From: a virus
Strand: one strand, 5' to 3'
DNA: 64,000 nt
IMG/VR virus record: IMGVR_UViG_3300042447_000691
Shown: positions 1 to 64,000 of the stretch, one piece after another
How the letters are laid out: each line of letters begins with the position of its first letter
How positions within the stretch are numbered: position 1 is the first letter of the stretch
The notes under the pieces: generated by a model
The model's database searches: none
What the model saw: only the letters and a program-made list of their open reading frames with translations
Told to the model about the DNA's origin: nothing
Translations under genes and position numbers: made by a program

Positions 1-539
1 ATCACGACTTTCTCACCGGTAATATTGAAAGATTGGACGCATTAACACCTATCATTAATTCGTTAAATGACCGAAACATTCATTATTACAGGGATCGTGG
101 TGTTTATGAAGACGATAATATTAGTTGGTGTGTGTATTCTCAATATCAAGGAAATATCCCCCCCGACATTACCGAGGCGAAAGGAAAAAGAATTGGTTTA
201 TTTCACGGACCAATACAAGGGATGAAAACAGATTTAGGTTTTGACTTTGGAGAAGAAGCATATGACATTGAAAAATTTAATGGACTTGAAGTCGTTTTAT
301 GTGGGGATATCCACAAAAGACAAGAATTTAAGTTCAAAACGGGGAAGGGTCATATGGTAGGATCAACAATCCAAAACAACCTTGGTGAAAGTATTACAAA
401 ACATGGGTATGGTATTTATGATGTTGAAACAAAGGAATATAATTATGTTGATTTATTCAACCCAAAACCGTTCTTAAAATTTTCAATAAAATCTTTTGAG
501 GATATTGAAAACGGAACTGAAAAATTATTAAATATTTAA
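1..539 (+). CDS. Metallophosphoesterase, SbcD/Mre11/T4 gp47-like nuclease subunit (5' partial)
   Basis: Frame is open from the window edge (HDFLTGN, end of the GNHD motif). GDIHKRQ and VGSTIQNNLGE motifs are present; an SbcC-like gene lies downstream. Confidence 0.8.
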   Translation, partial: HDFLTGNIERLDALTPIINSLNDRNIHYYRDRGVYEDDNISWCVYSQYQGNIPPDITEAKGKRIGLFHGPIQGMKTDLGFDFGEEAYDIEKFNGLEVVLCGDIHKRQEFKFKTGKGHMVGSTIQNNLGESITKHGYGIYDVETKEYNYVDLFNPKPFLKFSIKSFEDIENGTEKLLNI

Positions 540-584
540 TTGATATTATTCACACTTTTTAATTTATTAGGATATTTATATTAT

Positions 585-746
585 ATGGGAAGATTAAAAA
601 TAAAAGATGACGATAAAAAAACTAAAGTATCTGTCGCACTTGAACCGGAATTACTAAAATTTTATCGGTCATTACATATTAATTTATCTTCTTTGGTTAA
701 TAAATTACTTAAAGATTATAAAGATGAAAAATACAAAAATTTGTAA
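585..746 (+). CDS. Small ribbon-helix-helix/CopG-like DNA-binding protein
   Basis: TKVSVALEPELL...INLSSLVNKLL strand-helix-helix pattern; ATG at 585 follows an ATATTTAT motif. Confidence 0.5.
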   Translation: MGRLKIKDDDKKTKVSVALEPELLKFYRSLHINLSSLVNKLLKDYKDEKYKNL

Positions 747-1350
747 TGTTTGTGGAAATCAAAAAATGTTAAATGAATTTCATTTAAGACCCGATTCAAA
801 AGACGGTTTAAGAAATGAATGTAAAAGTTGTACTAGAAATCGGGTTAACAATTACCGAAAGATAAATAAAGAAAAAACCAATAATTGGAATAAATCAACT
901 TATCACAGAAACATTGAAAAACACAAAGAAACTAAAAAAAAATATAGAGATAAAACCAAAGAAGAACAAAAAAAACGAGCTAAAAAATATAGAGAAAATA
1001 ATAAAGAAAAAATAAACAATTACTCTAAAAATAGAAAAAAATACGACATTGAATTTAAAATAAGATGTAATGTTAGGAGTAGGGTGAAAAATTTTTTAAA
1101 AAGTAAAAATATAAAAAATAATAATACAACTTTTAAAATTGTTGGATGTGAACCATCAAAATTGAAAGAACATCTTGAAAAACAATTTAAGGATGGGATG
1201 AGTTGGGAAAATTACGGATTGAACGGGTGGCATATTGACCATATAATACCATTAATAAGTGGTATTACCGAAAATGAAATATATCAATTATGTCATTTTA
1301 CAAACTTACAACCTTTATGGTGGTATGAAAATTTAGAAAAAAGATATTGA
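724..1350 (+). CDS. HNH endonuclease (free-standing, homing-type)
   Basis: N-terminal CxxC...CxxC, basic helical linker, C-terminal WHIDHIIP...HFTNLQPLW HNH-type motif. Confidence 0.8.
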   Translation: MKNTKICNVCGNQKMLNEFHLRPDSKDGLRNECKSCTRNRVNNYRKINKEKTNNWNKSTYHRNIEKHKETKKKYRDKTKEEQKKRAKKYRENNKEKINNYSKNRKKYDIEFKIRCNVRSRVKNFLKSKNIKNNNTTFKIVGCEPSKLKEHLEKQFKDGMSWENYGLNGWHIDHIIPLISGITENEIYQLCHFTNLQPLWWYENLEKRY

Positions 1351-1928
1351 AAATGGAACCGAAGTACTCAGAAATATTTAATAAAACCATTTTAAAATCG
1401 GTATCTGAATATTGTAAACTAAACAGTGTTGAAGATGTTGATGGGTTTATTAAAAAATGTTTTGACACCGGATTTAATATTCAGAAATACGGACTTTTAG
1501 GAAAAACGGGTATTGTTGGTGAAAAACAGGTAGAAATTGAGGTAATCCGTGAAATACGGGTGGAAGTACCGGTTGAAGTGATTAAAGAAGTTGAAAAAAT
1601 TGTCACAAAAATAGAATATATTAGTGACAAAACAGGTGAAAACGAACTGTTAAGTAAAATTGAACAGTTGGAAGACGAAATGTCTAAAAAGGATAAAGAA
1701 TTAGACGAAGTTAGACGTAATTTAGACGTAAACTTAGACATTACCGTAACAAATGATAAGGTAAAAATGTTACAAACAACCATTCAAAACCTTACTTCGG
1801 AGGTTAGAGAATTAAAAAAGAAAAACGAAGAATTAGAAAAACAATTGTTAGACATACCAAAACAACTTGGCGATATTCCCGCCAAGTTCCACGGTAGTTC
1901 TAACCTAAACGATGATTTATACAAATAA
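1347..1928 (+). CDS. Hypothetical coiled-coil protein
   Basis: 193-aa ORF with EVPVEVIKEVEK segment and a heptad-rich C-terminus. Confidence 0.6.
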   Translation: MKMEPKYSEIFNKTILKSVSEYCKLNSVEDVDGFIKKCFDTGFNIQKYGLLGKTGIVGEKQVEIEVIREIRVEVPVEVIKEVEKIVTKIEYISDKTGENELLSKIEQLEDEMSKKDKELDEVRRNLDVNLDITVTNDKVKMLQTTIQNLTSEVRELKKKNEELEKQLLDIPKQLGDIPAKFHGSSNLNDDLYK

Positions 1929-1929
1929 T

Positions 1930-2280
1930 ATGAACTTAGTAATTTGGGCAATGGTTGCCTACGGAATGACAAACATTTTGGTCTACGGATCAATTTTTAA
2001 CGGATTTAGACAATCCATTCACAATTGGGGTAACGACCCATTATCCCCCTTCAACTTCTTAGGTAAGTTCTTATCAGGACTAATCTCTTGTGTTTTATGT
2101 ACTGGAACGTGGATTGGTTTTTTCCTATCATTAACTTATTTCTCACCAAATGTTGATATTATTGGACTTAACAAATTTTTATCAGTATTCTTTGATGGTA
2201 TGTTATCTGCCGGTTTAGTATGGGCGATAAATGCGGTGATAGAATGGTTTGAAGAAAATAGACCGAGTAATAATAAATAA
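1930..2280 (+). CDS. Small membrane protein (DUF1360-like)
   Basis: Hydrophobic helices and an LISCVLCTGTWIG CxxC motif. Confidence 0.5.
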   Translation: MNLVIWAMVAYGMTNILVYGSIFNGFRQSIHNWGNDPLSPFNFLGKFLSGLISCVLCTGTWIGFFLSLTYFSPNVDIIGLNKFLSVFFDGMLSAGLVWAINAVIEWFEENRPSNNK

Positions 2281-2294
2281 AACAAAACAAAAAA

Positions 2295-2549
2295 ATGGGA
2301 AAAGCAGCAAAGGCTCATAGAGCGAAAGTGGCGAAAAGAAACGTCAATGTTAAAGTACAAGAAAAGAGAATGCAAAAAGTTTGGCAAGAGGCTTTTGAAG
2401 AACAAATGAATGTTATGAAAGAGAAATTTGCAGCAATGTCGGGCGATACGATGTCAGGATTAACAGGATTATTTGGAGATGAGCAAGAAGAAACAATACA
2501 GGAAGAATCCGAACCAGCAGAACCTATTTCAGGAGATCAAACCGTTTAA
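2295..2549 (+). CDS. Hypothetical protein
   Basis: ORF with basic N-terminus and acidic C-terminus, in operon spacing. Confidence 0.55.
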   Translation: MGKAAKAHRAKVAKRNVNVKVQEKRMQKVWQEAFEEQMNVMKEKFAAMSGDTMSGLTGLFGDEQEETIQEESEPAEPISGDQTV

Positions 2550-2559
2550 TTATACAACA

Positions 2560-4893
2560 ATGACAAAAGAAATAGACTTTTCAAAGTTTGAAAACCCCAA
2601 CATCCAAGTTGTGTGGGAAGATTACAATGAAAATTTTACTCAAGACAGGATCAAAAGTGTTAAACACTATTTTCAAAAAAAATATAACACAACTAATGTA
2701 AACGTCATAACAAAGGCTAAAGTTCAGAAAGAAGACGGAGAACAAACGGTAGATGTGTCTGTAAATATTATGGACACAAACTACCAAGTAGAACTACTTA
2801 AACAGTTTCTAACAAGTAAAAATTACGACAAACACTTGGATGAGATTTTGAATCATAATAAAATGGTTGAAAATAAAATGCAAGAAACTGAAACGGATAG
2901 TGCGGTGTTTAAAAAGTGGTATATTAAAAATATTGAGTTTTCAAACTTCCTTTCATATGGAGAGAACCAAGTCGTTGATTTTGAAAAAAGTAATGGACTA
3001 ACGGTTATTGAGTCTAATCCACCAAACTTCGGTGGTAAAACTGTATTGTCAGTGGATCTATTATTGTTTTTATTCTTTAACGAAACAACAAAAACAACAA
3101 AAGCGGAAGAGATATTTAACCGGTTTACAGATAAAGATAAAGTGACTGTTAAGGGTGAAATCATCATCGACGGTGAGGAATACATCATCGTAAGAAACAT
3201 TGAAAGAAAGTTATCCAAAAAAGGTGAATGGAACGTTAAAACGGAATTGGACTTCTTTAAAAAAATGGCTGATGGAACCTTACAAAACTTTACCGGAGAA
3301 CAAAGAAGAGAAACGGAAAAATTCATTAAAGATTCGATCGGAACAAAAGAAGACTTCTTAATGACAATCCTTACAACGGCAACGAACCTTGAAGAATTAA
3401 TAGACTCCAAACCAACGGCAAGAGGTCAGGTACTTTCGCGTTTTATGGGTCTTGATTTTTTAAGAAGAAAAGAGGACGCAGCAAAGTCAATCTATTCTGA
3501 TTTTTCAAAATCAATGTTATCAAACATCTATAACACAGAACAGTTAAAAACGGATAACGAAAATAACGAAACAAAAATCACCGAATTGAGAGATAATCTC
3601 AAAACGTACAAAGATGATCTTAAAACCATCGAAGAAAACATCGTAAAGGGTAAGGACTATCGAGACGATATGTTAAGAAAAAAACATACCGACATTGATG
3701 TTGAAATAAGTAGATTAAACCCAAGTCAAGTTAGACAAGAAATTGAAAATCACGAGTACCAGGTTGAACAAACAAAAACGAAACTTAATGAACTTAACGT
3801 CGTTGAACCAAAAGAGTACTACAAAGAGGATGAGCACGATAAGGTAAAAGAAGAATATAATGTTGCGTTTAAAGAGAAAGTTCAGTTGGATACAAAAATC
3901 TCTGAGATTGAGAAATTAAGATCTTCTGTTAAAGACGGGATCAAATGTGAGCACTGCGGAATTGACTTGATGAATGCTAGTATTACACAACAAAAAATAT
4001 CTGAACTTGATGGTTATATTAGTCAAAAAGGGGAAAAAGAGGGGTTAATGACTGTTTTAACAAGCAAAGAAAAAAGATTTGTTGATATTAAAAGACAATT
4101 TGATGAGTATGAGAAAAACAAACTAATCAAAGAAAAACACGAAGCAACAATTGAGAACTATCAGTTGAAAATAGGTGGACTTCAGACAAAACTTACAGAA
4201 TATGATAAGATGTTGGATAAAATCAAGGCTAACGAACATATCGATACGATGTTGATCAAAGCGAATATGAGGTTGGAAGATTTGGATAGACAAAAAACTC
4301 AAAAACAAAATCAGATTAATAATGATGAGTATTCAATTAAAACGTTAGAAGAAAAAATCAAAACAAACCTGAATAACATTATTAAAATTGCTGAAGAACA
4401 AGAAAAAGAAAAAATATATAAGATTTTCTTGGAAGCATACGGTAAAAACGGAATCTCAAAGATCATTATGAAAACAATGATTCCACTTATTAATTCGGAA
4501 CTTCAAAGATTGATGGAGGAGAGTGCGTATTTCAAACTACAAATACAAATCAACGATAAAAATGAGGTTGAGTTTAATATGATTGATAACGGAACGGGTA
4601 TTGAAAAACTTATGGCTTCGGGATCAGGGTATGAAAGAACAATAGCGTCATTGGCATTAAGATCGGTATTAAGTAAGATATGTAGTTTGCCAAAACCAAA
4701 TATTGTAGTTTTTGATGAAATATTTGGTAAGATCTCAAATGATAATTTGGAGATGGTGCATAGTTTCTTTGTTGCCATTAAAGACTTCTTTCCTACCATT
4801 TTACTTATCAGTCATAACCCGATAGTGAATAATTGGGGGGATAACACAATAAAAATCGTAAAAGAGGACAATATTTCAAAAGTTTTTCAGTAA
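2560..4893 (+). CDS. SbcC/Rad50/T4 gp46-like SMC ATPase
   Basis: IKNIEFSNFLSYG, Walker A-like NFGGKT, long coiled coil with CEHC zinc hook, signature ASGSGYE, Walker B IVVFDE, ISH H-loop. Confidence 0.9.
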   Translation: MTKEIDFSKFENPNIQVVWEDYNENFTQDRIKSVKHYFQKKYNTTNVNVITKAKVQKEDGEQTVDVSVNIMDTNYQVELLKQFLTSKNYDKHLDEILNHNKMVENKMQETETDSAVFKKWYIKNIEFSNFLSYGENQVVDFEKSNGLTVIESNPPNFGGKTVLSVDLLLFLFFNETTKTTKAEEIFNRFTDKDKVTVKGEIIIDGEEYIIVRNIERKLSKKGEWNVKTELDFFKKMADGTLQNFTGEQRRETEKFIKDSIGTKEDFLMTILTTATNLEELIDSKPTARGQVLSRFMGLDFLRRKEDAAKSIYSDFSKSMLSNIYNTEQLKTDNENNETKITELRDNLKTYKDDLKTIEENIVKGKDYRDDMLRKKHTDIDVEISRLNPSQVRQEIENHEYQVEQTKTKLNELNVVEPKEYYKEDEHDKVKEEYNVAFKEKVQLDTKISEIEKLRSSVKDGIKCEHCGIDLMNASITQQKISELDGYISQKGEKEGLMTVLTSKEKRFVDIKRQFDEYEKNKLIKEKHEATIENYQLKIGGLQTKLTEYDKMLDKIKANEHIDTMLIKANMRLEDLDRQKTQKQNQINNDEYSIKTLEEKIKTNLNNIIKIAEEQEKEKIYKIFLEAYGKNGISKIIMKTMIPLINSELQRLMEESAYFKLQIQINDKNEVEFNMIDNGTGIEKLMASGSGYERTIASLALRSVLSKICSLPKPNIVVFDEIFGKISNDNLEMVHSFFVAIKDFFPTILLISHNPIVNNWGDNTIKIVKEDNISKVFQ

Positions 4894-4932
4894 AAGTGAA
4901 ACCAATTTGAATTTTATACGTATCTTTGTAAT

Positions 4933-5466
4933 ATGAGAACAAAAGAAGAGTGGGAAAACAGATATCAGTGCGTTAAAAGACTTATGTCTGTTATGGATAC
5001 ACTTTCTGAAGATTTTGAAGGTAACGATAGAATTTTAGAAACATGTGCAACCATGTTAAGAAATCCCGTTATATTTGATAATAATGTTAAGGTAGTCAAA
5101 ACAAGGCTACCTTATTCTATTGAAAATATGAATCAAGAAACTGAGGACCATTTAATTGGTATTAGTAACATTGTATTATACATATACAAAAGAAAGTTAC
5201 ATAATAAGTGGAATAATGTTGAAGACTTTAAAAAAACATTAAAGGCGTTGAATGTATTATTACCGATAGAAAAAAGTTTGAATAATAGTAAAGTTTTTAA
5301 ACACCAGTGGAGTTTTAGTTATGATGATATTGAATCATGTATTATGTGGGACAAAAAATTGGAGTCCGTAGGTATAACAGAATTGATATGTGACGAAACA
5401 AATGAAAAGGTTTCTGTAACAAAAATTAGAGAGACTTGGTATAAAGAAAACGAAGAATATTTATAA
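4933..5466 (+). CDS. Hypothetical protein at head of restriction-modification cassette
   Basis: 177-aa ORF behind a TATCTTTG element at 4921. Confidence 0.55.
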   Translation: MRTKEEWENRYQCVKRLMSVMDTLSEDFEGNDRILETCATMLRNPVIFDNNVKVVKTRLPYSIENMNQETEDHLIGISNIVLYIYKRKLHNKWNNVEDFKKTLKALNVLLPIEKSLNNSKVFKHQWSFSYDDIESCIMWDKKLESVGITELICDETNEKVSVTKIRETWYKENEEYL

Positions 5467-5478
5467 AAAATAATTAGA

Positions 5479-6969
5479 ATGAAAAAATTAACACTAACAG
5501 GACAAACGTTAAATCAATTGTACAAATCTGTAGTTGAAAAAGACGTTGAAAACAGTTATAGACAATTTTTATCTACAAGAATTTCAGATATGGTTTTTAC
5601 GTCTCCATATTTGTGTGATGGTTTTGGTGTTTCAGAAAAGTATAAAATAAGAATACTTTGTGAATTTAAAAAAGACGCCGATTTTAGGAAAAAAATAGAC
5701 AGAGTACAGGCACTATGTCAAGTTGTTGGTTACATAAAAAAATTCACAATAGATGCTATAAAAATACCTAATGTTGTTTTAATTGGTGATAGAAATGAAT
5801 GGTTTGTTTTACACGTCAATGAAATATTTAATTACTTAAACTTAGATATTGATTGGAAAATTGCACCATCAGACGCTTACAAAAATCAAGTTTTGTTTAA
5901 TGCTTTAATGGAAGACGATAAAATTAATCCATTTGTTTTTGATGTTACTGAAATAGATCAAGTGGTTGATAAAATAAAAGACTTAGCAAAAAACGTTACA
6001 AGATTAATACCTATTACTCCACAAAATATTACTGAAGTATTTTTGTATTTTGAAAAAAACGTCTTAGGAAAAAATAAACTTACAACAAATGAACTTGCTA
6101 ATTTATTTGTTCAGATTTTAATTAATCCTGACGATAATTACTTACATCCGGTTAAAAAAAGGAAGACTATTGTCACAAAATCGTTTAATGAAGTTCCGGT
6201 AAAAACAAGGGACTCGTTTAGTTCGTTTTTTAGTCACTTCGCTAATGAGTATAGTCCTACACAAAAAGAAGGTCTTACTGCGGTTGTTGACAGATTAATA
6301 CAAGACGTTACAAGACGTAAACAAGGTGAATTTTTTACACCGACAATATGGGTAGATAAAGCACACGAATATATAGCATCTGTTTATGGTGACGATTGGA
6401 AAGAAAAATATGTAGTTTGGGATCCAGCTTGGGGTACCGGTAATCTTACTCGTGATTATAAATTTAAGGAGTTATATGTATCGACATTAAATTATTCTGA
6501 CATTCAGACTGCGGACCAAATGAGTTATAATATGGGAGCAACAAAGTTTCAATATGATTTTTTGAATGATGATTATGATTTCTTGCCAAAGGGTTTGAGG
6601 GGGGCTATTGAGAGTGGAAAAGAGATTATTGCGTTGATGAATCCACCATATAAATTTTCGGGTAATGGTACGGGTAAAGGAGGGGTATTTGAATTACAAA
6701 ATGTGACCCAAAAAGAAATGAAAGATAAAAATTTTGGAAAATCAGCAAATCAAATGTATCTCCAATTTTTATATAGGTTAAGTAATATGGGTAAAATACA
6801 TTTATTATTTTTTTCAAATCCCACATTTTTAACTGGTTCAGGGTATTCTGTGTTTCGGGGGTTTTTTTTAAATAAATACGAATTTAAAAAAGGATTTATG
6901 ATGAATGCTAAAGAATTTGAAGGAACTAAAGAATGGGGTTTAACTTTTTCAATTTTTAATAAAAAATAA
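5479..6969 (+). CDS. Fused PD-(D/E)xK nuclease + N6-adenine methyltransferase (type IIG/IIB-like RM subunit)
   Basis: N-terminal CDG...LCEFK nuclease-like motif; QGEFFTP, DPAWGTGN (motif I) and NPPY (motif IV). Confidence 0.75.
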   Translation: MKKLTLTGQTLNQLYKSVVEKDVENSYRQFLSTRISDMVFTSPYLCDGFGVSEKYKIRILCEFKKDADFRKKIDRVQALCQVVGYIKKFTIDAIKIPNVVLIGDRNEWFVLHVNEIFNYLNLDIDWKIAPSDAYKNQVLFNALMEDDKINPFVFDVTEIDQVVDKIKDLAKNVTRLIPITPQNITEVFLYFEKNVLGKNKLTTNELANLFVQILINPDDNYLHPVKKRKTIVTKSFNEVPVKTRDSFSSFFSHFANEYSPTQKEGLTAVVDRLIQDVTRRKQGEFFTPTIWVDKAHEYIASVYGDDWKEKYVVWDPAWGTGNLTRDYKFKELYVSTLNYSDIQTADQMSYNMGATKFQYDFLNDDYDFLPKGLRGAIESGKEIIALMNPPYKFSGNGTGKGGVFELQNVTQKEMKDKNFGKSANQMYLQFLYRLSNMGKIHLLFFSNPTFLTGSGYSVFRGFFLNKYEFKKGFMMNAKEFEGTKEWGLTFSIFNKK

Positions 6970-6970
6970 T

Positions 6971-7774
6971 ATGATAAATTTTGATATCTTGAAATCAAAC
7001 GATAAGTTTGAAATTGAAAATTTAGGGGTAATTACATTATACGATACGGATAATCTAAATCCATTATCCGGATTTATTAAAAACACAAATTCTACAGAAT
7101 TTTTTAAAATGAGTTTTGATAGTAATAATGTTTATAATAGTGGTCAAGGGGTCTATTTATTTAATACTATAGATAAAAATAACAAACGCAAAGTTAAAGT
7201 TGGTGGGGACAATTTTGGTGACGCTATGGTTGGATTTACTGCTAGAAAATTAATACCATTTACGTGGGTTAATGAATATTCTGAATATTTAAAACCTAAC
7301 GTTGAAAATAAACAGTATGCGAATTTCAAAAATAATTCTGTTATTTATAGTCTTTTTAATTCTCAAAATTTGTTACAACCTAAAAACGAATTCTTTTGGA
7401 TGTCAAAAGAAAAAATGATGGAAATGGCAAATAACATTAACTACACCGAATTATACAACGACGCAAGAACCGATAATAACAGGTACGTACATAACCTACT
7501 ATTCGGTGAAGAAAACATTTATGAACAACTATCACCTGATGCTAAACTTGTATTGGATAAGGCTACAGAATTAACCATAAGGTCAATGACGATGAGAAGT
7601 CACTTCGCTGACAACCACAATCACCTTAATAGTTGGGATGCTGGTTACGCACAACTTAAATTGGTATGGAAAGAATATTTTCCAAATGAGTTTAAAGAAT
7701 TTAGACAACTTTATAAGAACTTGGAAGACAGAATGAGACCTTTAGTAAATGAACTTGGATTTTTATTAAAATAA
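6971..7774 (+). CDS. Putative RM specificity/target-recognition subunit
   Basis: Starts 1 nt after the nuclease-MTase stop. Position matches a C-terminal TRD region; no catalytic motif seen. Confidence 0.45.
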   Translation: MINFDILKSNDKFEIENLGVITLYDTDNLNPLSGFIKNTNSTEFFKMSFDSNNVYNSGQGVYLFNTIDKNNKRKVKVGGDNFGDAMVGFTARKLIPFTWVNEYSEYLKPNVENKQYANFKNNSVIYSLFNSQNLLQPKNEFFWMSKEKMMEMANNINYTELYNDARTDNNRYVHNLLFGEENIYEQLSPDAKLVLDKATELTIRSMTMRSHFADNHNHLNSWDAGYAQLKLVWKEYFPNEFKEFRQLYKNLEDRMRPLVNELGFLLK

Positions 7775-7832
7775 TATGTACGGAATAACAAAAAAAATAC
7801 TTATATTTGTAAAACAATTTAAAAACATATTT

Positions 7833-8417
7833 ATGGCTAGACAGAGAAAAGTAACAAAACCCCAAGATAAGAGGTATATGTTATTTTTATATGGTGATTT
7901 TAGTGATGGTGATGAGTTAACAAACGAGATCAGCATGCAGTTTGTACCAGCAGTATCTTCTGAATTTTTAAAATTCACTTATGGTGAGTTTGGTGTTGTA
8001 TTACACTTTAGAACTAAAGAACCGTTTGAGGACCTTAAAGACTATGTTGATATGGTGTTTAACGATATTACCGAACAATATTTCTTGGTTGAAGTATCGG
8101 GAGATGTTGATATTAAAATGCCAAGAAAACTTAAAAAAGACTTTTTAAATATAGACGGAGACATAAAGAAAGAAGAACCAAAAACAGGAGGGATAAAAGT
8201 AGATGAAGTAAGAGACGATAGAAACCGAGACATTAAGAATATGTCGTTTGATATATTCTTACCAATGTTTGACCCCACCTCACCCTTTAATAAGGTACAA
8301 GAAGAGGTATTACCAACAGTGGATGAAATTTTAGAGAAGATAACAGAGACAGGAATTGAATCATTAACAGAGAAAGAAAGAGAAATATTAGACAATTATG
8401 GAAAAAACAAAAAGTGA
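7833..8417 (+). CDS. Hypothetical protein
   Basis: ORF from MARQRK downstream of TATATTTG at ~7802; overlaps the start of the sigma gene. Confidence 0.6.
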   Translation: MARQRKVTKPQDKRYMLFLYGDFSDGDELTNEISMQFVPAVSSEFLKFTYGEFGVVLHFRTKEPFEDLKDYVDMVFNDITEQYFLVEVSGDVDIKMPRKLKKDFLNIDGDIKKEEPKTGGIKVDEVRDDRNRDIKNMSFDIFLPMFDPTSPFNKVQEEVLPTVDEILEKITETGIESLTEKEREILDNYGKNKK

Positions 8418-9213
8418 GAACGTTAAATCGTCAAACCCTTTGAATCAAGATGAGATTCAGATTTATTTAAAAGACATTAGAAAACTAAAGGTTATGACAC
8501 CTGATCGTGAGAAAGTCTTGGCACAAAAAATTGCGTCAGAGGACTGTACCGAACGAGAGAAAGAACAAATCCAAAAGGAGATGTTGGAAGGAAACCTTCG
8601 TTTTGTTATCACGGTGGCAAAACAATACCAAAATCAAGGGGTTGATTTATCGGACTTAATTGCTGAAGGTAACTTTGGTCTTATGAAAGCAATTAAAAAC
8701 TTTGATTGGAGTAAAAATAACCGATTCATATCATATGCTGTATGGTGGATTAAACAATCCATTTTGCAATCCCTTAATGAGCATTCAAGAACAATTCGTC
8801 TTCCGGTTAATGTTGTTCAGGATATGCAAAGAGAAAAGAAAGAGAATGAAAAGACAAATAAAGAATTGTCTGACAAATTCGCAACCCTACCAAAAATGAT
8901 TGATCTTGATATGCACATCAACGAAGATGGGGACACCTTGATTGATATCATCAAAAATGAAAACGTGGAATCACCTGACGCTATATTCTCAACAAAAGAT
9001 CTTTTAAAGGATAAGATGATGAATATTATGGGTGTTTTGGATGAAAGAGAAAGAGTGATCGTTGAAGATTATTATGGAATTACCGGAACACCAAGAACAT
9101 TGGAAGATATTGGATCTGACTTTTCTTTAACAAAAGAACGTGTAAGACAAATTAAAGAGAAAGCTCTTCGTAAGTTAAGAAACGAATGTTCGGATTTATT
9201 TGAATATTTATGA
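8398..9213 (+). CDS. RNA polymerase sigma-70 family factor (RpoD/RpoS-like)
   Basis: Region 1.2 IYLKDI, region 2 GNLRFVITVAKQYQNQG...DLIAEGNFGLMKA...FISYAVWWIKQSI, RTIRLP, region 4 TLEDIG..FSLTKERVRQIKEKALRKLR. Confidence 0.95.
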   Translation: MEKTKSENVKSSNPLNQDEIQIYLKDIRKLKVMTPDREKVLAQKIASEDCTEREKEQIQKEMLEGNLRFVITVAKQYQNQGVDLSDLIAEGNFGLMKAIKNFDWSKNNRFISYAVWWIKQSILQSLNEHSRTIRLPVNVVQDMQREKKENEKTNKELSDKFATLPKMIDLDMHINEDGDTLIDIIKNENVESPDAIFSTKDLLKDKMMNIMGVLDERERVIVEDYYGITGTPRTLEDIGSDFSLTKERVRQIKEKALRKLRNECSDLFEYL

Positions 9214-9220
9214 TAAAAAA

Positions 9221-9252
9221 TTTGGCGGATTGGAATAAACACCATATATTTG
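9221..9252 (+). promoter_or_regulatory. Bacteroidota-type housekeeping promoter
   Basis: TTTG-N20-TATATTTG, matching the -33/-7 consensus. Confidence 0.75.
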
Positions 9253-9267
9253 TATAACAAACAAAAA

Positions 9268-9397
9268 GGGTTAAAATTCACCGATTAATTATAGGTGATG
9301 GGTTAAGTAGAAGTGATTTAGGAAGAAACGAGCCTAAGTCGATAGGAAGATGGAAGACGATTCAGATACTAATATTCTATCCTACTTAATCAACCCA
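9268..9397 (+). ncRNA. Candidate structured small RNA (unassigned)
   Basis: No ORF after the promoter. Pairings: TCACC/GGTGA, TTAAGTAG/CTACTTAA, GATTTAGG/CCTAAGTC, GATAGGA/TTCTATC. Confidence 0.5.
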
Positions 9398-9763
9398 AAT
9401 TGTTAGTTGTGGTCTCCCAGAAGTTTCTTTATAGTAAGCCGACTTAACAATCAATAAAAAATTATACGGATCCTCTTCCTTTAATACTACAGGAACAAAT
9501 AAACCTGTTGATCTACTTCTTATAATAATATCCTCATTATCAGAAACCTCATTTAAAATTATCTTACCAGTTAATTCATCAATTGCTAATTCAATAAGAG
9601 CTTTTATTGTTTTACTTTCAATACCCCTTTCTTTTTGCCTACCTTCAGCATGACTACGATTATCAACTTTAACATCATATGTAATAAAAATTTGAGAACG
9701 TAGTTGGGCAATTCTTTTCTCAAGTAATAAATGTTTTCTAATTGACTCTCTGAGTAGTGACAT
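9386..9763 (-). CDS. Hypothetical protein, possible DUF4258/BECR-like RNase fold
   Basis: SHAEGRQKERGI resembles the HAxxRxxERxI motif; N-terminal MSLLRESIRKHLLLE leader. Confidence 0.45.
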   Translation of the reverse strand: MSLLRESIRKHLLLEKRIAQLRSQIFITYDVKVDNRSHAEGRQKERGIESKTIKALIELAIDELTGKIILNEVSDNEDIIIRSRSTGLFVPVVLKEEDPYNFLLIVKSAYYKETSGRPQLTIWVD

Positions 9764-9810
9764 ATTGATTAATCTTTATTATAAGTATTTATTAATTATA
9801 GTTTAATAAT

Positions 9811-11004
9811 ATGAAAGAGAAATTTTTACCTTGGTTTTTATTATTTTGTGCTTTAGGGTTGTCAGGGACTGCAGCCTATTATAGTGTTGTCGGACTATCA
9901 ATAGTGTTTGTTGGTGTGGCATTACCCGTTATTATTATGGGAACGTTCCTTGAGATATCAAAGATTGCAATTGCAACATACCTACACGATAAGTGGAAAG
10001 AAACGTATGGTGTGTTAAAGATTTATTTAACCATTGCCCTTGTTACATTATCACTAATAACTTCACTTGGTATATATGGGCTTTTAAGTACTGGATTTCA
10101 GGGAAACATTGCAAAACTAGAAATCAATGAGAAACAAGTTAAAAATGTTGAGGTCAAAAAGAAACGTTTTGAGGAGATAAAGACCGAATTAACGAAAGAA
10201 AAAACCACACTTGATGGTGATATTACAAAATTAAGAGATGGTCTCTCTAATAACACCACAACACAGTCTGTTGATCGTAAGACAGGTCAATTAATCACAA
10301 AGGAAAATAATAACAATAGAAAATCATTTGAGTTACAACTAACCCAAGCACAAATAAGAAGAGACACTATAACTAAAAGAATAGATAATATGAATGATAG
10401 TATAACTAAACTAGATGTTGATATTTTAAATATGGAGTCAGAAGAAATATCAGGAAGTGAGTTAGGTGCTTTAAAATATGTTAGCGAATTACTTGATTGG
10501 GACGTTAAACGAACCGCAAATCTTTTTATTTTAATTCTGATATTTGTGTTTGATCCATTGGCAATCACATTAGTTATTGCAACAAACCAAGCGTTTAAAG
10601 GAAAAAGAAAAGACAAAAATTCAGAGAGGGACAACAATGTCCCTAACAAAGAAGAGACCATACATGATACAATACATGATACCATACATGATACCATACA
10701 TGATGAGGTTGAAGTAACCGCACAAGATAGTAACCAAGTAAGTGACCAAGTACCGACCAGGTATCGACCAAGTACCGACCAAGTAAAAAGGGTATGGGAA
10801 AAGGTTAAAAAATTAAAAGAAGAAGGAAAACAAACGAAGGATTACACTCCACAAGAAATGGAGGATTACTTTGAAAGGGAGGATCTGATTGATTTACAAA
10901 AAATAGAAGAAAAACCAATAGAAGAACCTAAAGTTCAAGTTGAACCTAAACGACTTTCATATTTAAATAGAGATGGTGGATCTTTCAGAATCAATAGAAT
11001 TTAA
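9811..11004 (+). CDS. Membrane protein with long coiled coil
   Basis: Three N-terminal TM helices, coiled coil, one further TM, low-complexity tail. Confidence 0.65.
   Translation: MKEKFLPWFLLFCALGLSGTAAYYSVVGLSIVFVGVALPVIIMGTFLEISKIAIATYLHDKWKETYGVLKIYLTIALVTLSLITSLGIYGLLSTGFQGNIAKLEINEKQVKNVEVKKKRFEEIKTELTKEKTTLDGDITKLRDGLSNNTTTQSVDRKTGQLITKENNNNRKSFELQLTQAQIRRDTITKRIDNMNDSITKLDVDILNMESEEISGSELGALKYVSELLDWDVKRTANLFILILIFVFDPLAITLVIATNQAFKGKRKDKNSERDNNVPNKEETIHDTIHDTIHDTIHDEVEVTAQDSNQVSDQVPTRYRPSTDQVKRVWEKVKKLKEEGKQTKDYTPQEMEDYFEREDLIDLQKIEEKPIEEPKVQVEPKRLSYLNRDGGSFRINRI
10657..10783 (+). repeat. In-frame short tandem repeats (ACCATACATGAT x4 = TIHD; GACCAAGTA-like units = DQV)
   Basis: Visible in the sequence; protein reads TIHDTIHDTIHDTIHD and SDQVPTRYRPSTDQV. 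Confidence 0.8.
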
Positions 11005-11569
11005 ATCAGAAGGGATATCTGAAAAAAAAACACAAATAATACTTTCCGAAACTAAACGGTCAGCTAAAAATTACATAAACTCTTTAAAATATAGGTATAA
11101 CAGTAAAAACCCTTATATACCAAACTATGTAATTGATAAAGAAGGTGAAATATATAAGATTTTAGACGATAAAAAGTATTCAAAATACATGGATAGTGAG
11201 GTAGTTAATAAACGGGCCGTTATTGTTGTTTTAGAAAATTACGGTTGGTTATTAAAAAATGCACTTGAAAACACATATGTAAATTATGTTGGTGATATTT
11301 ATAAAAAAGACATATTTAAAAAAAAGTGGAGAGACCACGATTATTGGGATAAATACGAAGAAAAACAAATAAACGTGTTATCCGAACTTTTAAGTGACAT
11401 ATGTAATAAAATGAATATTGAAAAGGAATGTATTGGAACTAATGTTAGATATAATGAAGTCACAAACTTTAAGGGAATTGTTTCCAAAAGTAACTATGAT
11501 TTCATCTATAAAGACTTAAATCCATCGTTTAACTTTGAATTATTAACAAAACTTTTAAAAAATGAGTAA
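10973..11569 (+). CDS. Amidase_2-like protein, probably catalytically degenerate
   Basis: Fold motifs (QIILSET, NYVIDKEGEIY, VIVVLENYG, YEEKQINVLSELL) are present but the Zn-binding His residues are missing. Confidence 0.5.
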   Translation: MVDLSESIEFKSEGISEKKTQIILSETKRSAKNYINSLKYRYNSKNPYIPNYVIDKEGEIYKILDDKKYSKYMDSEVVNKRAVIVVLENYGWLLKNALENTYVNYVGDIYKKDIFKKKWRDHDYWDKYEEKQINVLSELLSDICNKMNIEKECIGTNVRYNEVTNFKGIVSKSNYDFIYKDLNPSFNFELLTKLLKNE

Positions 11570-12128
11570 TCAGTACGAAGAAATTAAAAACCTATTAAAG
11601 AAAACGAGACTTCTTAAAGAACAAGCCGAGAGAATAAACATGGCTAAAAGTATCGAAAATAATATATCTGACGATGAACAAGAATATGAAACCGCTGACG
11701 GTGAAAATGAGGTTGAAGATGTTGTTAAAAAAGATAAAAGCAAATCTTATAGAATTTCGGGAGGACTTTTAACTTTACACGGTAAAGAAAAAAAGGACAT
11801 AGAACTTACAAGTGACGAAAAAACAGCATACCAAGAAACTATGGATGAGTTTGTTTCTGAAGTTTCTGATTTGTCTGACTTTGGTGTTCTAAACATGTAT
11901 CCAAATGAAGTACAATGGAGTGGTAAGGTAATTGATTTTGATTTGGAGTTCTTCTTTTCTATCGGAGAAGAGAATGGTGTTTACATCAACGGAGATATGA
12001 TAAAATTAGATGAGAAACTAACAGAACTGGTATCCAAATTAACAAGTTACTATGAAAAGTTTAAATCCAAATGGGCTAAAGTAATCGTCGGAAGAAAGAA
12101 AACTCAATTTAAAAAAGAAGAAGAATGA
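11562..12128 (+). CDS. Hypothetical acidic protein
   Basis: 188-aa ORF overlapping its neighbours. Confidence 0.6.
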   Translation: MSNQYEEIKNLLKKTRLLKEQAERINMAKSIENNISDDEQEYETADGENEVEDVVKKDKSKSYRISGGLLTLHGKEKKDIELTSDEKTAYQETMDEFVSEVSDLSDFGVLNMYPNEVQWSGKVIDFDLEFFFSIGEENGVYINGDMIKLDEKLTELVSKLTSYYEKFKSKWAKVIVGRKKTQFKKEEE

Positions 12129-12478
12129 AAAACTTTGTAAAAAAATATTTTAAAGAAATTTTATTGGTAATTATGGTAATCGCCTTAATTTTTCTTTTAA
12201 TTAACATTTTCACACCAAAACCAGAAATGTCTGAGTTGGATAAATATAAGTTAGATCAGTTAAATAAAGACATTCATTTAATTATTGAAAATCAAAAAAA
12301 ATTAGATAAACAAATTGAAAGTTATAAAAAGGAACTATCACACATAGACTCAACGATTGCCAAAGTACAAAATCAAAAAACAATAATAAAAGAATATTAT
12401 AAAGAAAAAGGTGAAAAAATTTCAGGTATGAAACCATCTGAGATTGATAGTCTTTTTCATAAACGATATAACTATTAA
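12125..12478 (+). CDS. N-terminally anchored coiled-coil membrane protein
   Basis: Single TM (ILLVIMVIALIFLLINIF) followed by a coiled coil. Confidence 0.55.
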   Translation: MKNFVKKYFKEILLVIMVIALIFLLINIFTPKPEMSELDKYKLDQLNKDIHLIIENQKKLDKQIESYKKELSHIDSTIAKVQNQKTIIKEYYKEKGEKISGMKPSEIDSLFHKRYNY

Positions 12479-12479
12479 A

Positions 12480-12887
12480 ATGAAAAAAATATTAATTATC
12501 CTTTTGTTTTTACCTATGATGGTATTATCACAAAAAGTAAAAACAGACACCACCGTTATTTGTATACCTTACAAGGCAGCTAAACAAATGGCTTTAGACC
12601 TTAACCGTTTAGACTCTTTAACTGCCGTACATAATTTAACAGTAACCGAATTATCACAGACACAAAACAAAGTTACTTTTCAAGATAAGATTATTTCCAT
12701 TATGGAGCAAAAAGAAAATAACTATGAATTACAAATAGAAAAAGAAAAAGAAAAATTTGTAATAGTTGAGGGGCAAAATGAAGATTTAAGAAACCAAGTT
12801 AAAAAACTAAAAACAAAAAATAGTTTTATTGAAATTATAGGAGGAGCGTTGCTTACGACATTAACAATATTCTCAATTCTTAAATAA
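12480..12887 (+). CDS. Secreted/membrane coiled-coil protein
   Basis: Signal-like MKKILIILLFLP, coiled coil, C-terminal hydrophobic tail. Confidence 0.55.
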   Translation: MKKILIILLFLPMMVLSQKVKTDTTVICIPYKAAKQMALDLNRLDSLTAVHNLTVTELSQTQNKVTFQDKIISIMEQKENNYELQIEKEKEKFVIVEGQNEDLRNQVKKLKTKNSFIEIIGGALLTTLTIFSILK

Positions 12888-13135
12888 TGGCACTAACACC
12901 CTCAGAAAAAAAAGAACTGGAAGCGATGGTGAGAAAAGAAATAAAAGACTTTCTTGGAGAACCAACAGTAAAAAAATTTGAAAGTTCTTTAGTAAAAAAA
13001 ATTGGTAAGGAATTAAAAAGTGGTGAATTAAGACCCGATTTTAATGAAATATTTACAAATATGATGGCCGAGTTTTATTACACTATGTGGACTAGAAAGA
13101 ATACTTGGCAGAGTAGTTTAAAAAATAAAAAATAA
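12887..13135 (+). CDS. Hypothetical protein
   Basis: Translationally coupled ORF. Confidence 0.55.
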   Translation: MALTPSEKKELEAMVRKEIKDFLGEPTVKKFESSLVKKIGKELKSGELRPDFNEIFTNMMAEFYYTMWTRKNTWQSSLKNKK

Positions 13136-13650
13136 TGAATAAGTTAATAGACGATTTAATTAAAGAAGCATTAAAAAAACTTAATGATGAACCTAAAGAA
13201 GCAACAGGAACGGGTTCTGCTGGTGGGTTTAATGGTCCTGCGTTTAGTATGTGGTCAGAAGATGATGAGGCAAAGTTGGAATATAAAAAAGGTGAACCTG
13301 TTGAGGGTGAATTTACTGAAGCCACAGGATCGGGATCTGTTGGTGCTTACGACGCACCTGGATTTGAAGACGTAAACATGAGAGGAAACAATCCTGTTGG
13401 TCGTGGAAGGTCGTTTAAAAAAACACAAATACCTGGCGGAGGATTTGTTAAAATACAAGATAAGTGTGGTAAATATAACAATAAACCTTGGTGTAGCCAA
13501 GGTAATAGTAAAGACAAGCCGGTAAAACTAACCAAAATCGCTAAAGAGTCACCACTAAATGAGGCGATCAACAACGTATCAATGAGGACTGGATTAAGTG
13601 TTGAACGAATAAAAAATATAATAATGAATACAATTAATAGCGATTTATAA
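13135..13650 (+). CDS. Hypothetical Gly-rich protein with repeated EATG-S-G motif
   Basis: KEATGTGSAGG and TEATGSGSVG repeats. Confidence 0.6.
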   Translation: MNKLIDDLIKEALKKLNDEPKEATGTGSAGGFNGPAFSMWSEDDEAKLEYKKGEPVEGEFTEATGSGSVGAYDAPGFEDVNMRGNNPVGRGRSFKKTQIPGGGFVKIQDKCGKYNNKPWCSQGNSKDKPVKLTKIAKESPLNEAINNVSMRTGLSVERIKNIIMNTINSDL

Positions 13651-13671
13651 GTAAGGCGATATTTATTCTAT

Positions 13672-14868
13672 ATGGAAAGTAATGCGATTAATATTATAAA
13701 TAAAATTGTTTCTGAGGAAATAAAAAATAGGGTTTATTCATTAAAAAATAAAATTTTTGAAAACAAAAATATGAAAAAAGGTATGTGTGAAGAATGTGGT
13801 TCTGGAAAAATGTACGAAGGTATGTGTTCAGAATGTGGTTATTCTGAAAGTGAAGTTAAAGAAAATACAGAAAAAGGTATGTGTGAAGAATGTGGTTCTG
13901 GAAAAATGTACGAAGGTATGTGTTCAGAATGCGGTTATTCTGAGGGGGAAGTTAAAGAAGGTAAAAGCCTATCTAAAGGACAAAAATATATTGCAAGACA
14001 GGCAAAACCATACGACAAAATAGACGGTGAAGATTTTAAAAAGTTAAGATCAAATAAATCAGAAGTAAAAGAAAGACTTTACGGAAGACAAAGTAGGATT
14101 GATGCTAATAAAAATAATAAAATAGATTCTGAAGATTTTAAAATATTAAGAAGAAAAAGAACGGATGAGAGTGTTACGTATAAATTGGTTTTAGATGAGT
14201 CAACAAACGAGGTATTCTATTTTAAAGAAAATGAAGTTATAAATATTATTGAAAATATAGTTTTAGAAGAAAAGAAAAAGAAAACATCTAAAATACCAAA
14301 TATAACCAAAGACTCACAAAACAAATCTAAAAAAGAAAATGACGATTATCTTGAAAGTGTTGTTAAAAAAATGAAAGATTATTTAAAGGCAGGATCTAAA
14401 GGTAATTATGAAACAAACCCTAAACACTTCCCTAAAGGTAACGGTGAGTTAGATAAAATGGAAAAGATGGCTTATATGCCGTCAAATTCTGTTGAGGAAT
14501 ATATTGATAATTTTACCGCAGCTGGTTTAGAGAACTTAGATTACGATGAGATCCACCCTAATGAAGATTGGGTTAATGATTTGTTAGTTGGATCATCAAG
14601 AACAGGTAATAACCCTGAATGGGGTAATGCGGTAGAGACACCAGCAAACACAAAAAGAAATAAAATAAGAAAGGATAATTTACTTGCTAAACTAAAAAGA
14701 AAGGCATATAATAAATCACCACAACCTGTTGTTAATGATAATACAGGTAATCAAACGGATAATGCGTCTAAAATCATGATGAAATTAGAGTCTAAGGAAG
14801 AAAAATTGGTTTTAGAAGATATCAAAAAGATAAAAAACCTACTTTCATACGGTAAAAAAACACAATAA
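13672..14868 (+). CDS. Hypothetical protein with duplicated CxxC module and EF-hand-like motifs
   Basis: KGMCEECGSGKMYEGMCSECGYSE x2; DKIDGEDFKKLR and DANKNNKIDSEDFKILR. Confidence 0.6.
   Translation: MESNAINIINKIVSEEIKNRVYSLKNKIFENKNMKKGMCEECGSGKMYEGMCSECGYSESEVKENTEKGMCEECGSGKMYEGMCSECGYSEGEVKEGKSLSKGQKYIARQAKPYDKIDGEDFKKLRSNKSEVKERLYGRQSRIDANKNNKIDSEDFKILRRKRTDESVTYKLVLDESTNEVFYFKENEVINIIENIVLEEKKKKTSKIPNITKDSQNKSKKENDDYLESVVKKMKDYLKAGSKGNYETNPKHFPKGNGELDKMEKMAYMPSNSVEEYIDNFTAAGLENLDYDEIHPNEDWVNDLLVGSSRTGNNPEWGNAVETPANTKRNKIRKDNLLAKLKRKAYNKSPQPVVNDNTGNQTDNASKIMMKLESKEEKLVLEDIKKIKNLLSYGKKTQ
13776..13943 (+). repeat. 96-bp-period in-frame tandem duplication
   Basis: Two near-identical copies of aaaaggtatgtgtgaagaatgtggttctggaaaaatgtacgaaggtatgtgttcagaatg. 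Confidence 0.85.
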
Positions 14869-14906
14869 GTCTTTTGTTTTAAAAAGGTCCGTATTATTAT
14901 TGTTAC

Positions 14907-15395
14907 ATGATGATTGATAATAATATGGGTCGTTTTTTTGATTGGTTAGCAAAACCAATGGATCAAGAAGATGTAACCTCTTGGTATTTAGCCAATAATA
15001 TAATTCCTGAACTTACAGAACTATTCAGGGATTTTTGTATATCTTTTTTAAGTTTAATTAAAGACACATATTTAGGGGATGATTTTGAAAATACGGACAC
15101 TAAAGTCGGAATGACTGAAAAACAAAAGAAAGAACACTTAACATGGTGTATTAATAAAACCCTTGAAAATTTTAAAAAAGAGAACATCTATTTTATCTTT
15201 AGTGGTGATGATATAACCTTTTTTGAGGGGTTCTTTTTTGAGGTCTGTTACAACCAAAACGATCAAAAACTTAAATTAGCTATGGATGATTTTTTTGTAA
15301 ATCTTTTTGATAGACATCAGAAAAAAACAAAATCAGACATTGAAATATTCACAGAAATATATAAAATATTAGAAAGATCGTTGAAAGTTTATTAA
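14907..15395 (+). CDS. Hypothetical protein
   Basis: 162-aa ORF. Confidence 0.6.
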   Translation: MMIDNNMGRFFDWLAKPMDQEDVTSWYLANNIIPELTELFRDFCISFLSLIKDTYLGDDFENTDTKVGMTEKQKKEHLTWCINKTLENFKKENIYFIFSGDDITFFEGFFFEVCYNQNDQKLKLAMDDFFVNLFDRHQKKTKSDIEIFTEIYKILERSLKVY

Positions 15396-15460
15396 ATATC
15401 TTTACTATTTGCTAATAGATTTTATTATTTTTTAAAAATAAACATTATATAACACAAAAA

Positions 15461-15640
15461 ATGGAAACATTAGAACAAATTAAAACCTTAGTAGAAACGT
15501 TGTCAGCAGAAACCACAAAATTTTATACTAAAGGTAATCATTCTGCCGGCACAAGAGCTAGAAAAAGTGCTCAAGAATTAAAAGAACTTATGCAAGTTTT
15601 AAGAAAAGAAATTTTAGCACACAATAAAGAAGAAAAGTAA
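15461..15640 (+). CDS. Histone H1-like (Hc1-family) small basic protein
   Basis: Not in the ORF track; 59 aa METLEQIK...KGNHSAGTRARKSAQELK, a motif typical of Bacteroidota Hc1-like proteins. Confidence 0.6.
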   Translation: METLEQIKTLVETLSAETTKFYTKGNHSAGTRARKSAQELKELMQVLRKEILAHNKEEK

Positions 15641-15641
15641 T

Positions 15642-15830
15642 ATGGAATTATTATTCAGAGCATCAACATTTGTACTTGTATTCTCAACATTTGTCGTTTT
15701 AAAGTATATGGTTAACTTTTTAATGGCTATATTCTCAAACCCACCAAAACCAATAGAGTATACAGAAAGACAATTAGTTGTTGTGGGGTCTTTTCTGTCG
15801 TACATTATAACATACTTAATATTTTTTTAA
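15642..15830 (+). CDS. Small two-TM membrane protein
   Basis: Two hydrophobic helices. Confidence 0.5.
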   Translation: MELLFRASTFVLVFSTFVVLKYMVNFLMAIFSNPPKPIEYTERQLVVVGSFLSYIITYLIFF

Positions 15831-15834
15831 AATT

Positions 15835-16263
15835 ATGATTTTTAGCCAATTTATATCAAGAGCAACCAAGTATCTCAAATCAGTTAGAGTACTTAAAAAT
15901 TTTATTAGTTTTGACATGATTTTTCCTAAAACATGGATGACACTAAAAAAATATCCAGAGGGTATTGAAGTTATACAGACAGAAACAGAAAATGGTAATA
16001 CTATTACGTCTTTTGTTTGTGAAAATAATAAAACACTAATAGACATTATTGAGCAAACATTCGAGACTTACGTTAAAACAAATATTGAAAGAGAAGAAAA
16101 AGAAAAATTATTTAAAACAAAAGTAAGAGAATTACAAACAATTTTTGAAAAAGAAAAATTAGAGAGTTTAAAAAGTCTTAAATTTGACATAGAAGAGTTG
16201 ACCAAAATTTTGCAAGATAATGAGCCAGAAGAAATCAATGCCGGAGATACAGAAACTAATTAA
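15835..16263 (+). CDS. Hypothetical protein
   Basis: 142-aa ORF with a coiled-coil C-terminus. Confidence 0.55.
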   Translation: MIFSQFISRATKYLKSVRVLKNFISFDMIFPKTWMTLKKYPEGIEVIQTETENGNTITSFVCENNKTLIDIIEQTFETYVKTNIEREEKEKLFKTKVRELQTIFEKEKLESLKSLKFDIEELTKILQDNEPEEINAGDTETN

Positions 16264-16432
16264 TGTATTAAGAGAGGACATAGAAGAAAATAAAACATCC
16301 TTAGAAAAAGATAAAAAAAAGTTTTCAGATGAACTTATTAAGTTCAAAAAAGAAAATATTAAAAATACAATACACAAAGAGGAGAAATACACTTTATGGC
16401 AAAGAATATTGAGAACTTTAGGGATGAATTAG
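16220..16432 (+). CDS. Hypothetical protein
   Basis: Short overlapping ORF. Confidence 0.45.
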   Translation: MSQKKSMPEIQKLINVLREDIEENKTSLEKDKKKFSDELIKFKKENIKNTIHKEEKYTLWQRILRTLGMN

Positions 16433-16614
16433 TCAAGTTCGCAAATATTGTTGAAATACTTGAAAGTACGTTCATAGGTGAAGACTCCACAGAAATAATC
16501 ACATATTTAGAAGATCATGTTTTTGATAGAGTATCGAGAGAACTAAAAACTGACCAAAAAAATAAATGCGTTATATCTATAGGTAGTGTAAATTTTACCT
16601 TTTTGAAAAGGTAG
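16396..16614 (+). CDS. Hypothetical protein
   Basis: Short overlapping ORF. Confidence 0.45.
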   Translation: MAKNIENFRDELVKFANIVEILESTFIGEDSTEIITYLEDHVFDRVSRELKTDQKNKCVISIGSVNFTFLKR

Positions 16615-17239
16615 TTTTTAATCTATACAACCTTTTTTTATCAAACCCCTTTTCCGTTAAGACATCATATATCCACTTCCTTTGTGTTGTGGATATGTCT
16701 TTTACAAACATACCATCAACCCTATTATTATTGAAAAAATAGTATTGAGCACACTCTAAAAACCTAACCGACTCTGATTTATCCTTCAATGAGAAAACAC
16801 TTAAATCCGAATCCTTCTGAACACAGATTTTATTATTCAACGTGAATATATTCTTCAATTCGTTACTTCCACAGTAGTTCTTTATAAACTGATTAAAGGT
16901 TATTTTTTTTTGAGTTTGCCAATCAAATATCCTCTCCTCTTGTTTATAATTTTTTAAATCTAAAAAAACGTAATCAGTGTTTTCAATGGTTGCTGGCACA
17001 TTCCTACCAAAAACATCTTTTATAAAAATACTTTTTTGTATGTTAGTTGTGTTAGTGAGTAAACCTAACGTATAGGTCGTTTCCTCGGCGTTTTCTATTA
17101 GTTTATCAAAAATAATATTTTCTTGATCCTTAATTAATTGATTAAATTTCTCTAATGCTCGTTTTTCTATAGAATAACGTTTGATAATTTTTCTTTTTTT
17201 TTTATTCTTAAACAGAACGATAATATAGTTACTACTCAT
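16595..17239 (-). CDS. Hypothetical protein
   Basis: 214-aa ORF with no competing plus-strand ORF. Confidence 0.65.
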   Translation of the reverse strand: MSSNYIIVLFKNKKKRKIIKRYSIEKRALEKFNQLIKDQENIIFDKLIENAEETTYTLGLLTNTTNIQKSIFIKDVFGRNVPATIENTDYVFLDLKNYKQEERIFDWQTQKKITFNQFIKNYCGSNELKNIFTLNNKICVQKDSDLSVFSLKDKSESVRFLECAQYYFFNNNRVDGMFVKDISTTQRKWIYDVLTEKGFDKKRLYRLKTTFSKR

Positions 17240-18233
17240 GAAAAATTATTATGAAATTTTAGGTGTTGACGAAACGGCAACACAAGACGATATAAAAAAG
17301 GCATATAGACAATTAAGTAAACAATATCACCCAGATGTAAACCCTGAAGGTGAAGAGCGATTTAAAGAAATTAGTGTTGCTTATGAAAACATCGGAGAAG
17401 AGAATAAAAGGGCTCACTACGATAATGTTAGAAAAAATCCCTTTAATGGAATGGGTGGTGGTAATAACTTTGATTTTGATTCTATTTTTGAACAAATGAT
17501 GGGTGGTAGATCCAATCACAGACCTAAAGCTCCTGATAAAGTATTAAGTTTTGATATTAGTCCTGTTGATTCCTATTTTGGATCAAAAAAAGAGATTAGA
17601 TTACAAAATAACGTTGCTTGTGAGCCGTGTAATGGTAATGGTGGAGATAAAAAAATATGTGATACATGTAGAGGGAATGGGTTTGTGATACAAACGTTCG
17701 GCACCAATATGTTTAGACAACAAGTCCAAGTACAATGCCCTACATGTAACGGTCAGGGGTCAATATTAATCACTCCTTGTAGAATTTGTAGAGGGTTAGG
17801 TGTTGAACCTAAACTTGAAGCTTTCATGGTAAACTTACCACAAAATACGGATAATGGTCATTTTATGAGATTAAGAGGTAAGGGAGATTACTACCCTAAT
17901 ATAAAACAAAGAGGTGACCTCATAATTAAGGTTAACGTCGTAAACGATAATGACTTTGAAAAAATGGGAGACGATTTGGTACACAAAGTAAGATTATCAC
18001 CGATGGATTTAATTTTAAATGAGAAACTCCAAATTAACCATCCAGATGGTGCGATATCGATTAATATACCGGATAAAATAGATACTGACATACCGCTAAG
18101 AATACCTAATAAGGGGTATATGTCTGAAAACGGTAGAGGACACTTCTACATAAAAATGTCAGTAGTAAAAGATAAGTCCCTTAATGATGAAGTTAAGAAA
18201 AAGATAAAATTAGCGTTAGACCATACCAACTAA
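17238..18233 (+). CDS. dnaJ: DnaJ molecular chaperone
   Basis: J-domain YYEILGV...HPD, short G/F region, four CxxCxGxG repeats, C-terminal RLRGKG...GDL. Confidence 0.92.
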   Translation: MKNYYEILGVDETATQDDIKKAYRQLSKQYHPDVNPEGEERFKEISVAYENIGEENKRAHYDNVRKNPFNGMGGGNNFDFDSIFEQMMGGRSNHRPKAPDKVLSFDISPVDSYFGSKKEIRLQNNVACEPCNGNGGDKKICDTCRGNGFVIQTFGTNMFRQQVQVQCPTCNGQGSILITPCRICRGLGVEPKLEAFMVNLPQNTDNGHFMRLRGKGDYYPNIKQRGDLIIKVNVVNDNDFEKMGDDLVHKVRLSPMDLILNEKLQINHPDGAISINIPDKIDTDIPLRIPNKGYMSENGRGHFYIKMSVVKDKSLNDEVKKKIKLALDHTN

Positions 18234-18374
18234 ATCCTGTATAATTTTGTAGGTGCCGTATATGGCACTAGCAAAAATATACATTGAAAATATGATTAAT
18301 CCTACCTGCGATTTATTTAATCCTTTTTTACATGTGTTACATCTTGTAACTTCTGTTGCCTTTTTTGTTTCCAT
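18216..18374 (-). CDS. Small membrane protein with CxxC
   Basis: Not in the ORF track; 52 aa METKKATEVTRCNTCKKG followed by one TM. Confidence 0.45.
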   Translation of the reverse strand: METKKATEVTRCNTCKKGLNKSQVGLIIFSMYIFASAIYGTYKIIQDLVGMV

Positions 18375-18397
18375 AGTTATATTTTAATTATAAATCA

Positions 18398-18429
18398 TTT
18401 GAAAATAAATATTTAAAAAACTATATTTG
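18398..18429 (+). promoter_or_regulatory. Bacteroidota-type promoter
   Basis: TTTG-N20-TATATTTG immediately before the Dam-like gene. Confidence 0.7.
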
Positions 18430-18433
18430 TGTT

Positions 18434-19273
18434 ATGTTAAGTTATATCGGAGGAAAAAGTAAGATAGGAAAGTGGATAGTCCCTTTCTATGATAAAAATA
18501 TGGAAACATATGTTGAAACATTTGGAGGTATGTTTTGGTGTTTTTATAATATGGACTTGAAAGAGTACCCCAACCTAAAGAAAGTTGTTTACAACGACTT
18601 TAATCCACTAAATTACAACCTATTTAAGTGTATTCAAAACCCAACGGAGTTATTACAGGCAATTAATGCAATACCATGCCAACAATTTGGTGAGGTACCA
18701 ACCCCACCATTATATAAAGAACAATTTATCAGGTTCCAAGCTGAAATATTTGCTGAAGGTTTCAGCGTAGAACCTGGTGATTACGAAGTTGCTGCCAAAT
18801 ACGTATATATCCTAACTCAAGTATTCAGTGGATCAAAACCTGAGACAAGTTCTTTTATTGACCTTAAAGGTAAATACAAATCAAAGTATTTGACGTTTAG
18901 AGATAAACTATCAAAACCTGATTGGGTTGAACATTTTTTAAGAATAACACACGTCGAAAATATGGACTTCGATGACGTAATCAAAAAATATGATTCACCA
19001 ACAACATACATTTATTTAGATCCTCCTTATTGGAAAACTGAGAACTATTATTCAAACCACGATTTTGATAGAGAAGATCACGAAAGGTTAGCAAATGTCT
19101 TAAAGACTGTTAAAGGTAAATTCTCATTATCCTACTATGATTTTCCAATTTTATCTGAGTGGTTTCCTAAAAATGAATACACTTGGGTTAAAAAAGAATT
19201 CGCTAAAGCTGCTGCCGCGAAGAAGGGAACCAAACAAAATATGGGTGAAGAGTTATTGATTATGAATTATTAA
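18434..19273 (+). CDS. dam: D12-class N6-adenine DNA methyltransferase (Dam-like)
   Basis: YIGGKS, YVETFGG, YNDFN and YLDPPY motifs. Confidence 0.85.
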   Translation: MLSYIGGKSKIGKWIVPFYDKNMETYVETFGGMFWCFYNMDLKEYPNLKKVVYNDFNPLNYNLFKCIQNPTELLQAINAIPCQQFGEVPTPPLYKEQFIRFQAEIFAEGFSVEPGDYEVAAKYVYILTQVFSGSKPETSSFIDLKGKYKSKYLTFRDKLSKPDWVEHFLRITHVENMDFDDVIKKYDSPTTYIYLDPPYWKTENYYSNHDFDREDHERLANVLKTVKGKFSLSYYDFPILSEWFPKNEYTWVKKEFAKAAAAKKGTKQNMGEELLIMNY

Positions 19274-19319
19274 AATATTTTTCTTATATTTGTGATATTT
19301 ATTAATAAAAACTATAATT

Positions 19320-20702
19320 ATGGCAATTAGATTTACAAGTATATTAAGAGACCTTATCGTTGAAGGTTCAAGACAAGACGCGTTTATTCAAAATTATATT
19401 AAACCTAAAAAGGGAGAAAAAAAAGGTAAATTACCTTTTCAAGTGATGGTCAAAATTATTGCCGCTGATCCAACAACAAAGAATCTGGAAGGGATTGATC
19501 TTGAAAATATCACACAAGAAGACTTTAATAAAATCCATATTGGTAAGTACTCTAAGTGGATGATTGAAAATTATATTAAGACTTATGTTAATATGAGTGG
19601 AACTATGGAACCTGATAGTCCGGAAACGAAACGATCTATCGAACGAGCCCAATCACTTTTTATGGAGGACTTATATAAAATTACTGGTGACTTAATGAAG
19701 TTTGAACGATTTAAAAATAGATTACCACAAGAGGTGAGAGATATTAATAAATTGACACCTGAAACTCTTTATGATCAAGTAAAAAACTTTTCATTAGAAA
19801 AAACTAGAGCGACTAAAGATGAGAAAAAAGAAGCGTCTAAAACTTACGAACATCCTGGTGGTGAGGTAGTTTATCGTGGTAGTGAATGGACTGTTGTTAG
19901 AATTTCAGATCAAGGAGAATTAGGTAAAAACGCGGCTTGTTTCTATGGTGGACAACATAAGGATGTACAAAATGGTGAAACAAGATGGTGTACGTCGTCT
20001 CCAGGTCTTACATACTTCAACACATACATTAAACAAGGACCTTTATATGTTTTAATACCTAACTCACCAAGACCATTCACAGGTTCAATGGATATTGGAT
20101 TGGAATCAGGACTTCCAGCATATAGATTACAATTCCATTTCCCATCTAATCAATATATGACACCTGACGATAGAAATATCAATTTGGTTGAGTTTTTAAA
20201 TGAAAACGAACCAGGACTTAAAGAGTTCTTTAAACCTGAGTTTGCTAAAGGACTTGCTAGTCAATCTTTAGTTAGTCAAGACAATTTGGTGTCAATTACA
20301 TATCCAGATAGTAGTGCGGCATCTAAGTTTATCGCTCTTTATGGGTTTGATGATCTTTATACTATGTTACCTAAAAATATTAGAAGATTGAGTTTTAATA
20401 ATGTAGGGAAAGAAGTGTTTAATTTACCAATTCCTGACGATATTGGTGATTATACGTCGTTAATTGGTTTACACTTATCTAATTGTGTGACTAACCTACC
20501 TGATAGTGTTTGTAAGATAAAAAATTTAAAGTTCTTATCTATAACGGATAATCCGAACCTTCAAAGTATACCTGAATGTTTGGCTGATGCACCACATTTA
20601 ACAATTCTTAATTTGAAGAATAGTAGAACGGAAGGTGTTGTACCAGAATCGTTAAAACAAAGAAATGATACTGATGATCATTTTCATCTTTATCTGAATT
20701 AA
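19320..20702 (+). CDS. Hypothetical protein with C-terminal leucine-rich repeats
   Basis: TRWCTS motif; LRR-like LIGLHLSNC.TNLPDSVCKIKNLKFLSITDN.NLQSIPE. Confidence 0.65.
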   Translation: MAIRFTSILRDLIVEGSRQDAFIQNYIKPKKGEKKGKLPFQVMVKIIAADPTTKNLEGIDLENITQEDFNKIHIGKYSKWMIENYIKTYVNMSGTMEPDSPETKRSIERAQSLFMEDLYKITGDLMKFERFKNRLPQEVRDINKLTPETLYDQVKNFSLEKTRATKDEKKEASKTYEHPGGEVVYRGSEWTVVRISDQGELGKNAACFYGGQHKDVQNGETRWCTSSPGLTYFNTYIKQGPLYVLIPNSPRPFTGSMDIGLESGLPAYRLQFHFPSNQYMTPDDRNINLVEFLNENEPGLKEFFKPEFAKGLASQSLVSQDNLVSITYPDSSAASKFIALYGFDDLYTMLPKNIRRLSFNNVGKEVFNLPIPDDIGDYTSLIGLHLSNCVTNLPDSVCKIKNLKFLSITDNPNLQSIPECLADAPHLTILNLKNSRTEGVVPESLKQRNDTDDHFHLYLN

Positions 20703-20759
20703 AAAAGGGTAAAAATCAAAAAAATTTCTTATCTTTGATTAATGTAAAAAAATTAAATT

Positions 20760-21041
20760 ATGGGTAACTTAGATATTGAAATTTATATGACGAACTTTAA
20801 GGGGTTTTTTGATAAAAACCCCGAACAGTTAAAAAAACTCATTGGTGATATAAACCCTGATAAGTTTTTTGGAGGGGTAAGAAAAATTGTTGAATCAAAT
20901 TCTACAGAAGATGAAACACCTTTAGAACCAACAAGAAAACAACTCATATCTTTAATTTTAGAACTAAACGGTACAAGTACCAATGTTGATAAAGTAATCC
21001 CATATATGGAGCACCATATGGGATTAATATGTATGAATTAG
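20760..21041 (+). CDS. Hypothetical protein
   Basis: ORF after a TATCTTTG element. Confidence 0.55.
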   Translation: MGNLDIEIYMTNFKGFFDKNPEQLKKLIGDINPDKFFGGVRKIVESNSTEDETPLEPTRKQLISLILELNGTSTNVDKVIPYMEHHMGLICMN

Positions 21042-21062
21042 TAACCTTATAATATTATTTTT

Positions 21063-22730
21063 ATGTCTGAAATGACAAGCTTATTTAAAGCACAAGAGGT
21101 AACATATAGAACCGAAGTTTTTGAAAATTTTAATCAAATTGAAAAACATAAAGACGATTTAGAAGATATTTTTGGAGAAATGTCACCTGTTCCATATAGG
21201 GTTCAAGGGTCTTTTAAAACAAAATTTAAATCATCCGATGAGAATGTTTTTTTAGAAAACTACGGGAACCAATTTGCTGAATTACATATGAAAAGAAAGA
21301 CTTTAGTAGTCGAAGAAAACGAAAATAAAATCGCATTAAAATTTTTTATTTATAATAATTGTAGAGACGTATCCAAAAGGTTTTTTAAAGTTAGAAAAGA
21401 AATACACTATCTTACATTTAATATTAAAAGAAAAACATTTTATTCTGGAGAACTTAGACTTAAAAAAAAGAAAAAAATTGGGTCTAAAATGGTTATAAAT
21501 AAAACAGATTTAAATGGTATATCCGTTTATAATCAAATGATGTATTTTCATTATAACCTTAATGATTCTGATAATTTAAAATTTAAAAACGAAGTTATAA
21601 ATATATTTCTAAATAGAGTTGCAGAAAGAATGGAGGTTAAATTTGATAAGGAAGGTTTATCACCAGAAGACAAACTTTACCAACTACACTTAAAATTTTC
21701 AATCATTAAATATCCGGATGCGTTTTCAAAATTCAAAACTTTTTACACACCTAAAAAAGAAATCAGACAACACGATAATAATTTAGTTACTTGGTTTATG
21801 AATAAACACAATCTTAAAGGAACTAAAATTAGAGAAATTTTAAATAGGTATAATAATATTGATATGAATGGTCTTATTATTTTTTACAATTTATTTGGAA
21901 TTGATTTGTTTAACACAATACATAACGATTGTTTTTTAAATATGAATCCTAATAATTTTGTTGGGTATTATGGGTCGTTAATCGAAGATATTAGTAAAAA
22001 AGAAAAAGAAAACATTGCTAAAATTTTAAATACCACGGATTCTGAAACATTATTAAACTCCTTGAATGACCACATACAATATAAAACAACATTAAAACGA
22101 TATGGTGAACACGTTAAAATTACAGCAACAAACTATGATGATTACGTAAAAGAACACTCGGAGTGGTCAACTCTAGTACAATCTTATCGTTCAGGTACTG
22201 TGAAAAGATTTTATGGTGACGAGGCGTATTTGATTGAAAAACCGATTGTTAGTAATGGTGATATATATTACCCAGTATTATTAAAAACAACTGAACAGTA
22301 TGAAAACGAGTCTATGGTTCAGAGTAATTGTGTTAGGACTTATAGTGAGAAACCCTATTGTTTTATAATCTCATTAAGAAAGGGTAGTATTGATAGCGAT
22401 GTTAGAGCTAGTATTGAGTTTAGATACTCAGATGACGACATCAGAATTGTTCAAAAATTAGGTAAATATAATAAAGGGTTAGATCAAGAGTGGACCTCAC
22501 CAATACACGACTTAGAATTGTTTGGTAAGTTTCTTTACGATAAAGGCATGATTAAATTACCTACAATGGTAAAGAAATACCCAAACGGTAAATCATCTAA
22601 AGAGGTTGCAATATTTAAAAACGAAGATAATATACATAATATGTACCCCGTATGGGAAAACCAAAATACTGTTAGTGACTATTTACTAGGTGAGTTAGAC
22701 AATTATAATCTATTTGATGAACTCTTTTAA
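21063..22730 (+). CDS. PcfJ-like domain protein
   Basis: C-terminal YENESMVQSNCVRTY...ASIEF matches the PcfJ E..M.HCV..Y pattern. Confidence 0.55.
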   Translation: MSEMTSLFKAQEVTYRTEVFENFNQIEKHKDDLEDIFGEMSPVPYRVQGSFKTKFKSSDENVFLENYGNQFAELHMKRKTLVVEENENKIALKFFIYNNCRDVSKRFFKVRKEIHYLTFNIKRKTFYSGELRLKKKKKIGSKMVINKTDLNGISVYNQMMYFHYNLNDSDNLKFKNEVINIFLNRVAERMEVKFDKEGLSPEDKLYQLHLKFSIIKYPDAFSKFKTFYTPKKEIRQHDNNLVTWFMNKHNLKGTKIREILNRYNNIDMNGLIIFYNLFGIDLFNTIHNDCFLNMNPNNFVGYYGSLIEDISKKEKENIAKILNTTDSETLLNSLNDHIQYKTTLKRYGEHVKITATNYDDYVKEHSEWSTLVQSYRSGTVKRFYGDEAYLIEKPIVSNGDIYYPVLLKTTEQYENESMVQSNCVRTYSEKPYCFIISLRKGSIDSDVRASIEFRYSDDDIRIVQKLGKYNKGLDQEWTSPIHDLELFGKFLYDKGMIKLPTMVKKYPNGKSSKEVAIFKNEDNIHNMYPVWENQNTVSDYLLGELDNYNLFDELF

Positions 22731-22732
22731 TT

Positions 22733-23086
22733 ATGGAAGAAAGAAAAGAATTTAAAATACCTGAACACATTATTGATATTTTTAAAAAAAAATATGAGTT
22801 GTATCCTTGTTTTATAAAAACCAGAAATGTTGTTGAAGGTGGTATTGATGTCCTAACAAAAAAAAACAAAATAGTTTGGTTTGATAAAATTTTTGATGGT
22901 AAAAATACACACATAAAAGGGGCTTTAATTGACTATAGTGTGAGTAATAAAATTATGATTTATGTTAAAGCAAAAGAGAGTGAGAAGGTATATGAATTAG
23001 TGATACTATCGAGCGATGAAAGTGGTGTCAGTGTTGATTTGTTATTGAAAGGTTTAAATAAATATTATACAATAGATTTTATATGA
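22733..23086 (+). CDS. Hypothetical protein
   Basis: 117-aa ORF. Confidence 0.55.
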   Translation: MEERKEFKIPEHIIDIFKKKYELYPCFIKTRNVVEGGIDVLTKKNKIVWFDKIFDGKNTHIKGALIDYSVSNKIMIYVKAKESEKVYELVILSSDESGVSVDLLLKGLNKYYTIDFI

Positions 23087-23367
23087 AAGTTGCAGTTGTT
23101 TACACTATGAAAGGTTGTCCGTTTTGTAGTATGATTAAAGAAGAATTAGAAAAGGAAAATGTGTCATTTTTAGAGAGAGACATTTACGAATATGAGGAAG
23201 AATACGACGAGTTTTCAAAAGTCACCGAAAATGAGTATGTTCCAGCACTTATGTTATTAACTTTAGATGATGAGGATAACCCAACTAACGTAAAACTTTT
23301 AGCCCCCGATAGAGATTTTAACGATATCTATGAGGGCGTAGAGATTGTAAAACAGTATTTGTTATAA
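23083..23367 (+). CDS. Glutaredoxin-like protein
   Basis: VYTMKGCPFC active site and a VP motif. Confidence 0.8.
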   Translation: MKVAVVYTMKGCPFCSMIKEELEKENVSFLERDIYEYEEEYDEFSKVTENEYVPALMLLTLDDEDNPTNVKLLAPDRDFNDIYEGVEIVKQYLL

Positions 23368-24252
23368 TAAAACCATTTCACTAACCACATCAAGTTTTTC
23401 CCACAACAATCGATCACTCGGAGATAGAACCTCAACAGACGAATCGTAGTTAGAAATATCAAAACTATTAGACAAGTCTTTATGATTGAAAGGGAACACA
23501 TCCAATATAAGCGACCTCAACCAATTGGTTCTAACGGTGTGGTTGTCGTTCAATATCTCAAATTCAGAGTTTAGATTATCTATTTCACACGGCCTGTATT
23601 TACTATATAGTTTCATGTTTAACTCTTTTGAAATCCCTAATGAGAATACATTATATGTGATATAACGTAATAATATATGGTATAATTTTTCAGTATCGTT
23701 TGATAAACCATAATAACGATCTGAAACATAAGTTTCCTGACTAAGGTCTGTTTTTATAATTTTGTAATTAGGGAATTTATTAAAAATGATTTCTTTAACC
23801 TTCTCTACGTTAGAATCCAAACAATCAAAATATAGATAGTTATTTGTTTTCTCCAATTTAATGTTAAAGTATAGTTTATCTTTAACGTGAGAATTAACAA
23901 ATTCTTGAATATCTAACTTTTCTTTTTCGTATAATTTATCTGAATGATACTCAATATCCATATTTCTATTGTCAAATGAGGTGTTATAATTAATCACATC
24001 AATCACTCGAATGATGTTAAGTAAATCTTCATCATCGTAATTTTTTAAAAATTCTATTAAAATATTAGTTAAGTTTAAAACAACATCAGATGTTGTTCTA
24101 CCACGTACAATAAAAAAATTCCTAATGTTTACTACTGTTATTTCAGTATTCGCATTAGGAAATGTTTTATTTATTTCATTCACAATAAGACTTGCAAAAA
24201 TATTACATAGATTTTTACCATCTAAGAAGTTGTAAACCTCAATCGTTCCCAT
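23362..24252 (-). CDS. Hypothetical protein with weak MetK N-terminal-domain resemblance
   Basis: GKNLCNIFASLIVNEI...EITVVN...IVRGRTTS loosely echoes the MetK N-terminus; catalytic motifs are absent. Confidence 0.4.
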   Translation of the reverse strand: MGTIEVYNFLDGKNLCNIFASLIVNEINKTFPNANTEITVVNIRNFFIVRGRTTSDVVLNLTNILIEFLKNYDDEDLLNIIRVIDVINYNTSFDNRNMDIEYHSDKLYEKEKLDIQEFVNSHVKDKLYFNIKLEKTNNYLYFDCLDSNVEKVKEIIFNKFPNYKIIKTDLSQETYVSDRYYGLSNDTEKLYHILLRYITYNVFSLGISKELNMKLYSKYRPCEIDNLNSEFEILNDNHTVRTNWLRSLILDVFPFNHKDLSNSFDISNYDSSVEVLSPSDRLLWEKLDVVSEMVLL

Positions 24253-24316
24253 ATTAATTTATTTATTTTTTATTTTAATTAATCTTAAATAAAATAAAAT
24301 ATAGGTTAAATAGTTT

Positions 24317-24451
24317 TTATTTTTTGTTATAATATTTTTCTACAACTTTTTGCACACCATTTTTAACTGACTCGGTTTGTTGAGCCTGTTGAGTTTGTAC
24401 GGTCTGTACTTGTTGTTGACCATTGTTTTTGTTTTTACATCCACACGACAT
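24317..24451 (-). CDS. Small Gln-rich protein (MSCGCK...)
   Basis: Not in the ORF track; clean 44-aa ORF. Confidence 0.5.
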   Translation of the reverse strand: MSCGCKNKNNGQQQVQTVQTQQAQQTESVKNGVQKVVEKYYNKK

Positions 24452-24537
24452 AGTTATAATTTTTAATTAGTTTATTATATATATAAATATTTATAATTTA
24501 CGATTATTCATTTGTAAATATAAAGTATTTATAAAAT

Positions 24538-25707
24538 ATGAGAAAAACAATATTAAGAATATTAAAAGAAGAAACGGAAGAATGGGTTGATATCAGTCCT
24601 AATGAGTTTTCTGAACTACTAAGGGATGTTGGTGGTGATAGTAATCGTATAAAAAACATTTCAGAATACAGAGGTAAAAAGATTAAAATTACTGGTGATT
24701 TAAATCTTTCAGATAGAAAAGACATTGAAAATATAGATAGTATTGATTATGTGGAAGGTAAGTTAGATATATCAAACTCAAGCGTAAAATATTTTGATAA
24801 AAATAAAGTTAAAGGTTATTTCTCATATTACAATAGTGAAATGCAAAAAGAGGAAAAAAGGAAAGAACTTGAAGGTCGTCTTGAACAACTAACTGAACTT
24901 AGAAATAACGGTGCGTGGGACATTGAAAACGATGACATTATTTCAAACGAAACCGAAGCGTTGTTTAATCATCTGATGAGTGAAGGTGACGTTGAGAAAG
25001 GTGAGGATAAATATTATATTTTTCCGTCATATAGAAGTACATATGGTGGATATTATATTTGGTTGGGTAACAACGCTTTTGAGCAAGAATATTTTGTCTG
25101 TGATAATGATAAGATTGATGATGCTGCTAAAGAATCTTTACAGAATATTGTTGATGACTTAGGGTATGAAGCATTTAGACCCCAACTATGGGAAAACTTT
25201 GTGGATGAAAATGAAGCGAGGAAATGGTTATATGATGAGTTTAATGGTATGATATGGGATAGCCCTGAAGATTATGGGGTTAGTAGATCACAATCCAATG
25301 AACAAATGAAATACAATGAGGTATATAGAAAATCCATATCAAATTTAGAAAATAAATTAAATGCGGAAAATCTAACCGAAGAACAGGAGGATGAGATAAG
25401 AAACCATATTTCTGATTATGAGAGTTTAATAGAACATAATGAAGAAAACCCTGAAGGTGATTACGATGATGATGCGGTTGAGGGAACCATAGAGAGTTTT
25501 GTGGATAATGAAGTGGATGAGTTTCCACAATATTTAAAAAATCATGGTTTCGATTCTAAATATATTTTAGATTTTATAGATATGGACTCTTTGTTTGATT
25601 ATTTAATTCGTAGTGATGGTTACGGACAAATTTTAAACATATACGACGGTAGAGATGATGAATATAAGGTAAATGGTAGTTGGTATCACGTAATGAGAGA
25701 AAATTAA
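24538..25707 (+). CDS. Hypothetical acidic protein
   Basis: 389 aa; MRKTILRILKEE leader; follows a TATTTAT motif. Confidence 0.65.
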   Translation: MRKTILRILKEETEEWVDISPNEFSELLRDVGGDSNRIKNISEYRGKKIKITGDLNLSDRKDIENIDSIDYVEGKLDISNSSVKYFDKNKVKGYFSYYNSEMQKEEKRKELEGRLEQLTELRNNGAWDIENDDIISNETEALFNHLMSEGDVEKGEDKYYIFPSYRSTYGGYYIWLGNNAFEQEYFVCDNDKIDDAAKESLQNIVDDLGYEAFRPQLWENFVDENEARKWLYDEFNGMIWDSPEDYGVSRSQSNEQMKYNEVYRKSISNLENKLNAENLTEEQEDEIRNHISDYESLIEHNEENPEGDYDDDAVEGTIESFVDNEVDEFPQYLKNHGFDSKYILDFIDMDSLFDYLIRSDGYGQILNIYDGRDDEYKVNGSWYHVMREN

Positions 25708-25745
25708 TAATTTACACCTACAAAATATTTTACTACATTTTATTA

Positions 25746-26495
25746 ATGAAAACTGATTGGTTATTTCAAGAACCCATAGATTTAGAGCACAAACAATATG
25801 TGCTTTTAGATTATCTACAAAAGTTAGATAAAAATCTAAATAATTTAAAATTATATCCCCAATTCCAAGAGATATCGTTACACCTGGCTAGTATTAATCT
25901 TTTAATTGAAAAAGGTCAATATTTAACAATGAACAGAACGTTAAAGGATCCCGATGATGAGATATTAATATCTGACTTAATACCGGTTGATTGCCCACTC
26001 CTTACAAAAGAAGAGATACTTGAAATTTATCATATCTGTAAATATACAACCGATAAATTAAAAGACTACTTCAACCACGCAAAGGCGATATGGGACATCG
26101 TTAACGATGCGGTATCAATAGATCCGATACAAAACTCAAAAAATATTGACCCCAAACAAGGGCTTTTCTTTTTAGATTATAAAGATAAAACCTACCTATA
26201 TGAGTTTATGGTTAAATTAATTAAAAAGGGTAATTTAGAAACAAAATGTCACATAAAAAAAATATGTGAATGTCCTAAAGGAGATTTTAATGAAAAATTA
26301 AAAGAAGTAAAAAGACCACTTATCAAAGATCTAAAAGACGATAATATTCATAGTAAGTTAATTGTTTTTAGGGTTAAACACAACAACAATTACCCCCTTA
26401 AAGAAACTTTGCTTCCTATCGCAAAAAGAAAAATAATGAATTATATGATTCAATCAAAAATTATTAGACATAAAAATTTGACTAATATATCTTAG
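25746..26495 (+). CDS. Hypothetical protein
   Basis: ORF from MKTDWLFQEPID. Confidence 0.6.
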   Translation: MKTDWLFQEPIDLEHKQYVLLDYLQKLDKNLNNLKLYPQFQEISLHLASINLLIEKGQYLTMNRTLKDPDDEILISDLIPVDCPLLTKEEILEIYHICKYTTDKLKDYFNHAKAIWDIVNDAVSIDPIQNSKNIDPKQGLFFLDYKDKTYLYEFMVKLIKKGNLETKCHIKKICECPKGDFNEKLKEVKRPLIKDLKDDNIHSKLIVFRVKHNNNYPLKETLLPIAKRKIMNYMIQSKIIRHKNLTNIS

Positions 26496-26521
26496 TTTTT
26501 TATTATTAAAATAAAAAAGTC

Positions 26522-26716
26522 ATGGTAGTAAAACAAAGATCATTAAACGAGTTAAGACAAGAAAAAGAGTTTGGATACAAACATTCAGACAATCAAAAGA
26601 AAAAAATTAATGTTGACCCACAACACATAATCAATTTGGTTAGAAAATACCCAAATGATATGGATCTTGGAAAAAAAGTAAGAGGTTATTTATTGGAATT
26701 AGGGATTTATGAGTAA
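26522..26716 (+). CDS. Hypothetical protein
   Basis: Short ORF in operon. Confidence 0.5.
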   Translation: MVVKQRSLNELRQEKEFGYKHSDNQKKKINVDPQHIINLVRKYPNDMDLGKKVRGYLLELGIYE

Positions 26717-26930
26717 GGAACAAGTAAACCATCCAGAACATTATGGAGGATCTGAGAACGTATATGAAGCAATAAAGGTGATTGATGCGTGGGATTTAGG
26801 TTTCTCACTAGGTAATACGGTAAAGTACATCTCAAGGGCAGGTAAAAAAGATCCAGAGAAAGAAATCGAAGATTTAAAGAAGGCAAAATTTTATTTGGAT
26901 CATCACATTAAAACATTGGAGAATAAATGA
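26709..26930 (+). CDS. DUF3310-family protein
   Basis: VNHPEHY...FSLGNTVKYISRAGKK...EDLKKAKFYL. Confidence 0.85.
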   Translation: MSKEQVNHPEHYGGSENVYEAIKVIDAWDLGFSLGNTVKYISRAGKKDPEKEIEDLKKAKFYLDHHIKTLENK

Positions 26931-27139
26931 AGATGAAATTAACTGAAGAACAAAAAAGTAATATTCGTGATTTATATGAGGGATTAAAAAGTGATGAACA
27001 AACACTTGGAGAAACACTAGATATTATTGTGGATTTTTGTCTTGATGAAGGAATTGCTAATTTATCGGATGATCAAGATGAAGACCTAATCGAAGAATTT
27101 TCAAATGAGGTGTGGGATTATTTAGAAACTATAACGTAA
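26927..27139 (+). CDS. Hypothetical acidic protein
   Basis: Coupled ORF. Confidence 0.5.
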   Translation: MKMKLTEEQKSNIRDLYEGLKSDEQTLGETLDIIVDFCLDEGIANLSDDQDEDLIEEFSNEVWDYLETIT

Positions 27140-27153
27140 TTAATAAAAAAATA

Positions 27154-27804
27154 ATGAGATATCTATATTTTTGTCTAATATTATTTTTGACATCCTGTAT
27201 TGAAATAATTGAAGACCTAAAGTTTAATTTGGATGGATCAGGCACCTTTAAATATGTTATAAATCTTAGTGGTAGTAAAACCAAAGTAACATCCATACTC
27301 GCTTTAGATAGTTTACACGGAGAAAAGGTACCAAAGGTATCAGACATTAGAACTAAGATCGGAGAGTTTAAAAGAACCTTACAAGAGCAAGAAGGTATTA
27401 GTAACGTATTAATAACGGAAGACTATACCAACTTTATCATTAAATTTCAGTGTGATTTTAAAAGTGTTGAGGATTTAGAACAAGCACTAAAAAACTCAAT
27501 TAAAAAACTATACCAAAACAACTATTACGAATATGATTGGGTTTCTTTTAAAGGTAAGGTATTAACAAGAAAAACACCTATTTTTTATTTAGATGATATT
27601 AGGAAGTTTGGTGATAAGGATATTGATAAACTAAAGACCGGAACCTATACTTCAGTGACTAGGTTTCCAACTAAAATAGATACGTTTGAGAATAAAAATT
27701 CGTTAAGATCAAAAAGTAATATGGCTTTAATGATTAAAACAACACCTGATCTACTTTTAAATGACCAAACCATATTAAACAATAAAATAATATTAAAAAA
27801 ATGA
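27154..27804 (+). CDS. Putative lipoprotein
   Basis: MRYLYFCLILFLTSC lipobox-type signal. Confidence 0.6.
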   Translation: MRYLYFCLILFLTSCIEIIEDLKFNLDGSGTFKYVINLSGSKTKVTSILALDSLHGEKVPKVSDIRTKIGEFKRTLQEQEGISNVLITEDYTNFIIKFQCDFKSVEDLEQALKNSIKKLYQNNYYEYDWVSFKGKVLTRKTPIFYLDDIRKFGDKDIDKLKTGTYTSVTRFPTKIDTFENKNSLRSKSNMALMIKTTPDLLLNDQTILNNKIILKK

Positions 27805-28652
27805 TAGAAACAGGAAAAATAATAAATGGGGATTGTATTGAGGTAATGAAAACCTTACCGGAAGGGTCTGTGGACTTAATTTGCACATCGCCGCCATATG
27901 GCGTGGGTATTGCTTATGACACACACGATGATGATGTGGAGTTTGAAGACTACCTTGTGTTTGCAAGAAATTGGTTAACTGAATCGTATAACGTATTGAA
28001 AGATGATGGGAGAATTGCGTTAAACATACCCTATGAAATCAATAGACAAAAGAAAGGAGGGAGAATTTTCTTTGTTTCAGAGATGTATCAAATAATGAAA
28101 GAAATTGGTTTTGGATTCTTTGGTATTGTTGATTTGGAAGAACAATCACCACATAGAAGTAAAACCACAGCATGGGGATCTTGGATGAGTCCATCCAGCC
28201 CGTATATCTATAACCCGAAAGAGTGTGTTATTTTGGCCTACAAAAAACTACACATTAAAAAGGTGAAAGGAGAACCACAATGGAAAGGGGTTCCTACTGA
28301 CATAGAACAAGAAGATGGGACATTTAAGAAAAAAGTAGTATACGAGGAACAAGACAAGAAAGAATTTATGGAGTTAGTCTTTGGCCAGTGGAACTATTTT
28401 GCAGATACAAAGAGTTTAACTAAGGCTACTTTTTCTATGGACATACCAACGAAAGCAATAAAAATATTATCCTACAAGAATGATATAATTTTGGATCCAT
28501 TCGCTGGTAGCGGAACTAGTTTAGTCGCTGCGGAAATCTTGGGTCGTAGATGGATCGGAATAGAACTATCACCAAACTACACTGAAGTGGCAAAAACAAG
28601 GGTGGAGTATTTTAAAACACTACAAGAAGTATCGGAAGAAAACCAACAGTAA
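27801..28652 (+). CDS. Beta-class (N4-C/N6-A) DNA methyltransferase
   Basis: TSPPY precedes ILDPFAGSGT (beta motif order). Confidence 0.88.
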   Translation: MIETGKIINGDCIEVMKTLPEGSVDLICTSPPYGVGIAYDTHDDDVEFEDYLVFARNWLTESYNVLKDDGRIALNIPYEINRQKKGGRIFFVSEMYQIMKEIGFGFFGIVDLEEQSPHRSKTTAWGSWMSPSSPYIYNPKECVILAYKKLHIKKVKGEPQWKGVPTDIEQEDGTFKKKVVYEEQDKKEFMELVFGQWNYFADTKSLTKATFSMDIPTKAIKILSYKNDIILDPFAGSGTSLVAAEILGRRWIGIELSPNYTEVAKTRVEYFKTLQEVSEENQQ

Positions 28653-28690
28653 AATGTTGGTTTTTTAGTTTTATGTAGTATTTATTTATT

Positions 28691-30613
28691 ATGAGAAGAA
28701 TAATAAATGAATCAGGTATCCGGGATATTAATAATATTGCTAAAAGATACAAAAAAGCAAAAATATACTTTCACCAAGATTTGGACGGTGTAACAACCGC
28801 ATTGGCGATGAAAAACTATCTTGAACAACACGGTATTGAAGTTGTCGATGCTGAAGTAATACAATACGGATCTAAAGAATTCGCCATTAAAAAACCTGAA
28901 GGTGAAGGTGACGTTATGCCGGTTCTTGTTGATTTTGCTCACGGAAAACCAATGTTTGTTATTCATACCGACCACCACGATACACAAGCTGGTGTTGAAA
29001 AAGACACGGCAACAAGTTTCAAATCATCAAGATCAAACGTGGAAACCATATCACAAGTCGTTTCACCAAAAGAGATTTTCCCATCGGATGATATAATGTT
29101 AATATCAACGATCGATTCGGCAAACTTCGCGGTAAATCAAATAACACCAGAAATGGTTATGAATTACCTATACAAATACGATAAAGATAGTTCACTAAAG
29201 AGAAATAAAATGTTAATGGGGTTAGTTGTAAATAAACTATTATTAGCATATAAAAACAAACCAAGATTTTTGGAAAACCTTGTGTTAAACTCACAACCAT
29301 CCCTTTTAAGTATTTTAAATAATATTAAAAAAGAAGCGGTTGAAAAGGGGTATGTCGAACCTGAACAACTAACAAAAAACAAGGAAAATTATATACAAAG
29401 TAGAAAAGAAAAGGGTGTAGAAACTCTTGGTAATATTATCTCTCAATATGGATTTGGTAGCACAACAAAGTCAGGTGCTTATGATAGATACACACCATTT
29501 AAAAACAATCCAGATTCCGATTTCCTTGTAACGGGAATGCCGATGGGTATGGTTCAAGCATCCTGCAACCCATTTAAAGAAGATAGAGCACTCAAAGGGG
29601 TAAATTTAGGTGAAATAAAAGATGAGGTATTAGATGTATTTAGAAAAGAATTTGAGGGGTTAAAAATAACCTTTGGTATTATAAAAAGGGTTGCGGAACA
29701 AGAAGCTGATTTTAGTTCAGTTGGTTTTACCTTTAAAGATATGGAGGCGATCTACGGTGAAAGCCCATCTTATAAAATAGACGGAGGAGAAAACTTAAAA
29801 GAGATTTTAAACAACATATCCTCCAAACTTTATAGGGGGTTATCTCAAAAACAAAAAGAATTATTAAATAAAGTTTCTGTTAATGGATTTGACGTTATAA
29901 GAGCAAACTCAGGAGGACACAAATGTATAACCAACATTTCAGGTATAAATTTTTTATATAGGGATAATAAAGGAGGTAAAACAGATAAAATTCCTAGTGA
30001 GTTATTACCAATCGCTAATTATTCAGGAAAAAATTCATTTTTAAACGACATTAAATCAAAATTGTTAACTTACGGTAGATTGTCAGACAAACAAATTGAG
30101 ATGGCAATGAATCAGATTAAAAAGGAAGGGGGATCACCATCACCATCACCATCAACTGAAACAGTTGCTTCACAATCAAACAAAACTTACGTAGATGTTG
30201 TAAAACAAATCCAACAGGAATTTGTGAATATTTTAAATAATAAAATAAAATCACAATCTGAAGGTATAACTGAAAGTTTTAACAAGGGAGAAAATGTGGA
30301 GTCATTATTGAAAAGTCACGTTAAAGGACAAAAAGTTCTTTCTGAACGAGAATGGAAATTTATTATGTCAAAACTTAACGCAGTTACTGATAACAGAGGA
30401 CAGTGGGATCATCCGGGTAGATGTACCATGATAGAAAGTAATAGAATAACTATGGAGAATGTTAATTTTCCTTTAGTTGGTATAGACAACACTGGTCACT
30501 TAAAATTAATGTTACCTGAAAACGATTATAAATTCCCAGGAAAAAGAGTTTTTGAAATACCATTAAAAGGTAAATATAAAAATTTAGGTATAAAATTACT
30601 AAAAACGATTTAA
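28691..30613 (+). CDS. DHH-family phosphoesterase-like protein
   Basis: HQDLDG, VDFAH, TDHH and a late GGH motif. Confidence 0.7.
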   Translation: MRRIINESGIRDINNIAKRYKKAKIYFHQDLDGVTTALAMKNYLEQHGIEVVDAEVIQYGSKEFAIKKPEGEGDVMPVLVDFAHGKPMFVIHTDHHDTQAGVEKDTATSFKSSRSNVETISQVVSPKEIFPSDDIMLISTIDSANFAVNQITPEMVMNYLYKYDKDSSLKRNKMLMGLVVNKLLLAYKNKPRFLENLVLNSQPSLLSILNNIKKEAVEKGYVEPEQLTKNKENYIQSRKEKGVETLGNIISQYGFGSTTKSGAYDRYTPFKNNPDSDFLVTGMPMGMVQASCNPFKEDRALKGVNLGEIKDEVLDVFRKEFEGLKITFGIIKRVAEQEADFSSVGFTFKDMEAIYGESPSYKIDGGENLKEILNNISSKLYRGLSQKQKELLNKVSVNGFDVIRANSGGHKCITNISGINFLYRDNKGGKTDKIPSELLPIANYSGKNSFLNDIKSKLLTYGRLSDKQIEMAMNQIKKEGGSPSPSPSTETVASQSNKTYVDVVKQIQQEFVNILNNKIKSQSEGITESFNKGENVESLLKSHVKGQKVLSEREWKFIMSKLNAVTDNRGQWDHPGRCTMIESNRITMENVNFPLVGIDNTGHLKLMLPENDYKFPGKRVFEIPLKGKYKNLGIKLLKTI

Positions 30614-30622
30614 TTTTTTTCT

Positions 30623-31060
30623 ATGAACGACCAATTGTATTATTTTAATTATAGTGGAAAAATAAAAGAATGGCCGGGAATTAAATTAATAATTAATGAA
30701 AAAAAAACACATAAAGAAATAGGACACATCTTTTTAGTTGATGTTGATACCGCATATGATTACGATAGTAAAATAGAAAACGAGATATCAAATATTGAAG
30801 ATTATAATGATTATGATTTTATAAAAGAAAATGAAACTATATTTTTACATAGTTTATTTATTGTTGAGAAATATAGGAATAATGGGTTTGGTAAAATAAT
30901 CAGAAAAAAAACAGAAGACATTGCGATTGAGTATGGATATAAGGTTTTATCGTCTATAACAAATAAAAATAATTTACATTCCAACAGAATAAATGAGGGG
31001 TTAAATTATAAAATCTTAGAAAATTTAAAAGAATATAATTTTTTTTACAAAAAACTGTGA
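30623..31060 (+). CDS. GNAT acetyltransferase
   Basis: LFIVEKYRNNGFGK motif A. Confidence 0.75.
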   Translation: MNDQLYYFNYSGKIKEWPGIKLIINEKKTHKEIGHIFLVDVDTAYDYDSKIENEISNIEDYNDYDFIKENETIFLHSLFIVEKYRNNGFGKIIRKKTEDIAIEYGYKVLSSITNKNNLHSNRINEGLNYKILENLKEYNFFYKKL

Positions 31061-31127
31061 TTTTACTAAACTAAGTTGTATTTATATATTACCTCTGACA
31101 AAATTTCTATATTTTTTATTAAATCAC

Positions 31128-31158
31128 TTGATTAAACAAAAATAAATTTATAAATTTG
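31128..31158 (+). promoter_or_regulatory. Bacteroidota-type promoter
   Basis: TTG-N20-TAAATTTG. Confidence 0.6.
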
Positions 31159-31210
31159 TAAAACAATTAGGAAACGTTCTAATTAGTATAAAAAATTGAT
31201 TTATTAATAT

Positions 31211-31354
31211 ATGTCTGAAATTACAAACGAAGTGGTTGAGATCTATGCCTACACTGACGACAAAGGTCAGAAAGTGTACACACCAAACGTAGAGTTTGCT
31301 GAGATAATGGCTAAGAAATACGGAACAAACGATGTTTACGTAGAAAAAAACTAA
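31211..31354 (+). CDS. Small hypothetical protein (47 aa)
   Basis: Not in the ORF track; clean ORF MSEITNEVVEIYAYTDDKGQ. Confidence 0.55.
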   Translation: MSEITNEVVEIYAYTDDKGQKVYTPNVEFAEIMAKKYGTNDVYVEKN

Positions 31355-31372
31355 AAAAAAACAACAAAGGAC

Positions 31373-31440
31373 TTGTCTAATTGAAAAAAAAGACTTAACT
31401 TTGTAAAACAAATCAGGAAAAGACCTGAAACGTTCTTTGA
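31373..31440 (+). promoter_or_regulatory. Bacteroidota-type promoter followed by hairpin and boxA-like GTTCTTTGA
   Basis: TTG-N20-TAACTTTG, TCAGG/CCTGA hairpin, GTTCTTTGA at 31432. Confidence 0.6.
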
Positions 31441-32340
31441 AAATCTAAATCCGACCGAAACAGTCGTCACAGTTAAAAAAAGCGAAGTAACACCTCCCTT
31501 TCTTTATATGTGAAACTAAATTAAGTCATTGGGCCGTGTATGGTCCATTAAAATAAACCACGAAAGTGGGATAAAGTGAACCCTTAGTGTGTTGGGTTTG
31601 CGTCTTGGTGAGTCTTCGGACTTGTCGAGATTGAGTACACAAGCGGGATACCGCTTAACCTTTAGTACCGAGGGCAACGCTGTAGGGAAAGTGGTTAGGT
31701 GAATTGGCAATGTGGGTTGTCAGTTTGAGATGGGAACATCGATAGGAATAACTCGTAGGGATATTGCAAAAAATAAGGTTATCCGATTTTATTATTGCGT
31801 GTTCCATTATGATAGGATACTTAAAACCGAAAGGTATGTTAGTGTACAAGTGGTGTTGTTACTAACCTTGACCGTCCCCTACCAAGGGTTCGATCTCGAA
31901 GTAGTCTTGAAATATTGAGATGGGGACATTTCACGGGGTAGTTTGGTATTTCGTTGTTCAAAAGATAACGAATCTAAAGACGGACCACTACTTCGATCAA
32001 TCCACGACACCAAACTTATGGAGCTTTAATTCCAATTAAAATTACATTAAGCAAAAGTGTTCGTCAGGTGTCAATGAAAGGTGACTACATAGTAACGAGC
32101 AGTTCGTTGCGTAGTGAGACCGCAAGTTGAACTACATTCTTACCAAAAACCTCTATTCCCGCAAGGAAGAGTTGGGACGGCAGTCTCGAAGAGAGTTGAG
32201 TAATGAGAGAGTAATTGATACCTCAAGGAGTGATTCACCTAAATAATCGTCACTGAGGAATACCATTCAAAAGATGGTGGATACGAAGGGAAACAATAAT
32301 CCTTCAAAAGGTTCTCAATAACAGGTATAATCTCAGCCTT
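31441..32340 (+). ncRNA. Large structured ncRNA, GOLLD-like candidate
   Basis: About 900 nt, GC-elevated, no credible ORF, many GNRA/UUCG hairpins (CCAC-GAAA-GTGG, GAGTC-TTCG-GACTT, TTCCC-GCAA-GGAA), own promoter and terminal U-run. Family assignment is from size and context only. Confidence 0.6.
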
Positions 32341-32437
32341 TTTTAAAAAACTACTTACTGGTAAAAAAAATTGATGGATGATAAAAAATTATTGTCCATT
32401 TTTTTGTGAGTTAAATTTTTTTGCATATCTTTGTTGT

Positions 32438-32848
32438 ATGAAAAATGATAACAAAATAGGTAAAGCGATTACGGACAAACATATTAAGATCGTTAAAAAA
32501 ATTACTAAAGATATGGTAATTAGTGCATATAAAAATTACAAATATTATGTGGATTCTGACCTATTAGATTCAGCAATTAAAATCTCATCAATTAGAAAAT
32601 ATAAACACGAAAAATCTGTGTGGTTGGATAATAAAGAACTATATACCTATGAGATAGATGTTATTGTTGATATGCGTTCTGGACGGAGTTGGAAAAATAA
32701 CAATTATTGCCAACGAAATGCAACAAGATATAATAGATATTATAGGAATAGTATTTATAATTCAGTTTTAGAATATTTAAAATATTTTGGAATTGATGAA
32801 TCAGATAACCCCACTATTTCAAAAATACAATACAAAGAAATTGTTTAA
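32438..32848 (+). CDS. Hypothetical protein
   Basis: ATG follows TATCTTTG. Confidence 0.55.
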   Translation: MKNDNKIGKAITDKHIKIVKKITKDMVISAYKNYKYYVDSDLLDSAIKISSIRKYKHEKSVWLDNKELYTYEIDVIVDMRSGRSWKNNNYCQRNATRYNRYYRNSIYNSVLEYLKYFGIDESDNPTISKIQYKEIV

Positions 32849-32871
32849 TTAAAAAAAAAGTATTACATTTG
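32841..32871 (+). promoter_or_regulatory. Bacteroidota-type promoter
   Basis: TTG-N20-TACATTTG. Confidence 0.6.
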
Positions 32872-32885
32872 TATAAATAAAAGAT

Positions 32886-33152
32886 ATGGCAACACTAAAA
32901 CACATAATGATCGTCCACCCTAAGTTTGGTGAAGTTTTAAATGAAACTTTTATGGATGAGGTACAGTTTAAAATATTTTTGAATATGGTCCACTCATCTA
33001 TTGAGTTGAATCAAAACCTATCAACGTTTAATGGTAAAGACTTTTTAGTTCACGTACCAAGTTCAATATTAAAGGAATGTTTAGTTATTGGTAATAGTAA
33101 AGAGATGTCAATAGCTGAGGTTGTTATAGCAAAATCTAAGTTGGAGGGATAG
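32886..33152 (+). CDS. Hypothetical protein
   Basis: 88-aa ORF after a promoter. Confidence 0.6.
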   Translation: MATLKHIMIVHPKFGEVLNETFMDEVQFKIFLNMVHSSIELNQNLSTFNGKDFLVHVPSSILKECLVIGNSKEMSIAEVVIAKSKLEG

Positions 33153-33219
33153 TTTCTTTGTTTCTCTTTAAAACAAAGTGGTGGCAGTTTGTATCACAAT
33201 CCGTGATCGACCCGAAATT

Positions 33220-33246
33220 AGGTGAGGTTTTCCTCACCTTTTTTTA
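33220..33246 (+). terminator. Intrinsic terminator
   Basis: AGGTGAGG/CCTCACCT stem followed by a T-tract. Confidence 0.7.
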
Positions 33247-33267
33247 TTATATGATATATTTATTAGT

Positions 33268-34629
33268 ATGGATCTAAAAAGAATTATTAGAAAGGTAATA
33301 AAAGAGGCTCACGAAAAGAGGCAAATTAACGAAGCCACATGGGTACCTAAAAATACTGGAAGTAAATATGGTATGAGACTTCACCCCGTACAGAAAGTTT
33401 ATAAACTTCATGCTGGTCAGGATTATCCTGAACCACAAGGTACTGCTATTATTGTAATTAAACCAGGTAAGGTATTAAGATCTGAATTTGGTAAAGCCAA
33501 TGGTAATTTTGTTGAAATTTTACATAATGATGGTTCGGTTACGATGTATTTACATCTATCTAAGAGAATGGTAAGTGCTGGTGACATTGTAAATAGTGGT
33601 AAAGTAATTGGGTTGGTTGGATCTACAGGTCTTTCTACGGGGCCACATCTACATTTTGTTTATAAAAAGGATGGTAAAATGATAAATCCTGAAACTTATG
33701 CTCCACAGGTATTTAGATTTAGTAATAGTTCGTCACCAGACGTTAGTGAGTTTGTTAAACCGGTTGCAAAAGGTAAAACAAAAGAATATATGGTGTATGC
33801 CATCTCAAGTGGAAAAGTGCATAACCCAACCGGTAATTATATTGGTAGTTTAGGTACATTAATATCAAAAAGAAATGGTGAACCGATATATGGATCACAA
33901 AGAAAACGAGATGGTAGAATATTTTTATTCACATTTGATAACAGTAATGATGTATTATACATTGAAATGTCTAATGAGGACTTTTTAAATTATGATGTTA
34001 AAAAACAAAGAATAGAAGGGACGTGGGAAAAATTAACGGAAACTTCTGTTGTTAGAGATTCTAAAAGTAAAAACCAAGAAAAATCTTCTGAAACAAAAAA
34101 TAAAGAAACTCAAAAATCAGGAGATTTAAAAGACGATAGACTTTCAGAACCAATTTTAAAGGCAATTAATGACTTAATAAAAAAAGGTGTTAACATTACA
34201 AAAAAAAATATAGATAAAGAATTTGAACAGGAAGGGTCAACAAGACCTGATTTGGGAAAAAATAAAATTGCAGAAAAGAAAATACTAGAACTTATAAATG
34301 ATTGTAATAAAAAATTTGGTATAAGTGGAGGGGTAGTCTCCGGATATAGAAGTTATGATGATCAAGTGAATAATTTTGCAAAAAAAGTTTTAAATAATAA
34401 AAGAACAATAGATAATGTTCAAGCATCAAACACATTACCTGGTTTTAGTCAACACCACACAGGAAAGGCGTTTGATATATATTCAACAGAAACTAGTTGG
34501 TGGGATGCGAAACCTAAGATTAAAAAATGGGTTGCGGATAACGCTAAAGATTACGGTTTTGAAATAACATATAAAACACAAGGACCATTAAGGGTTGCTG
34601 AACCTTGGCATTTAAATTATATAGGATGA
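33268..34629 (+). CDS. Dual peptidoglycan peptidase: M23 + M15B (VanY-like)
   Basis: M23 HAGQD...TMYLHL...STGPHLHF; C-terminal SGYRSY...PGFSQHHTGKAFD...AEPWH. Confidence 0.88.
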   Translation: MDLKRIIRKVIKEAHEKRQINEATWVPKNTGSKYGMRLHPVQKVYKLHAGQDYPEPQGTAIIVIKPGKVLRSEFGKANGNFVEILHNDGSVTMYLHLSKRMVSAGDIVNSGKVIGLVGSTGLSTGPHLHFVYKKDGKMINPETYAPQVFRFSNSSSPDVSEFVKPVAKGKTKEYMVYAISSGKVHNPTGNYIGSLGTLISKRNGEPIYGSQRKRDGRIFLFTFDNSNDVLYIEMSNEDFLNYDVKKQRIEGTWEKLTETSVVRDSKSKNQEKSSETKNKETQKSGDLKDDRLSEPILKAINDLIKKGVNITKKNIDKEFEQEGSTRPDLGKNKIAEKKILELINDCNKKFGISGGVVSGYRSYDDQVNNFAKKVLNNKRTIDNVQASNTLPGFSQHHTGKAFDIYSTETSWWDAKPKIKKWVADNAKDYGFEITYKTQGPLRVAEPWHLNYIG

Positions 34630-34997
34630 AAATAGATCATATCATAAGAAAAGTTTTAATTGAAGAATTCACAACTAAAGAATTTTTATATGAAGACATA
34701 TACGGATCAGTAGAAAGTGTTGATGAATTTTTAAACGAAGCAGAATACCAAGGAAGAAAAGTCCAACTTGGAAAAATAATGCAAGGAGACATTAAAAAGT
34801 CCAAAGTTTATGTTAAAAACGATAAAGGAAAGGTTGTTAAGGTAAATTTTGGTTTTGGTGGTAAATCGGCAAAAGGTAAAAGAATGGTTATTAAGAAAAA
34901 TAACCCTGAAAGAAGAAGGTCTTTTAGAGCAAGACATAATTGTGATAATCCAGGTCCAAGATGGAAACCTAGATATTGGGCATGTAGAACATGGTAA
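34626..34997 (+). CDS. Conserved phage hypothetical protein
   Basis: EAEYQGRKVQL...RRRSFRARHNCD...RYWACRTW motif, recalled from T4-like aquatic phages. Confidence 0.6.
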   Translation: MKIDHIIRKVLIEEFTTKEFLYEDIYGSVESVDEFLNEAEYQGRKVQLGKIMQGDIKKSKVYVKNDKGKVVKVNFGFGGKSAKGKRMVIKKNNPERRRSFRARHNCDNPGPRWKPRYWACRTW

Positions 34998-35020
34998 TAA
35001 AAAAAATAAAATAAAAAAAA

Positions 35021-35455
35021 ATGAACAGAAGTTACAGTAAAATCAGACATATTCAAGAATCTAACAGAAGACTTGAAGAAACATTATTAAACGAACAAAA
35101 TCCAGCATTAGCAGGACTTGCTGCTAGAGTTGGTAGTGTGATTGGTAATTTATTTAGAAAAAAAGAAAATGAAACCTCACCGGCACTTCAAGCGGCACAG
35201 GCAAGAGTAGAAGCAAAAACAGAACAATTAAGAAATTCACTTAGAGAGTTTCATGATGAGTTTGAAAAACTTTATAGAGATAGAGCAAAAGAAATTAGTG
35301 ACTCAATAAAAAAATTAGAAGCCGAAAAGGCACCAAACTTAGAAAAAGTAAAAGAACAAAGTACCACATTGAATACTGAATATGAAAGTCTTTTATCTAA
35401 AATAACCGATTTTGAAACTGAAATACAAACAATTTTAGGTAACTATAATAGTTAA
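35021..35455 (+). CDS. Hypothetical protein with MNRSYSKIRHIQE leader
   Basis: Same N-terminus as 42474..43319. Confidence 0.6.
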   Translation: MNRSYSKIRHIQESNRRLEETLLNEQNPALAGLAARVGSVIGNLFRKKENETSPALQAAQARVEAKTEQLRNSLREFHDEFEKLYRDRAKEISDSIKKLEAEKAPNLEKVKEQSTTLNTEYESLLSKITDFETEIQTILGNYNS

Positions 35456-35461
35456 GATAAT

Positions 35462-35761
35462 ATGAGTAAAATTATTATAACAGAAGACCAACTAAAAAAA
35501 GTTGTTAAATCACTTAAAGAAAGTGATGAGGAAGGGTCTTACATGGCAAAACAACAGTTGTTTACCATCGCAACATTGGCTTACAAAATGTGGGAAATGA
35601 TGGAAGAAGGAGACCAACTCGAAGATTGGATGGAAACAAAAATCGCTCAATCAGAACAATCTATCACTGCGGTAGTTAAGTCGTTTATGTACGATGAGTT
35701 TGAAGACGGTATTAAAGGAACCAATGGTTTGGATTTTGATGAATTAATCATTGGTAGATAA
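35462..35761 (+). CDS. Hypothetical protein with leader variant (MSKIIITEDQLKKVVKSLKE)
   Basis: Degenerate copy of the shared leader. Confidence 0.6.
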   Translation: MSKIIITEDQLKKVVKSLKESDEEGSYMAKQQLFTIATLAYKMWEMMEEGDQLEDWMETKIAQSEQSITAVVKSFMYDEFEDGIKGTNGLDFDELIIGR

Positions 35762-35836
35762 AAAAACAAAACATAAATAAACCCCCTTTCTTAGTTGACT
35801 GGGGGATTTTTATTTTATATAATTATTAAAAAAGTC

Positions 35837-36013
35837 ATGTACGTAATAGTTAAACAAATCAAAACGGAATCCAAAAAAAGATTACCAGTTATATTATTAA
35901 ACTCTGAAAGTGAAATTTGGGAATTTGATAGTATTGAAGACGCTGAAGAAATGAAAGAAATATTTCAAACAAACTCAGACTCAGGACACATTTACGAGGT
36001 TAAGAAGATATAA
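35837..36013 (+). CDS. Hypothetical protein
   Basis: Short ORF MYVIVKQIK. Confidence 0.45.
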   Translation: MYVIVKQIKTESKKRLPVILLNSESEIWEFDSIEDAEEMKEIFQTNSDSGHIYEVKKI

Positions 36014-36019
36014 TAATAT

Positions 36020-36091
36020 GGTTCCGTGGTGAAAGGGATATCACAGTAGATTTCTAATCTTCTATTCCTGGTTCGAGTCCAGGCGGGACTA
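36020..36091 (+). tRNA. tRNA-Arg(UCU)
   Basis: Cloverleaf; loop TT-TCT-AA; T-arm CCTGG-TTCGAGT-CCAGG. Confidence 0.85.
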
Positions 36092-36225
36092 CACCAAACA
36101 AAAACAATGGAAAACACCTTAGAACAATTACACCAAGAATTTATTAATTCAGAAGAATTTATAAAATATCTTAAAGAACTTGACGAATATTCAGAAAAAT
36201 ATGTATCTTTGTAAAAACAATACAT

Positions 36226-36525
36226 ATGAACAAAGAACTTGTCTCCCTATTTTTCTCAATGACTCACGAAGTGGAAGAACTACTTGAAGTATTCAATAAG
36301 AAACAATTATTAGATTTTTACATCAATGGGTGTGAGTTAAGACTTCGTATGGAAGGACGTTTGGAGAATTTTGAAAAGTTCAATAAAGAAACGGGAGTTG
36401 AGTTCAGCACTTTGATCTCAAACAAATTTCACTTGGCGAAACAACTTCACGTATTAAAAATGGCCTTAGAAAAACTTGGAGTTAAAGGATTAGAAGAAGA
36501 CCAATACATTATCTTTAACAATTAA
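36226..36525 (+). CDS. Hypothetical protein
   Basis: ORF after TATCTTTG. Confidence 0.55.
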   Translation: MNKELVSLFFSMTHEVEELLEVFNKKQLLDFYINGCELRLRMEGRLENFEKFNKETGVEFSTLISNKFHLAKQLHVLKMALEKLGVKGLEEDQYIIFNN

Positions 36526-36815
36526 TGAAATCATTCAAAGACATAGAATTTAAACCACATTCTTTTGGTGAAGGTGTACACGGACTATTATTTTTTCCTA
36601 ATGGTTATGGGGTGTCTGTTGTTAGGTATAAAAATCCAATAAGCAAAATTTATGGTTCATATACATCTAACGATAACGAATGGGAAGTTGCGGTGTTATA
36701 TGGTGATGAAAAAAAGTGGGAGATCACTTATAACACATACATAACGGACGATGTTATCGGTCACTTATCAGAAGGTGGTGTTGAATGGATAATTATGTTA
36801 GTTCAGGATCTATAA
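36525..36815 (+). CDS. Hypothetical protein
   Basis: FPNGYGVSVVR...WEVAVL phage-type motif. Confidence 0.6.
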   Translation: MKSFKDIEFKPHSFGEGVHGLLFFPNGYGVSVVRYKNPISKIYGSYTSNDNEWEVAVLYGDEKKWEITYNTYITDDVIGHLSEGGVEWIIMLVQDL

Positions 36816-36929
36816 ATTAAGATATTTATAAGTAACCTCTCAGGGATTTTGATATTTTTACCCTTTTGTCTAATACTCGGCCGTAAAAGCAATAAAGAAA
36901 AAATAGATCGGTAGTTGAGAACAACAAAG

Positions 36930-36991
36930 GAATCCGTGTGGTGTAATTGGTTAGCATAATTTTGGTGTGGGTTTGATTCCCGCCACGGTTT
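36930..36991 (+). ncRNA. tRNA-like element lacking an anticodon arm
   Basis: GAATCCGTG/CACGGTTTC stem, D-like and T-like arms, only ~8 nt between them. Confidence 0.5.
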
Positions 36992-37022
36992 CTTTTTTTA
37001 GTCTTTGATGTATTTATTATGT

Positions 37023-37982
37023 ATGGGATTAGAGTTTAAACAAATATGGAAGACCTCAAGGACATTAGCGGACTTAGTCAAAGAAGAGTCTGGAGATAAA
37101 GTAATTACGAGAACTAAAATTAAATCAATTGCAACCTCTGACCATTTTGGTCAAGTCCTATTATCTGCGGCCACAACTTTATCTGATAAAATAAAAATCA
37201 TACAAACAACTTGGTTTATAATTAATAAACCGAATTACACGCCAGAAAAAATATATAAAATCATAAACGACTTCTATATTTTAGTGGTTGATTTTTATGT
37301 TGAACAAACAACAAAAACTGAAACGTGTGGTGAATGTGATAATGGGTATGTTGAATGTAATAGTTGTGACGGGGATGGTAAACAAGATTGTAGGTATTGT
37401 GATGGTGAAGGAACTCATGAGTGCGATACTTGCTATGGTGAAGGAACCCAAGACTGTAGGTATTGTAATGGTAAAGGAACTGAAACTGAAACAGAAGAAG
37501 ATGATGAAGGTGAAGAAGTTGAAGTTGAAGTGGAGTGCGTTCATTGTGATGGTGGAGGTAAGGAATCCTGTCGTGATTGTGGTGGAGAAGGAAATTTTGA
37601 ATGTGATACTTGTGACGGTGAAGGAACCGAAGGATGTGATCATTGTGGAAGTACAGGGTCCGAAGGATGTGGTGAATGTGGTGGAAGTGGAGACGTTGAA
37701 AGTTATGAATCATATTATAGTATTGAAAGAACCTTTATGGTTGTGAATGGAGATTCTATGCAGAAATACATAGACAAACCATTAACAAAAGATGTGTTTG
37801 ATGATATTGAAGGCGAAGATCCTGCCTTTGATTTTTATATGATATTAAAAAGACAAGATTATATGAGTGATAATACGGCAGAAGATGAAAGGGAGAACAA
37901 CGAAATGGAAGATGATTTTGTAATAGTACAAGATTTGATAAAACTTGAAGATTCAAATCTAAGAGTACCCGGACTTTCCTAA
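37023..37982 (+). CDS. Protein with ten DnaJ-type CxxCxGxG-like zinc-finger repeats
   Basis: CGECDNG, CNSCDGDG, CRYCDGEG, CDTCYGEG, CRYCNGKG, CVHCDGGG, CRDCGGEG, CDTCDGEG, CDHCGSTG, CGECGGSG; no J-domain. Confidence 0.75.
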   Translation: MGLEFKQIWKTSRTLADLVKEESGDKVITRTKIKSIATSDHFGQVLLSAATTLSDKIKIIQTTWFIINKPNYTPEKIYKIINDFYILVVDFYVEQTTKTETCGECDNGYVECNSCDGDGKQDCRYCDGEGTHECDTCYGEGTQDCRYCNGKGTETETEEDDEGEEVEVEVECVHCDGGGKESCRDCGGEGNFECDTCDGEGTEGCDHCGSTGSEGCGECGGSGDVESYESYYSIERTFMVVNGDSMQKYIDKPLTKDVFDDIEGEDPAFDFYMILKRQDYMSDNTAEDERENNEMEDDFVIVQDLIKLEDSNLRVPGLS

Positions 37983-38012
37983 CCATTAACATATTTATTA
38001 ATAAAAACAATA

Positions 38013-38510
38013 ATGAAAAGAATAATTAGACTTACAGAATCAGATTTAGCAAGAATTGTTAGACGTGTGATTAAAGAAAACGAAGAAGACTTTGACACAC
38101 AAAGTTTTTTTGATGCTCAGTTTATAATTTTAAAAGAGTTTTTAACAAATTTGGGTTATATTTACATGGATGGTGAAAAACCACCTTATTCTAAAAAAGG
38201 AAGATTAGGTGTTTTTGAAAAAATTTCACATACGGAATCCGGCGAAAATGAACCTGGAACAAGTGGGTTAAAAGATGACTATTTATTTAGGGTAAAAATA
38301 GAGTTGGATTATAATATTTACGGAACAAGAGAAAATAAGTCGTCTATTTCTATATCTAAGTTTACATATGGTGATTCTGATTGGAAAGTTTTAGTCAATT
38401 CAAATGTACCTTGGGTATTAGGTAAACCTAATTATACAAAAATATTACAAGAGTTCAAAAAAATGGGTGAAGAAGCGCCAGGACTTTATTGTGAATTTAA
38501 TAAATGTTAA
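38013..38510 (+). CDS. Leader-family protein ([22 protein letters not shown])
   Basis: Shared leader plus unique C-terminus. Confidence 0.7.
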
Positions 38511-38520
38511 TAAAAAAATA

Positions 38521-39279
38521 ATGAAAAGAATAATAAGACTAACAGAATCGGATTTAGCAAGAATTGTTAGACGTGTGATTAAAGAAAACGAATATGAAGA
38601 AGATGAATATGATGAAGACGACGACGACGACGAAGATTATAAAGCATTTATAGATTCATATAGTGATGAACCTATAAATACCCCTAAAACACGAATGGCC
38701 GATCCTAATGAACCGTACGATTCAATTGGAGGACATTCCGTAAACGATTTAAAAAGAGCGTTTAATAAGACGAAGAGGGAAGATGAAGAGTGGGGACAAA
38801 CAGACGCAGGTAAACATCAATCACAGGACTTAATTAATATGGCGATAGATATATTAGAAGACGAATACGGTTATGATGGGGATGAACTTAACGAAATGAA
38901 TGAGATGGATATTGTTGAATCTTTATATGAAGAGGGCGAAGACGATTTGGCATCACAAATAGAATACCTATTAGATGAAGAAGGTATTGGTGAAAGAAGT
39001 GGAGGTGAATTAGGTGAAGGTTTTGATGATTTTATTACCAAAAAAAGATTCAAAGACTACAACCCAAGAGAATTTAGAACAATTAAAAAAGATGATTACA
39101 AAAGAAATTTAAGACCAGGAATGAGAGACTTTGAAGGAACGGAGTTAATGGGTGCTGAAGAAGAACCATTTGACGACTATAAAGATCTAAGTATGTATAA
39201 CCCATATTATGGTACAAATGATGATGATTTTGATGATGATTTTGAAGAGGAAGACTTTGATGATGAAGAATTTATATAA
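38521..39279 (+). CDS. Leader-family, very acidic protein
   Basis: Identical leader; D/E-rich body. Confidence 0.7.
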
Positions 39280-39285
39280 TTAAAA

Positions 39286-41643
39286 ATGATAGTTAATTTA
39301 AAAGAAAGCCAGATAGATGGTTTAATTAAATTGGTTCTTGCGGAAGAAAGAACCAAAAAAGGTTTAATTGAGCAGTGGGAAAGGGCACCTGCGGGAAAAC
39401 CAAAAGATGCGTTAGGGTATTGGAAAATATTATTTACAAACCTTACCGCTGGTGGAATTGGTGTTAAATGGCAAGTACCTAACGATCCGGTAAAATCTAC
39501 TTTTATGTATTGGGGTGGTTGGATCATATGGAAAGACATAAAAAAGAATGGGGGTTATCCTGTGTCTTTTGGTACGGGAAAAGATGGTCTAACCTTTGCT
39601 TTTTACCCTAAAGGTAAATATGCCGGTCAGCCACTTAACAATATTGAATTGATGGCTTCTAAAAAAAATATACCGGTTTTTAAATTAGACAAGTACGCAA
39701 AAAAATCAACAAAAGAAGTTACCGATGAGTTTAAAAAACTATTAGGAAATAGTAAAATAAAAAATTTTGTTGGTAATATAGGTAAAGAATTATCCGCCGT
39801 TTGGTCAGATCTATATACTAAACTAAATCAATACAAACCTAGTACAGTAAAGTTAGTTAAATCGAATAGTGGAGACGCATATTTTTTAACCAATTATTTT
39901 GGAAGCACTCAACTTGGTTTTTACACGAATGGCGATATTAAATTATATGATGGAACTCGTTGGACAAGTATTGGTAAATGGGACTCATCAATGCAAAAAG
40001 ACGGTAAACTATCAGGTGGATGGTTAAGTCGAAATAACGGTGAAAAAGTTTCTTTGGGTCCTGCACTTAATGAACCAAATTTAATGCCAATCTCTTGGAT
40101 GTTAGCGTCTAGTTGGAATAAAAAATCTACAACAACAACAACAAAAAGTAAAAATTATCCATACGAGGAATTAAAAAATAATCCGACACCGGAATTTATT
40201 GCTAAAGTAATAAAAGAATCAAGAGGTACTGTTCAAGATAATGAGGCTTGGGCTGAGTCCGCATTTATGGCAATTAAAAATATGGCTATGTATGATAAAG
40301 TCGCTAAAGCTTTAGGTACCGACCCATATAAATTTGTTAAATCGTTTATTACCGTATCAATTAAGTATCACGTTCAGGCTATACAGGTATCATACTTACA
40401 ATTACTTAATGATGAAAAACCAATTACTGTAACTAAATTTTCCACACAATGTCCATTAACTTTTACTGAACAAAATCCTGGTGGTGGTAAAACAAATAAA
40501 AGTGGACAAGTACCTTACGCTCTTTGGAATACAAATAAAGATCCATATTTAAAGGTAGTGGGTGCCTTTAGTGAATATAAAGGAGTAGTGCCTGGAGATT
40601 TTGGATGGAAACTTAATAATAATATTTACCCATACCCTACTTTATATAGTAAATCATGTACGCTCGGAACAAATCTTAACGAGTCTAAGATTTACGAACA
40701 GGTAAATTTTGATAGATTCAATAAATCACCCCAACTGCAGACAATTGATATTCGCCAGGTGAATCCTTCGGCAAGAAAGGTTAGTATTAATACTAAAAAT
40801 CAAAAAAAGATGATTGAGTTTAATAATGCGTTGGTACAACAAAATAAATTAATACCACAATATTGTCAAAAACCATTAAGGAGGGAGAAACGAGTAGCAA
40901 GAGGTGGTAATGACCCTAAAATTATTGATGCGTATTTAAGTATGTATACCCTATGTAAGGATTTTGGAGGTTTATGGGTACGTGGAGCCAACACCGCAAA
41001 CTTTACATGTGGATGTAGAGATATGAATGCTATTGATTTAAATGTTGCGGTTGATGATGGTAGTGGATTCAAAAATCGTATGGGTCAAACAATATCACAA
41101 TCAGTAGATAAAACACAAACATCAAAAAATTGGTCGGACGCGGAAAACCAACAGTTGGCACTTAATGCACTTGCATTGGCATCGGCATTTATACCTGTTG
41201 TTGGACCTGCAATATCTGCAGGTATTAGTCTTGCAGGGGCTTATGGTCAATATAGACAAGGTAATAATAAAGCCGCGGCTATTGAATTATTTTTTGCCGT
41301 TTTACCGTTTATAGGGAAAATACCTGGTATGGCCAAAGTAAGTAAAACAATGGCTGGAAGTCTAAAGGTAAAATTAGTTAGAGGTGGTACTATGACATTG
41401 ACAGAATTTAACACAGTAAAACAAATAATTGCGTACGATACTTACATTTCCTCAAAAGTTGGACAATATTTAAAAAAACAAGCGATGAGTGACGTGTCAA
41501 AAACATTATTAACAACCGCAGTTAAAAAGGTTGAACAAAAGGTGGTTGGATTGGCCGGTACACCAACCTATGGAGATCTTAAAAAGAAAGCCACAGGAGA
41601 AACCTTGGCGGTAACTACAGGTGTTGAGGATAAAAACACATAA
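39286..41643 (+). CDS. Large hypothetical protein (leader variant), possibly virion-associated
   Basis: 785 aa; MIVNLKESQIDGLIKLVLAEE; hydrophobic Ala/Gly segment near the C-terminus. Confidence 0.65.
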   Translation: MIVNLKESQIDGLIKLVLAEERTKKGLIEQWERAPAGKPKDALGYWKILFTNLTAGGIGVKWQVPNDPVKSTFMYWGGWIIWKDIKKNGGYPVSFGTGKDGLTFAFYPKGKYAGQPLNNIELMASKKNIPVFKLDKYAKKSTKEVTDEFKKLLGNSKIKNFVGNIGKELSAVWSDLYTKLNQYKPSTVKLVKSNSGDAYFLTNYFGSTQLGFYTNGDIKLYDGTRWTSIGKWDSSMQKDGKLSGGWLSRNNGEKVSLGPALNEPNLMPISWMLASSWNKKSTTTTTKSKNYPYEELKNNPTPEFIAKVIKESRGTVQDNEAWAESAFMAIKNMAMYDKVAKALGTDPYKFVKSFITVSIKYHVQAIQVSYLQLLNDEKPITVTKFSTQCPLTFTEQNPGGGKTNKSGQVPYALWNTNKDPYLKVVGAFSEYKGVVPGDFGWKLNNNIYPYPTLYSKSCTLGTNLNESKIYEQVNFDRFNKSPQLQTIDIRQVNPSARKVSINTKNQKKMIEFNNALVQQNKLIPQYCQKPLRREKRVARGGNDPKIIDAYLSMYTLCKDFGGLWVRGANTANFTCGCRDMNAIDLNVAVDDGSGFKNRMGQTISQSVDKTQTSKNWSDAENQQLALNALALASAFIPVVGPAISAGISLAGAYGQYRQGNNKAAAIELFFAVLPFIGKIPGMAKVSKTMAGSLKVKLVRGGTMTLTEFNTVKQIIAYDTYISSKVGQYLKKQAMSDVSKTLLTTAVKKVEQKVVGLAGTPTYGDLKKKATGETLAVTTGVEDKNT

Positions 41644-41668
41644 ATAAAAAATTAAGATATTTATTAAA

Positions 41669-42079
41669 ATGAAAAAAATTATTAGACTAACAGAATCCGA
41701 TTTAGCAAGAATTGTTAAAATGGTTATTTTTGAAACGTCTATGACAAAAGAACAAGTTAAAAGTTCAATATCTAATTTTATTAGTTCTTGTGTTAAAAAT
41801 ATGAAAGAACTTGATAATATTATGAGAGCAAGTGGTTATAGTGCTATTGCGATATTTTTAGGTGTGTGTAGTTTTTTAACTGTTGAAATTCCTGGAATCG
41901 CATTGATGTTCGGAGCATCCGCAATTAATTTTGGTACACAAGCATATAAGGAAATAAGTGGAATATACACATCACTAAAAACAGAAGAAAAAAAATCACA
42001 ATTTAAAAATAAATGTAATAATGTTTTTACTTGTGTATCTAATAAAATAGAAAACCAAGGGTTGTTAGATTTGTTATAA
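41669..42079 (+). CDS. Leader-family protein with hydrophobic segment
   Basis: [22 protein letters not shown]. Confidence 0.7.
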   Translation: MKKIIRLTESDLARIVKMVIFETSMTKEQVKSSISNFISSCVKNMKELDNIMRASGYSAIAIFLGVCSFLTVEIPGIALMFGASAINFGTQAYKEISGIYTSLKTEEKKSQFKNKCNNVFTCVSNKIENQGLLDLL

Positions 42080-42099
42080 TAAAAAATAAAATAAATAAA

Positions 42100-42450
42100 A
42101 TGAAAAAAATTATTAGACTTACAGAATCCGATTTAGCAAGAATTGTTAGACGGGTTATTAGAGAAGAAGAAAATAAACTACCTTGTGATACTTGGGAAGG
42201 TGCGATAAAATTCATTAAAGATAATCCATTAGGTGTACAGGGGTTTAAATTTGAAAGATTTGTTGAGGGTATTAAAACCAACCCAATGGTTTTAAAACAC
42301 CCAACAATAAAAGGTGAGTTACAAATCGAAAAAGATAATACATGGAACTTATTCGATATCAAAGGAAAAAGTACCAACTCAGGTAAATGGTCATGCAAAT
42401 CAATGCCAGGTGGAGGAACTCGAATTAGTCTTGGTGTTGATTTAAAATAA
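42100..42450 (+). CDS. Leader-family protein
   Basis: [22 protein letters not shown]. Confidence 0.7.
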   Translation: MKKIIRLTESDLARIVRRVIREEENKLPCDTWEGAIKFIKDNPLGVQGFKFERFVEGIKTNPMVLKHPTIKGELQIEKDNTWNLFDIKGKSTNSGKWSCKSMPGGGTRISLGVDLK

Positions 42451-42473
42451 AAACACTTTTTAAATAAAAAAAA

Positions 42474-43319
42474 ATGAATAGAAGTTATAGTAAAATCAGA
42501 CACATTCAGGAAGCAAATCTATTAATAGAAAAAAGATTACTTGAATCTAAATCCGACAATTTAAAACCATTAATATCAGAACAAGATGTTAAACAAGGCG
42601 CTGCCGGTGATCCATACCAATATAAAAAAGAAGGTGGAAAGTATTTTTATGCTAAAAAGGCTGAAGGGACAAATGCAAAGTGGGTTGAACAAACAAAAGA
42701 CGAAGGTATTAAAGCTATTGCAACTAAAATATTTGGTGATCCTGCACCATCAAAAAATCAAACAAGCACTAAACCTGTAGATCCAAATATACCAACTAAA
42801 GAAAATACACCATTAACAACACCAGCACCGACTAAATCACCAACTAATACGAACACGACAACGAATACAACAATACCAACCAAAACACCAACGAATACGA
42901 ACACGACAACGAATACTAATACGAATACAACAACGAATACTAATACGAATACACCAACCACAAATAATCAACAATCTACCGTTCAGTGGGGAAATATACC
43001 AATAGTTGGGGGAACCTTTGCTGCTGATAAATGTAATGGGGGTAATACAATCAATGATCAACAAGTTAGAGGATTTTTAAGTGACGGTGGAGATAATTTT
43101 TGGTCTAAATCTACAATAGACACAAAAAACAAAACTTATTATTTTTATTATCAAGAACCAATAAAGAAAAATAGTTCATCAGGTAAAAAATATTGTAAAA
43201 TAACCGATATTAAAACATACGATTTAACGGGATATACAGACAAAAGAGACAATACTAAAGTCAATACTAAGTATTTTGGTTATCTTGTTACTTCTGTAGA
43301 AATACCCCAAACAACATAA
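42474..43319 (+). CDS. Protein with MNRSYSKIRHIQE leader and Thr/Asn-rich repeats
   Basis: Shares its N-terminus with 35021; TNTNTTT repeats. Confidence 0.65.
   Translation: MNRSYSKIRHIQEANLLIEKRLLESKSDNLKPLISEQDVKQGAAGDPYQYKKEGGKYFYAKKAEGTNAKWVEQTKDEGIKAIATKIFGDPAPSKNQTSTKPVDPNIPTKENTPLTTPAPTKSPTNTNTTTNTTIPTKTPTNTNTTTNTNTNTTTNTNTNTPTTNNQQSTVQWGNIPIVGGTFAADKCNGGNTINDQQVRGFLSDGGDNFWSKSTIDTKNKTYYFYYQEPIKKNSSSGKKYCKITDIKTYDLTGYTDKRDNTKVNTKYFGYLVTSVEIPQTT
42835..42965 (+). repeat. Imperfect ACGAATAC-type tandem repeats (TNTNTT)
   Basis: Visible low-complexity repeat array. Confidence 0.7.
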
Positions 43320-43336
43320 AAAAATAATAAAAACAC

Positions 43337-43366
43337 TTGTCAATTAAAAAAAAATACCTATATTTG
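43337..43366 (+). promoter_or_regulatory. Bacteroidota-type promoter upstream of tRNA array 1
   Basis: TTG-N19-TATATTTG. Confidence 0.65.
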
Positions 43367-43411
43367 TAGTGTAATTAAAACTTTTAGAAAAAACTATATA
43401 TTTATAACAAG

Positions 43412-43522
43412 ATGAGAACAACTAATAAACATATGAACATTTGTAACCCGAGCATTCAGTGGTCGTTTAACGTGTATCGTACGCTTAAGTCGCATATTAG
43501 GGCATTTTCATTTATGAGTTGA
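43412..43522 (+). CDS. Putative leader peptide 1 (36 aa)
   Basis: MRTTNKHMNICNPSIQWSFNVYRTLKSHIRAFSFMS, tandem TGA TAA stops, followed by a terminator and then tRNAs. Confidence 0.6.
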   Translation: MRTTNKHMNICNPSIQWSFNVYRTLKSHIRAFSFMS

Positions 43523-43556
43523 TAAAGATTAACTAAAAATATAAAAGAAATATAAG

Positions 43557-43586
43557 ACCCGAACTCAAAACAGTTCGGGTTTTTTT
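43557..43586 (+). terminator. Intrinsic terminator / attenuator 1
   Basis: ACCCGAAC/GTTCGGGT stem plus T-tract, 14 nt before tRNA-Thr. Confidence 0.8.
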
Positions 43587-43600
43587 ATACCCAAAAATTT

Positions 43601-43673
43601 GGTTCCTTAGTATAGTTTGGTAATATCCCGGCTTTGTAACCCGGAGTCATCAGTTCGAACCTGATAGGAACCT
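43601..43673 (+). tRNA. tRNA-Thr(UGU)
   Basis: GGTTCCT/AGGAACC acceptor; loop TT-TGT-AA. Confidence 0.8.
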
Positions 43674-43716
43674 CAAACAAAAAGAAAAAGTTCTTTGACA
43701 TATTGGCTTCATAAAA

Positions 43717-43800
43717 GGAGAGATAATCACAACGGCTTGTGACTCCGTCTTGAAAACGGCAGGTACTGAAAGGTATGGGGGTCGGCACCTCATCTCTCCT
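43717..43800 (+). tRNA. tRNA-Ser(UGA)
   Basis: Loop CT-TGA-AA, long variable arm, atypical T-loop. Confidence 0.75.
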
Positions 43801-43808
43801 CTGTAAAT

Positions 43809-43893
43809 TGCGGGGTAGACGAATTAGGCAAAGTCACCAGATTTTGACTCTGGAGGTAAATTACCATTGGAGGTTCGATCCCTCCCCCCGTAG
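43809..43893 (+). tRNA. tRNA-Gln(UUG) with long variable arm
   Basis: CCAGA-TTTTGAC-TCTGG; extra GGTAAATTACC hairpin. Confidence 0.8.
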
Positions 43894-43907
43894 CTAAAAA
43901 ACAATAT

Positions 43908-43981
43908 CTAGGTGTAGCTCAGTTTGGTAGAGCGGGGAGTTTGGGACTCTCAGGTCGCAGGTTCGATCCCTGTCACTTAGA
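43908..43981 (+). tRNA. tRNA-Pro(UGG)
   Basis: Loop TT-TGG-GA; canonical arms. Confidence 0.9.
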
Positions 43982-43985
43982 CAAC

Positions 43986-44061
43986 GTCTTCGTAGCTCAG
44001 TTGGTTTTAGAGCACTCCACTTTTAATGGAGGGGTCACAGGTTCGATTCCTGTCGGGGACA
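43986..44061 (+). tRNA. tRNA-Lys(UUU)
   Basis: CTCCA-CTTTTAA-TGGAG. Confidence 0.9.
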
Positions 44062-44130
44062 CAAAAAAATTTAGTAAAAAAGAACGATAGTTACCAAAAA
44101 ATGGTTATCTTCGTTCCAAGAAACTAAAAT

Positions 44131-44204
44131 ACACTCTTAGCTCAGATGGTAGTAGCGGTTGTTTTACATACAACAGGTCACAGGTTCAAACCCTGTAGAG
44201 TGTA
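44131..44204 (+). tRNA. tRNA-Val(UAC)
   Basis: GTTGT-TTTACAT-ACAAC. Confidence 0.88.
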
Positions 44205-44214
44205 CAAAAAATAA

Positions 44215-44295
44215 GGAAGTGTTGAGCATTTGGCTGGCTCGCTTGACTGTAGATCAAGTCCGAAAGGCGTGTAGGTTCGACCCCTACCACTTCCA
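44215..44295 (+). tRNA. tRNA-Tyr(GUA)
   Basis: CTTGA-CTGTAGA-TCAAG, variable arm. Confidence 0.88.
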
Positions 44296-44303
44296 CAACA
44301 AAT

Positions 44304-44392
44304 TGATGGGTGTCCCGAGATGGCCGAAGGGTCCGGCCTGTTAAGCCGATGAGAAATATTCTCCACCGTGGGTTCGAATCCCACCCCATCAG
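44304..44392 (+). tRNA. tRNA-Asn(GUU) with long variable arm
   Basis: CGGC-CTGTTAA-GCCG; extra GAGAAATATTCTC hairpin; G73. Confidence 0.8.
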
Positions 44393-44442
44393 CTGATTTT
44401 TTCCGAACTATCAGATATTTATTAATATAAAATGTTAATATT

Positions 44443-44985
44443 ATGGAAAGGTATTCGGAAAAAATTATATCTTTGAGGAAAGAAGGGAAAACCTACAAAG
44501 AGATTACTAAAATTTTAGGTTGTGCAATGTCAACAGTGTCGTATCATTGTCAGATACATAAATTGGGGGATAACAACCAAAAAGTGACGGAAGAAGAGAA
44601 AGATAAACTTCAAAAATTATACGATGAAGTAGGATCCTTAAAAAAAGTTGCAAGGATAACAGGTAGGTCTTTTGAAACTGTTAAAAAACACGTTAATAGT
44701 GTGGTTAGAGTTAAAAAGATTAGTGGTTCCCAATCGGTTATATTGTGGAGAAAGAGAACTAAAAAGAAATTAATTGAATATAAGGGGGGAGGATGTGAAT
44801 TGTGTGGGTATAGTAAATGTGATTCAGCATTACAATTTCACCATAAAAACCCTGACGAAAAAGATTTCTCAATTTCTGGTAGAAGTTTGTCTTTTGACAG
44901 ATTAAAAGAAGAAGTTGATAAATGTATGTTGGTGTGTTCTAACTGTCACGCCGAAATACACGAAAAAAATACCACCGAGAAGTGA
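44443..44985 (+). CDS. HTH + HNH homing endonuclease within tRNA array
   Basis: N-terminal HTH repeats; CELCG...LQFHH...KCMLVCSNCHAEIH. Confidence 0.85.
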   Translation: MERYSEKIISLRKEGKTYKEITKILGCAMSTVSYHCQIHKLGDNNQKVTEEEKDKLQKLYDEVGSLKKVARITGRSFETVKKHVNSVVRVKKISGSQSVILWRKRTKKKLIEYKGGGCELCGYSKCDSALQFHHKNPDEKDFSISGRSLSFDRLKEEVDKCMLVCSNCHAEIHEKNTTEK

Positions 44986-45044
44986 CTGACGAGTCCGATG
45001 ACGAGCTGAGGGGGTGGTTAAGAAATACCCCTAAATACGTACCA

Positions 45045-45117
45045 GTTCACGTAGCTCAATTGGTAGAGCGCCGATCTGATACGTCGGAGGTAATGGGATC
45101 GTAACCCGTCGTGAACA
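45045..45117 (+). tRNA. tRNA-Ile(GAU)
   Basis: CCGAT-CTGATAC-GTCGG; T-loop ATCGTAA. Confidence 0.85.
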
Positions 45118-45175
45118 CAAAAAGGGGGATAACTTGTGTGGGTGCCCCAACTACTGCAGTAGTACCACACTCTAT

Positions 45176-45264
45176 GGAAAGTAAACCCTGAAGGCGACGG
45201 GACATGCCTGCTAAGCATTGTGATCGGTGAAAATCCGATTGTGGATCGTTACCACTGCTTTCCG
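45176..45264 (+). tRNA. tRNA-Ser(GCU)
   Basis: ATGC-CTGCTAA-GCAT, long variable arm, T-loop ATCGTTA. Confidence 0.8.
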
Positions 45265-45268
45265 CAAC

Positions 45269-45338
45269 TCCCGTATGATCAGGGATCAAAGTTGGCTCAT
45301 ATCCTACTTGAGGTTGGTTCAAGTCCAACATACGGGAC
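45269..45338 (+). tRNA. tRNA-Met/Ile2(CAU) with reduced D-arm
   Basis: TCCCGTA/TACGGGA acceptor; loop CT-CAT-AT; T-arm GTTGG-TTCAAGT-CCAAC. Confidence 0.6.
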
Positions 45339-45344
45339 TTATAT

Positions 45345-45418
45345 GGTGTATGTAGCTCAGTTGGTAGAGTGTCGGTTTGTGGAACCGAAGGTCGTGGGAT
45401 CGTGACCCATCATACACA
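45345..45418 (+). tRNA. tRNA-His(GUG)
   Basis: TCGGT-TTGTGGA-ACCGA; encoded G-1; T-loop ATCGTGA. Confidence 0.85.
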
Positions 45419-45420
45419 CA

Positions 45421-45589
45421 AAAGATGATAAGAAGCGTAGAATGACAGACGTGGAGAGACGTGTCGCAAGGGTACAAACTAAGGATAGGTATTCAATCTT
45501 AATTGTATTGATGTAATAACCCAACTCTCTAATGGTGTGTGAAGGTTTCCAAACCAAGATTCCTGATAAAGTCATTCATCATCTTTTTT
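45421..45589 (+). ncRNA. Candidate ~170-nt end-paired structured RNA
   Basis: AAAGATGAT/ATCATCTTT and GAATGAC/GTCATTC closing stems; inner GGAGAG/CTCTCT and GGGT/ACCC. Confidence 0.5.
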
Positions 45590-45628
45590 TGACATCCGAT
45601 GTCGGTCCCGAGCTAGGTCGGGCAATTT

Positions 45629-45699
45629 GCGTGGTACAGACAAGGTGTCGGTCAGGTCTCCAAAACCTCGACGGGTTAGTTCGATTCTAACACCACGCG
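45629..45699 (+). tRNA. tRNA-Trp(CCA)
   Basis: AGGT-CTCCAAA-ACCT; GCGTGGT/ACCACGC acceptor. Confidence 0.8.
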
Positions 45700-45709
45700 C
45701 AAATAACAA

Positions 45710-45782
45710 GGACTCGTAGCTCAGTTGGTAGAGCACAGGACTGAAAATCCTGGTGTGGTCGGTTCGATTCCGTCCGAGTCCA
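45710..45782 (+). tRNA. tRNA-Phe(GAA)
   Basis: CAGGA-CTGAAAA-TCCTG. Confidence 0.92.
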
Positions 45783-45799
45783 CAAAACAAATAGAAATA

Positions 45800-46255
45800 A
45801 TGAACAGAGTATTTAGAACGGTTAACGGTGAAACAATTCCTGATGTGGTAAAACATACCTTAGATGTTCTGAAAGAATGTCCATGGGTGGAAGTACACAT
45901 CGGTACAGACTCACAAAACCACAGAAGAAGTACCGTGTATGTTACGGTAATAGCTTATAGGTATGGGAATAGGGGTGTCCATTATATTCTTCACAAACAG
46001 AAAGTGAAAAAAATAAGAGATAAATGGACACGTCTTTGGAATGAGGCCGATTATTCAATTGAGGTTGCCGAATGGTTAACCAAAAAAGTAAAGGTGCAAG
46101 TTGAGATTGACTTAGATTATAATAGTCAGGAAAAACATTTCAGTTCAAAACTTGTTCCTCCTGTTGTTGGGTGGGCAACATCGTTGGGTTATAAAACAAA
46201 TATTAAACCTGACAACCAAATTGCAACAAAAGCGGCAGATCACCACTGCCGTTAA
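45800..46255 (+). CDS. RNase H-like YkuK/DUF458 family protein
   Basis: HIGTDSQ...RLWNEA..SIEVA...EIDLDYN...AAD. Confidence 0.75.
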   Translation: MNRVFRTVNGETIPDVVKHTLDVLKECPWVEVHIGTDSQNHRRSTVYVTVIAYRYGNRGVHYILHKQKVKKIRDKWTRLWNEADYSIEVAEWLTKKVKVQVEIDLDYNSQEKHFSSKLVPPVVGWATSLGYKTNIKPDNQIATKAADHHCR

Positions 46256-46260
46256 TATAA

Positions 46261-46332
46261 GGACCTATGACCGAGAGATTTAGGTGCCGGTCTGCAAAAC
46301 CGGTTAGATTGGTTTGATTCCAATTAGGTCCT
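46261..46332 (+). tRNA. tRNA-Cys(GCA)
   Basis: CCGGT-CTGCAAA-ACCGG. Confidence 0.88.
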
Positions 46333-46339
46333 CAATAAT

Positions 46340-46420
46340 ACCTTCGTGGTGGAACGGTAGACACGTCAGATTTAGGATCTGATGCCGTAAGGTGTGAGAG
46401 TTCGAGTCTCTCCGAAGGTA
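46340..46420 (+). tRNA. tRNA-Leu(UAG)
   Basis: TCAGA-TTTAGGA-TCTGA, variable arm. Confidence 0.9.
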
Positions 46421-46505
46421 CAAAAAAGATTGATCCGTTATCTGTTGTGAAACACGTAACGGATTTTTTTGTATATTGATATATTTATATATAAAATAAA
46501 ATATT

Positions 46506-46775
46506 ATGAATAGATTAACAGAAAGAGATTTGTCAAGAATTGTTAGACAAGTTATTAAAGAAGACAAAGAAGATAAGAAAAAAACTATGAATGACATACC
46601 TGATAGTTTCTTTAAAAGTTTTTTATCAAAAACTAGTAGCATAATGACAAGCGAGGAGTTTTCTGATATTGAATCAATTTTAGGAAAAAGAGTTGGATCA
46701 AATGGTGAAGGTATGGGTGATGTTTTTGAAAAAATATTTATGGAAGCAAGAACAAGAAGAAGAAAAAACGATTAA
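46506..46775 (+). CDS. Leader-family protein
   Basis: MNRLTERDLSRIVRQVIKE. Confidence 0.65.
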   Translation: MNRLTERDLSRIVRQVIKEDKEDKKKTMNDIPDSFFKSFLSKTSSIMTSEEFSDIESILGKRVGSNGEGMGDVFEKIFMEARTRRRKND

Positions 46776-46776
46776 T

Positions 46777-47220
46777 ATGAAAAAAATAATAAGACTTACA
46801 GAATCAGATTTAACAAGGATAGTAAAAAAGGCGATTAACGAATCCAAATCACTAACTAAAAAACAATTGGATCAGATGGTTAAAGATAGTCTAATCACCC
46901 CAAGAGATAGTGAAATCTTAAAACTATATTATATTGATAATATGAGTTTTGATGATATAGCTAATAAGTTTGATAGAACCGTATCAAGTACTAAACAACT
47001 AATTAAAAAGTTATATAATGATATTTCAGATGTTGATGGGTTAAAAAATAAAAGACAAAGTAAAGATGACTCACAAAAAGAAAACCATATAAATAAAGTT
47101 AAAAAAGAAATGAAAAGGGTTAAATTTTATCTTGATAATGGTTATTTAACTAAAAATGAAATTATGTCTTTATTTAAAGAAGTTTTAAATGGTGAAGAAA
47201 AATTAACAACATTAAGATAA
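46777..47220 (+). CDS. Leader-family protein with sigma-70 region-4-like HTH
   Basis: Leader followed by ITPRDSEILKLYYIDNMSFDDIANKFDRTVSSTKQ. Confidence 0.65.
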   Translation: MKKIIRLTESDLTRIVKKAINESKSLTKKQLDQMVKDSLITPRDSEILKLYYIDNMSFDDIANKFDRTVSSTKQLIKKLYNDISDVDGLKNKRQSKDDSQKENHINKVKKEMKRVKFYLDNGYLTKNEIMSLFKEVLNGEEKLTTLR

Positions 47221-47235
47221 ATTTTTAAATAAAAC

Positions 47236-47264
47236 TTGACACTTTTGAAAAGAGTGAATATTTA
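47236..47264 (+). promoter_or_regulatory. Putative phage-sigma promoter (TTGACA-N17-TATTTA)
   Basis: A near-identical element recurs at 47588-47617 (N18). Confidence 0.55.
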
Positions 47265-47280
47265 TAATTAAAATAATATT

Positions 47281-47580
47281 ATGAGAAAAACTATAAAATT
47301 AACGGAAGGTGATTTATCACGTATTGTTAGACGAGTTATTAAAGAAGATAAAGAAGAAGATGAAATGGAAGGTATGGGTATGTCCATTACAGTAAAAGAT
47401 ATATTTGAGGCGGTTATAGATGCTCTTCACGATCTTGGTACGTATGATGATGCATCTATGGGTGAAAAGGCAATGAATTTGGCTAAAATGATTATGAGTA
47501 ACATGCAAGATGACTTGGCTTACGTTACTGAGAATTATGAGGATCAACTTTATGATATTCTTGGTGATGAAAATTATTAA
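47281..47580 (+). CDS. Leader-family protein
   Basis: [22 protein letters not shown]. Confidence 0.7.
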   Translation: MRKTIKLTEGDLSRIVRRVIKEDKEEDEMEGMGMSITVKDIFEAVIDALHDLGTYDDASMGEKAMNLAKMIMSNMQDDLAYVTENYEDQLYDILGDENY

Positions 47581-47640
47581 ATAAAACTTGACACTTTTGA
47601 AAAGTATCATATATTTATAACAAAACAAATAAAAACGCAA

Positions 47641-47715
47641 ATGAAAAATTTACATATCATATTATTAGGCGGATTGGCGATAGCTGAGGATCGTTCCTAT
47701 AAGGAGATGGTATGA
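47641..47715 (+). CDS. Putative leader peptide 2 (24 aa)
   Basis: MKNLHIILLGGLAIAEDRSYKEMV, tandem TGA TAA stops, followed by a terminator. Confidence 0.6.
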   Translation: MKNLHIILLGGLAIAEDRSYKEMV

Positions 47716-47740
47716 TAAATTAATTATATAATAAATTTTG

Positions 47741-47772
47741 AAACCCATCTCAATTACGAGGTGGGTTTTTTT
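47741..47772 (+). terminator. Intrinsic terminator / attenuator 2
   Basis: AAACCCATCTC/GAGGTGGGTTT stem plus T-tract; its 5' arm CCATCTC is complementary to GAGATGG in leader 2. Confidence 0.8.
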
Positions 47773-47810
47773 GTTCTTTGACATATTGGTAAAAAAAAGT
47801 TTAAAAAAGA

Positions 47811-47842
47811 TTTGGTAGATCAAAATAGATTACATATCTTTG
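47811..47842 (+). promoter_or_regulatory. Bacteroidota-type promoter
   Basis: TTTG-N20-TATCTTTG. Confidence 0.75.
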
Positions 47843-47987
47843 TAAAACAAATAAGGAAAAAAGGTTCTTTGAAATATTAAAAATATTGTGGTTGTAAGAA
47901 ACGGGAAACTCGTAAAGTGCATTAACCTGTTGACTCAAGATGGTGAAACGAGAGTTTGAGTCAACTACTAAACTACAAATGGTATAT

Positions 47988-48059
47988 CGCAGGATAGAGC
48001 AGTGGTAGCTCGCAAGGCTCATAACCTTGAGGTCGGAGGTTCGAACCCTTCTCCTGCAA
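47988..48059 (+). tRNA. Initiator tRNA-fMet(CAU)
   Basis: C1:A72 mismatch; loop CT-CAT-AA. Confidence 0.85.
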
Positions 48060-48130
48060 CAACTAATAGCCAACCAAGCTTTACTACGATACGGGTAATA
48101 CCTGTGGGTTAGGGGTGACGGTCAGGAGAG

Positions 48131-48224
48131 ACTGACGATTATGCTGACGTACCGGTGGATGCTTATATCATCTATGCCCGTAGAGGAAGTTTTAAACGTT
48201 GGTTCGATCCCAACCGTCAGTACA
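48131..48224 (+). tRNA. Atypical tRNA-like RNA, possible Ile(UAU)
   Basis: ACTGACG/CGTCAGT acceptor, GGATG-CTTATAT-CATCT arm, canonical T-arm, odd D and variable regions. Confidence 0.45.
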
Positions 48225-48228
48225 ATAA

Positions 48229-48300
48229 GCGGGTATCGTATAATGGTTATTACTCCACACTTCCAATGTGGAGATGAGTGTTCGATTCATTCTACCCGCA
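48229..48300 (+). tRNA. tRNA-Gly(UCC)
   Basis: CCACA-CTTCCAA-TGTGG. Confidence 0.88.
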
Positions 48301-48305
48301 CAAAT

Positions 48306-48375
48306 GGGCCTGATGCCGACGGCAGGTCAACTGATTTGCAATCAGATTGTTTGGGTTCGATTCCCACAGTGTCCA
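48306..48375 (+). tRNA. tRNA-Ala(UGC), imperfect acceptor stem
   Basis: CTGA-TTTGCAA-TCAG; G3:U70 retained; several acceptor mismatches. Confidence 0.55.
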
Positions 48376-48395
48376 CAAAAAAAGTTTGAAAAAGA

Positions 48396-48427
48396 TTTGG
48401 CAGATTGAAATAGATTACATATCTTTG
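48396..48427 (+). promoter_or_regulatory. Bacteroidota-type promoter
   Basis: TTTG-N20-TATCTTTG, nearly identical to 47811-47842. Confidence 0.75.
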
Positions 48428-48447
48428 TAGAACAAAAATAAAGAACT

Positions 48448-48729
48448 ATGACAAACACAGAGACAATTAAAACCGTAGGTTTAAAAATTACAAAAATTGA
48501 AGGATACGATTATTGTTTGACAGGATACCCAAACAAAAACACAATCCGTAATTGGGAAGATGCGTATGAGTTTGAAAGTTTTGTACAAGATGTTTTAAAG
48601 ATTGAAGGTGAGTTTGATTCTGAAAGTGGTCAGTTCTACGTGTACTTCAAAACTAAACAAAAGGCAACTGCGGCTTTGAATAAGATTGAAAAACATTTCA
48701 AAAAAGTTGGTGAAATGTTAGGTTTGTAA
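48448..48729 (+). CDS. Hypothetical protein
   Basis: 93-aa ORF after a promoter. Confidence 0.6.
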   Translation: MTNTETIKTVGLKITKIEGYDYCLTGYPNKNTIRNWEDAYEFESFVQDVLKIEGEFDSESGQFYVYFKTKQKATAALNKIEKHFKKVGEMLGL

Positions 48730-48737
48730 GAGTTAAT

Positions 48738-48811
48738 CGCCCGTTGGACAAGTGATTGAAGTCGCTTCCCTTTCACGGAAGAGATCATGGGTTTGAATCC
48801 CATACGGGTGA
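48738..48811 (+). tRNA. tRNA-Glu(UUC)
   Basis: CTTCC-CTTTCAC-GGAAG. Confidence 0.88.
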
Positions 48812-48814
48812 CAA

Positions 48815-49003
48815 TGAGTGAGAGATACTCAAGATGTTTTTAAGTTCATACAAAACTTAACGGTAGAAGTTACACCTACGTTACGGGTACTCGTTGGGAA
48901 TAAGGAAGGAAGGTTCTCCTCGCCCCCAAGTAAGAACTGACTTTTAAGTGGTAAGACACGTTGGGTTTTCAAATAGAAAAACTGTGAATATCTACTCACC
49001 ATT
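48815..49003 (+). ncRNA. Candidate ~185-nt multibranch RNA
   Basis: 5' GTGAG-AGATACTC pairs with 3' GAATATCTACTCAC; several internal hairpins. Confidence 0.5.
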
Positions 49004-49024
49004 AATCTCAGGTGGGGAAACTTT

Positions 49025-49097
49025 GGTCCATTGGTGAAATATTATCATATCTGACTGTCTATCAGAAGTCCTCGGAGAGTAACCGGGATGAACCGCA
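49025..49097 (+). tRNA. tRNA-Asp(GUC) with non-canonical T-loop
   Basis: TCTGA-CTGTCTA-TCAGA; T-loop AGAGTAA. Confidence 0.65.
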
Positions 49098-49117
49098 CAA
49101 AGTGTTCTTTTAAAATA

Positions 49118-49258
49118 TTGATAGTGGTTTTCCCCACCTCAACGGATGTCGACAATCCAGAGTGGATCAGGAATTCAGCACCCTTTCTGCCGGGGCCCTG
49201 ATAAAAGTCAGAAGAAGCAGTTAAGATTGGAGCGAGACGGGTACTCCATCACTATCAA
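49118..49258 (+). ncRNA. Candidate ~140-nt end-paired RNA
   Basis: TTGATAGTG/CACTATCAA closing stem; GC-rich internal hairpins. Confidence 0.45.
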
Positions 49259-49264
49259 CATATT

Positions 49265-49328
49265 TAGTCAGGTGGCGGAAGGGTAAACGCACTACAATCA
49301 GCAACAGGTTCGAGTCCTGTCCTGACTA
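49265..49328 (+). ncRNA. tRNA-like RNA without anticodon arm
   Basis: TAGTCAGG/CCTGACTA stem, D-like GCG...CGC, T-arm ACAGG-TTCGAGT-CCTGT. Confidence 0.6.
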
Positions 49329-49550
49329 CGTGGGAAAGATCTATCCCGAAAACAGAACATGGATCACAAACACGTAAACCTAAGTACCTGTACAGCGGTG
49401 AGTAACGGGCTAAGTTATATACAATTCCTCGGAGCTGGGAGTAGAATGCTTAGGAGCGTGTTTTTAAAATATAAAAAACTATGACACCATTATTGTTGAT
49501 ATTATTTATTATGTTTATCTTTGTAGTAAGAAAAAGAAGATAAAATTATT

Positions 49551-49674
49551 GGTTGGTCAGGAGTGTAATGAGGCACGGTGCCGAGTCCCCAAGACCAATA
49601 GTCCCAGACACTTGTGGGTTCTATGGAGTCGTAAGGTTGCTCATTGTGGGTTCGACTCCCACCCTGACATCACC
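49551..49674 (+). ncRNA. tRNA-like RNA with large insert replacing the anticodon arm
   Basis: GTCAGG/CCTGAC stem and T-arm GTGGG-TTCGACT-CCCAC. Confidence 0.5.
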
Positions 49675-49834
49675 GGTTACTTGATTCCTGGTAGTAGAGT
49701 AACAACCATTGGGGAATTCGGGATGTCCCGCGAATGGTGGTGTAAGATAAGAGGAACTTACAACGGTAGAGTACCATAAACAAAAGAAACAAGACGTAGA
49801 GGTGACTCTGCGTTGGCGCAAATCTCTACCAACT

Positions 49835-49927
49835 TAGTCAGGTTGGTACAAGGTCGGTTCGAGTCCGATGGAAGGTCATGGATGTCGGGTAGCTCCCTGT
49901 AGAGAGGTTCGATTCCTCTCCTGACTA
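49835..49927 (+). ncRNA. tRNA-like RNA with two T-loop-like hairpins
   Basis: TAGTCAGG/CCTGACTA stem; GGTTCGAGTCC and GGTTCGATTCC loops. Confidence 0.55.
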
Positions 49928-49966
49928 CACTTGACATTATTAAATTAATGTCTTATTATTATACAA

Positions 49967-50039
49967 AACCGGGTAGCTCAGCTGGTAGAGCAATCCTTTT
50001 TAAACAGGACGTGTCATTGGTTCAATCCCTTTCCCGGTT
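49967..50039 (+). pseudogene. Degenerate tRNA (Lys-like)
   Basis: Good D-arm, 8-nt anticodon loop TTTTAAAC, mismatched T-stem. Confidence 0.5.
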
Positions 50040-50064
50040 TTTTTATTTATAAAATTAAAATATT

Positions 50065-50271
50065 ATGAAAAAGTTTCTTTTATTGGTTTTGTCTTATGTT
50101 CTGTCATTCAGTATTGTTTGGGTTGGTTTGGGGTTGTTCAAATACTATTTGGAATCAGAATCATCAATCGGAACTTTTTTAATTGGATTAGTTGGTTTTT
50201 TCGTTGCCATTAATCCTGCTATGGATGTTTGGGAAAAATTATTCAAACGCTGGTTTAAAATCAAAGAATAA
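50065..50271 (+). CDS. Small two-TM membrane protein
   Basis: Two hydrophobic helices. Confidence 0.55.
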   Translation: MKKFLLLVLSYVLSFSIVWVGLGLFKYYLESESSIGTFLIGLVGFFVAINPAMDVWEKLFKRWFKIKE

Positions 50272-50455
50272 TAATTTAATAGTATGATCCACTCAAGAGG
50301 AGTGTTGGAACGGAGTTTGTTAATCTATTTATAAAAAAAAAACACTATGGAAGTAATTATCGCATGTTTAGTACCGATCGCGTTGATAGGTATTATGGTA
50401 GTATCTTATTTGACCTACAAGGGGAGATAAAAAAAGGGACCGAAGTCCCTTTATG

Positions 50456-51064
50456 TTATTTAATGTCTGTTGACTCTATTAGAGTATATGAAAACTTGTT
50501 TCCGTGAATTTTAGATGCCTTCTTACATAAAGACATAAACACATCAAAGTCTTTTACTCTTTTAAATACTTGACAACCCTCACTCCAATTTTCAACCCAC
50601 TGTGAGTCTTGACCTGCTTTGTGGATGTTAATACCAAAAATACCAGTATCGGTTTTTGTTTCTTCAAAAATAAGATCTTTGTTTGCATCTCTCCATACAG
50701 TTACATTTCCTAATCTTTGACAAAGAGCTTCATATTTTCCTTGATGTAAATCAATTTTCCATACACCTCTGTACTGACCCGGTACTAATCTTGCAACACC
50801 ATTTTTGTTATGGAATTGTTGAACACCCTTTTTACCTGGATCACATGTTGCCATCCAACAATAGTATTGCCAAGCACCTTTTTCATCTTTAAATGATAAT
50901 GTTAGATGATCGTCAAACACATTGGTCACTTTTTTATAAACCGCTGGTGACGTGTTTCTTACTCCTACGATATTCACATCGTAACTTTTGTTGTTTGCGT
51001 CTTCAAACCAAACATACCCTTTGGCTTTTACGGCAGCCTCAACCTGTTCTCTTGTGTAACTCAT
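50456..51064 (-). CDS. L,D-transpeptidase-like (YkuD-fold) putative cell-wall enzyme
   Basis: GINIHKAG...NWSEGCQVF resembles the H-x(n)-S-x-G-C catalytic motif. Confidence 0.55.
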   Translation of the reverse strand: MSYTREQVEAAVKAKGYVWFEDANNKSYDVNIVGVRNTSPAVYKKVTNVFDDHLTLSFKDEKGAWQYYCWMATCDPGKKGVQQFHNKNGVARLVPGQYRGVWKIDLHQGKYEALCQRLGNVTVWRDANKDLIFEETKTDTGIFGINIHKAGQDSQWVENWSEGCQVFKRVKDFDVFMSLCKKASKIHGNKFSYTLIESTDIK

Positions 51065-51142
51065 AATAATTAATTTTGATTATAAATATTGTGATTTTTG
51101 AAAAGTAAATAGGTTTTTTAAGGTATTGTCATATTTATTAAT

Positions 51143-52762
51143 ATGAAATATCGTTTAAGAATAAAAATAACATTAGTTATCGCCGCTTTACTAATGATTG
51201 CATTTATGTGTGTTAAAATTGCGGTTCTTATTGGGTTACGAGAATCTACAGAAACAACTAGATGGCTAGAATTTTTTGGGGTTATTTCTCTCATCCCTAT
51301 ATCTGCGTTATTAATTAAAGACTTTATCAATTCCACTAAAGATACTGTATCTAAAGAATCGGTGGATAAATTGGTAGAATTAAAACATTTCTTAGATTCT
51401 TCTTCCATCATATCTAAAGCTGATGCAAAAGGAAAGATTACATACGTTAATCAAAAATTTACCGAAATCTCAGGTTATTCATTAGAAGATGTTCTTGGTA
51501 AAGACCACAATATTGTAAATTCTGGAACACACCCAAAAGAGTTTTGGTCTAATATGTATAAAACTGTTGTTGTGAATAAGGGTCTTTGGAATGAGGTTTG
51601 TGTCAATAGGGCAAAAGATGGAAGTCTTTATTATGTGGATACTTTTATTAAATGTAGTTTTGATGAAAACGGTAAATTGTTAGAGTTTATGTCAATTCGT
51701 CAAGACTTAACTTCTTTAAAAAAGACTGAACAAGAAATATCAAATAGAATGAATGCGATTAACAGATCAAATGCCGTTATTGAATTTGATTTAGATGGTA
51801 ACATAAAATTTGCAAATGATTTATTTTTAAGTACTTTAGGTTATGATTCGCACGATGAACTTGTTGGAAAACATCATAGTATATTTGTTGAAGATGTGGT
51901 AAAAGACTCTGAAGAATATTCAAACTTTTGGAAAACTTTAAAAGGTGGTCAATTCTTTATGGGTGAAATCATTAGAAAGAAAAAAAACGGATCTTTAATT
52001 TATCTCCAAGCGACATATAACCCCATCATAGGAACCGATGGGAAACCATATAGAGTAATGAAAATCGCCACTGACATCACCCAAAGTATTAATCAACAAA
52101 TGGAGATTGAAAAGAAAAATACCTATTTAGAGCATGCCGCAAAGATATTAAGACACGATATGCACTCTGGTATTAATACATATATGCCAAGAGGATTAAG
52201 CTCTTTAGAACGAAGATTAACTCCTGAAGATATAAAAAATTTAAAAATAGAATCCCCACTTAGAATGATTAAAGAAGGTTTAAAACATTCTCAAAAAGTA
52301 TATAAAGGGGTTTACGAATTTACCAATTTGGTTAAAAGAGATGTTGTTTTAAATAAAGCGGAATGTGATTTAAAATTAATCCTATCTGATTATCTATCAT
52401 CTACTGCATATATTAGTCAAGTTATTATAGATGAGTTACCAACTATTGAGGTAAACGAAGCACTATTTTGTACTGCGGTTGATAACTTGATTAGAAACGG
52501 TTTAAAGTATAATGATTCGGATTCTAAATTTGTTAAAATAACTTCAGACGAGAATTATGTTTACATTCAAGATAATGGTAGAGGAATCACACAAGAAGAT
52601 TTTGATCACCTATGTAAACCATATACCAGAAAAGAAGGACAAAAAGAATCTGGCACTGGTTTGGGTTTAAATATTTGTGTTGCTATATTAGAAGAACACG
52701 GGTTTAATATTACCTGTGAGAAAAATGAAATAGGAACAAAAATGAAAATAAAAATAAAATAA
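51143..52762 (+). CDS. Membrane PAS-PAS sensor histidine kinase
   Basis: Two TM helices, two PAS/PAC domains, H-box ILRHDM, N-box DNLIRNGLKY, G1 QDNGRGI, G2 GTGLGL. Confidence 0.92.
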   Translation: MKYRLRIKITLVIAALLMIAFMCVKIAVLIGLRESTETTRWLEFFGVISLIPISALLIKDFINSTKDTVSKESVDKLVELKHFLDSSSIISKADAKGKITYVNQKFTEISGYSLEDVLGKDHNIVNSGTHPKEFWSNMYKTVVVNKGLWNEVCVNRAKDGSLYYVDTFIKCSFDENGKLLEFMSIRQDLTSLKKTEQEISNRMNAINRSNAVIEFDLDGNIKFANDLFLSTLGYDSHDELVGKHHSIFVEDVVKDSEEYSNFWKTLKGGQFFMGEIIRKKKNGSLIYLQATYNPIIGTDGKPYRVMKIATDITQSINQQMEIEKKNTYLEHAAKILRHDMHSGINTYMPRGLSSLERRLTPEDIKNLKIESPLRMIKEGLKHSQKVYKGVYEFTNLVKRDVVLNKAECDLKLILSDYLSSTAYISQVIIDELPTIEVNEALFCTAVDNLIRNGLKYNDSDSKFVKITSDENYVYIQDNGRGITQEDFDHLCKPYTRKEGQKESGTGLGLNICVAILEEHGFNITCEKNEIGTKMKIKIK

Positions 52763-52780
52763 AAAACAAAAAAGAAAAAA

Positions 52781-53218
52781 ATGATTGATTCAATTTTATT
52801 AGTAGATGATGAGGATTTATTCCATTTGGTATTTGAAGACGCTTGTTCGTTACTTGACATAAGTTTGTCTTTAAATGCGTTAAATAGTTCTGACGAGGCA
52901 GCAAAACTATTTCAAAAATGGTTCCAGGATGGTGACAATAATGATAAACCTGAATGTGTGTTTGTTGACTTAAACATAATTGGTAGTTCTTTTGATGGTA
53001 TAGAGTTAATTAGAAAAGTTAATTTTGAATATGGTAATCACGTAGTTATTGGTATCATATCATCATCAAACGAACCGGAAGAACAAGCAAAAGCGCTCCA
53101 GGCTGGTGCTCAATTCTGGATTATTAAATCAGATGATATTGAACCTCGTTTAGAAGAGTTTAGAAAAGATTATGACGGTTACAAAAATAGAACCTTACCT
53201 TTTAAAGTATATAAATGA
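52781..53218 (+). CDS. Single-domain response regulator (receiver)
   Basis: LLVDDE, phospho-acceptor FVDLN, ISSS, AGAQFWIIK. Confidence 0.9.
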   Translation: MIDSILLVDDEDLFHLVFEDACSLLDISLSLNALNSSDEAAKLFQKWFQDGDNNDKPECVFVDLNIIGSSFDGIELIRKVNFEYGNHVVIGIISSSNEPEEQAKALQAGAQFWIIKSDDIEPRLEEFRKDYDGYKNRTLPFKVYK

Positions 53219-53889
53219 TAAAGTTAGATAAAAATAGTGAAGAAAAGTTAATAAACCTACTTGAGTCCAAGAACATTGGACTTGAGGGGAATGTTATAAA
53301 GTTGATTGAATCGGACAACGATTCGTTTAAAGACTATTTAAAAAAATGTACGGATAAAGATAAAGATTCTAGACGAAAACGATTAGAGATTACTAAAAAA
53401 ATACAATTACAAAACAATGAATTATCTGATCTAAACGAACAGAATCAAAAAATGATGGAAGATCTTCAGTCCACACTAAAAGAGGCTGAAGAACAAAAAG
53501 TAAAGATTGAAGGGCAAAACGGAGAGTTGATTAATTGGAGAGAAGAGAACGAAAAGATTCAACAGGAACTACAAAAGGAGATGATTAAATCTGAAACCGC
53601 AAGAATACGTGCGGAGGAAGCAAAAACAAACGCAATCAACGATCTTGACATACTTCAAAAGAAAAACCAAACAGAACTTATATCAACAATTGTTAGAGTT
53701 GCTCTTTATATTATTGTTGGTGTTGGTATTGTTACTACCGGAGTTTATGTATTCACTCTTGTTATGGGTAAAGACACACAAGTTATTAGTGCTGCTTGGT
53801 CTAACATATTTGGTATACTTCTAACAAACGCATTCTCAATAGTAGGAACCATTATGGGTATTAAATACGCAACAGAAAATAAACAATAA
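53215..53889 (+). CDS. Coiled-coil protein with two C-terminal TM helices
   Basis: Overlaps the RR stop; long heptad region followed by two hydrophobic helices. Confidence 0.65.
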   Translation: MIKLDKNSEEKLINLLESKNIGLEGNVIKLIESDNDSFKDYLKKCTDKDKDSRRKRLEITKKIQLQNNELSDLNEQNQKMMEDLQSTLKEAEEQKVKIEGQNGELINWREENEKIQQELQKEMIKSETARIRAEEAKTNAINDLDILQKKNQTELISTIVRVALYIIVGVGIVTTGVYVFTLVMGKDTQVISAAWSNIFGILLTNAFSIVGTIMGIKYATENKQ

Positions 53890-53900
53890 AACAAAAACGT

Positions 53901-54725
53901 ATGTTATTAAAAGTAGGATCTACAGGAGAAGATGTAAAAAAACTCCAAACAAAATTAGGATTAACCGCTGATGGTTCTTTTGGACCTAAAACTGAAACGG
54001 TGGTAAAAGAATGGCAAACTAAAAACGGATTAACCGCTGATGGTATTGTTGGTGACGGTACTTGGTCTAAAATGTTCGGGACAACTCAAGTAGTAAAAGA
54101 AGATGTTGTGATTACACCGGTAACAGGATTGAATATTGAAAAACTAAAAGGTCACATTCCTGATGTTGTTATCGCACAGATTCCTGAAACCGCAAAAAAA
54201 TTTAATATCACAACTAACTTGAGACTTGCTCACTTCTTATCACAATGCGGTCACGAGTCAGGAGGTTTTAAGGCGGTATCAGAAAATTTAAATTATTCTG
54301 CCGACGGATTAAAAAGAACGTTTGGTAAATACTTTCCTGGTAACTTGGCTGAATCATACGCAAAACAACCTGAAAAGATCGCATCAAGAGTCTATGCTGA
54401 CCGTATGAGTAACGGAAACGAAGCGTCAAAAGAAGGATATAAATTTAGAGGTAGAGGATACATCCAATTAACAGGTAAAGGAAACTACACCAGTTTTACA
54501 AAATTTATCGGTGAAGATTGTGTTGCGAACCCTGACTTAGTTGCAACTAAATACCCATTGGCATCTGCGGCATTTTTCTTTGACTCAAACAAACTTTGGT
54601 CAATATGTGATAAAGGAGCTGATGATGCTACGGTTACTGCGGTAACAAAAAGAGTAAATGGAGGAACAATAGGTCTTGCGGATAGAATTAAACACTTCAA
54701 AGAGTATTATAACTTATTAAAATAA
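53901..54725 (+). CDS. Endolysin: peptidoglycan-binding domain + GH19 catalytic domain
   Basis: DVKKLQTKLGLTADGSFGPKT...ADGIVGDGTW; AHFLSQCGHESG...ENLNY...FRGRGYIQLTG...VTKRVNGG. Confidence 0.92.
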   Translation: MLLKVGSTGEDVKKLQTKLGLTADGSFGPKTETVVKEWQTKNGLTADGIVGDGTWSKMFGTTQVVKEDVVITPVTGLNIEKLKGHIPDVVIAQIPETAKKFNITTNLRLAHFLSQCGHESGGFKAVSENLNYSADGLKRTFGKYFPGNLAESYAKQPEKIASRVYADRMSNGNEASKEGYKFRGRGYIQLTGKGNYTSFTKFIGEDCVANPDLVATKYPLASAAFFFDSNKLWSICDKGADDATVTAVTKRVNGGTIGLADRIKHFKEYYNLLK

Positions 54726-54734
54726 AATAAAAAA

Positions 54735-55589
54735 ATGGCAGAAAATAATACAATATTTTTTAAACTTGAGGAATATTACGACAACGATGGATCTGAGGAG
54801 TTACAAGCATCTACCGATGTAAATGGTAAGGTTAATATCTCAGTAATTAATTTACTAAATAAGGAAACCGCTGCGGATCAACATAGAGAAGTTGTTGGTT
54901 TAACTCCATTATCACGATACACCATAAATGATACGACAGAAAATTTATTTAGTGTTAGTTTTATAACTGACGATGATGGGTATACTAAAGTTGACCTATC
55001 CAAAATGTTATTAAACACTACATTTATAAAGTTTTATCAAAAGTACAAAGGTGAGGTAACTTTAAATGTAACAATTGAAATACCAAAAACAAATAAATAT
55101 AACGTTTTTGTTGGTAACGCTAAAATAACACCATCGTGGAAAAAAGAAGAATCAGGAATTATATTTGAAAGTTATGACTATTACAATAATGACGATACTA
55201 TCATTTTATCACCAATTGAAGATAAAGTAACTGATTTGGCAACATTAAGACAAACATATAAAACAGTTGAAGAAAATTACCTTTTAGTTAAAAAAAGATA
55301 TGAGAGTCAAATTGTTGGTGAGGTTGATTTAGAAATTGATACTACGGAAACTTATGAACCTAAAAGTCTTAAAACCGTTATAACAAGATTATTAGAATTT
55401 CAAGTGGGTACTTTACAACCGGCACTTGAATATACAAAAACCGCAAAACTAACAACAGAATACGACAGGTTAAACACAATGGATAAATTAGTTAATATTT
55501 TATCTAAAATGTATCCAAATATTACTATTGAAGATGGTGAAGGAATTCCTTATAATTCGGATATTGATCCAAAATTGGAAACATTGTAA
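54735..55589 (+). CDS. Hypothetical protein
   Basis: 284-aa ORF in the lysis operon. Confidence 0.6.
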   Translation: MAENNTIFFKLEEYYDNDGSEELQASTDVNGKVNISVINLLNKETAADQHREVVGLTPLSRYTINDTTENLFSVSFITDDDGYTKVDLSKMLLNTTFIKFYQKYKGEVTLNVTIEIPKTNKYNVFVGNAKITPSWKKEESGIIFESYDYYNNDDTIILSPIEDKVTDLATLRQTYKTVEENYLLVKKRYESQIVGEVDLEIDTTETYEPKSLKTVITRLLEFQVGTLQPALEYTKTAKLTTEYDRLNTMDKLVNILSKMYPNITIEDGEGIPYNSDIDPKLETL

Positions 55590-55624
55590 TATTTATATAT
55601 AAATAAACTTTTAAATTTTCAATT

Positions 55625-55792
55625 ATGAAACTTACAAAAGAACAAGTATTAGGGATCGTTAGACACACATTAACATTTGTTGGTGGTATTGTTGTAATGA
55701 AAGGTCTTGTTGATGAGACGGTCGTTACTGAGATCATCGGTGGTGTTATGACATTAGTCGGAACTATTTGGTCAGTTATTAACAAAAAATAA
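55625..55792 (+). CDS. Putative small holin (Pam3-gp28-like)
   Basis: Not in the ORF track; 55 aa MKLTKEQVLGIVRHTLTFVGG...TIWSVINKK with two TMs. Confidence 0.65.
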   Translation: MKLTKEQVLGIVRHTLTFVGGIVVMKGLVDETVVTEIIGGVMTLVGTIWSVINKK

Positions 55793-55811
55793 TTTTGTTA
55801 AATTAATACTT

Positions 55812-55838
55812 AACCCCCATAAAAAGTGGGGGTTTTTT
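55812..55838 (+). terminator. Intrinsic terminator
   Basis: AACCCCCA/TGGGGGTT stem plus T-tract. Confidence 0.75.
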
Positions 55839-55864
55839 AATTTATAATATATTTATTAATTAGT

Positions 55865-56473
55865 ATGGAAAATTATGTAGGAATAGTGATCGCATTTATA
55901 ACAGGTGTGATAGGACCAATCTTGGTTCTTTATATAAAGAGTAAGTTGGAGAAGAAGGAGAAACCTGATATGGTTAAGGAAACATTAAGGGTTGCGGAGT
56001 TGGTTACAAACAAAATAGAACACATTAAGGACGAATTTAATGCTGACAGAGTTTGGATTACACAATTCCATAACGGAGGAAACTTCTACCCAACAGGTAA
56101 ATCAATGGCAAAGTTTTCAATCATGTATGAAACGGTACATCCAGGTGTTCAATCAGTACAAAGTAACTTTCACAATATACCTGTTAATCTATTTTCAAAA
56201 TCAATCAACCAACTATTAAGTAACGACGTTATAGAAATACCGGACTATAAAGACGAGACAATAGCGACTTATGGTTTAAAATATATTGCAGAAGATACTG
56301 GATGTAAATCAGGTTATTTATTTGCTATTAAAACTATTGATGATAGATTTATCGGGACTTTAGGTGTTGAATATACAAAAAGAAAAACGAAATTAAATAT
56401 TGAATCAATAAACCATTTATTAGTACATGCAACATCACTTGGTGGTGTACTTATGACACACTTGCAACAATAA
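55865..56473 (+). CDS. N-terminal TM + GAF-like domain protein
   Basis: TM, then EFNADRVWITQF...YLFAIKTIDDRFIGTLGVEY, a GAF-type pattern. Confidence 0.6.
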   Translation: MENYVGIVIAFITGVIGPILVLYIKSKLEKKEKPDMVKETLRVAELVTNKIEHIKDEFNADRVWITQFHNGGNFYPTGKSMAKFSIMYETVHPGVQSVQSNFHNIPVNLFSKSINQLLSNDVIEIPDYKDETIATYGLKYIAEDTGCKSGYLFAIKTIDDRFIGTLGVEYTKRKTKLNIESINHLLVHATSLGGVLMTHLQQ

Positions 56474-56474
56474 C

Positions 56475-57005
56475 ATGTCAACAAAAAATAAAAAAATTAT
56501 TCAAGCCAATATATTATCAGAACAAAGATATCTGAATAATAAATACTTAAACGAGGATGAAGGGACAACAAGTGGAAACACTCAAAACACTAAAGAAACA
56601 TTGCAAGATGTTGGTGTAAATTTAACGGATTCTGCAACACACAATTCTATTTTACAACAATTAAAACCTTATAGTAATAAAGTCAATATTAATAGTTTAA
56701 CTCCACACGTAGGTAAAGATAGTTTTTTTGATGAGTTAGGTAATTACGTAAGTTTATCACCTGAGAAATCAAAAATAGATAGATCCACAATAACAGGACA
56801 AGAGTTAAAATTAAATTTACCTAACGGAATTAATTTAAAAGGTAGTTTTGATTTAAAAGACGGTGGGTTAGGTAGTGTATCGATTGGTAAAAACGTAAAC
56901 ATCGGAAACCAAAAGGTAAATTTATCACTTAAAACTAATGCGTTGACAGGAGGGAACACAGCGCAAGTAGGGATTAAAATACCAATAGGTGGTAATAGAC
57001 GTTAA
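56475..57005 (+). CDS. Hypothetical protein
   Basis: 176-aa ORF with QANILSEQRYLN...LNE leader-like N-terminus. Confidence 0.55.
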   Translation: MSTKNKKIIQANILSEQRYLNNKYLNEDEGTTSGNTQNTKETLQDVGVNLTDSATHNSILQQLKPYSNKVNINSLTPHVGKDSFFDELGNYVSLSPEKSKIDRSTITGQELKLNLPNGINLKGSFDLKDGGLGSVSIGKNVNIGNQKVNLSLKTNALTGGNTAQVGIKIPIGGNRR

Positions 57006-57011
57006 TTTAGA

Positions 57012-57584
57012 TTACTCAACTCTGAATATCTTTACATAATCAACAAATACAAATATAGTACCGTCTTGATTCATAACCGAATGACAAGCAAACACTCCCG
57101 GTAAGTTTGAAGAATCAAACTCCATATTTTGAACTTGTTTGTGACCCTCAGAGTTTTCCCACGCAATTACAATTCTAGAAGCCAACTCATCATAAGAAGA
57201 ATAATCCACGTTGGACTTAAATGCGTTTTCATATAAACTCATTTTTGGTAATCCGTTTTGTAACATTACACTTTCACCACCATAAATATTTTTGGCTTCA
57301 GATATTATTTTATTTCTTATTGAAAGATCGTTATATCTCTCTTTGTTTGGTGGGTGATAAAAAGATCCCGATAACGAAACCTCAATACAATTAGGGTTTG
57401 AAAACAATTGATAAACGGATTTTGAAGTGATCAATGTATCAATACCTCTATCACGTCTTAATTTGTTTATCTCTATTAAAACTTTTTTATTTAAAAGTTG
57501 AGAGTTAAACGTGGAGTAAGTAACCCCCTGACCTAATACGAAATTTAGTACAAGAGAAAAAACAAGAACAAATAGGGTTTTCAT
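57012..57584 (-). CDS. Secreted CAP (SCP)-domain-like protein
   Basis: Signal peptide; EINKLRRDRG...FYHP...ENAF...AWENSEGH; promoter TATATTTG on the minus strand near 57620. Confidence 0.65.
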   Translation of the reverse strand: MKTLFVLVFSLVLNFVLGQGVTYSTFNSQLLNKKVLIEINKLRRDRGIDTLITSKSVYQLFSNPNCIEVSLSGSFYHPPNKERYNDLSIRNKIISEAKNIYGGESVMLQNGLPKMSLYENAFKSNVDYSSYDELASRIVIAWENSEGHKQVQNMEFDSSNLPGVFACHSVMNQDGTIFVFVDYVKIFRVE

Positions 57585-57650
57585 GAGATAATATTTTTGA
57601 TTTATGATGATACAAATATACAAATTTATTTTTAATTCATATTTATTAAT

Positions 57651-58307
57651 ATGAGAAAAAATTTAATTTTAGAAAAAATAATATATAACATAAAAAAAAA
57701 CCTAATCAACGAAAGAAAGTCAGATGAGTTATCAATGAAACTTTCCCGAATGGTTATCAAGCAATTTAAAAAAGATGAGGACTTTGAGTTGTATGATTTA
57801 AGATTTGACAGGGGAGATGAGTATGCGGTCTTTGATTTCAAGTGTTATTTTTTGGAGGATATTGATTTGGACGATCCATTCTCAATACATGCTGAAGCAG
57901 ATATGGAAGAGATATATATTGAGATTACATTCAACCCACAACATTTTCCTGAGAGTATGAGTGATTTGGTTGCTGAAGTGAAAGAAACTATTGAACACGA
58001 GTTAGAACACGTTGAGCAACAAAATTTTGAGGATATGGAATTTGAACGTGAAGATGATATTGAGGACGATGAAGAATACAATTTTAAATACCTGACATCT
58101 AACATAGAAATACCGGCATATGTAAGAGGTTTAATCAAAAGAGCTAACACCAAAAGAATGTCGTTGAAAGATGCGATGGATGAGTGGTTTAAAGAGAACA
58201 AAAGAAAGTTTAAAAATCCGACAACTGATTGGCCAAAAGTTAAAAAAGTTTGGATGAATTATGCTTCTGAAATGAGAGAAAAAGAAAAAATCAAAAAATT
58301 TAATTAA
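57651..58307 (+). CDS. Hypothetical protein with HExxH zincin-like motif
   Basis: IEHELEHVEQ plus a downstream E in EIPAY. Confidence 0.5.
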   Translation: MRKNLILEKIIYNIKKNLINERKSDELSMKLSRMVIKQFKKDEDFELYDLRFDRGDEYAVFDFKCYFLEDIDLDDPFSIHAEADMEEIYIEITFNPQHFPESMSDLVAEVKETIEHELEHVEQQNFEDMEFEREDDIEDDEEYNFKYLTSNIEIPAYVRGLIKRANTKRMSLKDAMDEWFKENKRKFKNPTTDWPKVKKVWMNYASEMREKEKIKKFN

Positions 58308-58310
58308 TTG

Positions 58311-58342
58311 TTTGTTTTATACCAGATGTTTTCCTAACTTTG
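58311..58342 (+). promoter_or_regulatory. Bacteroidota-type promoter
   Basis: TTTG-N20-TAACTTTG. Confidence 0.7.
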
Positions 58343-58356
58343 GTAAAAAATAAATT

Positions 58357-58794
58357 ATGAGTGTTAAAGGTTGGACTAGACGGGTATACAAACGTTTAAA
58401 ATTAAAATGGAATCGATGGGGTAAAACTCCAGGTATGTTTAAATTACCAGAAGAGAGGACGGGTTACGAACATAAATCTATGGCGATCTGCCGTAAGATG
58501 ATTACCCATCCCGATTCAAAATTCACTATCGCACCACTTTCAGGTAAGAGATACATAGTAAACAAAACCCTTGACATTTTTGTGATTATCTTAGACGGTA
58601 AAGTCGAGATCACCAATCACGTATATCATTATGTTATCACATTAAGTAGTGGTGAGATTAAAAAATTAGTAAACTTTTTTGATAGTAAAGTGGATGATAT
58701 TCGTGTAAAATATGAAGAAGAAATCAAATCACAAATCGGAAACACATTAGATAAAATATATGAAAAAATCACAAAACAAGAATCCCTTAATTAA
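58357..58794 (+). CDS. Hypothetical protein
   Basis: 145-aa ORF after a promoter. Confidence 0.6.
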   Translation: MSVKGWTRRVYKRLKLKWNRWGKTPGMFKLPEERTGYEHKSMAICRKMITHPDSKFTIAPLSGKRYIVNKTLDIFVIILDGKVEITNHVYHYVITLSSGEIKKLVNFFDSKVDDIRVKYEEEIKSQIGNTLDKIYEKITKQESLN

Positions 58795-58972
58795 CACACC
58801 AAAAGGTGTCGGACAAATTGAAAATCTTTATGTATCTGATCTTGGATTTTTGATGGTGAGGGTTTATTTTGATAACGGCACGTACACAACCTATAATATG
58901 GGAAAACACGATATTCAAAACAACCTGATCACCAACCAATTATTTGAAGATGAAAGTAAAACTTTTGATTGA
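58760..58972 (+). CDS. Hypothetical protein
   Basis: Overlapping short ORF. Confidence 0.45.
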   Translation: MKKSQNKNPLINTPKGVGQIENLYVSDLGFLMVRVYFDNGTYTTYNMGKHDIQNNLITNQLFEDESKTFD

Positions 58973-59099
58973 TAACGAGATCATTGAGGGAGTCGTTGAG
59001 ATTGATGAAAGATTTTATGGTGGTAAAAAAGTAATTTATCAAGATAAAGAAAAAAGAATGTGTGTTATATCAATAAATTTAGTTACTATTGTATTATGA
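58950..59099 (+). CDS. Small hypothetical protein (49 aa)
   Basis: Not in the ORF track; coupled ORF. Confidence 0.4.
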   Translation: MKVKLLIDNEIIEGVVEIDERFYGGKKVIYQDKEKRMCVISINLVTIVL

Positions 59100-59311
59100 A
59101 AAAATTATTAATTATGTTATGTCTTGTGTCCTGTACATCAAACGGGTACAAGTACAAAATTGAAGGTGTGGTTGAAACAAAAGATGGTGGACATCCAGCA
59201 GTCTGGTATACCGACACAATAAGTTTTGATGGTGATACTGCGTATTACTTTAATAGTGATGGTAGTGAAGTAAGAATTAGTCCTCCATATGTTGTTAAAA
59301 CGATTAAATGA
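59096..59311 (+). CDS. Small lipoprotein
   Basis: MKKLLIMLCLVSC. Confidence 0.6.
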   Translation: MKKLLIMLCLVSCTSNGYKYKIEGVVETKDGGHPAVWYTDTISFDGDTAYYFNSDGSEVRISPPYVVKTIK

Positions 59312-59583
59312 TGAATATGAAAGAATTAAATGATAGCGATCTTTTAGATCTTGCTTGGAAAAACTTAGAAATTGCTGATAAACACACATACTCGACAATA
59401 GTTTTAACTGTTGTTGCATTGATACAAGCAATTTTATTATTTTTTAATATAGTTGGGGTTGTTAGTTTTTTAATTGTCTATCCACTTTGTGTATTATTTT
59501 ATCTCTATCACAAATATAAAAGTGAAAAACATTTAAAAATTATTGAAGAATTACTTAAAGAATTTACATCAAGAGGAGTTTGA
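59308..59583 (+). CDS. Small two-TM membrane protein
   Basis: Two hydrophobic helices. Confidence 0.55.
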   Translation: MMNMKELNDSDLLDLAWKNLEIADKHTYSTIVLTVVALIQAILLFFNIVGVVSFLIVYPLCVLFYLYHKYKSEKHLKIIEELLKEFTSRGV

Positions 59584-59585
59584 TT

Positions 59586-59834
59586 ATGAAGAAAATTATT
59601 TATATATTTGTTCTGTGGTTGGTAACGAGTTGTTCTAACTGGGAATATAAGGAATTTACATATTTAAGATGTAAAAAGTTGGATAAAGTACATGCTCATT
59701 TATATTATCACGAAACGTGTGAGTGGAATTGTTTGAGTATGAACGAGACGTATTCTATTGTTATTGATACTGCTAAATTTAAATATAAGGTAGATAAAAA
59801 CGGTGAAGTAAAAAAAGTAAAACTAATAAAATGA
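59586..59834 (+). CDS. Small lipoprotein
   Basis: MKKIIYIFVLWLVTSC. Confidence 0.6.
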   Translation: MKKIIYIFVLWLVTSCSNWEYKEFTYLRCKKLDKVHAHLYYHETCEWNCLSMNETYSIVIDTAKFKYKVDKNGEVKKVKLIK

Positions 59835-60094
59835 AGAAAGTATTTTTGGCGATTTTAATGGGTGTTATGGTAACATCTTGTACGGAAAACTCAAGAGTGA
59901 AGAGTTTTGGTGGAGAAGGAACAATCAACCTACCAAAAGGTCGTAAATTAGTGACCGTTACTTGGAAAGAGACTCAGGTTTGGTATTTAACAAGACCAAT
60001 GGATTCAAGCGATGTGGCACAGACATATCAATTCCACGAAGAATCATCTTGGGGTGTAATTGAAGGAACTTATAACATTGTAGAGACTAAATAA
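59831..60094 (+). CDS. Small lipoprotein
   Basis: MKKVFLAILMGVMVTSC. Confidence 0.65.
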   Translation: MKKVFLAILMGVMVTSCTENSRVKSFGGEGTINLPKGRKLVTVTWKETQVWYLTRPMDSSDVAQTYQFHEESSWGVIEGTYNIVETK

Positions 60095-60095
60095 T

Positions 60096-60353
60096 ATGAC
60101 AGAAAGAGAATTAATACTTTTAGGGTTTAAAAGTGAGGAAATGAGGGAACACGATGAAGACGAGTCTTATTACTACGTTCTTGATATCGTTGACGGATTA
60201 ACCTTTATTACGACATCCAATGAGGAGATAAAGGAAGACAATTGGTATGTTGATTTTTTCAATACTGATCCACTTGTTAGATTTCACGAATTCGGAGAAG
60301 TTCAAGGACTGATAAACCAACTAACAAAAGCAATAGTAAAAAATGGAAAATAA
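60096..60353 (+). CDS. Hypothetical acidic protein
   Basis: Coupled ORF. Confidence 0.55.
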   Translation: MTERELILLGFKSEEMREHDEDESYYYVLDIVDGLTFITTSNEEIKEDNWYVDFFNTDPLVRFHEFGEVQGLINQLTKAIVKNGK

Positions 60354-60519
60354 AAGATTATTATACAATAGTTTGTCAAACCAACATAGATTAATTACTA
60401 ATCAAATTGGTGATATAAAGGCAAAAAACTTTGAACTAACTGAGGAAGACAAGAAAGAAATCCAAAAGTTAGAAACAAGAATGATTGAGATAACGAACCA
60501 ACTTAAAAGTTTGTTTTAA
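60343..60519 (+). CDS. Small coiled-coil protein (58 aa)
   Basis: Not in the ORF track; coupled ORF. Confidence 0.45.
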   Translation: MENKRLLYNSLSNQHRLITNQIGDIKAKNFELTEEDKKEIQKLETRMIEITNQLKSLF

Positions 60520-60520
60520 G

Positions 60521-61045
60521 ATGAGAAGTATACCAACACACGATCCACAGACCGGAGAACTTAATCCGTATTACGAAGAACTAACAGGTGAGAAAAATCC
60601 ATTATCAAAAGATGTAGAAAATGAAAGTTTTGATATTCCAAGATTTGTTGGTAGAAAATTTAGGTATAATGGAAAATTAATAAAAACCGATGTAAATTAT
60701 CTATTAGAAGACGATAAGGGTGTTGTTGTCGCATCAACATCCACAAAGGAAGGGATTAACGGTTTATCCAAACAAAACTGTGATAAGATATTTGGGGTTA
60801 TTGATGTTGTATATAAACAAGTTAGAAACGGATTTGATGGAGTTATAGATTCATTCACTGAAGCATTTGCTAAAGAATGTATCAACAAAGCAATGGAGTT
60901 ATATCAACCAACGGAAATTGAAGTTGAGATTGAGATGGAATGTTTGGATCCTAATTGTGATGGTATAAACAAGAAAGGTGTTTGTATACCTGGTGATAAA
61001 CCAAAATTAGATGAGAATGGATGTTTAATATTAAAAAAACTATAA
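60521..61045 (+). CDS. Hypothetical protein
   Basis: 174-aa ORF. Confidence 0.55.
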   Translation: MRSIPTHDPQTGELNPYYEELTGEKNPLSKDVENESFDIPRFVGRKFRYNGKLIKTDVNYLLEDDKGVVVASTSTKEGINGLSKQNCDKIFGVIDVVYKQVRNGFDGVIDSFTEAFAKECINKAMELYQPTEIEVEIEMECLDPNCDGINKKGVCIPGDKPKLDENGCLILKKL

Positions 61046-61046
61046 A

Positions 61047-61298
61047 ATGGAAAATAGAAGTACACACTACGGAGACGTATCAAACTGGATTGAAAAGATA
61101 ATTGATTCTTGTGAAACAATAGAACAAACATTTACTGCTAAAAAATTGATTAGTAATTTTGCAAAACAATTAAGAACTAAATCTCCAGATAAATACTGGA
61201 ACAGTTATCAATACACAGTTATTGACCCACTTAATGATTTGGTAAGAATTAAACGACAATCATTCATAAATAAGATTGAGGAACAATGGAAGAAGTAA
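61047..61298 (+). CDS. Hypothetical protein
   Basis: Coupled ORF. Confidence 0.5.
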   Translation: MENRSTHYGDVSNWIEKIIDSCETIEQTFTAKKLISNFAKQLRTKSPDKYWNSYQYTVIDPLNDLVRIKRQSFINKIEEQWKK

Positions 61299-61603
61299 AA
61301 TATCCAATAGGTGGTTTTGCACCTGGTGACTATATGTGTAAATGCGTAACCTGTAAAGAACAATTTCACGGAGATAAAAGGTCCGTTCAGTGTGAACCTT
61401 GTGCTATTGAAATGGTTAGAACTAAAATAGTTGAAAGTGAGGAAGGTGGATTTGAAATTGAACGTGATTATTTACAGGGATTTATTGATCAGTTCGGAGA
61501 TGGACCATTAGGTGAACTGGATCCAAATGAATGGACGGCACCTGATTTTTTGAGATGGTTAAAACTTAACAAATATAAAATTATAAAAGAAAAGAAAATA
61601 TGA
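61286..61603 (+). CDS. Small zinc-finger protein
   Basis: CKCVTC...CEPC. Confidence 0.55.
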   Translation: MEEVKYPIGGFAPGDYMCKCVTCKEQFHGDKRSVQCEPCAIEMVRTKIVESEEGGFEIERDYLQGFIDQFGDGPLGELDPNEWTAPDFLRWLKLNKYKIIKEKKI

Positions 61604-61788
61604 ACAACAACCCATTTGATCCAAATATGTTTAAAAATTTGGAAAACGTAATGAAAGGTTTTCAACAACCACAAAACAATAAAGGATTTTTTAATTTTAA
61701 TAAGATTAAAAAATATTTAATAACATTTATTGTTTCAATATTTGTGTCAGGATTTGCGTTAGGATTGGCAATTGGATTATTGTTTTAA
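61600..61788 (+). CDS. Small membrane protein
   Basis: C-terminal TM. Confidence 0.5.
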   Translation: MNNNPFDPNMFKNLENVMKGFQQPQNNKGFFNFNKIKKYLITFIVSIFVSGFALGLAIGLLF

Positions 61789-61791
61789 ACG

Positions 61792-62040
61792 ATGTTAGAT
61801 AATATAGTAGAATATTACCAAGACGAGGAGATCTTAAAGGCTGATGGGTTTGATGATGCGGTTATTGGTATTGAAAATGGTACTATGAGACTAATATATT
61901 CTGTACGAATGTGTATTGAAATATTGGTATTGGATGGTATGGATATGGTTGATGCTATAGAACATTTTGATTATAATGTTAGAGGGTCGTATGTGGGCGA
62001 AAAAACACCAATATGGTGCGATGATATGTTTGAAATTTAA
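61792..62040 (+). CDS. Conserved phage hypothetical protein
   Basis: ADGFDDAVIG...DAIEHFDYNVRGSYVGEKTPI motif. Confidence 0.65.
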   Translation: MLDNIVEYYQDEEILKADGFDDAVIGIENGTMRLIYSVRMCIEILVLDGMDMVDAIEHFDYNVRGSYVGEKTPIWCDDMFEI

Positions 62041-62041
62041 T

Positions 62042-62185
62042 ATGGATTCTTTTATACTTAATAAAAAAACTGATATGATAAAAAAATTAAACAGGTGGTT
62101 TGAACTCAACTGGGGTTGGTTCTTCATCAACGGAAGGAAACAAGAACAATGGAATGAATACTTAAAAAACAAATATAAAAAATGA
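62042..62185 (+). CDS. Small hypothetical protein
   Basis: Short Trp-rich ORF. Confidence 0.4.
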   Translation: MDSFILNKKTDMIKKLNRWFELNWGWFFINGRKQEQWNEYLKNKYKK

Positions 62186-62328
62186 AAACAATAGAAGTAA
62201 ATTTAGGAATTGGAATGAATATGTTATTCCCCGAAACAGTAAAGATCGTTATTGAAGACGATACAGATGATGAAACAACTAAAAAACCAAGTAAGGTTAA
62301 ACCGGAAATAGAAATAGAAAAGGAGTAG
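62182..62328 (+). CDS. Small hypothetical protein (48 aa)
   Basis: Not in the ORF track; coupled ORF. Confidence 0.4.
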   Translation: MKTIEVNLGIGMNMLFPETVKIVIEDDTDDETTKKPSKVKPEIEIEKE

Positions 62329-62356
62329 GGGTTTACCCCCATTTTAACTAAAATCA

Positions 62357-62388
62357 TTTGTAAAAACCAAAAATCCTCATTATATTTG
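62357..62388 (+). promoter_or_regulatory. Bacteroidota-type promoter
   Basis: TTTG-N20-TATATTTG. Confidence 0.7.
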
Positions 62389-62602
62389 TTCTATAATTAA
62401 AAACAAAATAAAATGAGAAAAAACACGGATTGGAAGGAATTTATTCCACAAGAAACTAAAGATGAATGTACTGATTCATTAAAGCTAAACCTTAAAGAAG
62501 TAGAAGAAAGATTGTATTGTTGGAAGGATATATGAATTTAGTTAAAAATATAAAATAATTGGTTTTTTTTTTTGATGATATATTTATTATTAAATTTGTA
62601 TT

Positions 62603-63193
62603 ATGAAAAAAATTATTAGATTAACAGAATCAGATCTAACAAGAATTGTTAGACGAACACTAAACGAGATGGAAGATTTTACAAAAGATATTGCAAAAGA
62701 TTTATATTCTAAATTACCAAGAGAAAACTTTACAACTGAAGATTTTATTGAATATATGAAAGATAAAAAAGCTCCAATGTCAGTAATCACAGATGTATTG
62801 GAACATTTAAAAAAAATGGGATTTCCTTTTAGTAAAGTAATTGAAAAAAGTAAAGAAAATTTTAAAAATAATAGAGACAAAAAAATGACAAAATCAAAAA
62901 ATAAAAAAATGGTAACAAAAGAAGATTTAAATAATTATTTAATAGAGTGTGAATGTGATATTTTTATGGATGGGCCATTTATTTATAATAATGAAGAATG
63001 GGAAATTTTTGGTAAGATGTTTATTAAAAGAATTGAAGAAAAATACGATATTAAAGTAAAGTTTAATGAAGATTGGTATGAAAATATATGGAACACAATA
63101 CCGGAGAGTATAACTGATGATGTTGTAGATCTTGGATTGGAGGCGTTGGCTGATTGGATTAATAAATATGATATTGAATGTGATTTAAATTAA
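62603..63193 (+). CDS. Leader-family protein
   Basis: [22 protein letters not shown]. Confidence 0.7.
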   Translation: MKKIIRLTESDLTRIVRRTLNEMEDFTKDIAKDLYSKLPRENFTTEDFIEYMKDKKAPMSVITDVLEHLKKMGFPFSKVIEKSKENFKNNRDKKMTKSKNKKMVTKEDLNNYLIECECDIFMDGPFIYNNEEWEIFGKMFIKRIEEKYDIKVKFNEDWYENIWNTIPESITDDVVDLGLEALADWINKYDIECDLN

Positions 63194-63289
63194 AAAATAA
63201 TATAAGTGTTAAAATTTTATGGTTAAATACCAAATTTATTAAAATTACTTGTTTTTTTTTTGATGATATATTTATAATAAAATTAAATT

Positions 63290-63670
63290 ATGAAAAAAAT
63301 TATTAGATTAACAGAATCAGATCTAACAAGAATTGTTAGACGAACACTAAATGAAATGGAGGATAAAAATTGGGATGATCACAAAGAAGAAAACGATTTT
63401 AGTTATTTTGATACCGATATGTATAATGGATTAGATGACGAAGAGTGGGGTGAAACTGATGGAGGTGGAGGTGGAGAAGAACTACAAGATTTGATAAAAG
63501 ATGCGAAAGAATTTTTGGAAAATGAATGTGGGTATGATTTAGATGATATAAATTTAATGAGCGTTGATGATATTGTAGATACAATATTTGATGAAGGAAA
63601 TATTGTGTTAGCTCAAAAAATTGATAACTTATTGGACTTTGATGATTTTAATTTTTTTGGAAATGGTTAG
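63290..63670 (+). CDS. Leader-family acidic protein
   Basis: Identical leader; the body resembles the middle of 38521..39279 (QDLI..A.E.LE.E.GYD.D..N.M..DIV..LY.EG...LA..I..LLD). Confidence 0.7.
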   Translation: MKKIIRLTESDLTRIVRRTLNEMEDKNWDDHKEENDFSYFDTDMYNGLDDEEWGETDGGGGGEELQDLIKDAKEFLENECGYDLDDINLMSVDDIVDTIFDEGNIVLAQKIDNLLDFDDFNFFGNG

Positions 63671-63715
63671 TATTCTTATTACCACTAACTTATATATCAA
63701 CACCTTATAAAAAAT

Positions 63716-63748
63716 AACCCCACTTCCTAAAAAGGTGGGGATTTTTAT
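63716..63748 (+). terminator. Intrinsic terminator
   Basis: AACCCCACTT/AGGTGGGGAT stem plus T-tract. Confidence 0.7.
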
Positions 63749-63880
63749 TTGTCAAAACTAAAACAAAAAAAAATAGTATAAGTACTAAACTTTTAGGGAT
63801 AAATACTAATCCAACTAAAAATACTTTTCAAATCAAAATAAATTGTTTAAGTTTGTATAAGAAATTAAAAAATAAATAAA

Positions 63881-64000
63881 ATGGAAAAAGAATTTGTACC
63901 TTATGAGTTGGCGGTTAAACTCAAAACACTTGGATATGATGGACCTTGTTTTGGAGTTTATATTGCAGGTCACTTGATGATAACATATGATTCAATTTAC
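63881..64000 (+). CDS. Hypothetical protein (3' partial)
   Basis: MEKEFVPYELAVKLKTLG runs off the window edge. Confidence 0.55.
   Translation, partial: MEKEFVPYELAVKLKTLGYDGPCFGVYIAGHLMITYDSIY

Follow-up and report, generated by a model that had tools for sequence, protein, structure and literature searches.

GOLLD builds an RNA-only cage larger than the ribosome, as has been known since 2025, and the family itself has reportedly been known since 2009, from Weinberg et al. In rrn operons, boxA brings in NusB-S10, and the polymerase complex that results resists Rho and acts as an RNA chaperone. The rrn leader has the order boxB-boxA-boxC and involves NusA/B/E/G, SuhB and S4. Phages can also turn a host boxA to termination resistance, as in the lambda nut sites, where boxA is followed by boxB and the N protein takes part. 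The env-38 GOLLD is 833 nt long. Its 5′ domain has 420 nt and its 3′ domain 413 nt, an internal linker is disordered, and cryo-EM showed that the RNA forms a hollow D7 14-mer cage (Kretsch et al. 2025; PMC12286853). This D7 14-mer assembly is known for env-38 only (PMC12286853). ROOL (RF03087) and OLE are, like GOLLD, large, ornate and self-assembling, and ROOL is also phage-borne and found near tRNAs; neither gave a sequence or model match in our Rfam scan of the window.

The window is the whole stretch of DNA that was analysed, 64,000 nt from a virus record that is itself a 109-kb fragment with a CheckV completeness of 37%. Contigs of its relatives reach 304 kb, so these are large or jumbo phages. 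The DNA runs in which the stretch occurs come from over a dozen studies and are metagenomes of lake water, and the source is probably a large, probably jumbo, freshwater phage infecting Bacteroidota. The RNA itself belongs to a known family and structurally has no feature that distinguishes it from other GOLLD RNAs. What differs from the GOLLD described in the literature searched is its setting, as an rrn-type hairpin-boxA leader and a conserved small-protein gene upstream are undescribed for the family there, and the search found no paper treating GOLLD RNA together with boxA.

Positions 31373-32344 on the + strand are almost certainly a complete GOLLD RNA gene, and a regular member of the family. 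In a Rfam 15 scan of the whole window, the GOLLD model RF02032 matched 31934-32339 (+) with 330 bits (E 8e-94), over model positions 1-416 of 416 and against a gathering score of 150 bits. It is the sole non-tRNA Rfam match in the window, and in the whole virus record too. The sequence-only reading had guessed at a GOLLD-like RNA and proposed a covariance-model search; GOLLD passes the threshold in that search, and the guess is thereby raised to family membership. Its description of the stretch also held up. The island is GC-elevated, with a G+C of 0.44 at 31450-31900 compared with 0.20-0.30 in the flanks, its + strand ORFs do not exceed 68 aa, GNRA and UUCG loops are present (for example GAGTCTTCGGACTT, CCACGAAAGTGG, CCCGCAAGG and ACCGCAAGT), and the run of U at the end is there as six T at 32339-32344. 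Like the rest of the family, the RNA matches the model over its full length, has two domains of about 420 and 410 nt, a linker, a pseudoknot and a conserved terminal loop, and is phage-borne, of lake origin and near tRNA genes, 18 of which lie 3.7-18 kb downstream (ARAGORN).

The Rfam-defined 3′ domain (31934-32339, +, complete), the part that all GOLLD RNAs conserve, is the second half of the RNA only. The 5′ domain, at 31515-31933 (+), is a conserved core of about 420 nt outside the Rfam model, delimited by nhmmer, covariation and length. Counting 420 nt back from 31934 gives 31514, the point where conservation among relatives starts, and by this length the 5′ domain can be likened to that of env-38. 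The core totals about 825 nt and is preceded by a leader of about 105 nt. A 3′-domain pattern fetched 95 stretches from IMG/VR, and about 70 contigs carry both halves, as judged by nhmmer with the two halves of the window's RNA; in most of them the 5′-half match extends back to the first bases past the promoter. The 25 pattern-scan loci without the 5′ half were set aside as chance pattern matches, none of the 13 tested with Rfam being a GOLLD. Full-length loci with flanks numbered 47 (40 unique), and 41 RNAs were aligned with MAFFT, with a mean column identity of 76%.

On this alignment, RNAalifold predicted 204 pairs, 97 of which show compensatory double changes. For the leader hairpin and the 5′ domain alone there are 137 pairs in 25 helices, and 98.0% of cells form standard pairs, compared with 37-43% in slid controls with partners shifted by 1-3 columns. 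Double changes occur at 76 of the 137 pairs, against 12-24 in the slid controls and 44.9 +/- 2.7 in shuffles, and none of 500 shuffles equalled any of the observed covariation measures. About 20 helices of the 5′ domain have compensatory changes. Covariation was also the evidence on which the sequence-only reading had let its proposal stand or fall, and it is strong and far above the controls. The blastn search of a phage collection gave one partial match, LR745206.1, an uncultured phage of 634,780 bp whose positions 421109-421287 match the final 177 nt of the RNA, at 75%; on this similarity the record may hold a megaphage GOLLD.

Within the 3′ domain, a variable linker (31995-32055, +) runs from the first hairpin to the pseudoknot. 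In the cmscan alignment it has gaps and the lowest posterior probabilities, its length varies among homologues, and ARAGORN found no tRNA in it. By homology with env-38, it would be a disordered loop inside the cage (PMC12286853). In the pseudoknot, 32066-32075 with 32214-32223, every position pairs in the window's RNA, and the helix covaries among the 41 homologues (alignment columns 741-750 with 890-899), with AU in 19 and UA in 18 at one pair and CG in 22 and UA in 11 at the next. The RNA closes with a P27-like terminal hairpin and U-run at 32323-32344 (+), with stem 32323-32326 pairing with 32336-32339 and the U-run at 32339-32344. This stem covaries as well, with AU, CG and GC at one pair and both GC and CG at its neighbour. 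Its loop hardly varies, and most homologues continue with a U-rich run. The hairpin and U-run near 32344 are likely the 3′ end of the RNA, and the gene after GOLLD has its own promoter at 32404-32433.

Transcription initiates, in our model, at a host-type promoter. The + strand of the window has 19 matches to the Bacteroidota consensus TTG-N17-21-TAnnTTTG and the - strand has 4, compared with about 3 in shuffles. The GOLLD promoter, TTG-N20-TAACTTTG (31373-31403, +), has its -33 TTG at 31373-31375 and its -7 TAACTTTG at 31396-31403, and an equivalent promoter is present in all homologous loci. The claim that the RNA has its own host promoter thus holds if the host belongs to the Bacteroidota. 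Sites from a generic sigma-70 scan were no more frequent than in shuffles, and the best of them, 32303-32331, was set aside as it lies inside the 3′ end of the RNA. From the Bacteroidota promoter, transcription would start near 31408-31412, giving a primary transcript of about 935 nt that includes a leader of about 105 nt. An extended promoter form, TTGT(C/T)(T/A)AATT..AAAAAAAA..TAnnTTTG with an A-tract spacer, is seen at 31373-31403, 32841-32871 and 43337-43366, and may be a phage-specific promoter class.

The leader has a fixed order after the -7 box: TAAAACAAA, a hairpin, and boxA, with 28 nt from the -7 box to boxA. The hairpin, TCAGGAAAAGACCTGA at 31413-31428 (+), sits in a boxB-like position and was recognised by scan and covariation. 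Its stem varies as CAGG/CCTG, TCGG/CCGA and GAGG/CCTC among the 41 unique RNAs, with AU in 15, CG in 10 and GC in 7 at one pair and GC in 30 and UA in 6 at another. The boxA, GTTCTTTGAAAA at 31432-31443 (+), was recognised by its conservation and its identity with rrn words. All 41 unique homologues have GTTCTT without change, and 40 of them have the whole of GTTCTTTGA, the exception, L064, having GTTCTTAAA. Promoter, hairpin and GTTCTTTGAA are found in every homologue, and the promoter-hairpin-boxA leader is also present in 7 of 7 further loci that were chosen through the small protein described below. The remainder of the leader, 31444-31514 (+), folds into two hairpins in the MFE fold (31452-31466 and 31467-31513) and varies among relatives (alignment columns 40-150).

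The GOLLD leader word is, by sequence identity, the boxA of Bacteroidota rRNA operons. When the 16-mer GTTCTTTGACATATTG was sought in 185,579 species genomes, at least 120 stretches matched, nearly all from Bacteroidota. Among the 121 occurrences listed, 62 lie 58-236 nt 5′ of 23S, and 50 of these 62 also have a 16S 3′ end upstream, placing them in the 16S-23S spacer. The form ending in GACATATTG is thus the 23S spacer boxA. The 16S leaders of the same operons match GTTCTTTGA with at most one mismatch in 23 of 36 cases, compared with about 1 expected by chance. These matches are mostly G(T/A)TCTTTGAAA, most lie 91-185 nt 5′ of 16S, and they often follow a TAnnTTTG promoter and a hairpin. The boxA-like element named in the sequence-only reading is therefore the boxA word of Bacteroidota rrn leaders, placed 3′ of a covarying hairpin and kept in the homologues. 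Since the word is shared with the 16S leaders and 23S spacers of this phylum, the GOLLD leader copies the rrn layout of the host phylum, and the phage tRNA arrays copy its spacer form.

The 9-mer GTTCTTTGA occurs four times in the window, always on the + strand and always in or just before RNA genes, with 0.3 occurrences expected. Apart from the GOLLD copy, one copy of the 23S-spacer form GTTCTTTGACAT lies inside the main tRNA array (43690-43701, +) and another copy of the spacer form lies ahead of the second tRNA sub-array (47773-47784, +); both are the exact 23S-spacer form GTTCTTTGACATATTGG. The fourth copy (47864-47875, +) has the leader form GTTCTTTGAAAT and lies 22 nt past a promoter at 47812-47842, with a leader nearly identical to that of GOLLD. 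This promoter and another at 48397-48427 are near-duplicates. ARAGORN also reported a tRNA at 49966-50041 whose anticodon, ttaa, has an unusual four letters, and two unusually long tRNAs, Ile-tat of 93 nt (48131-48223) and Asn-gtt of 90 nt (44304-44393), the last two of which the Rfam tRNA model did not report at threshold.

The window has no tmRNA. Six relatives do, all on the - strand: L217 (3742-4161), L221 (3768-4154), L224 (3791-4188), L222 (4598-5004), L223 (2596-3003) and L220 (4352-4759). These tmRNA genes score 72-112 bits with Rfam and lie 112-932 nt downstream of GOLLD, on the opposite strand. In all 6 loci a TAnnTTTG promoter lies ahead of the tmRNA gene, and after it stands a boxA-type word, GTTATTTGACATA or GTTCTTTGAAAA, with no more than one mismatch. 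As the same boxA occurs at the tRNA arrays and at the tmRNA of relatives, GOLLD appears as part of a phage stable-RNA set, which most likely acts on the host translation apparatus.

The layout of the leader resembles that of rrn operons in several respects. A host-type promoter, a hairpin and a boxA fall within about 35 nt of the start, the leader precedes a long, highly structured untranslated RNA, and the spacer form of boxA is used in phage tRNA arrays. Unlike in rrn operons, the cargo is a phage RNA, and neither a boxC nor a leader-trailer helix was identified. No conserved G/U-rich block can be recognised after boxA because the alignment is variable there. RNAalifold proposed that the CUUU of boxA pairs with an AAAG close to the 3′ end, and this pairing was set aside as unsupported: it shows no covariation, as both sides are invariant, and the AAAG lies within the universal GOLLD consensus. 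The promoters also differ from the adjacent rrn P1/P2 pair, as the window has a single close promoter and a second one 5′ of the small ORF. The latter, TTG-N20-TAAATTTG (31128-31158, +), fits the Bacteroidota pattern. It may also act as an upstream, P1-like GOLLD promoter by read-through, and the scan found no terminator-like site between the small ORF and GOLLD. In L219-L224, the first 130 nt past the small ORF hold two tandem promoters ahead of boxA, each with a TAAAACAA-plus-hairpin. These tandem promoters resemble rrn P1/P2, and the window has one promoter in the same gap.

Compared with the lambda nut sites, the predicted use is the same, namely that of a host boxA by a phage for termination resistance. 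The order differs, being hairpin then boxA as in rrn operons, whereas lambda has boxA then boxB. The lambda elements drive mRNA operons, whereas those of the window drive stable RNAs, and no N-like protein was identified. We judge it rather likely that the GOLLD boxA is a functional Nus-type boxA. Against this stands that Rho may act poorly on this RNA whether or not boxA is present, since the RNA has much G, little C and a tight fold. The model also does not explain how a terminal hairpin of just 4 bp would end transcription under an antitermination complex.

The metatranscriptomes give a weak hint that GOLLD is a discrete, abundant transcript. Six metatranscriptome runs from 5 studies contain at least half of the words sampled from the stretch, and contigs of 4 RNA libraries, each from another study, were placed on 30400-33400. 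They cover about 31515-32321, with summed word depths of up to 4822 (X18), 912 (X19), 196 (X15) and 27 (X17), and, coming from runs selected with the stretch itself, they cannot give ends, strand, levels or gene rank. Cover is at or near zero on the flanks, 30400-31100 and 32420-33400, and almost absent on the leader at about 31410-31514. These gaps in cover are no proof of absence, and give only a weak hint that the first ~105 nt may be missing from the mature RNA. A low-depth RNA contig of a relative spans 31190-31579, from the small ORF into GOLLD.

Two alternatives bear on the RNA and its leader. The stretch could be a decayed or unusual protein-coding region, or belong to another RNA class (a group I/II intron, RNase P or a riboswitch array, for example), and the short ORFs that overlap it, the longest being 68 aa (+) and 87 aa (-), might be read as coding. 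These ORFs are short, though, conservation at the RNA level is unbroken, GOLLD alone passes the Rfam thresholds in the stretch, and the changes among the 41 homologues overwhelmingly compensate base pairs. The Rfam match and the covariation have in effect already refuted this alternative, to which we give practically no weight, and the full-length RF02032 match together with the covariation places the RNA in GOLLD rather than in a new class. A different proposal accepts the RNA as GOLLD and takes the conserved GTTCTTTGAAA block for something other than a Nus site: a promoter-proximal element for a phage regulator, an RNase processing signal, or a piece of the initial transcribed sequence by which promoter escape is tuned. 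The stretch from the -7 box through boxA is indeed conserved as a single unit, the protein-gene promoter at 31128 also has a similar TAAAACAAT-plus-hairpin after it, with no boxA, and the scant RNA contig cover of the leader is consistent with cleavage there. Such a block would nevertheless have to be identical by word to Bacteroidota rrn leaders and spacers and to recur at stable-RNA genes only (GOLLD, tRNA arrays, tmRNA), on the transcribed strand. It would also have to explain why a subgroup of homologues with another promoter and another, larger hairpin retains the same boxA word. We consider this proposal quite unlikely. A GOLLD gene with an rrn-type boxA leader, taken as a whole, is the best explanation of the locus and a probable one.

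The second feature of the locus is a gene for a 47-aa acidic small protein at 31211-31354 (+), with same-strand homologues upstream of GOLLD. In at least 37 of the 47 loci a homologue of 38-75% identity lies on the same strand just 5′ of GOLLD; tblastn finds it in 33, and a related 51-aa ORF is present in 4 more. The family comprises 148 clusters of 46-60 aa, all hypothetical, and the protein gave no match in Pfam, PHROGs or PDB (Foldseek). Its model is a beta-beta-alpha-beta fold of moderate confidence (pLDDT 71), and its acidity does not suggest direct RNA binding. OLE offers a precedent for such a gene, as it has dedicated protein partners (OapA) encoded alongside; OapA is a membrane protein, whereas the candidate partner in the window is soluble and acidic. 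Other neighbours in the window are a small GNAT acetyltransferase (30623-31060, +), a 640-aa protein with a weak DHH match (28691-30613, +), and a Peptidase_M23 and VanY protein (33268-34629, +), likely a cell-wall hydrolase.

Gene order suggests a functional tie between the small protein and GOLLD, and we regard such a tie as possible but doubtful. The chance is close to even that the two genes are instead neighbours through a gene order inherited among close phages and have no functional tie. The loci all belong to a single clade of phages from lakes and estuaries, the acidic protein has no recognisable RNA-binding fold, and in 10 of the 47 loci it was not found within 600 nt upstream of GOLLD. 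Inherited order fits less well with the persistence of the pair while other neighbours change (none of the 47 loci has the GNAT gene, 12 have the 640-aa gene, and the downstream ORFs are present in 14, 11 and 5). The spacing is kept even where the protein is down to 38% identity, with the small ORF 43-165 nt from the GOLLD start in the loci measured, save L081 (275 nt). Loci fetched through two divergent small proteins point the same way. A full GOLLD (315-335 bits) is present on the same strand in 7 of 8, and the eighth is cut by a contig end, so all 7 testable loci carry it. L218, with a 39% match to the small protein, was left out of the count, as it lacks both promoter and boxA and is truncated where its contig stops.

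In the model we propose, host RNA polymerase would start at the Bacteroidota -33/-7 promoter, and the first ~35 nt of the transcript would present a small hairpin and the rRNA boxA of the host phylum. This boxA would recruit NusB-S10 and other Nus factors, and the long untranslated RNA would then be made, as rRNA is, by a fast, Rho-resistant, folding-assisting polymerase. Near 32344, the terminal hairpin with its U-run would bring transcription to a stop. The ~105-nt leader may be cut off, leaving an RNA of about 825 nt made up of the 5′ domain (31515-31933) and the 3′ domain (31934-32339). By homology with env-38, this mature RNA would self-assemble into a hollow cage of 14 subunits, and on that analogy the window's GOLLD probably does form a cage. 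The 47-aa acidic protein would enter the model as the likely functional partner of GOLLD.

This locus and its roughly 50 relatives give two handles on the biogenesis and function of GOLLD. One is the leader, from which a need for NusB-S10 and the rRNA transcription machinery is predicted, and the other is the tightly linked small protein as a candidate partner. The covariation-backed model of the 5′ domain, which is absent from Rfam, would improve the detection and classification of GOLLD subtypes. The broadest reading is that GOLLD, the tRNA arrays and the tmRNA form one stable-RNA regulon run by the host rRNA antitermination machinery in freshwater Bacteroidota phages, and that the 47-aa protein is the first dedicated GOLLD partner. 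Both together are a speculative proposal that we place on the unlikely side. If it is true, the 47-aa protein would be a cofactor, a cargo, or an assembly or regulatory factor of the RNA cage.

Follow-up and report, generated by a model that had tools for sequence, protein, structure and literature searches.

A near-invariant 22-residue leader on unrelated small proteins of uncultured T4-like jumbo phages as a candidate capsid-targeting propeptide

Results

The window analysed here is a stretch of 64,000 nucleotides from the 109-kb IMG/VR virus record IMGVR_UViG_3300042447_000691, and it contains nine ORFs whose products all start with the same 22-residue leader, MK[KR][IV][IV]RLTESDLxRIV[RK]RVIxE (Table 1, ORFs named by their start). 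In a first-pass annotation these ORFs had been described as carrying a common leader on mostly unrelated bodies and had been compared with the capsid-targeted internal proteins of T4. When all six frames of the 109-kb record were scanned with a leader profile built from the nine ORFs, each of them was recovered with an E value of 1e-12 to 1e-17. Two additional copies came to light at genome positions 8589 and 41701, both upstream of the window, resulting in eleven strong copies. The same nine were also detected by a DNA repeat finder, at 62–92% DNA identity. As only the acidic bodies of 38521 and 63290 are related to each other, the eleven bodies form 10 BLASTP clusters, and the description of a shared leader on mostly unrelated bodies holds for all nine ORFs.

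Table 1: Leader genes and promoter-like motifs in the window.
Feature	Coordinates	Strand	Evidence
Loose-leader protein, 125 aa	9386..9763	-	core motif
Loose-leader protein, 460 aa, weak LRR C-terminus	19320..20702	+	core motif
Short-leader (MDLKRIIRKVIKE) M23 + VanY cell-wall peptidase	33268..34629	+	Pfam
Short-leader (MKIDHIIRKVLIE) protein, 123 aa	34626..34997	+	N-terminal core motif
Type-2 leader gene (MNRSYSKIRHIQE..LE..LLNE), coiled-coil-like body	35021..35455	+	
ATATTTAT promoter-like motif	37991..37998	+	before 38013
Long-leader cargo, 165 aa	38013..38510	+	leader profile E 3e-17; ATATTTAT 14 nt upstream
Long-leader cargo, 252 aa, very acidic body, net charge -55	38521..39279	+	leader profile
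Loose-leader protein, 785 aa, hydrophobic Gly/Ala-rich C-terminal segments	39286..41643	+	core motif
Long-leader cargo, 136 aa, hydrophobic Gly/Ala-rich segment	41669..42079	+	leader profile; ATATTTAT at 41657
Long-leader cargo, 116 aa, beta-rich body	42100..42450	+	orthologue comparison, AF2
Type-2 leader gene, 281 aa, Thr/Asn/Pro-rich linker	42474..43319	+	
Long-leader cargo, 89 aa, leader variant MNRLTERDL...	46506..46775	+	leader profile E 2.5e-12; ATATTTAT at 46481
Long-leader cargo, 147 aa, sigma-70 region-4-like HTH body	46777..47220	+	PF04545
Long-leader cargo, 99 aa, acidic helical body	47281..47580	+	orthologues, AF2
Loose-leader protein, 218 aa	57651..58307	+	core motif; ATATTTAT at 57639
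Long-leader cargo, 196 aa	62603..63193	+	leader profile; T-run + ATATTTAT at 62580
Long-leader cargo, 126 aa, acidic	63290..63670	+	leader profile
Further ATATTTAT copies before leader genes	starts 33256, 41657, 46481, 47258, 62580, 63268	+	

The leader genes of the window flank tRNA arrays, with an endolysin gene nearby, and the loose-leader gene 39286 is located within the leader-gene block 38013–43319. Two cargo proteins were looked at by orthologue comparison and AF2 modelling. The leader of 42100 is invariant among its orthologues while the body drops to 43–57% identity, and the model shows a coil (residues 1–8), a helix (9–24, pLDDT 55–64) and a body with pLDDT 80–89 for which no significant fold match was found in the PDB. 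The cargo of 47281 is widely conserved (93 orthologues, 51–92% identity), its orthologues consist of the leader, an acidic linker rich in indels and a conserved body, and the model (mean pLDDT 59) has a helix at 9–22, a disordered stretch at 23–37 and a helical body. The leader of 46506 is a variant that is three residues shorter. Hydrophobic, membrane-like segments are present in the cargo proteins 41669, 39286, P0152 and P0170, which counts against capsid targeting.

Effector functions had been suggested for several cargo proteins, and two of these are backed by Pfam: 33268 matches both peptidase families (PF01551, E 1.6e-26; PF02557, E 1e-22) and 46777 matches PF04545 with E 5.8e-6 and 26.2 bits at a cut-off of 24.1. 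The others are mostly unsupported: the DHH match stayed below the Pfam threshold, and no result pointed to an RNase. No Pfam family was found for 38013 or 34626, and 35021 gave weak coiled-coil noise only.

A second leader type had been noted at 35021 and 42474, and it indeed recurs at the N-terminus of proteins from four other loci and from the relative G001, which has 57 of 92 ORFs in common with the window's record at a median identity of 56%. For the nine looser leaders the picture is divided. A short core, I-[RK]-x-[IV]-[IL]-x-E, is matched by 9386(-), 19320, 33268, 34626, 39286 and 57651, but 24538, 28691 and 35462 match neither this core nor the long-leader profile, which among the loose set sees 33268 alone and only marginally (E 5e-4). 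The core is strongly specific for the N-terminus, with 16 N-terminal versus 0 internal matches in the 109-kb record, and in G001 it was found 26 times versus about one expected.

Most leader ORFs had been reported to follow the motif ATATTTAT, and it was found within 45 nt upstream of six of the nine named ORFs. A further copy, 35 nt upstream of 46777, lies inside the preceding ORF. The motif is missing before 38521 and 42100, which are both located closely downstream of another leader gene (38013 in the case of 38521), and it was also sought upstream of 9386(-) and is absent there. Among the loose and short leaders, 33268 has a copy at 33256. The record contains 35 copies on the + strand versus 14 on the - strand, and 27 of the 35 lie at most 50 nt from an ORF start. 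ATATTTAT is also present upstream of gp25-like and gp6-like baseplate genes and a tail-fibre gene in the 109-kb record, and upstream of the protease, the terminase and a sheath-like gene in G001. Because non-structural genes and tRNA arrays are preceded by it as well, the leader genes can be called only presumably late.

In the leader logo Glu22 is invariant (181/181), position 20 is Ile or Leu in 171 of 181 sequences and otherwise Val but never Ser, Ala or Gly, position 21 varies freely (K, N, R, S, M, A, T), and beyond Glu22 the sequences are no longer conserved. This [IL]-x-E end with a free middle position matches the cleavage rule of T4, and L-T-E at positions 7–9 forms a second candidate site (Glu9). 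A short extended segment, MKKIIRLTE, leads into an amphipathic helix of basic character, SDLxRIVRRVIxE, with a hydrophobic stripe of L12, I15, V16, V19 and I20, and in the AF2 models of the two different cargo proteins the leader is a low-confidence helix (residues 9–24) apart from the body. A search of the PDB with the leader peptide gave nothing significant (best E 0.5). Invariant residues are encoded by freely varying synonymous codons (L7: TTA 97, CTT 40, CTA 39; R14: AGA 91, CGT 45; R18: CGA 62, AGA 48, CGT 30; S10: TCA, TCT, TCG and AGT all used), so that selection acts on the leader peptide and not on the DNA.

Beyond this record, 78 IMG/VR loci and two genomes contain 245 matches to the leader, of which 232 begin with Met, and they represent 194 unique leader proteins in 127 unrelated body clusters. 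The cargo bodies are folded proteins of 65–500 aa, about 30% of them strongly acidic. In a library of 1.84 billion proteins from public metagenomes, clustering at 50% identity gives about 7,343 clusters with the tag, only one match was obtained in about 185,000 prokaryote genomes, and tblastn with the leader as query found nothing in 50,697 phage records at E up to 10. Two points here count against the capsid-targeting reading: a cultured relative with the tag was not found, and similarity to a protein of any cultured phage is not detectable. Thus, one and the same 22-residue tag heads thousands of unrelated small proteins in this uncultured T4-like jumbo phage and in related phages.

The record that contains the window is 37% complete and does not include the head module, so that the link to a prohead protease was made through relatives, which counts against the capsid-targeting reading. 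One Peptidase_S77 (gp21-type) prohead protease is present in each of ten leader-bearing records of 133–304 kb, all five near-complete leader-bearing genomes checked encode a gp23-type capsid protein (about 1e-64 against Pfam Gp23), and G001 and G002 possess an acidic scaffold-like gene. Five of the eight [IL]xE sites of the capsid protein are located in its first 60 residues, including VIKE23 and LINE60, and the propeptide sites are conserved in three genomes. The N-terminus of the protease itself shows ILVE/ILIE and V/IIKE. The leader genes lie mostly outside the head module, which counts against a capsid-targeting role.

In the cargo bodies [IL]xE occurs at 0.88 of expectation, compared to 1.28 for [IL]xD and 1.21 for E-x-[IL], whereas control ORFs reach 1.19 and 1.21 (Fisher p = 1.5e-6). 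This depletion survives linker trimming and was replicated with 101 independent proteins (0.90 vs 1.15). Its modest size counts against capsid targeting, and so does the finding that it is not seen in the short-leader class. Natural two- and three-leader proteins keep [IL]xE on both sides of the internal leader copy and look like cleavable polyproteins, and their cargo modules are also found as stand-alone genes.

Discussion

We consider it probable (about 0.6) that the 22-residue leader is a T4-type capsid-targeting propeptide of the internal-protein kind. This reading is based on the S77 protease and gp23-type capsid of the relatives, the invariant [IL]-x-E end, the VIKE and LINE sites in the capsid propeptide, ATATTTAT being shared with structural genes, the [IL]xE depletion in cargo bodies, the two- and three-leader proteins, the separate AF2 helix, the codon variation, the restriction to phages, and a placement next to tRNA and lysozyme genes like that in T4. 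The indirect tests run, on the protease and capsid protein of relatives, the leader end, the capsid propeptide sites, ATATTTAT and the [IL]xE depletion, all agree with the analogy to T4 capsid targeting that had been proposed at the outset and that is thus partly supported; the depletion does not extend to the short-leader class. Late in infection each cargo would be docked by its leader to the core scaffold of a T4-type prohead. The gp21-type (Peptidase_S77) protease would then cleave on the C-terminal side of the invariant Glu22 (I/L-x-E) and perhaps of Glu9 (L-T-E) as well, and the cargo freed within the head might exit together with the DNA when the next cell is infected, where some of it may act as effectors. 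As dozens of cargo proteins per genome would have to fit one docking site, the tag would be kept constant while the set of cargo proteins changes freely.

T4 gp21 cleaves after L/I-x-E and the T4 targeting propeptides have 10–19 residues (PMC9026906). IPI, IPII, IPIII and Alt of T4 carry a short N-terminal propeptide on unrelated small proteins, the cargo set is variable, and the propeptide ends in L/I-x-E as the leader does. Relatives of the window's record share the gp21-type protease and the gp23-type capsid with T4, and G001 and G002 also have the candidate acidic scaffold. The T4 genes ipII, ipIII and ipI surround a tRNA array and the lysozyme gene, and the leader genes of the window are placed likewise. 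MKKIIRLTE and MKTYQEFIAE of T4 are also alike in design, with an MK start and a hydrophobic-x-Glu end, although no sequence similarity is detectable between the leader and the T4 targeting sequences (MKTYQEFIAE, MKTFKEF...ITE). The leader has 22 residues with candidate sites at E9 and E22, compared to 10 in IPII/IPIII and 19 in IPI, and thousands of proteins carry it almost unchanged, while many substitutions are tolerated in the T4 targeting sequence (PMC9026906). Both the greater length and the much stronger conservation of the leader relative to its T4 counterpart count against the capsid-targeting reading. Each genome has 7–16 long-leader genes besides those with short and type-2 leaders, in contrast to 3–4 in T4, and natural polyproteins with internal leader copies occur here unlike in T4.

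Many head-loaded proteins, as proposed here, are also described in reports on the giant phages phiKZ, 201phi2-1 and SPN3US, according to which a diverged gp21-like protease cuts after Glu in a three-residue motif and releases several pieces from some proteins (PMC9026906; PMC5694885, PMC10052503). Their motif is S/A-x-E instead of I/L-x-E, however, their propeptides do not share one near-identical leader, and their capsid lineage differs from the gp23 type. Ile/Leu/Val at position 20 and the gp23-type capsid do not fit processed head proteins of the phiKZ type.

The leader might instead be a docking or oligomerisation helix that is never removed. The proteins would then retain their N-terminus, and numerous small variable domains would be tethered to one hub other than the prohead core, which might be formed e.g. 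by the capsid surface, by the baseplate or fibres, or by a late intracellular complex. The hydrophobic stripe of the amphipathic leader suits helix–helix docking, gp25-like baseplate genes adjoin leader genes in 11 of 78 loci and at genome position 8589 of the window's own record, conservation far exceeds what T4 targeting needs, and internal leader copies would be tolerated likewise. We regard this as rather unlikely, since it leaves unexplained the invariant Glu22 beside a free position 21 and the abrupt end of conservation, the VIKE and LINE sites in the capsid propeptide, the fact that [IL]xE is depleted in the bodies in one orientation only, and the disordered, indel-rich linker behind the leader. 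Less probable still is a functional effector module of a large late-protein family, such as a helix binding nucleic acids, host proteins or membranes without any role in packaging, even if the helix is basic and rich in arginine (RIVRRVIKE), one body is a sigma-70 region-4 HTH and several bodies have membrane-like segments. A 22-residue peptide lacks its own fold, a significant PDB relative was not found, bodies that form 127 unrelated clusters and are strongly acidic in about 30% of cases fit one shared binding task poorly, and neither the strict N-terminal position nor the link to phages with an S77 protease would be explained.

One conserved N-terminal leader in front of hypervariable downstream sequence, in many copies per genome, is also the design of RiPP precursors, in which the leader would be recognised by a modifying enzyme and would not be a sorting signal. 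This is very improbable and largely refuted, as no maturase was found (radical SAM, PF04055, in 0 of 5 near-complete leader-bearing genomes, with the control positive in 14 of 14 genomes), the commonest neighbour family occurs in just 13 of 78 leader loci, and the bodies are folded proteins instead of short core peptides. Hardly any weight remains for a conserved unit of DNA or RNA (recombination cassette, translation-initiation element or regulatory RNA site) with the peptide as a by-product: copies with a nearly identical peptide are only 62–72% identical in DNA, and the synonymous codon use at invariant residues refutes it as the main cause. Promoter, leader and T-run do recur as a cassette, and the copies at 62603 and 63290 are 92% identical over the leader and the upstream DNA, from which it follows that recombination between leaders probably shuffles the cargo.

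Conservation and spread of the leader

All nine ORFs which the first-pass annotation had grouped by a common N-terminus do begin with MK[KR][IV][IV]RLTESDLxRIV[RK]RVIxE, a 22-residue sequence that we call the long leader or tag, the part of the protein after it being the body or cargo (ORFs are named by their start position in the window). A DNA repeat finder returned the same nine copies at a DNA identity of 62–92%, and a profile built from the nine ORFs and run on the whole source record (an IMG/VR virus record of 109 kb with a CheckV completeness of 37%, of which the window, with a GC content of ~31%, covers bases 45059–109014) detected 11 ORFs with E values of 1e-12 to 1e-17, two of them additional copies. 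The bodies are unrelated as proposed, with the 11 proteins falling into 10 BLASTP clusters, and the second type of leader, seen at 35021 and 42474, proved to be real, being also N-terminal in proteins of four other loci and of G001, a near-complete leader-bearing relative. From the looser versions that had been listed, 33268 matched the long-leader profile marginally (E 5e-4) and the remaining matches were noise. The suggested cargo functions held for two proteins, as Pfam domains were found in 46777 (sigma-70 region 4) and in 33268 (M23 and VanY), which carries a short leader with the core I-[RK]-x-[IV]-[IL]-x-E, and the other bodies gave none.

To describe the spread of the tag we scanned IMG/VR with the pattern and found at least 597 stretches carrying it, 551 of which were confirmed. 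The 78 IMG/VR loci kept among the matches listed, together with our own record and one complete relative, contain 245 tag matches, 232 of them beginning at Met, and encode 194 unique leader proteins of 65–502 aa (median 146), which form 127 body clusters including 94 singletons. When 1.84 billion representative proteins were searched with a profile, 7,343 clusters matched the tag at E ≤ 0.001; at E ≤ 1e-10 there were 560. Five near-complete relatives of 273–304 kb possess 7–16 long-leader genes apiece, and G001 has 57 of 92 ORFs in common with our record at a median identity of 56%. Using tblastn with a leader protein and with the leader alone, no tag match to a cultured relative was obtained in 50,697 phage records, and a full-text search of the literature did not find the motif. 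Among prokaryotes (one genome each for ~185,000 species) a single match was detected on a contig of 3.3 kb that had been binned into a Bacteroidetes MAG, and because of this match we guess that the host of the phage group might belong to the Bacteroidota. The cargo itself is dark: none of the ten largest clusters had a Pfam family at or above cut-off, and Pfam and PHROGs searches of the leader proteins and these clusters gave almost nothing.

All of the 181 leaders in standard register have L7, E9 and E22, and T8, D11, L12, R14, I15, V16 and R18 are almost invariant; position 20 is occupied by Ile or Leu in 171, whichever residue follows at position 21 is free (K78, N44, R22, S15, M6 and others), and conservation is lost abruptly past E22. 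The conserved residues are encoded by many synonymous codons (TTA, CTT and CTA for L7, AGA and CGT for R14, CGA, AGA and CGT for R18), so selection acts on the leader peptide, and we rejected DNA-level conservation as the cause of the tag. In one orthologue family the body diverges down to 43–57% identity while the leader stays constant save for position 21 and a few conservative changes; in another the leader is followed by an indel-bearing acidic linker and then by a conserved body. Two different cargo proteins were modelled with AF2; in both, residues 1–8 are coil and residues 9–22/24 form a low-confidence helix apart from the body, and the model of 47281 has a mean pLDDT of 59. Searching the PDB with the leader profile gave matches at chance level alone (best E 0.5), and Foldseek found no PDB match for the model of 42100 at E ≤ 0.001.

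Positions of features in the window, the source record, G001 and T4
Feature	Position	Description
Long-leader ORFs (window)	38013, 38521, 41669, 42100, 46506, 46777, 47281, 62603, 63290	start positions
Additional long-leader copies (record)	8589, 41701	both upstream of the window
Leader-gene blocks (window)	38013-43319, 46506-47580	flank the tRNA arrays
tRNA arrays (window)	43.6-50 kb	18 tRNA genes in window
Endolysin-like gene (window)	53901	start position
Sigma-factor-like ORF (window)	8398-9213	271 aa; by eye resembles a full-length sigma-70-family sigma factor
Gene with tandem repeats (window)	37005-37982	325 aa; tandem array of six units of CxxCxGxG type (DNA repeat family D2, 33 nt); directly 5' of the first long-leader gene
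Direct repeat (window)	47792-47851, 48377-48436	60 nt, 92% identical
tRNA, four-base anticodon (window)	49966-50041	'ttaa' (ARAGORN); just past the tRNA arrays
Gene directly after capsid gene (G001)	140247-141389	381 aa; signal-peptide-like N-terminus
Gene shortly downstream of capsid gene (G001)	141671-142966	432 aa; short leader (MLNDIIKKILRE)
Short-leader gene cluster (G001)	42-56 kb (e.g. 54202, 54642, 55073, 55533)	separate, about ten genes, every start MKELIRHI[IL]KEE
Stand-alone leader genes (G001)	110153, 13668	correspond to second cargo of polyproteins
ip genes (T4, NC_000866)	65.4-73.9 kb	ipII and ipIII adjoin lysozyme gene e; ipI across the tRNA array

Head maturation and candidate cleavage sites

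A single Peptidase_S77 (gp21) protease is encoded in each of 10 leader-bearing records of 133–304 kb (E 1e-23 to 1e-28), and all five near-complete leader-bearing relatives possess a gp23-type capsid protein (E ~1e-64). The head module of G001 consists of terminase, portal, two small ORFs, protease, acidic scaffold and capsid protein, and is flanked by two short-leader proteins without assigned family. Its protease gene spans 135771-136496 and its acidic, gp22-like scaffold gene 136865-138262. Five of the eight [IL]xE sites of the capsid protein are located within its first 60 residues. The N-terminal sites LLE6, VIKE23, LKE44, LYE51 and LINE60 are kept in three genomes, the sequence becomes variable immediately past LINE60, and the mature N-terminus of T4 gp23 aligns to residue ~45, inside this stretch. 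The protease N-terminus likewise shows ILVE/ILIE and V/IIKE sites, and the leader end, being VIKE or VINE, thus matches sites in proteins that would be cut by T4 precedent.

Long leaders also occur inside proteins, as many matches in the large library contain two or three copies. Four leader proteins (P0151, P0009, P0021 and P0030) consist of leader and cargo, then [L/I]-x-E-SDLxRIVxxVIxE, then a second cargo which in G001 is a stand-alone leader gene. These internal copies have lost MKKIIR and kept a hydrophobic-x-Glu (LNE, LYE, INE, LTE, ISE) before the SDL helix, which would fit a cleavable joint. The 432-aa protein of G001, one of the two that flank the head module, shows a short leader, a Lys-rich stretch of ~290 residues, an internal full long leader and a 120-aa domain, and is a candidate head-internal polyprotein. 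The MKELIRHI[IL]KEE starts found elsewhere in G001 form a family of short leaders whose sequence is similar to the long leader's second half.

Bodies exposed to a protease cutting at [IL]xE are expected to avoid this motif, an outcome that could have failed. A modest depletion was observed in the long-leader bodies, differing from controls when [IL]xE was compared with [IL]xD (Fisher p 1.5e-6) or with E-x-[IL] (p 0.006), and it persisted without acidic bodies and without the first 40 residues. The replicate gave an [IL]xE to E-x-[IL] ratio of 0.78 (CI 0.64–0.94); in the small short-leader class (24 clusters) depletion was not seen. Exposure to a protease can be tested in this way from sequence alone, and the approach could be reused on other phages.

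Observed/expected frequency of [IL]xE and control motifs
Protein set	[IL]xE	[IL]xD	E-x-[IL]	Raw counts
127 bodies, one per cluster	0.88 (95% CI 0.75-1.00)	1.28	1.21	
221 leader-free ORFs of similar size, same two genomes	1.19	1.21		E-x-[IL] 528 vs [IL]xE 541
101 independent large-library proteins	0.90	1.05	1.15	

Interpretation of the tag

In T4, IPII and IPIII start with MKTYQEFIAE↓A, and IPI, which blocks a host restriction enzyme, starts with MKTFKEF...ITE↓A and has a propeptide of 19 residues. T4 internal proteins carry N-terminal propeptides of 10–19 residues, which direct the proteins to the prohead core and which gp21 cuts off after the Glu of L/I-x-E (PMC9026906), and the T-even phages' internal proteins are highly diverse defence proteins with the targeting sequence alone in common (PMC3012670). 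The tag shares this design but has no detectable sequence similarity to the T4 targeting sequences. Compared with them it is a longer peptide bearing two candidate sites, is much better conserved and occurs in greater number. We consider it probable (roughly 0.6) that the tag system represents a new and very large form of the T4 capsid-targeting/internal-protein system. The leader as first observed is thereby confirmed as a feature, and the capsid-targeting interpretation first given to it is supported in part. The fuller reading, to which we give slightly less than an even chance, is that one tag of 22 residues, frozen in sequence and containing two protease sites, would be the universal loading address in an uncultured clade of T4-like jumbo phages, used both N-terminally and as cleavable polyprotein joint, and would mark thousands of unrelated, unannotated families as capsid-delivered cargo. 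A bolder extension is that the released invariant 13-mer SDLxRIVRRVIxE might have its own role inside the head.

A docking helix which is never cleaved would tolerate internal copies too. It is a poorer explanation for the boundary at Glu22, for the sites in the capsid propeptide and for the motif depletion, and appears unlikely to us; a leader acting as functional effector helix is weaker on the same three points and still more improbable. A role as recognition sequence for a modifying enzyme (RiPP/radical SAM) was rejected, as radical SAM proteins are absent from all five near-complete leader-bearing genomes, in a search with a valid control, and as the families neighbouring leader genes reach at most 13 of the 78 leader loci, with baseplate and head-module genes among the commonest.

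Should the tag act as a loading address, it would show how many-to-one docking can freeze a peptide while the cargo turns over, and thousands of dark phage proteins could be recognised as virion-delivered by a plain search for the tag. This would be by far the largest sequence-only catalogue of candidate injected phage proteins, such as anti-defence and takeover factors acting during the opening seconds of an infection, for which T4 IPI is a precedent. A compact natural packaging tag for this phage group would also be provided.

Promoter-like motif and gene context

The motif ATATTTAT, said to precede most leader genes, is located 4–17 nt 5' of the start codon in six of the nine, often preceded by a T-run. 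It is missing before ORFs 38521 and 42100, each of which lies close behind another leader gene, and for 46777 a copy is found 35 nt upstream within the preceding ORF. In the record 35 copies are on the + strand vs 14 on the - strand, some directly 5' of gp25-like and gp6-like baseplate genes and of a 1,624-aa tail-fibre gene, and in G001 it stands 5' of protease, terminase and sheath-like genes. It also occurs 5' of genes for an HNH protein and a histidine kinase and of the tRNA arrays, and is therefore a candidate promoter of structural-gene type rather than one of proven late timing. The putative sigma factor encoded at 8398-9213 could read it.

The leader blocks around the tRNA arrays near the endolysin-like gene much resemble the arrangement of the T4 ip genes around the tRNA array by gene e. 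The tandem-repeat protein encoded next to the first block resembles the DnaJ zinc-finger region. The tRNA with the four-base anticodon could be a suppressor tRNA, a frameshift tRNA or a miscall, and the direct repeat brackets a tRNA sub-array.

Follow-up and report, generated by a model that had tools for sequence, protein, structure and literature searches.

A putative leader-peptide attenuator listing 15 amino acids precedes the main tRNA array of a large phage

The main tRNA operon of the phage studied here is preceded by a short leader (unit 1) that very probably acts as a ribosome-mediated (leader-peptide) transcription attenuator gating the operon; judging from its sequence and that of its relatives, we put the probability of this reading at about 0.8. 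The window, i.e., the whole stretch of 64,000 nucleotides that was analysed, is part of a 109-kb IMG/VR virus record (IMGVR_UViG_3300042447_000691) whose completeness is estimated at about 37%. In it, a promoter of the Bacteroidota type, a 36-codon ORF, a strong intrinsic terminator, and tRNA-Thr, the first of 15 tRNA genes, follow each other in this order. A first-pass annotation of the same sequence had described the promoter, the ORF, and a terminator ending 14 nt before tRNA-Thr, and all of them were confirmed at the same positions, making the description correct as written. Its interpretation as attenuation is supported by a conserved ORF, a conserved roster of amino acids in the encoded peptide, a competing RNA fold (weak in the window's own sequence), and independent leaders matched to their own tRNA arrays. 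The elements of the region are the following (all on the + strand).

43337..43366, +, promoter of Bacteroidota type (TTG-19 nt-TAnnTTTG), with positions invariant in alignment A1
43367..43411, +, 5' untranslated leader without a Shine-Dalgarno (SD) motif, from the alignments
43412..43522, +, leader ORF of 36 codons plus TGA, with an ATG start and a conserved frame
43412..43486, +, roster (putative sensor) zone, codons 1-25, with at least one codon for each amino acid of array 1, among them the invariant rare codons CCG, TCG, and ACG as well as TGG and TAT
43499..43517, +, candidate 5' strand of the antiterminator, codons 30-36, from AGGGCA to the last sense codon, from folding and covariation
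43516..43533, +, small hairpin with the stop codon, the putative apex of the antiterminator, from folding and covariation
43539..43561, +, candidate 3' strand of the antiterminator (A-rich flank and GACCC core of the terminator 5' arm), from folding and covariation
43553..43587, +, intrinsic terminator, with a stem of 11-12 bp, a 6-nt loop, and T7
43601..46421, +, tRNA array 1, the proposed regulated unit, called by ARAGORN and with embedded ORFs
43690..43706, +, conserved 17-mer GTTCTTTGACATATTGG, found 3' of both leader-terminator modules
47588..47776, +, paralogous second attenuator (unit 2), with its promoter at 47588, an ORF, and a terminator

The leader is conserved in related viral contigs

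The large proteins encoded in the window match only uncultured phages of 480-735 kb and one Microcystis phage. SD-like motifs precede just 2 of its 53 long ORFs, which are A-rich at -3, -6, and -11, and TAnnTTTG boxes are recurrent. Because of these promoter and initiation features, the host, which is uncultured, is probably a member of the Bacteroidota. We retrieved related contigs using a 17-mer that lies 3' of both leader modules and a leader-internal pattern, and found the leader in 46 loci of related viral contigs in IMG/VR. The comparisons below use an alignment of 15 orthologous loci (A1) and one of 30 distinct leader sequences (A2). When the region was compared by blastn with 50,697 public phage records, the leader was absent from the matches, which concerned the tRNAs only. 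In 44 of 45 related loci, tRNA-Thr(UGU) begins 11-17 nt 3' of the terminator as the first gene of the same long array (Thr, (Ser), Gln, Pro, Lys, Val, Tyr, Asn, Ile, etc.).

The promoter consists of TTG (43337-43339), 19 nt, and TATATTTG (43359-43366), and can alternatively be read as TTGTCA-16-TATATT. Its TTG and TAnnTTTG positions are invariant across the 15 loci of A1. Between this promoter and position 47588 there is no second match to the TTG-19-TAnnTTTG pattern, and hence none inside array 1. The 5' leader contains a conserved block, ATATATTTATAACAA (43396-43410), that is common to units 1 and 2. The distance to the ATG of the ORF is about 40 nt from the predicted transcription start and about 45 nt from the promoter, and the ATG has A at -3 and -6, as in the genes of the phage.

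The terminator has a stem at 43553-43579 with a GACCCGAAC core, followed by T7 up to 43586, and a predicted energy of -15 to -16 kcal/mol (-14 to -18 kcal/mol across clusters of relatives). Compensatory changes affect 4 of its pairs among the 30 sequences. It is the sole structure returned by RNAalifold for the full leader alignment, and a scan of helices over all pairs of positions revealed, apart from it, weak AU helices only. No Rfam family matched the leader at its gathering threshold. The sub-threshold matches to Thr_leader (RF00506, 24.7 bits for a threshold of 55) and Trp_leader (RF00513, 20.6 bits for a threshold of 41) lie mainly over the terminator. A T-box was matched in Rfam neither at the gathering threshold nor at E<=1.

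The reading frame is conserved but the peptide is free to vary

The first-pass annotation had proposed to look for the ORF in related phages. We found it open in all the 41 related loci tested that hold it complete (34-36 codons), and also in three more divergent loci (36-37 codons). All the indels within the ORF in A2 are multiples of three, whereas those of the 5' untranslated region, the 3' spacer, and the terminator loop are of 1, 2, or 7 nt. The position of the stop codon is kept, being two codons further on in the most divergent cluster. The peptides themselves differ on average by 33% between pairs (30 distinct sequences), the ratio pN/pS is about 0.8 (Nei-Gojobori), and the variable columns are equally distributed among the three codon positions (26/26/26). 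Neither this peptide nor that of unit 2 has a match in Pfam or PHROGs. An open frame, indels in multiples of three, a kept stop codon, and a pN/pS close to 0.8 together suggest that it is the translation of the ORF, and not its product, that matters. The sequence data thus indicate that selection acts on the frame and not on the amino-acid sequence as such, which fits a regulatory leader ORF and not a functional small protein. Several blocks of the ORF are invariant even at synonymous sites, including one at codons 16-19, and the helices that we found do not account for them.

The amino acids of the leader follow the tRNAs of the array

Array 1 encodes, in this order, Thr, (Ser-like), Gln, Pro, Lys, Val, Tyr, Asn, Ile, Ser, Met, His, Trp, Phe, Cys, and Leu. 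ARAGORN identifies 12 tRNAs with default parameters; Ser(GCU), Met, and Trp are called once the threshold is relaxed, bringing the total to 15 amino acids. Rfam gives a tRNA-like match at 45628-45699, and a terminator-like hairpin (46440-46464) follows the array. The tRNAs for Gly, Ala, Glu, and Asp are in a second array, after position 47988. The Ser-like element (43718-43800) is a remnant of a Ser(UGA) tRNA that neither ARAGORN nor Rfam calls in the window; several relatives have a called Ser(UGA) gene at this place.

The leader peptide had been reported to use 17 kinds of amino acids, including all 15 of the array, and to lack G, D, and E; the peptide and the tRNA calls confirm this. The roster zone alone has 16 kinds in 25 codons. 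A random 36-mer with the composition of the phage covers the 15 amino acids with P=0.004 and is free of G, D, and E with P=0.0003, and a random 25-mer covers the 15 with P=1e-4. The simple enrichment in composition is modest when unit 1 is taken alone (31/35, P=0.024).

The annotation had suggested that coverage be compared across relatives. All 15 amino acids are present in the 30 distinct orthologous peptides, even though residues change place, and in each case the set is complete by codon 22-25. This leaves 11-13 codons, which carry the alternative RNA structure described below. Trp, Tyr, Pro (CCG), and one Thr (ACG in 29 of the 30 peptides) are fixed in place, and a TCG Ser codon is found in all. 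Cys occupies three different columns depending on the cluster, and His, Ile, Val, Leu, and Gln were lost at one position and are present at another in single lineages. Full coverage is rare under three null models: shuffling columns among 8 representative lineages (p=1e-4), simulating neutral nucleotide evolution on the tree (0 of 300 simulations for each of four roots), and a tree-aware model with column-specific rates and residue repertoires that is conditioned on a complete ancestor (p=0.009). Of the amino acids served by the second array, E is absent from the 30 peptides, and D and G are each found in 2, always at the most variable column.

A point against the proposed rule is that the leader keeps Arg and Ala codons though array 1 of the window has no matching tRNAs. 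Arg is present in 29 of the 30 peptides, and the arrays of relatives include Arg(ACG) and Arg(UCU), neither of which is in array 1 of the window. No leader precedes the tRNA-Arg gene at 36020. Regarding codon choice, the ORF had been noted for codons ending in G or C that are unusual in this genome. The G-ending ones are indeed there (CCG, TCG twice, ACG, CAG, GTG, AAG, and AGG), and the usage in the long ORFs of the window is low for CCG (0.14), TCG (0.08), ACG (0.12), and CAG (0.18). We set aside matching at the codon level (excess of Leu CTN, Gln CAG, and Arg CGN) as evidence, because the higher G+C content of the leader may alone account for it.

Other leaders obey the same rule

The statement that the peptide lists the downstream tRNAs extends beyond unit 1: it holds for unit 2 and for five leaders, with differently sorted tRNAs, of another phage. 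Unit 2 has a 24-codon ORF (47641-47715) and a terminator (47740-47776), and is followed by tRNAs for Met, Ile(UAU), Gly, Ala, Glu, and Asp. In all 17 orthologues its peptide includes M, G, A, E, and D, as well as I, for which at least one codon is always ATA. The ORF ends in codons that copy the terminator 3' arm (-10.3 kcal/mol) and that co-vary with the terminator 5' arm in several variants among these 17 orthologues. A further consensus promoter (47812-47842) lies between the unit 2 terminator and tRNA-Met, and the untranslated stretch between this promoter and tRNA-Met contains a perfect 10-bp hairpin (47930-47966) without a match in Rfam.

The 17-mer GTTCTTTGACATATTGG is found at 43690-43706 and 47773-47789, with a degenerate copy at 47864-47880. 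Its placement is kept in most relatives, and it ends 11 nt before the next tRNA. The copy after tRNA-Thr contains a perfect TTGACA, and we found no -10 or -7 element at a usable spacing from the 17-mer. It is a candidate for a promoter of another kind, a processing site, or a protein site. If it were a promoter, the attenuator would gate tRNA-Thr only.

The other phage, LR745206.1, is an uncultured phage of 634 kb that shares proteins and promoter type with the window. Its tRNAs are sorted into five sub-arrays, and every one of these is preceded by its own promoter, short ORF, and terminator. The leader ORFs and the tRNAs that follow them are listed below.

L149:5335-5451 (LR745206.1), leader ORF, then tRNAs for Asn, Arg, Leu, Val, Ile, Thr, Met
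L152:1369-1464 (LR745206.1), leader ORF, then tRNAs for His, Phe, Trp, Lys
L158:3631-3705 (LR745206.1), leader ORF, then tRNAs for Arg, Ser
L155:1559-1645 (LR745206.1), leader ORF, then tRNAs for Tyr, Glu
L158:26082-26165 (LR745206.1), leader ORF, then tRNAs for Ile, Gly, Met, Ala

In one of these leaders, 29 of the 37 residues are from the 7 amino acids of its own array (P=3e-6), and in another 11 of the 23 residues are Arg or Ser (P=3e-6). The true pairing of leaders and arrays in LR745206.1 is the best of the 120 permutations. When the two units of the window are added, it ranks among the top 2 of 5040 (p ~4e-4). In the LR745206.1 leaders the antiterminator within the ORF is a plain copy of the terminator 3' arm, placed directly after the roster; such copies, in these leaders and in unit 2, have energies of -8 to -15.6 kcal/mol. 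The same phage has a 14-codon leader (L151:1500-1670) with a copy of the 3' arm of its terminator within the ORF, placed before a 67-aa basic ORF and a 211-aa ORF (1907-2542). By eye, the latter looks like a class II synthetase/HisZ-like protein. This leader would then be an attenuator on a translation gene that is not a tRNA.

A candidate competing structure lies at the end of the ORF

When unit 1 is folded without the terminator 3' arm, the 5' arm finds its partner in every cluster within the last 7-9 codons of the ORF, and a long imperfect hairpin results. This recovers, as the fold preceding the synthesis of the terminator 3' arm, the pairing between GGGC..AGTTGAT and ATTAACT..GACCC that had been suggested from the window, with partial covariation. 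Pair 142-213, which joins the ORF to the terminator arm, is C-G in 13 sequences and U-A in 11, and a pair of the stop-codon hairpin (171-176) is U-A in 18 and A-U in 7, both representing few independent events. The stop-codon hairpin is kept in cluster D in another register. A second suggested pairing, between AACCCGAGC and the terminator 3' arm, can form in the window, but we do not regard it as conserved: in relatives the sequence is AACCGAG or AACCGAA and the terminator has changed too, with no compensation.

A competing antiterminator fold thus exists in every cluster, as had been anticipated, but it is weak in the window's own. There, the duplex has -7.5 kcal/mol and the whole alternative hairpin -10.3 kcal/mol, against -15 to -16 kcal/mol for the terminator. 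In relatives, the alternative hairpin has -9 to -14 kcal/mol in clusters B and C and -18 to -22 kcal/mol in cluster D. Relative to dinucleotide shuffles, the duplex and ensemble energies are significant in cluster D only, and not in clusters A-C, which include the window. On A2, 82% of the cells of the antiterminator are paired, compared with 78% in shuffles and 32-61% for slid partners. Its position and the design that it shares with the family lead us to rate the unit 1 antiterminator as present, if weak in the window. This weaker candidate is in the same place, just after the roster, as its counterparts in unit 2 and in LR745206.1.

In the minimum-energy fold, the region of the start codon is paired to the U-rich segment of the antiterminator 5' strand, and both partners are invariant. 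This candidate anti-antiterminator (1:2 pairing) would allow termination in the absence of translation. We simulated the masking of the RNA by ribosomes, a check that had also been proposed from the window sequence. In this crude model, the terminator 5' arm stays free without ribosomes (probability of being paired 0.05) and is paired with a probability of 0.3-0.6 when a ribosome is on the start or early codons. Sequestration is greatest with ribosomes on the start and the middle of the ORF, low when a ribosome is at the stop or the ORF is fully covered, and least with no ribosome or with a queue at the stop. A single ribosome at the stop leaves the GGG core of the 5' strand uncovered in this simple model. 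The results match the classical 1:2 / 2:3 / 3:4 scheme in their direction, but for the window the effects are small, and they vary with the model used.

A model for the control of the tRNA operon

From these sequence features, we infer the translation of the leader, the stalling of ribosomes on it, the direction of the switch, and its physiological trigger. Transcription would start at the 43337-43366 promoter and ribosomes would load on the SD-less ORF. If codons 1-25 are decoded fast, the ribosome would run through the last 11 codons to the stop and, at the end of the ORF, melt or occupy the antiterminator 5' strand (43499-43533). The terminator (43553-43587) could then form and RNA polymerase would stop 14 nt before tRNA-Thr. 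If a charged tRNA is scarce, any codon of the roster for it would be decoded slowly and the ribosome would stall upstream. The 3' end of the ORF might then pair with the 3' strand of the antiterminator (A-rich flank plus GACCC core), which would block the terminator and allow the transcription of the 15-tRNA array. The outcome would be a negative feedback on tRNA supply, with one multivalent sensor per whole array.

A wider proposal can be made tentatively, and we regard it as doubtful. The leader might be a 15-channel sensor of decoding speed that works as an inducible switch for counter-defence or take-over, in which the loss of any one host tRNA brings the full replacement set. Together with unit 2, this would amount to modular amino-acid-addressed control in a clade of large and huge phages. 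Host tRNAs could be lost to an anticodon-nuclease defence, to host shut-off driven by the phage, or in effect to a mismatch between the AT-rich codon usage of the phage and the host pool. Unit 2 would provide a second channel for Met, Ile(AUA), Gly, Ala, Glu, and Asp.

The same data could be explained without attenuation if the ORF encoded a functional basic micro-protein of 36 aa, with its own promoter and terminator, and the tRNAs were expressed independently by leaky read-through or from another promoter, e.g., the 17-mer. The conservation of the ORF, its gene-like start context, the strength of the terminator relative to the weak antiterminator of unit 1, and the conserved TTGACA-containing motif after tRNA-Thr would all fit a small gene. 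A protein under selection is harder to reconcile with a pN/pS of about 0.8, equal variability at the three codon positions, residues that relocate rather than stay in place, and a peptide without a family in Pfam or PHROGs. Such a gene would also leave unexplained why the amino-acid content of seven leaders tracks the downstream tRNA set and why 44 of 45 loci have tRNA-Thr at a distance of 11-17 nt from the terminator. We thus find this explanation improbable.

About equally unlikely, in our view, is a leader in which the ORF is secondary and a trans-acting factor (an RNA-binding protein, an uncharged tRNA, or a small molecule) binds the conserved CAGTGGTCGTT, CCG, and ACGC. It would give a role to the ORF blocks that are invariant even at synonymous sites and that the helices leave unexplained, and the layout of promoter, leader, and terminator suits any mechanism of attenuation. 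Yet Rfam has no family at threshold for this leader (only the weak Thr_leader and Trp_leader matches below it), and a factor of this kind accounts neither for indels in multiples of three and a kept stop codon, which require translation, nor for a conserved roster and a codon logic that is shared by LR745206.1 leaders of unrelated sequence. The least probable explanation, a very remote one, is that a promoter-proximal terminator or a small RNA happens to overlap a fortuitous ORF, and that its coverage is a post hoc coincidence kept by descent. In favour of it, the pattern was indeed recognised only post hoc, the 30 orthologues share ancestry and do not count as 30 trials, and open frames of 36 codons arise by chance in AT-rich DNA at a rate of a few per cent. 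Against coincidence stand the tree-aware null, in which the ancestor is already complete (p=0.009), the independent leaders with other sequences and other tRNA sets that obey the same rule, and the indels, which are multiples of three in the ORF but not in its flanks. Attenuation through translation of the leader remains our preferred reading.

Relation to known attenuators

Multivalent leader-peptide attenuators are known in enterobacteria: the ilvGMEDA leader responds to Ile, Val, and Leu and the thr leader to Thr and Ile, and related leaders include trpL, hisL, leuL, and pheL. Like them, unit 1 has a short ORF near the promoter in which regulatory codons abound, and an intrinsic terminator separates this ORF from the genes to be expressed. 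A candidate alternative hairpin, overlapping the end of the ORF, likewise involves the terminator 5' arm. Ribosomes that stall because charged tRNA is lacking would be expected to cause read-through in either system. The differences are in what is regulated (tRNA genes of a phage instead of biosynthetic enzymes), in the codons (a near-minimal roster of 15 different amino acids instead of runs of one to three), and in the SD-less, Bacteroidota-like type of the host. There is no homology between them in sequence or at the level of Rfam.

The control of pheST, thrS-type synthetase genes, and genes with T-box leaders also relies, as we propose for unit 1, on sensing charged tRNA and on premature termination before a gene of the translation apparatus. 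The pheST leader is specific to Phe. T-boxes have no ORF and bind uncharged tRNA directly, whereas unit 1 has an ORF and no T-box match in Rfam. To our knowledge, none of these systems controls tRNA genes. The short-ORF leaders that respond to antibiotics acting on the ribosome (bmrCD, vmlR, erm/cat) are also, as we propose for unit 1, broad sensors in which a ribosome stalled on a short ORF remodels the RNA so that transcription or translation continues. They often require a specific nascent peptide, whereas unit 1 tolerates changes in its peptide and conserves its codon content.

Phage tRNA genes are usually seen as constitutive helpers of codon usage or as decoys against tRNA-cleaving defences. 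The first-pass annotation knew of no attenuation control for a phage tRNA array, and our full-text search of the literature likewise found no description of leader-peptide attenuation for tRNA genes, in phages, with a roster of 15 amino acids. The class of mechanism is a textbook one; its application to phage tRNA genes through such a leader is the part that we did not find in the literature and that appears to be new. The logic of trp and his attenuation would here be re-used on the tRNA genes themselves, with a leader whose codon content, and not its peptide sequence, evolves to mirror the tRNA set behind it. This offers a testable model for the feedback control of viral tRNA supply and a rule to predict which tRNAs form one transcription unit in uncultured huge phages. 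It would also be a natural multivalent sensor of translation speed, for 15 amino acids, that could be used as a reporter of decoding stress.

Other features near the arrays

Several other elements are found around the tRNA arrays. A GOLLD RNA (31934-32339), with a full-length Rfam match of 330 bits, lies about 11 kb upstream. An ORF within array 1 (44443-44985) encodes HTH domains (Pfam HTH_38 and others) at its N-terminus and is rich in Cys and His at its C-terminus; it is probably a homing-endonuclease-like insert. Five small ORFs, starting at 41669, 42100, 46506, 46777, and 47281, have a nearly identical N-terminus of about 20 residues. Finally, a tRNA-like gene at 49966-50041 (Rfam tRNA, 42 bits) has an anticodon loop of 8 nt, for which ARAGORN gives the anticodon 'ttaa', and is directly preceded by a promoter-like TTGACA-17-TATTAT site.

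Follow-up and report, generated by a model that had tools for sequence, protein, structure and literature searches.

Organization of the locus

The window, that is the whole 64,000-nucleotide stretch of DNA that was analysed, forms the 3' part of a 109-kb IMG/VR viral contig from lake water with 32% G+C, which covers ~37% of its genome according to the completeness estimate. The host group of this large phage is Bacteroidota. Between 47588 and 47789 a promoter-like site, a 24-codon open reading frame (ORF), a terminator and a boxA follow one another ahead of tRNA sub-array 2, and a sister module stands before array 1. The features of the locus are as follows:

47588-47621, + strand: leader promoter, TTGACA at 47588-47593 and then the phage motif TATATTTATAAC at 47610-47621
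47622-47640, + strand: 5' untranslated leader, A-rich, without a Shine-Dalgarno sequence
47641-47718, + strand: leader ORF, 24 codons (47641-47712) followed by the tandem stops TGA TAA (47713-47718)
47647-47660, + strand: region 1, codons 3-7, able to pair with 47707-47720 (ORF end and stops)
47704-47710, + strand: region 2, GAGATGG, codons 22-24, putative 5' strand of the antiterminator
47740-47772, + strand: intrinsic terminator, with its 5' arm at 47740-47751 (region 3) and loop at 47752-47757
47758-47772, + strand: 3' half of the terminator, with the 3' arm at 47758-47769 (region 4) and the U-run at 47766-47772
47773-47789, + strand: putative boxA, an antitermination site for NusB/NusE of the rRNA-operon type, GTTCTTTGACATATTGG
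47812-47843, + strand: host-type Bacteroidota promoter, TTTG at 47812-47815, 20 nt, and TATCTTTG at 47836-47843
47864-47878, + strand: second boxA-like site with two changes, GTTCTTTGAAATATT, behind the host-type promoter
47988-48060, + strand: tRNA-Met(CAU), called by ARAGORN, first tRNA of sub-array 2
48131-48223: tRNA-Ile(UAU), called by ARAGORN
48229-48301: tRNA-Gly(UCC), called by ARAGORN
48304-48378: tRNA-Ala-like element with a UGC anticodon loop and a T arm, called as tRNA by neither ARAGORN nor Rfam
48738-48812: tRNA-Glu(UUC), called by ARAGORN
43337-43600: sister module, with a host-type promoter and a TATTTATA promoter, a 36-codon ORF (43412-43519) and a terminator

A search of Rfam gave no match at 47588-47790 (E up to 1), and among the GenBank phages of INPHARED there were matches at the tRNA level only and no close relative was found. 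Relatives were collected with the flanking protein and with short DNA patterns, and the leader module is present in 115 related contigs of lake phages, 24 of them viral and 91 from lake metagenomes. In three more distant relatives (L007-L009) the promoter and the ORF are absent and the homologous terminator comes directly after the upstream gene; as these loci keep the terminator alone, the module is dispensable and represents an add-on.

Promoters and 5' leader

TTGACA (47588-47593) and TATATT (47610-47615), separated by a 16-nt spacer, make up the top sigma-70-like match of the region 42500-51000 (11/12). The promoter claimed in a preliminary description of the locus is therefore in place, but instead of a plain sigma-70 site it represents a motif, TATTTATA, that recurs in this phage. 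More than 20 genes of the contig, both leader ORFs included, carry this motif 15-30 nt ahead of their ATG, with examples in the window at 46482, 47259, 50044, 55590 and 63269, and it is predicted to define a class of promoters specific to the phage, which differs from the host-type TTTG...TAnnTTTG promoters flanking the tRNAs. The stretch 47571-47631 repeats, at 85%, the promoter region of gene 47281 next to it, and transcription of the leader would start near 47622. Assembled metatranscriptome contigs cover small shares of the window, mostly through tRNAs of other organisms, and gave neither usable cover of 47622-47790 nor transcript ends. In Bacteroidota a Shine-Dalgarno sequence is not expected ahead of genes. 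The final 13 nt before the leader ATG are invariant, of which 10 belonged to the search pattern itself. The small proteins encoded nearby (46506, 46693/46777 and 47281) share a near-identical N-terminal Leu-Thr-Glu-x-Asp-Leu-x-Arg-Ile-Val and have unrelated bodies.

The consensus of Bacteroidota promoters consists of TTTG, about 20 nt and TAnnTTTG, and a motif repeated at 47809 and 48394 fits TTTG, ~20 nt and TAnnTTTG, the two host-type promoter regions being 92% repeats of each other. This host-type promoter, which the preliminary description had mentioned as a caveat, is present at 47812-47843, and a cassette of this kind is also located behind the terminator in ~55 relatives. Lying between the terminator and the tRNAs, the predicted promoter can bypass the attenuator proposed below.

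Conservation of the leader ORF

The reading frame is preserved in 114 of the 115 relatives with a length of 22, 24 or 25 codons, and one locus is without a stop. At least five indels were found in the leaders, every one of them in-frame (multiples of three between families). The relatives encode ~38 variants of the peptide, and their variable sites number 9/14/14 (24-codon family) and 4/5/5 at first, second and third codon positions, respectively, so that the second position varies about as much as the third. The in-frame indels and the variable second codon positions together indicate that the frame is under selection and the peptide sequence is not. The leader ORF is probably translated.

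The two AUA codons noted earlier in the window leader are correct, as is the 24-residue ORF with tandem stops. The peptide of the window does lack Thr, Gln, Pro, Trp, Phe and Cys as had been described, but this is not conserved, since Thr, Phe or Cys occurs at codons 18-20 in the leaders of close relatives; nor is the compositional complementarity that had been proposed for the two leader peptides of the window. UUR (Leu) codons make up 4 of the 24 leader codons as compared with 5.5% of codons in the whole genome (p ~0.04), but this enrichment came from a post-hoc test and was discarded. Pfam, with Tna_leader among its families, holds no family for either the window or the sister leader (E up to 1), and no chain in PDB matches the sister leader (E up to 10); an arrest peptide like TnaC of E. 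coli was dropped, as there was no PDB or Pfam match. Unrelated leader ORFs at loci L124-L368 often start with Met-Lys-x-x-x-Lys-His-(Met/Asn), and ~60% of the leaders at these loci contain Trp, which is far above the compositional expectation.

Terminator, predicted antiterminator and alternative RNA folds

The terminator stem of 12 pairs with its 7-U run has a free energy of -17.1 kcal/mol, and a homologous hairpin was found in all the relatives; transcription is predicted to terminate at the U-run 47766-47772. The terminator and the exact complementarity between GAGATGG (47704-47710) and CCATCTC (47745-47751), both claimed in the preliminary description, are present, the latter amounting to 7 bp between the ORF end and the 5' arm of the stem. 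A ribosome placed on the stop codon covers region 2.

When the 5' arm of the terminator in the window copy was paired with the upstream 74-80 nt, the best duplex reached -10.3 to -11.7 kcal/mol as compared with ~-7 to -8 ± 1.8 kcal/mol for dinucleotide-shuffled sequences, a modest difference at p 0.04-0.08. In the relatives, the duplex of regions 2 and 3 (2:3) beats shuffles (p<0.05) in 70% of 69 variants, while p is above 0.1 in ~17 of the 69, including the L006 group, which has tRNA-Leu directly behind the terminator. The consensus structure that RNAalifold returned for 76 distinct variants is the 2:3 helix, with one of its pairs being U-A in 46 variants, G-C in 17 and broken in 11. The change between U-A and G-C replaces Met by Arg, in keeping with the RNA, not the peptide, being under selection. 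Covariation within the family was rejected as evidence, as a single subclade holds all four base combinations and the covariation is mostly a single event. The antiterminator reading of the preliminary description finds support in this consensus and in the excess across phage families given below.

Folding of the nascent window RNA places the 2:3 helix in the minimum-free-energy structure with the ribosome stalled at codons 4, 8-9 or 13-14, and the helix is lost on masking 47698-47728, the span of a ribosome on the stop codon. The full-length minimum-free-energy fold retains the terminator (-37.0 kcal/mol against -26.1 kcal/mol with the antiterminator forced). Pairing of region 1 with the ORF end, whose duplex energy is -11.1 kcal/mol, is part of the minimum-free-energy fold; it has weak support from relatives, in which one U-A pair is changed to C-G (L031) and U.G occurs as the intermediate (L017).

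The boxA behind the terminator

A boxA 17-mer follows directly after the U-run at 47773-47789, and the same 17-mer occurs again after tRNA-Thr, at 43690-43706. The exact sequence is located between the spacer tRNA and 23S rRNA genes in Pedobacter, Flavihumibacter, Niabella and Sediminibacterium, and as this is the classical place of the spacer boxA, we read the motif as the boxA of rRNA (rrn) operons. It matches 8 of 12 positions of the BoxA 12-mer of the Aquifex rrn operon (PMC3177189). The number of Bacteroidota genomes with the exact motif exceeds 120 and that of viral contigs exceeds 115, and in viruses the motif mostly stands just before tRNAs. A promoter within the motif (TTGACA) was considered and rejected, because a -10/-7 box is absent at usable distance and the motif is that of the rrn boxA. 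The 17-mer is very common in gut and environmental contigs of Bacteroidota phages (loci L123-L234), where it usually stands 10-30 nt before a tRNA or other structured RNA, with or without a leader module.

The junction of U-run and boxA sets the phage loci apart from those of bacteria. In bacteria, no U-run directly precedes boxA at any of 120 loci, and in host rrn spacers a small hairpin often lies a few nt before boxA and is followed by A-runs, never by a U-run. The phage hairpin/U-run/boxA junctions nearly always have a promoter and an ORF of 22-49 codons upstream. Where no promoter separates a terminator from the boxA behind it, only transcripts that have read through can make use of that boxA, and read-through at the window terminator thus appears to be intended.

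Downstream tRNAs and the sister module

The preliminary description had listed fMet, Ile(UAU), Gly, Ala, Glu and Asp RNAs downstream. Met, Ile(UAU), Gly and Glu were called by ARAGORN, the Ala-like element was left uncalled, and tRNA-Asp was not found in the contig either by tRNA calls or by blastn with the tRNA-Asp of relatives. Where the window has the Ala-like element (48304-48378), relatives have a regular tRNA-Ala(UGC), and blastn of the tRNA-Ala of relatives against the contig gave no match. The Gly/Ala/Glu/Asp/Ile set had also been taken as the target of the switch, but the usual first target in the relatives is tRNA-Leu(UAA), which is the first feature behind the terminator in 54 loci and was not found in the 109-kb contig (blastn with the gene of relatives gave no match).

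In 24 of these 54 loci the interval from the stem to tRNA-Leu(UAA) spans 33-39 nt and contains no TAnnTTTG box, so that the tRNA would be transcribed by read-through only. The other 30 have a host-type promoter cassette of ~55 nt inserted before the tRNA. In the window and ~25 loci the cassette is followed by a gene or a conserved stretch of ~100 nt and then by tRNA-Met.

The sister module repeats the layout before array 1, as had been stated in the preliminary description. Its tRNA-Thr lies 15-20 nt behind the terminator, the arrangement is conserved in 21 loci, and the terminator stem shows compensatory changes in relatives. However, it has no significant antiterminator (p 0.58; 0.2-0.26 in relatives). 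Rfam gave only a sub-threshold match to Thr_leader there (24.7 bits against a cut-off of 55).

Tests across Bacteroidota phages

A scan of all the phage loci collected gave 123 cases in 28 leader clusters of unrelated families. Every hairpin/U-run/boxA locus examined has a promoter and a short ORF, which ends 22-39 nt before the hairpin, and the peptides are unrelated between loci. A complement of the terminator arm was found upstream at p<0.05 in 57% of the 28 clusters (Fisher p 5.6e-18, mean z -2.3), as compared with 2.3% of 44 ordinary terminators used as control (mean z +0.08). Relative to the stop codon, the ends of the complementary sites range from 43 nt upstream to 11 nt downstream, most of them falling within the ~25 nt before it.

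The preliminary description had proposed that leader content corresponds to tRNA content and had named a permutation test for it, which gave a clear signal. The share of leader residues served by the first downstream tRNAs (at most eight) was 0.404 against 0.314 ± 0.017 after permutation (z 5.4), and the share of codons, with wobble allowed, was 0.358 against 0.261 ± 0.015 (z 6.3). Values as high as these came up in none of 300,000 permutations of leaders and tRNAs, and the result also stands when the window's own families are left out; co-inheritance of leader families and tRNA arrays would inflate these statistics and may partly do so. The leader family of the window has a share of 0.35-0.43 for its own array and of 0.21-0.29 for other arrays, while in the window leader itself only ~0.26-0.30 of the codons are served by its own sub-array (manual count).

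Three genomes carry two complete modules each, and all six of their leaders match better with their own array than with the second array of the same genome. As such swaps within a genome favour the own array, genome-wide codon usage does not explain the match. In L357 both leaders fit their own array better (manual count from the peptides). In L360 one leader of 18 codons, of whose residues 10 are Pro, His or Gln (manual count; score 0.53), stands before the tRNAs Pro-His-Gln-Gln, and the other is rich in Asp, Glu, Val, Leu, Ala and Trp, exactly the tRNAs that follow it.

Proposed mechanism and alternative explanations

We consider it probable that 47588-47789 is a ribosome-mediated transcription attenuator of the trp type which gates the phage's own tRNA genes. 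This reading draws on a frame kept without its peptide, the antiterminator excess, the codon match and the boxA directly behind the terminator. The phage promoter would start a short mRNA whose 24-codon ORF gets translated, and the last codons of the ORF (region 2) would be able to pair with the 5' arm of the terminator (region 3). A ribosome running freely to the tandem stops would cover region 2, leaving regions 3 and 4 to form the hairpin and transcription to terminate at the U-run. A ribosome delayed at codons of scarce tRNAs would instead permit 2:3 pairing, so that no terminator forms and the polymerase continues. It would then transcribe boxA, presumably become Nus-modified and termination-resistant, and go on to the tRNA genes. 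The outcome would be a feedback loop in which slow decoding yields more tRNA, and read-through would respond to tRNA supply. As tRNA-Leu(UAA) is missing and a host-type promoter is present, the contribution of the switch in the window would be limited to extra expression of sub-array 2, possibly at another stage of infection. Its effect there may be small, since the first target is gone, the promoter has a boxA-like site and the codon share is modest.

A further step would be surveillance of the tRNA pool as counter-defence. Each leader would sample the codons of its own phage tRNA block, and on depletion of these tRNAs by anticodon nucleases of the host or by tRNA decay induced by infection the ribosome would stall in the leader, the polymerase would pass the terminator and gain processivity through boxA, and exactly the missing tRNAs would be replaced. 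We put this forward tentatively, as a possibility with less than even chances.

In this genome the switch may instead have been bypassed, with sub-array 2 being expressed essentially from the promoter at 47812-47843 after the loss of tRNA-Leu(UAA). The lack of this gene in the contig, an intact host-type promoter with the second boxA-like site downstream and the modest match of the leader codons to the window's own array are in line with such a remnant. However, the contig is only ~37% of the genome, and each part of the switch, from the leader through antiterminator and terminator to the first boxA, is intact. The same peptide is encoded in five other loci that likewise bear a promoter behind the terminator (L018, L060, L061, L065 and L083), which argues for continued selection, and a boxA ahead of the promoter is useful only to read-through transcripts. 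We therefore regard a mere remnant as rather unlikely, while granting it a real share of the probability.

The ORF could also be an independent small gene behind which an ordinary terminator is leaky, the tRNAs being reached by unregulated read-through or from promoters of their own. Its promoter is of the type found before more than 20 ordinary phage genes, the window and ~55 relatives have a host-type promoter after the terminator, the module is absent from L007-L009, and the shared Met-Lys-x-x-x-Lys-His start and the Trp residues could mean a function of the peptide. But purifying selection on the peptide is absent, second codon positions varying like third ones, and it has no Pfam or PDB relative. 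A micropeptide also leaves unexplained why complements of the terminator arm lie at the ORF end, why codons match the tRNAs and why boxA abuts the U-run, and we hold it to be improbable. Least probable of all is a nut-like element, in which the hairpin would act as a boxB-like partner of boxA or as an RNA processing or stability element with translation of the ORF irrelevant: the hairpin does abut boxA, small hairpins often lie a few nt before boxA in host rrn spacers and boxA is widespread before phage tRNAs even without a leader, but the host hairpins are followed by A-runs and never by a U-run, those of the phages have the canonical form of an intrinsic terminator (8-12 GC-rich pairs, 6-8 U), and the upstream complement and the codon match would be unexplained.

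Relation to known systems

The proposed attenuator resembles the multivalent leader-peptide attenuators of enterobacteria (trpL, hisL, thrL, the ilvGMEDA leader, pheL and leuL) in having a short upstream ORF, here probably translated, followed by an intrinsic terminator, in the overlap of the ORF end with the strand that pairs with the 5' arm of the terminator, and in codons that correspond to the regulated product. Like the ilv and thr leaders, it samples several different amino acids. It differs in that it is viral and would regulate tRNA genes instead of biosynthetic enzymes, in that its ORF is a mixed sample of codons without long runs of a single one, in the boxA after the terminator, and in a host phylum, Bacteroidota, which does not use Shine-Dalgarno sequences.

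Antitermination in rRNA operons involves boxA with NusB/NusE, NusA, NusG and SuhB, and the nut sites of lambda are related in kind. The site at 47773-47789 is identical to the Bacteroidota boxA between spacer tRNA and 23S rRNA; unlike that one, it stands behind a terminator that it cannot suppress and would serve a phage tRNA array instead of an rRNA operon. T-box riboswitches of Firmicutes sense uncharged tRNA directly and regulate aminoacyl-tRNA synthetase and amino-acid genes. The phage element may similarly couple read-through to the state of the tRNA pool, but the T-box binds tRNA without translation whereas the phage element would need a translated ORF, and no T-box was found at the site with Rfam.

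Phage tRNA genes are usually viewed as a fixed supplement to codon usage or as a replacement of host tRNAs destroyed during infection, and to our knowledge their regulation is largely undescribed. A full-text literature search returned no account of leader-peptide control of tRNA genes and none of boxA in phage tRNA arrays. Leader-peptide attenuation as such is known, and we found no published description of its use on tRNA genes. Freshwater jumbo phages of Bacteroidota have been described with no mention of such attenuators (PMC12619734). A textbook mechanism of amino-acid operons thus appears to have been re-used to tie tRNA synthesis to decoding speed, with the addition of a host rRNA antitermination signal. 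If this is true, the leaders would give a direct read-out of the tRNAs that a phage 'expects' to lack, the counter-defence hypothesis for phage tRNAs would become testable by simple reporters, and a compact programmable sensor of codon-specific translation speed would be at hand for Bacteroidota.

Other structured elements in the array

Between the second boxA-like site and tRNA-Met lies a conserved, structured-looking stretch of ~100 nt (47885-47985) with no match in Rfam. It has 84% identity in L009 and is present in L007 and L008, and contigs of one metatranscriptome run cover 47880-47979. Between 48812 and 49966 there are several tRNA-like pieces which have an acceptor-like stem and a T arm in common and from which a normal anticodon arm is missing; with introns allowed, ARAGORN called a 'His' with a 314-nt intron and a 'Ser' with an 11-nt intron in this region. 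At 49966-50041 a tRNA-like gene with an anticodon loop of 8 nt (ARAGORN anticodon 'ttaa') was found, similar odd tRNAs occur in relatives, and the gene could be a frameshift or stop suppressor.
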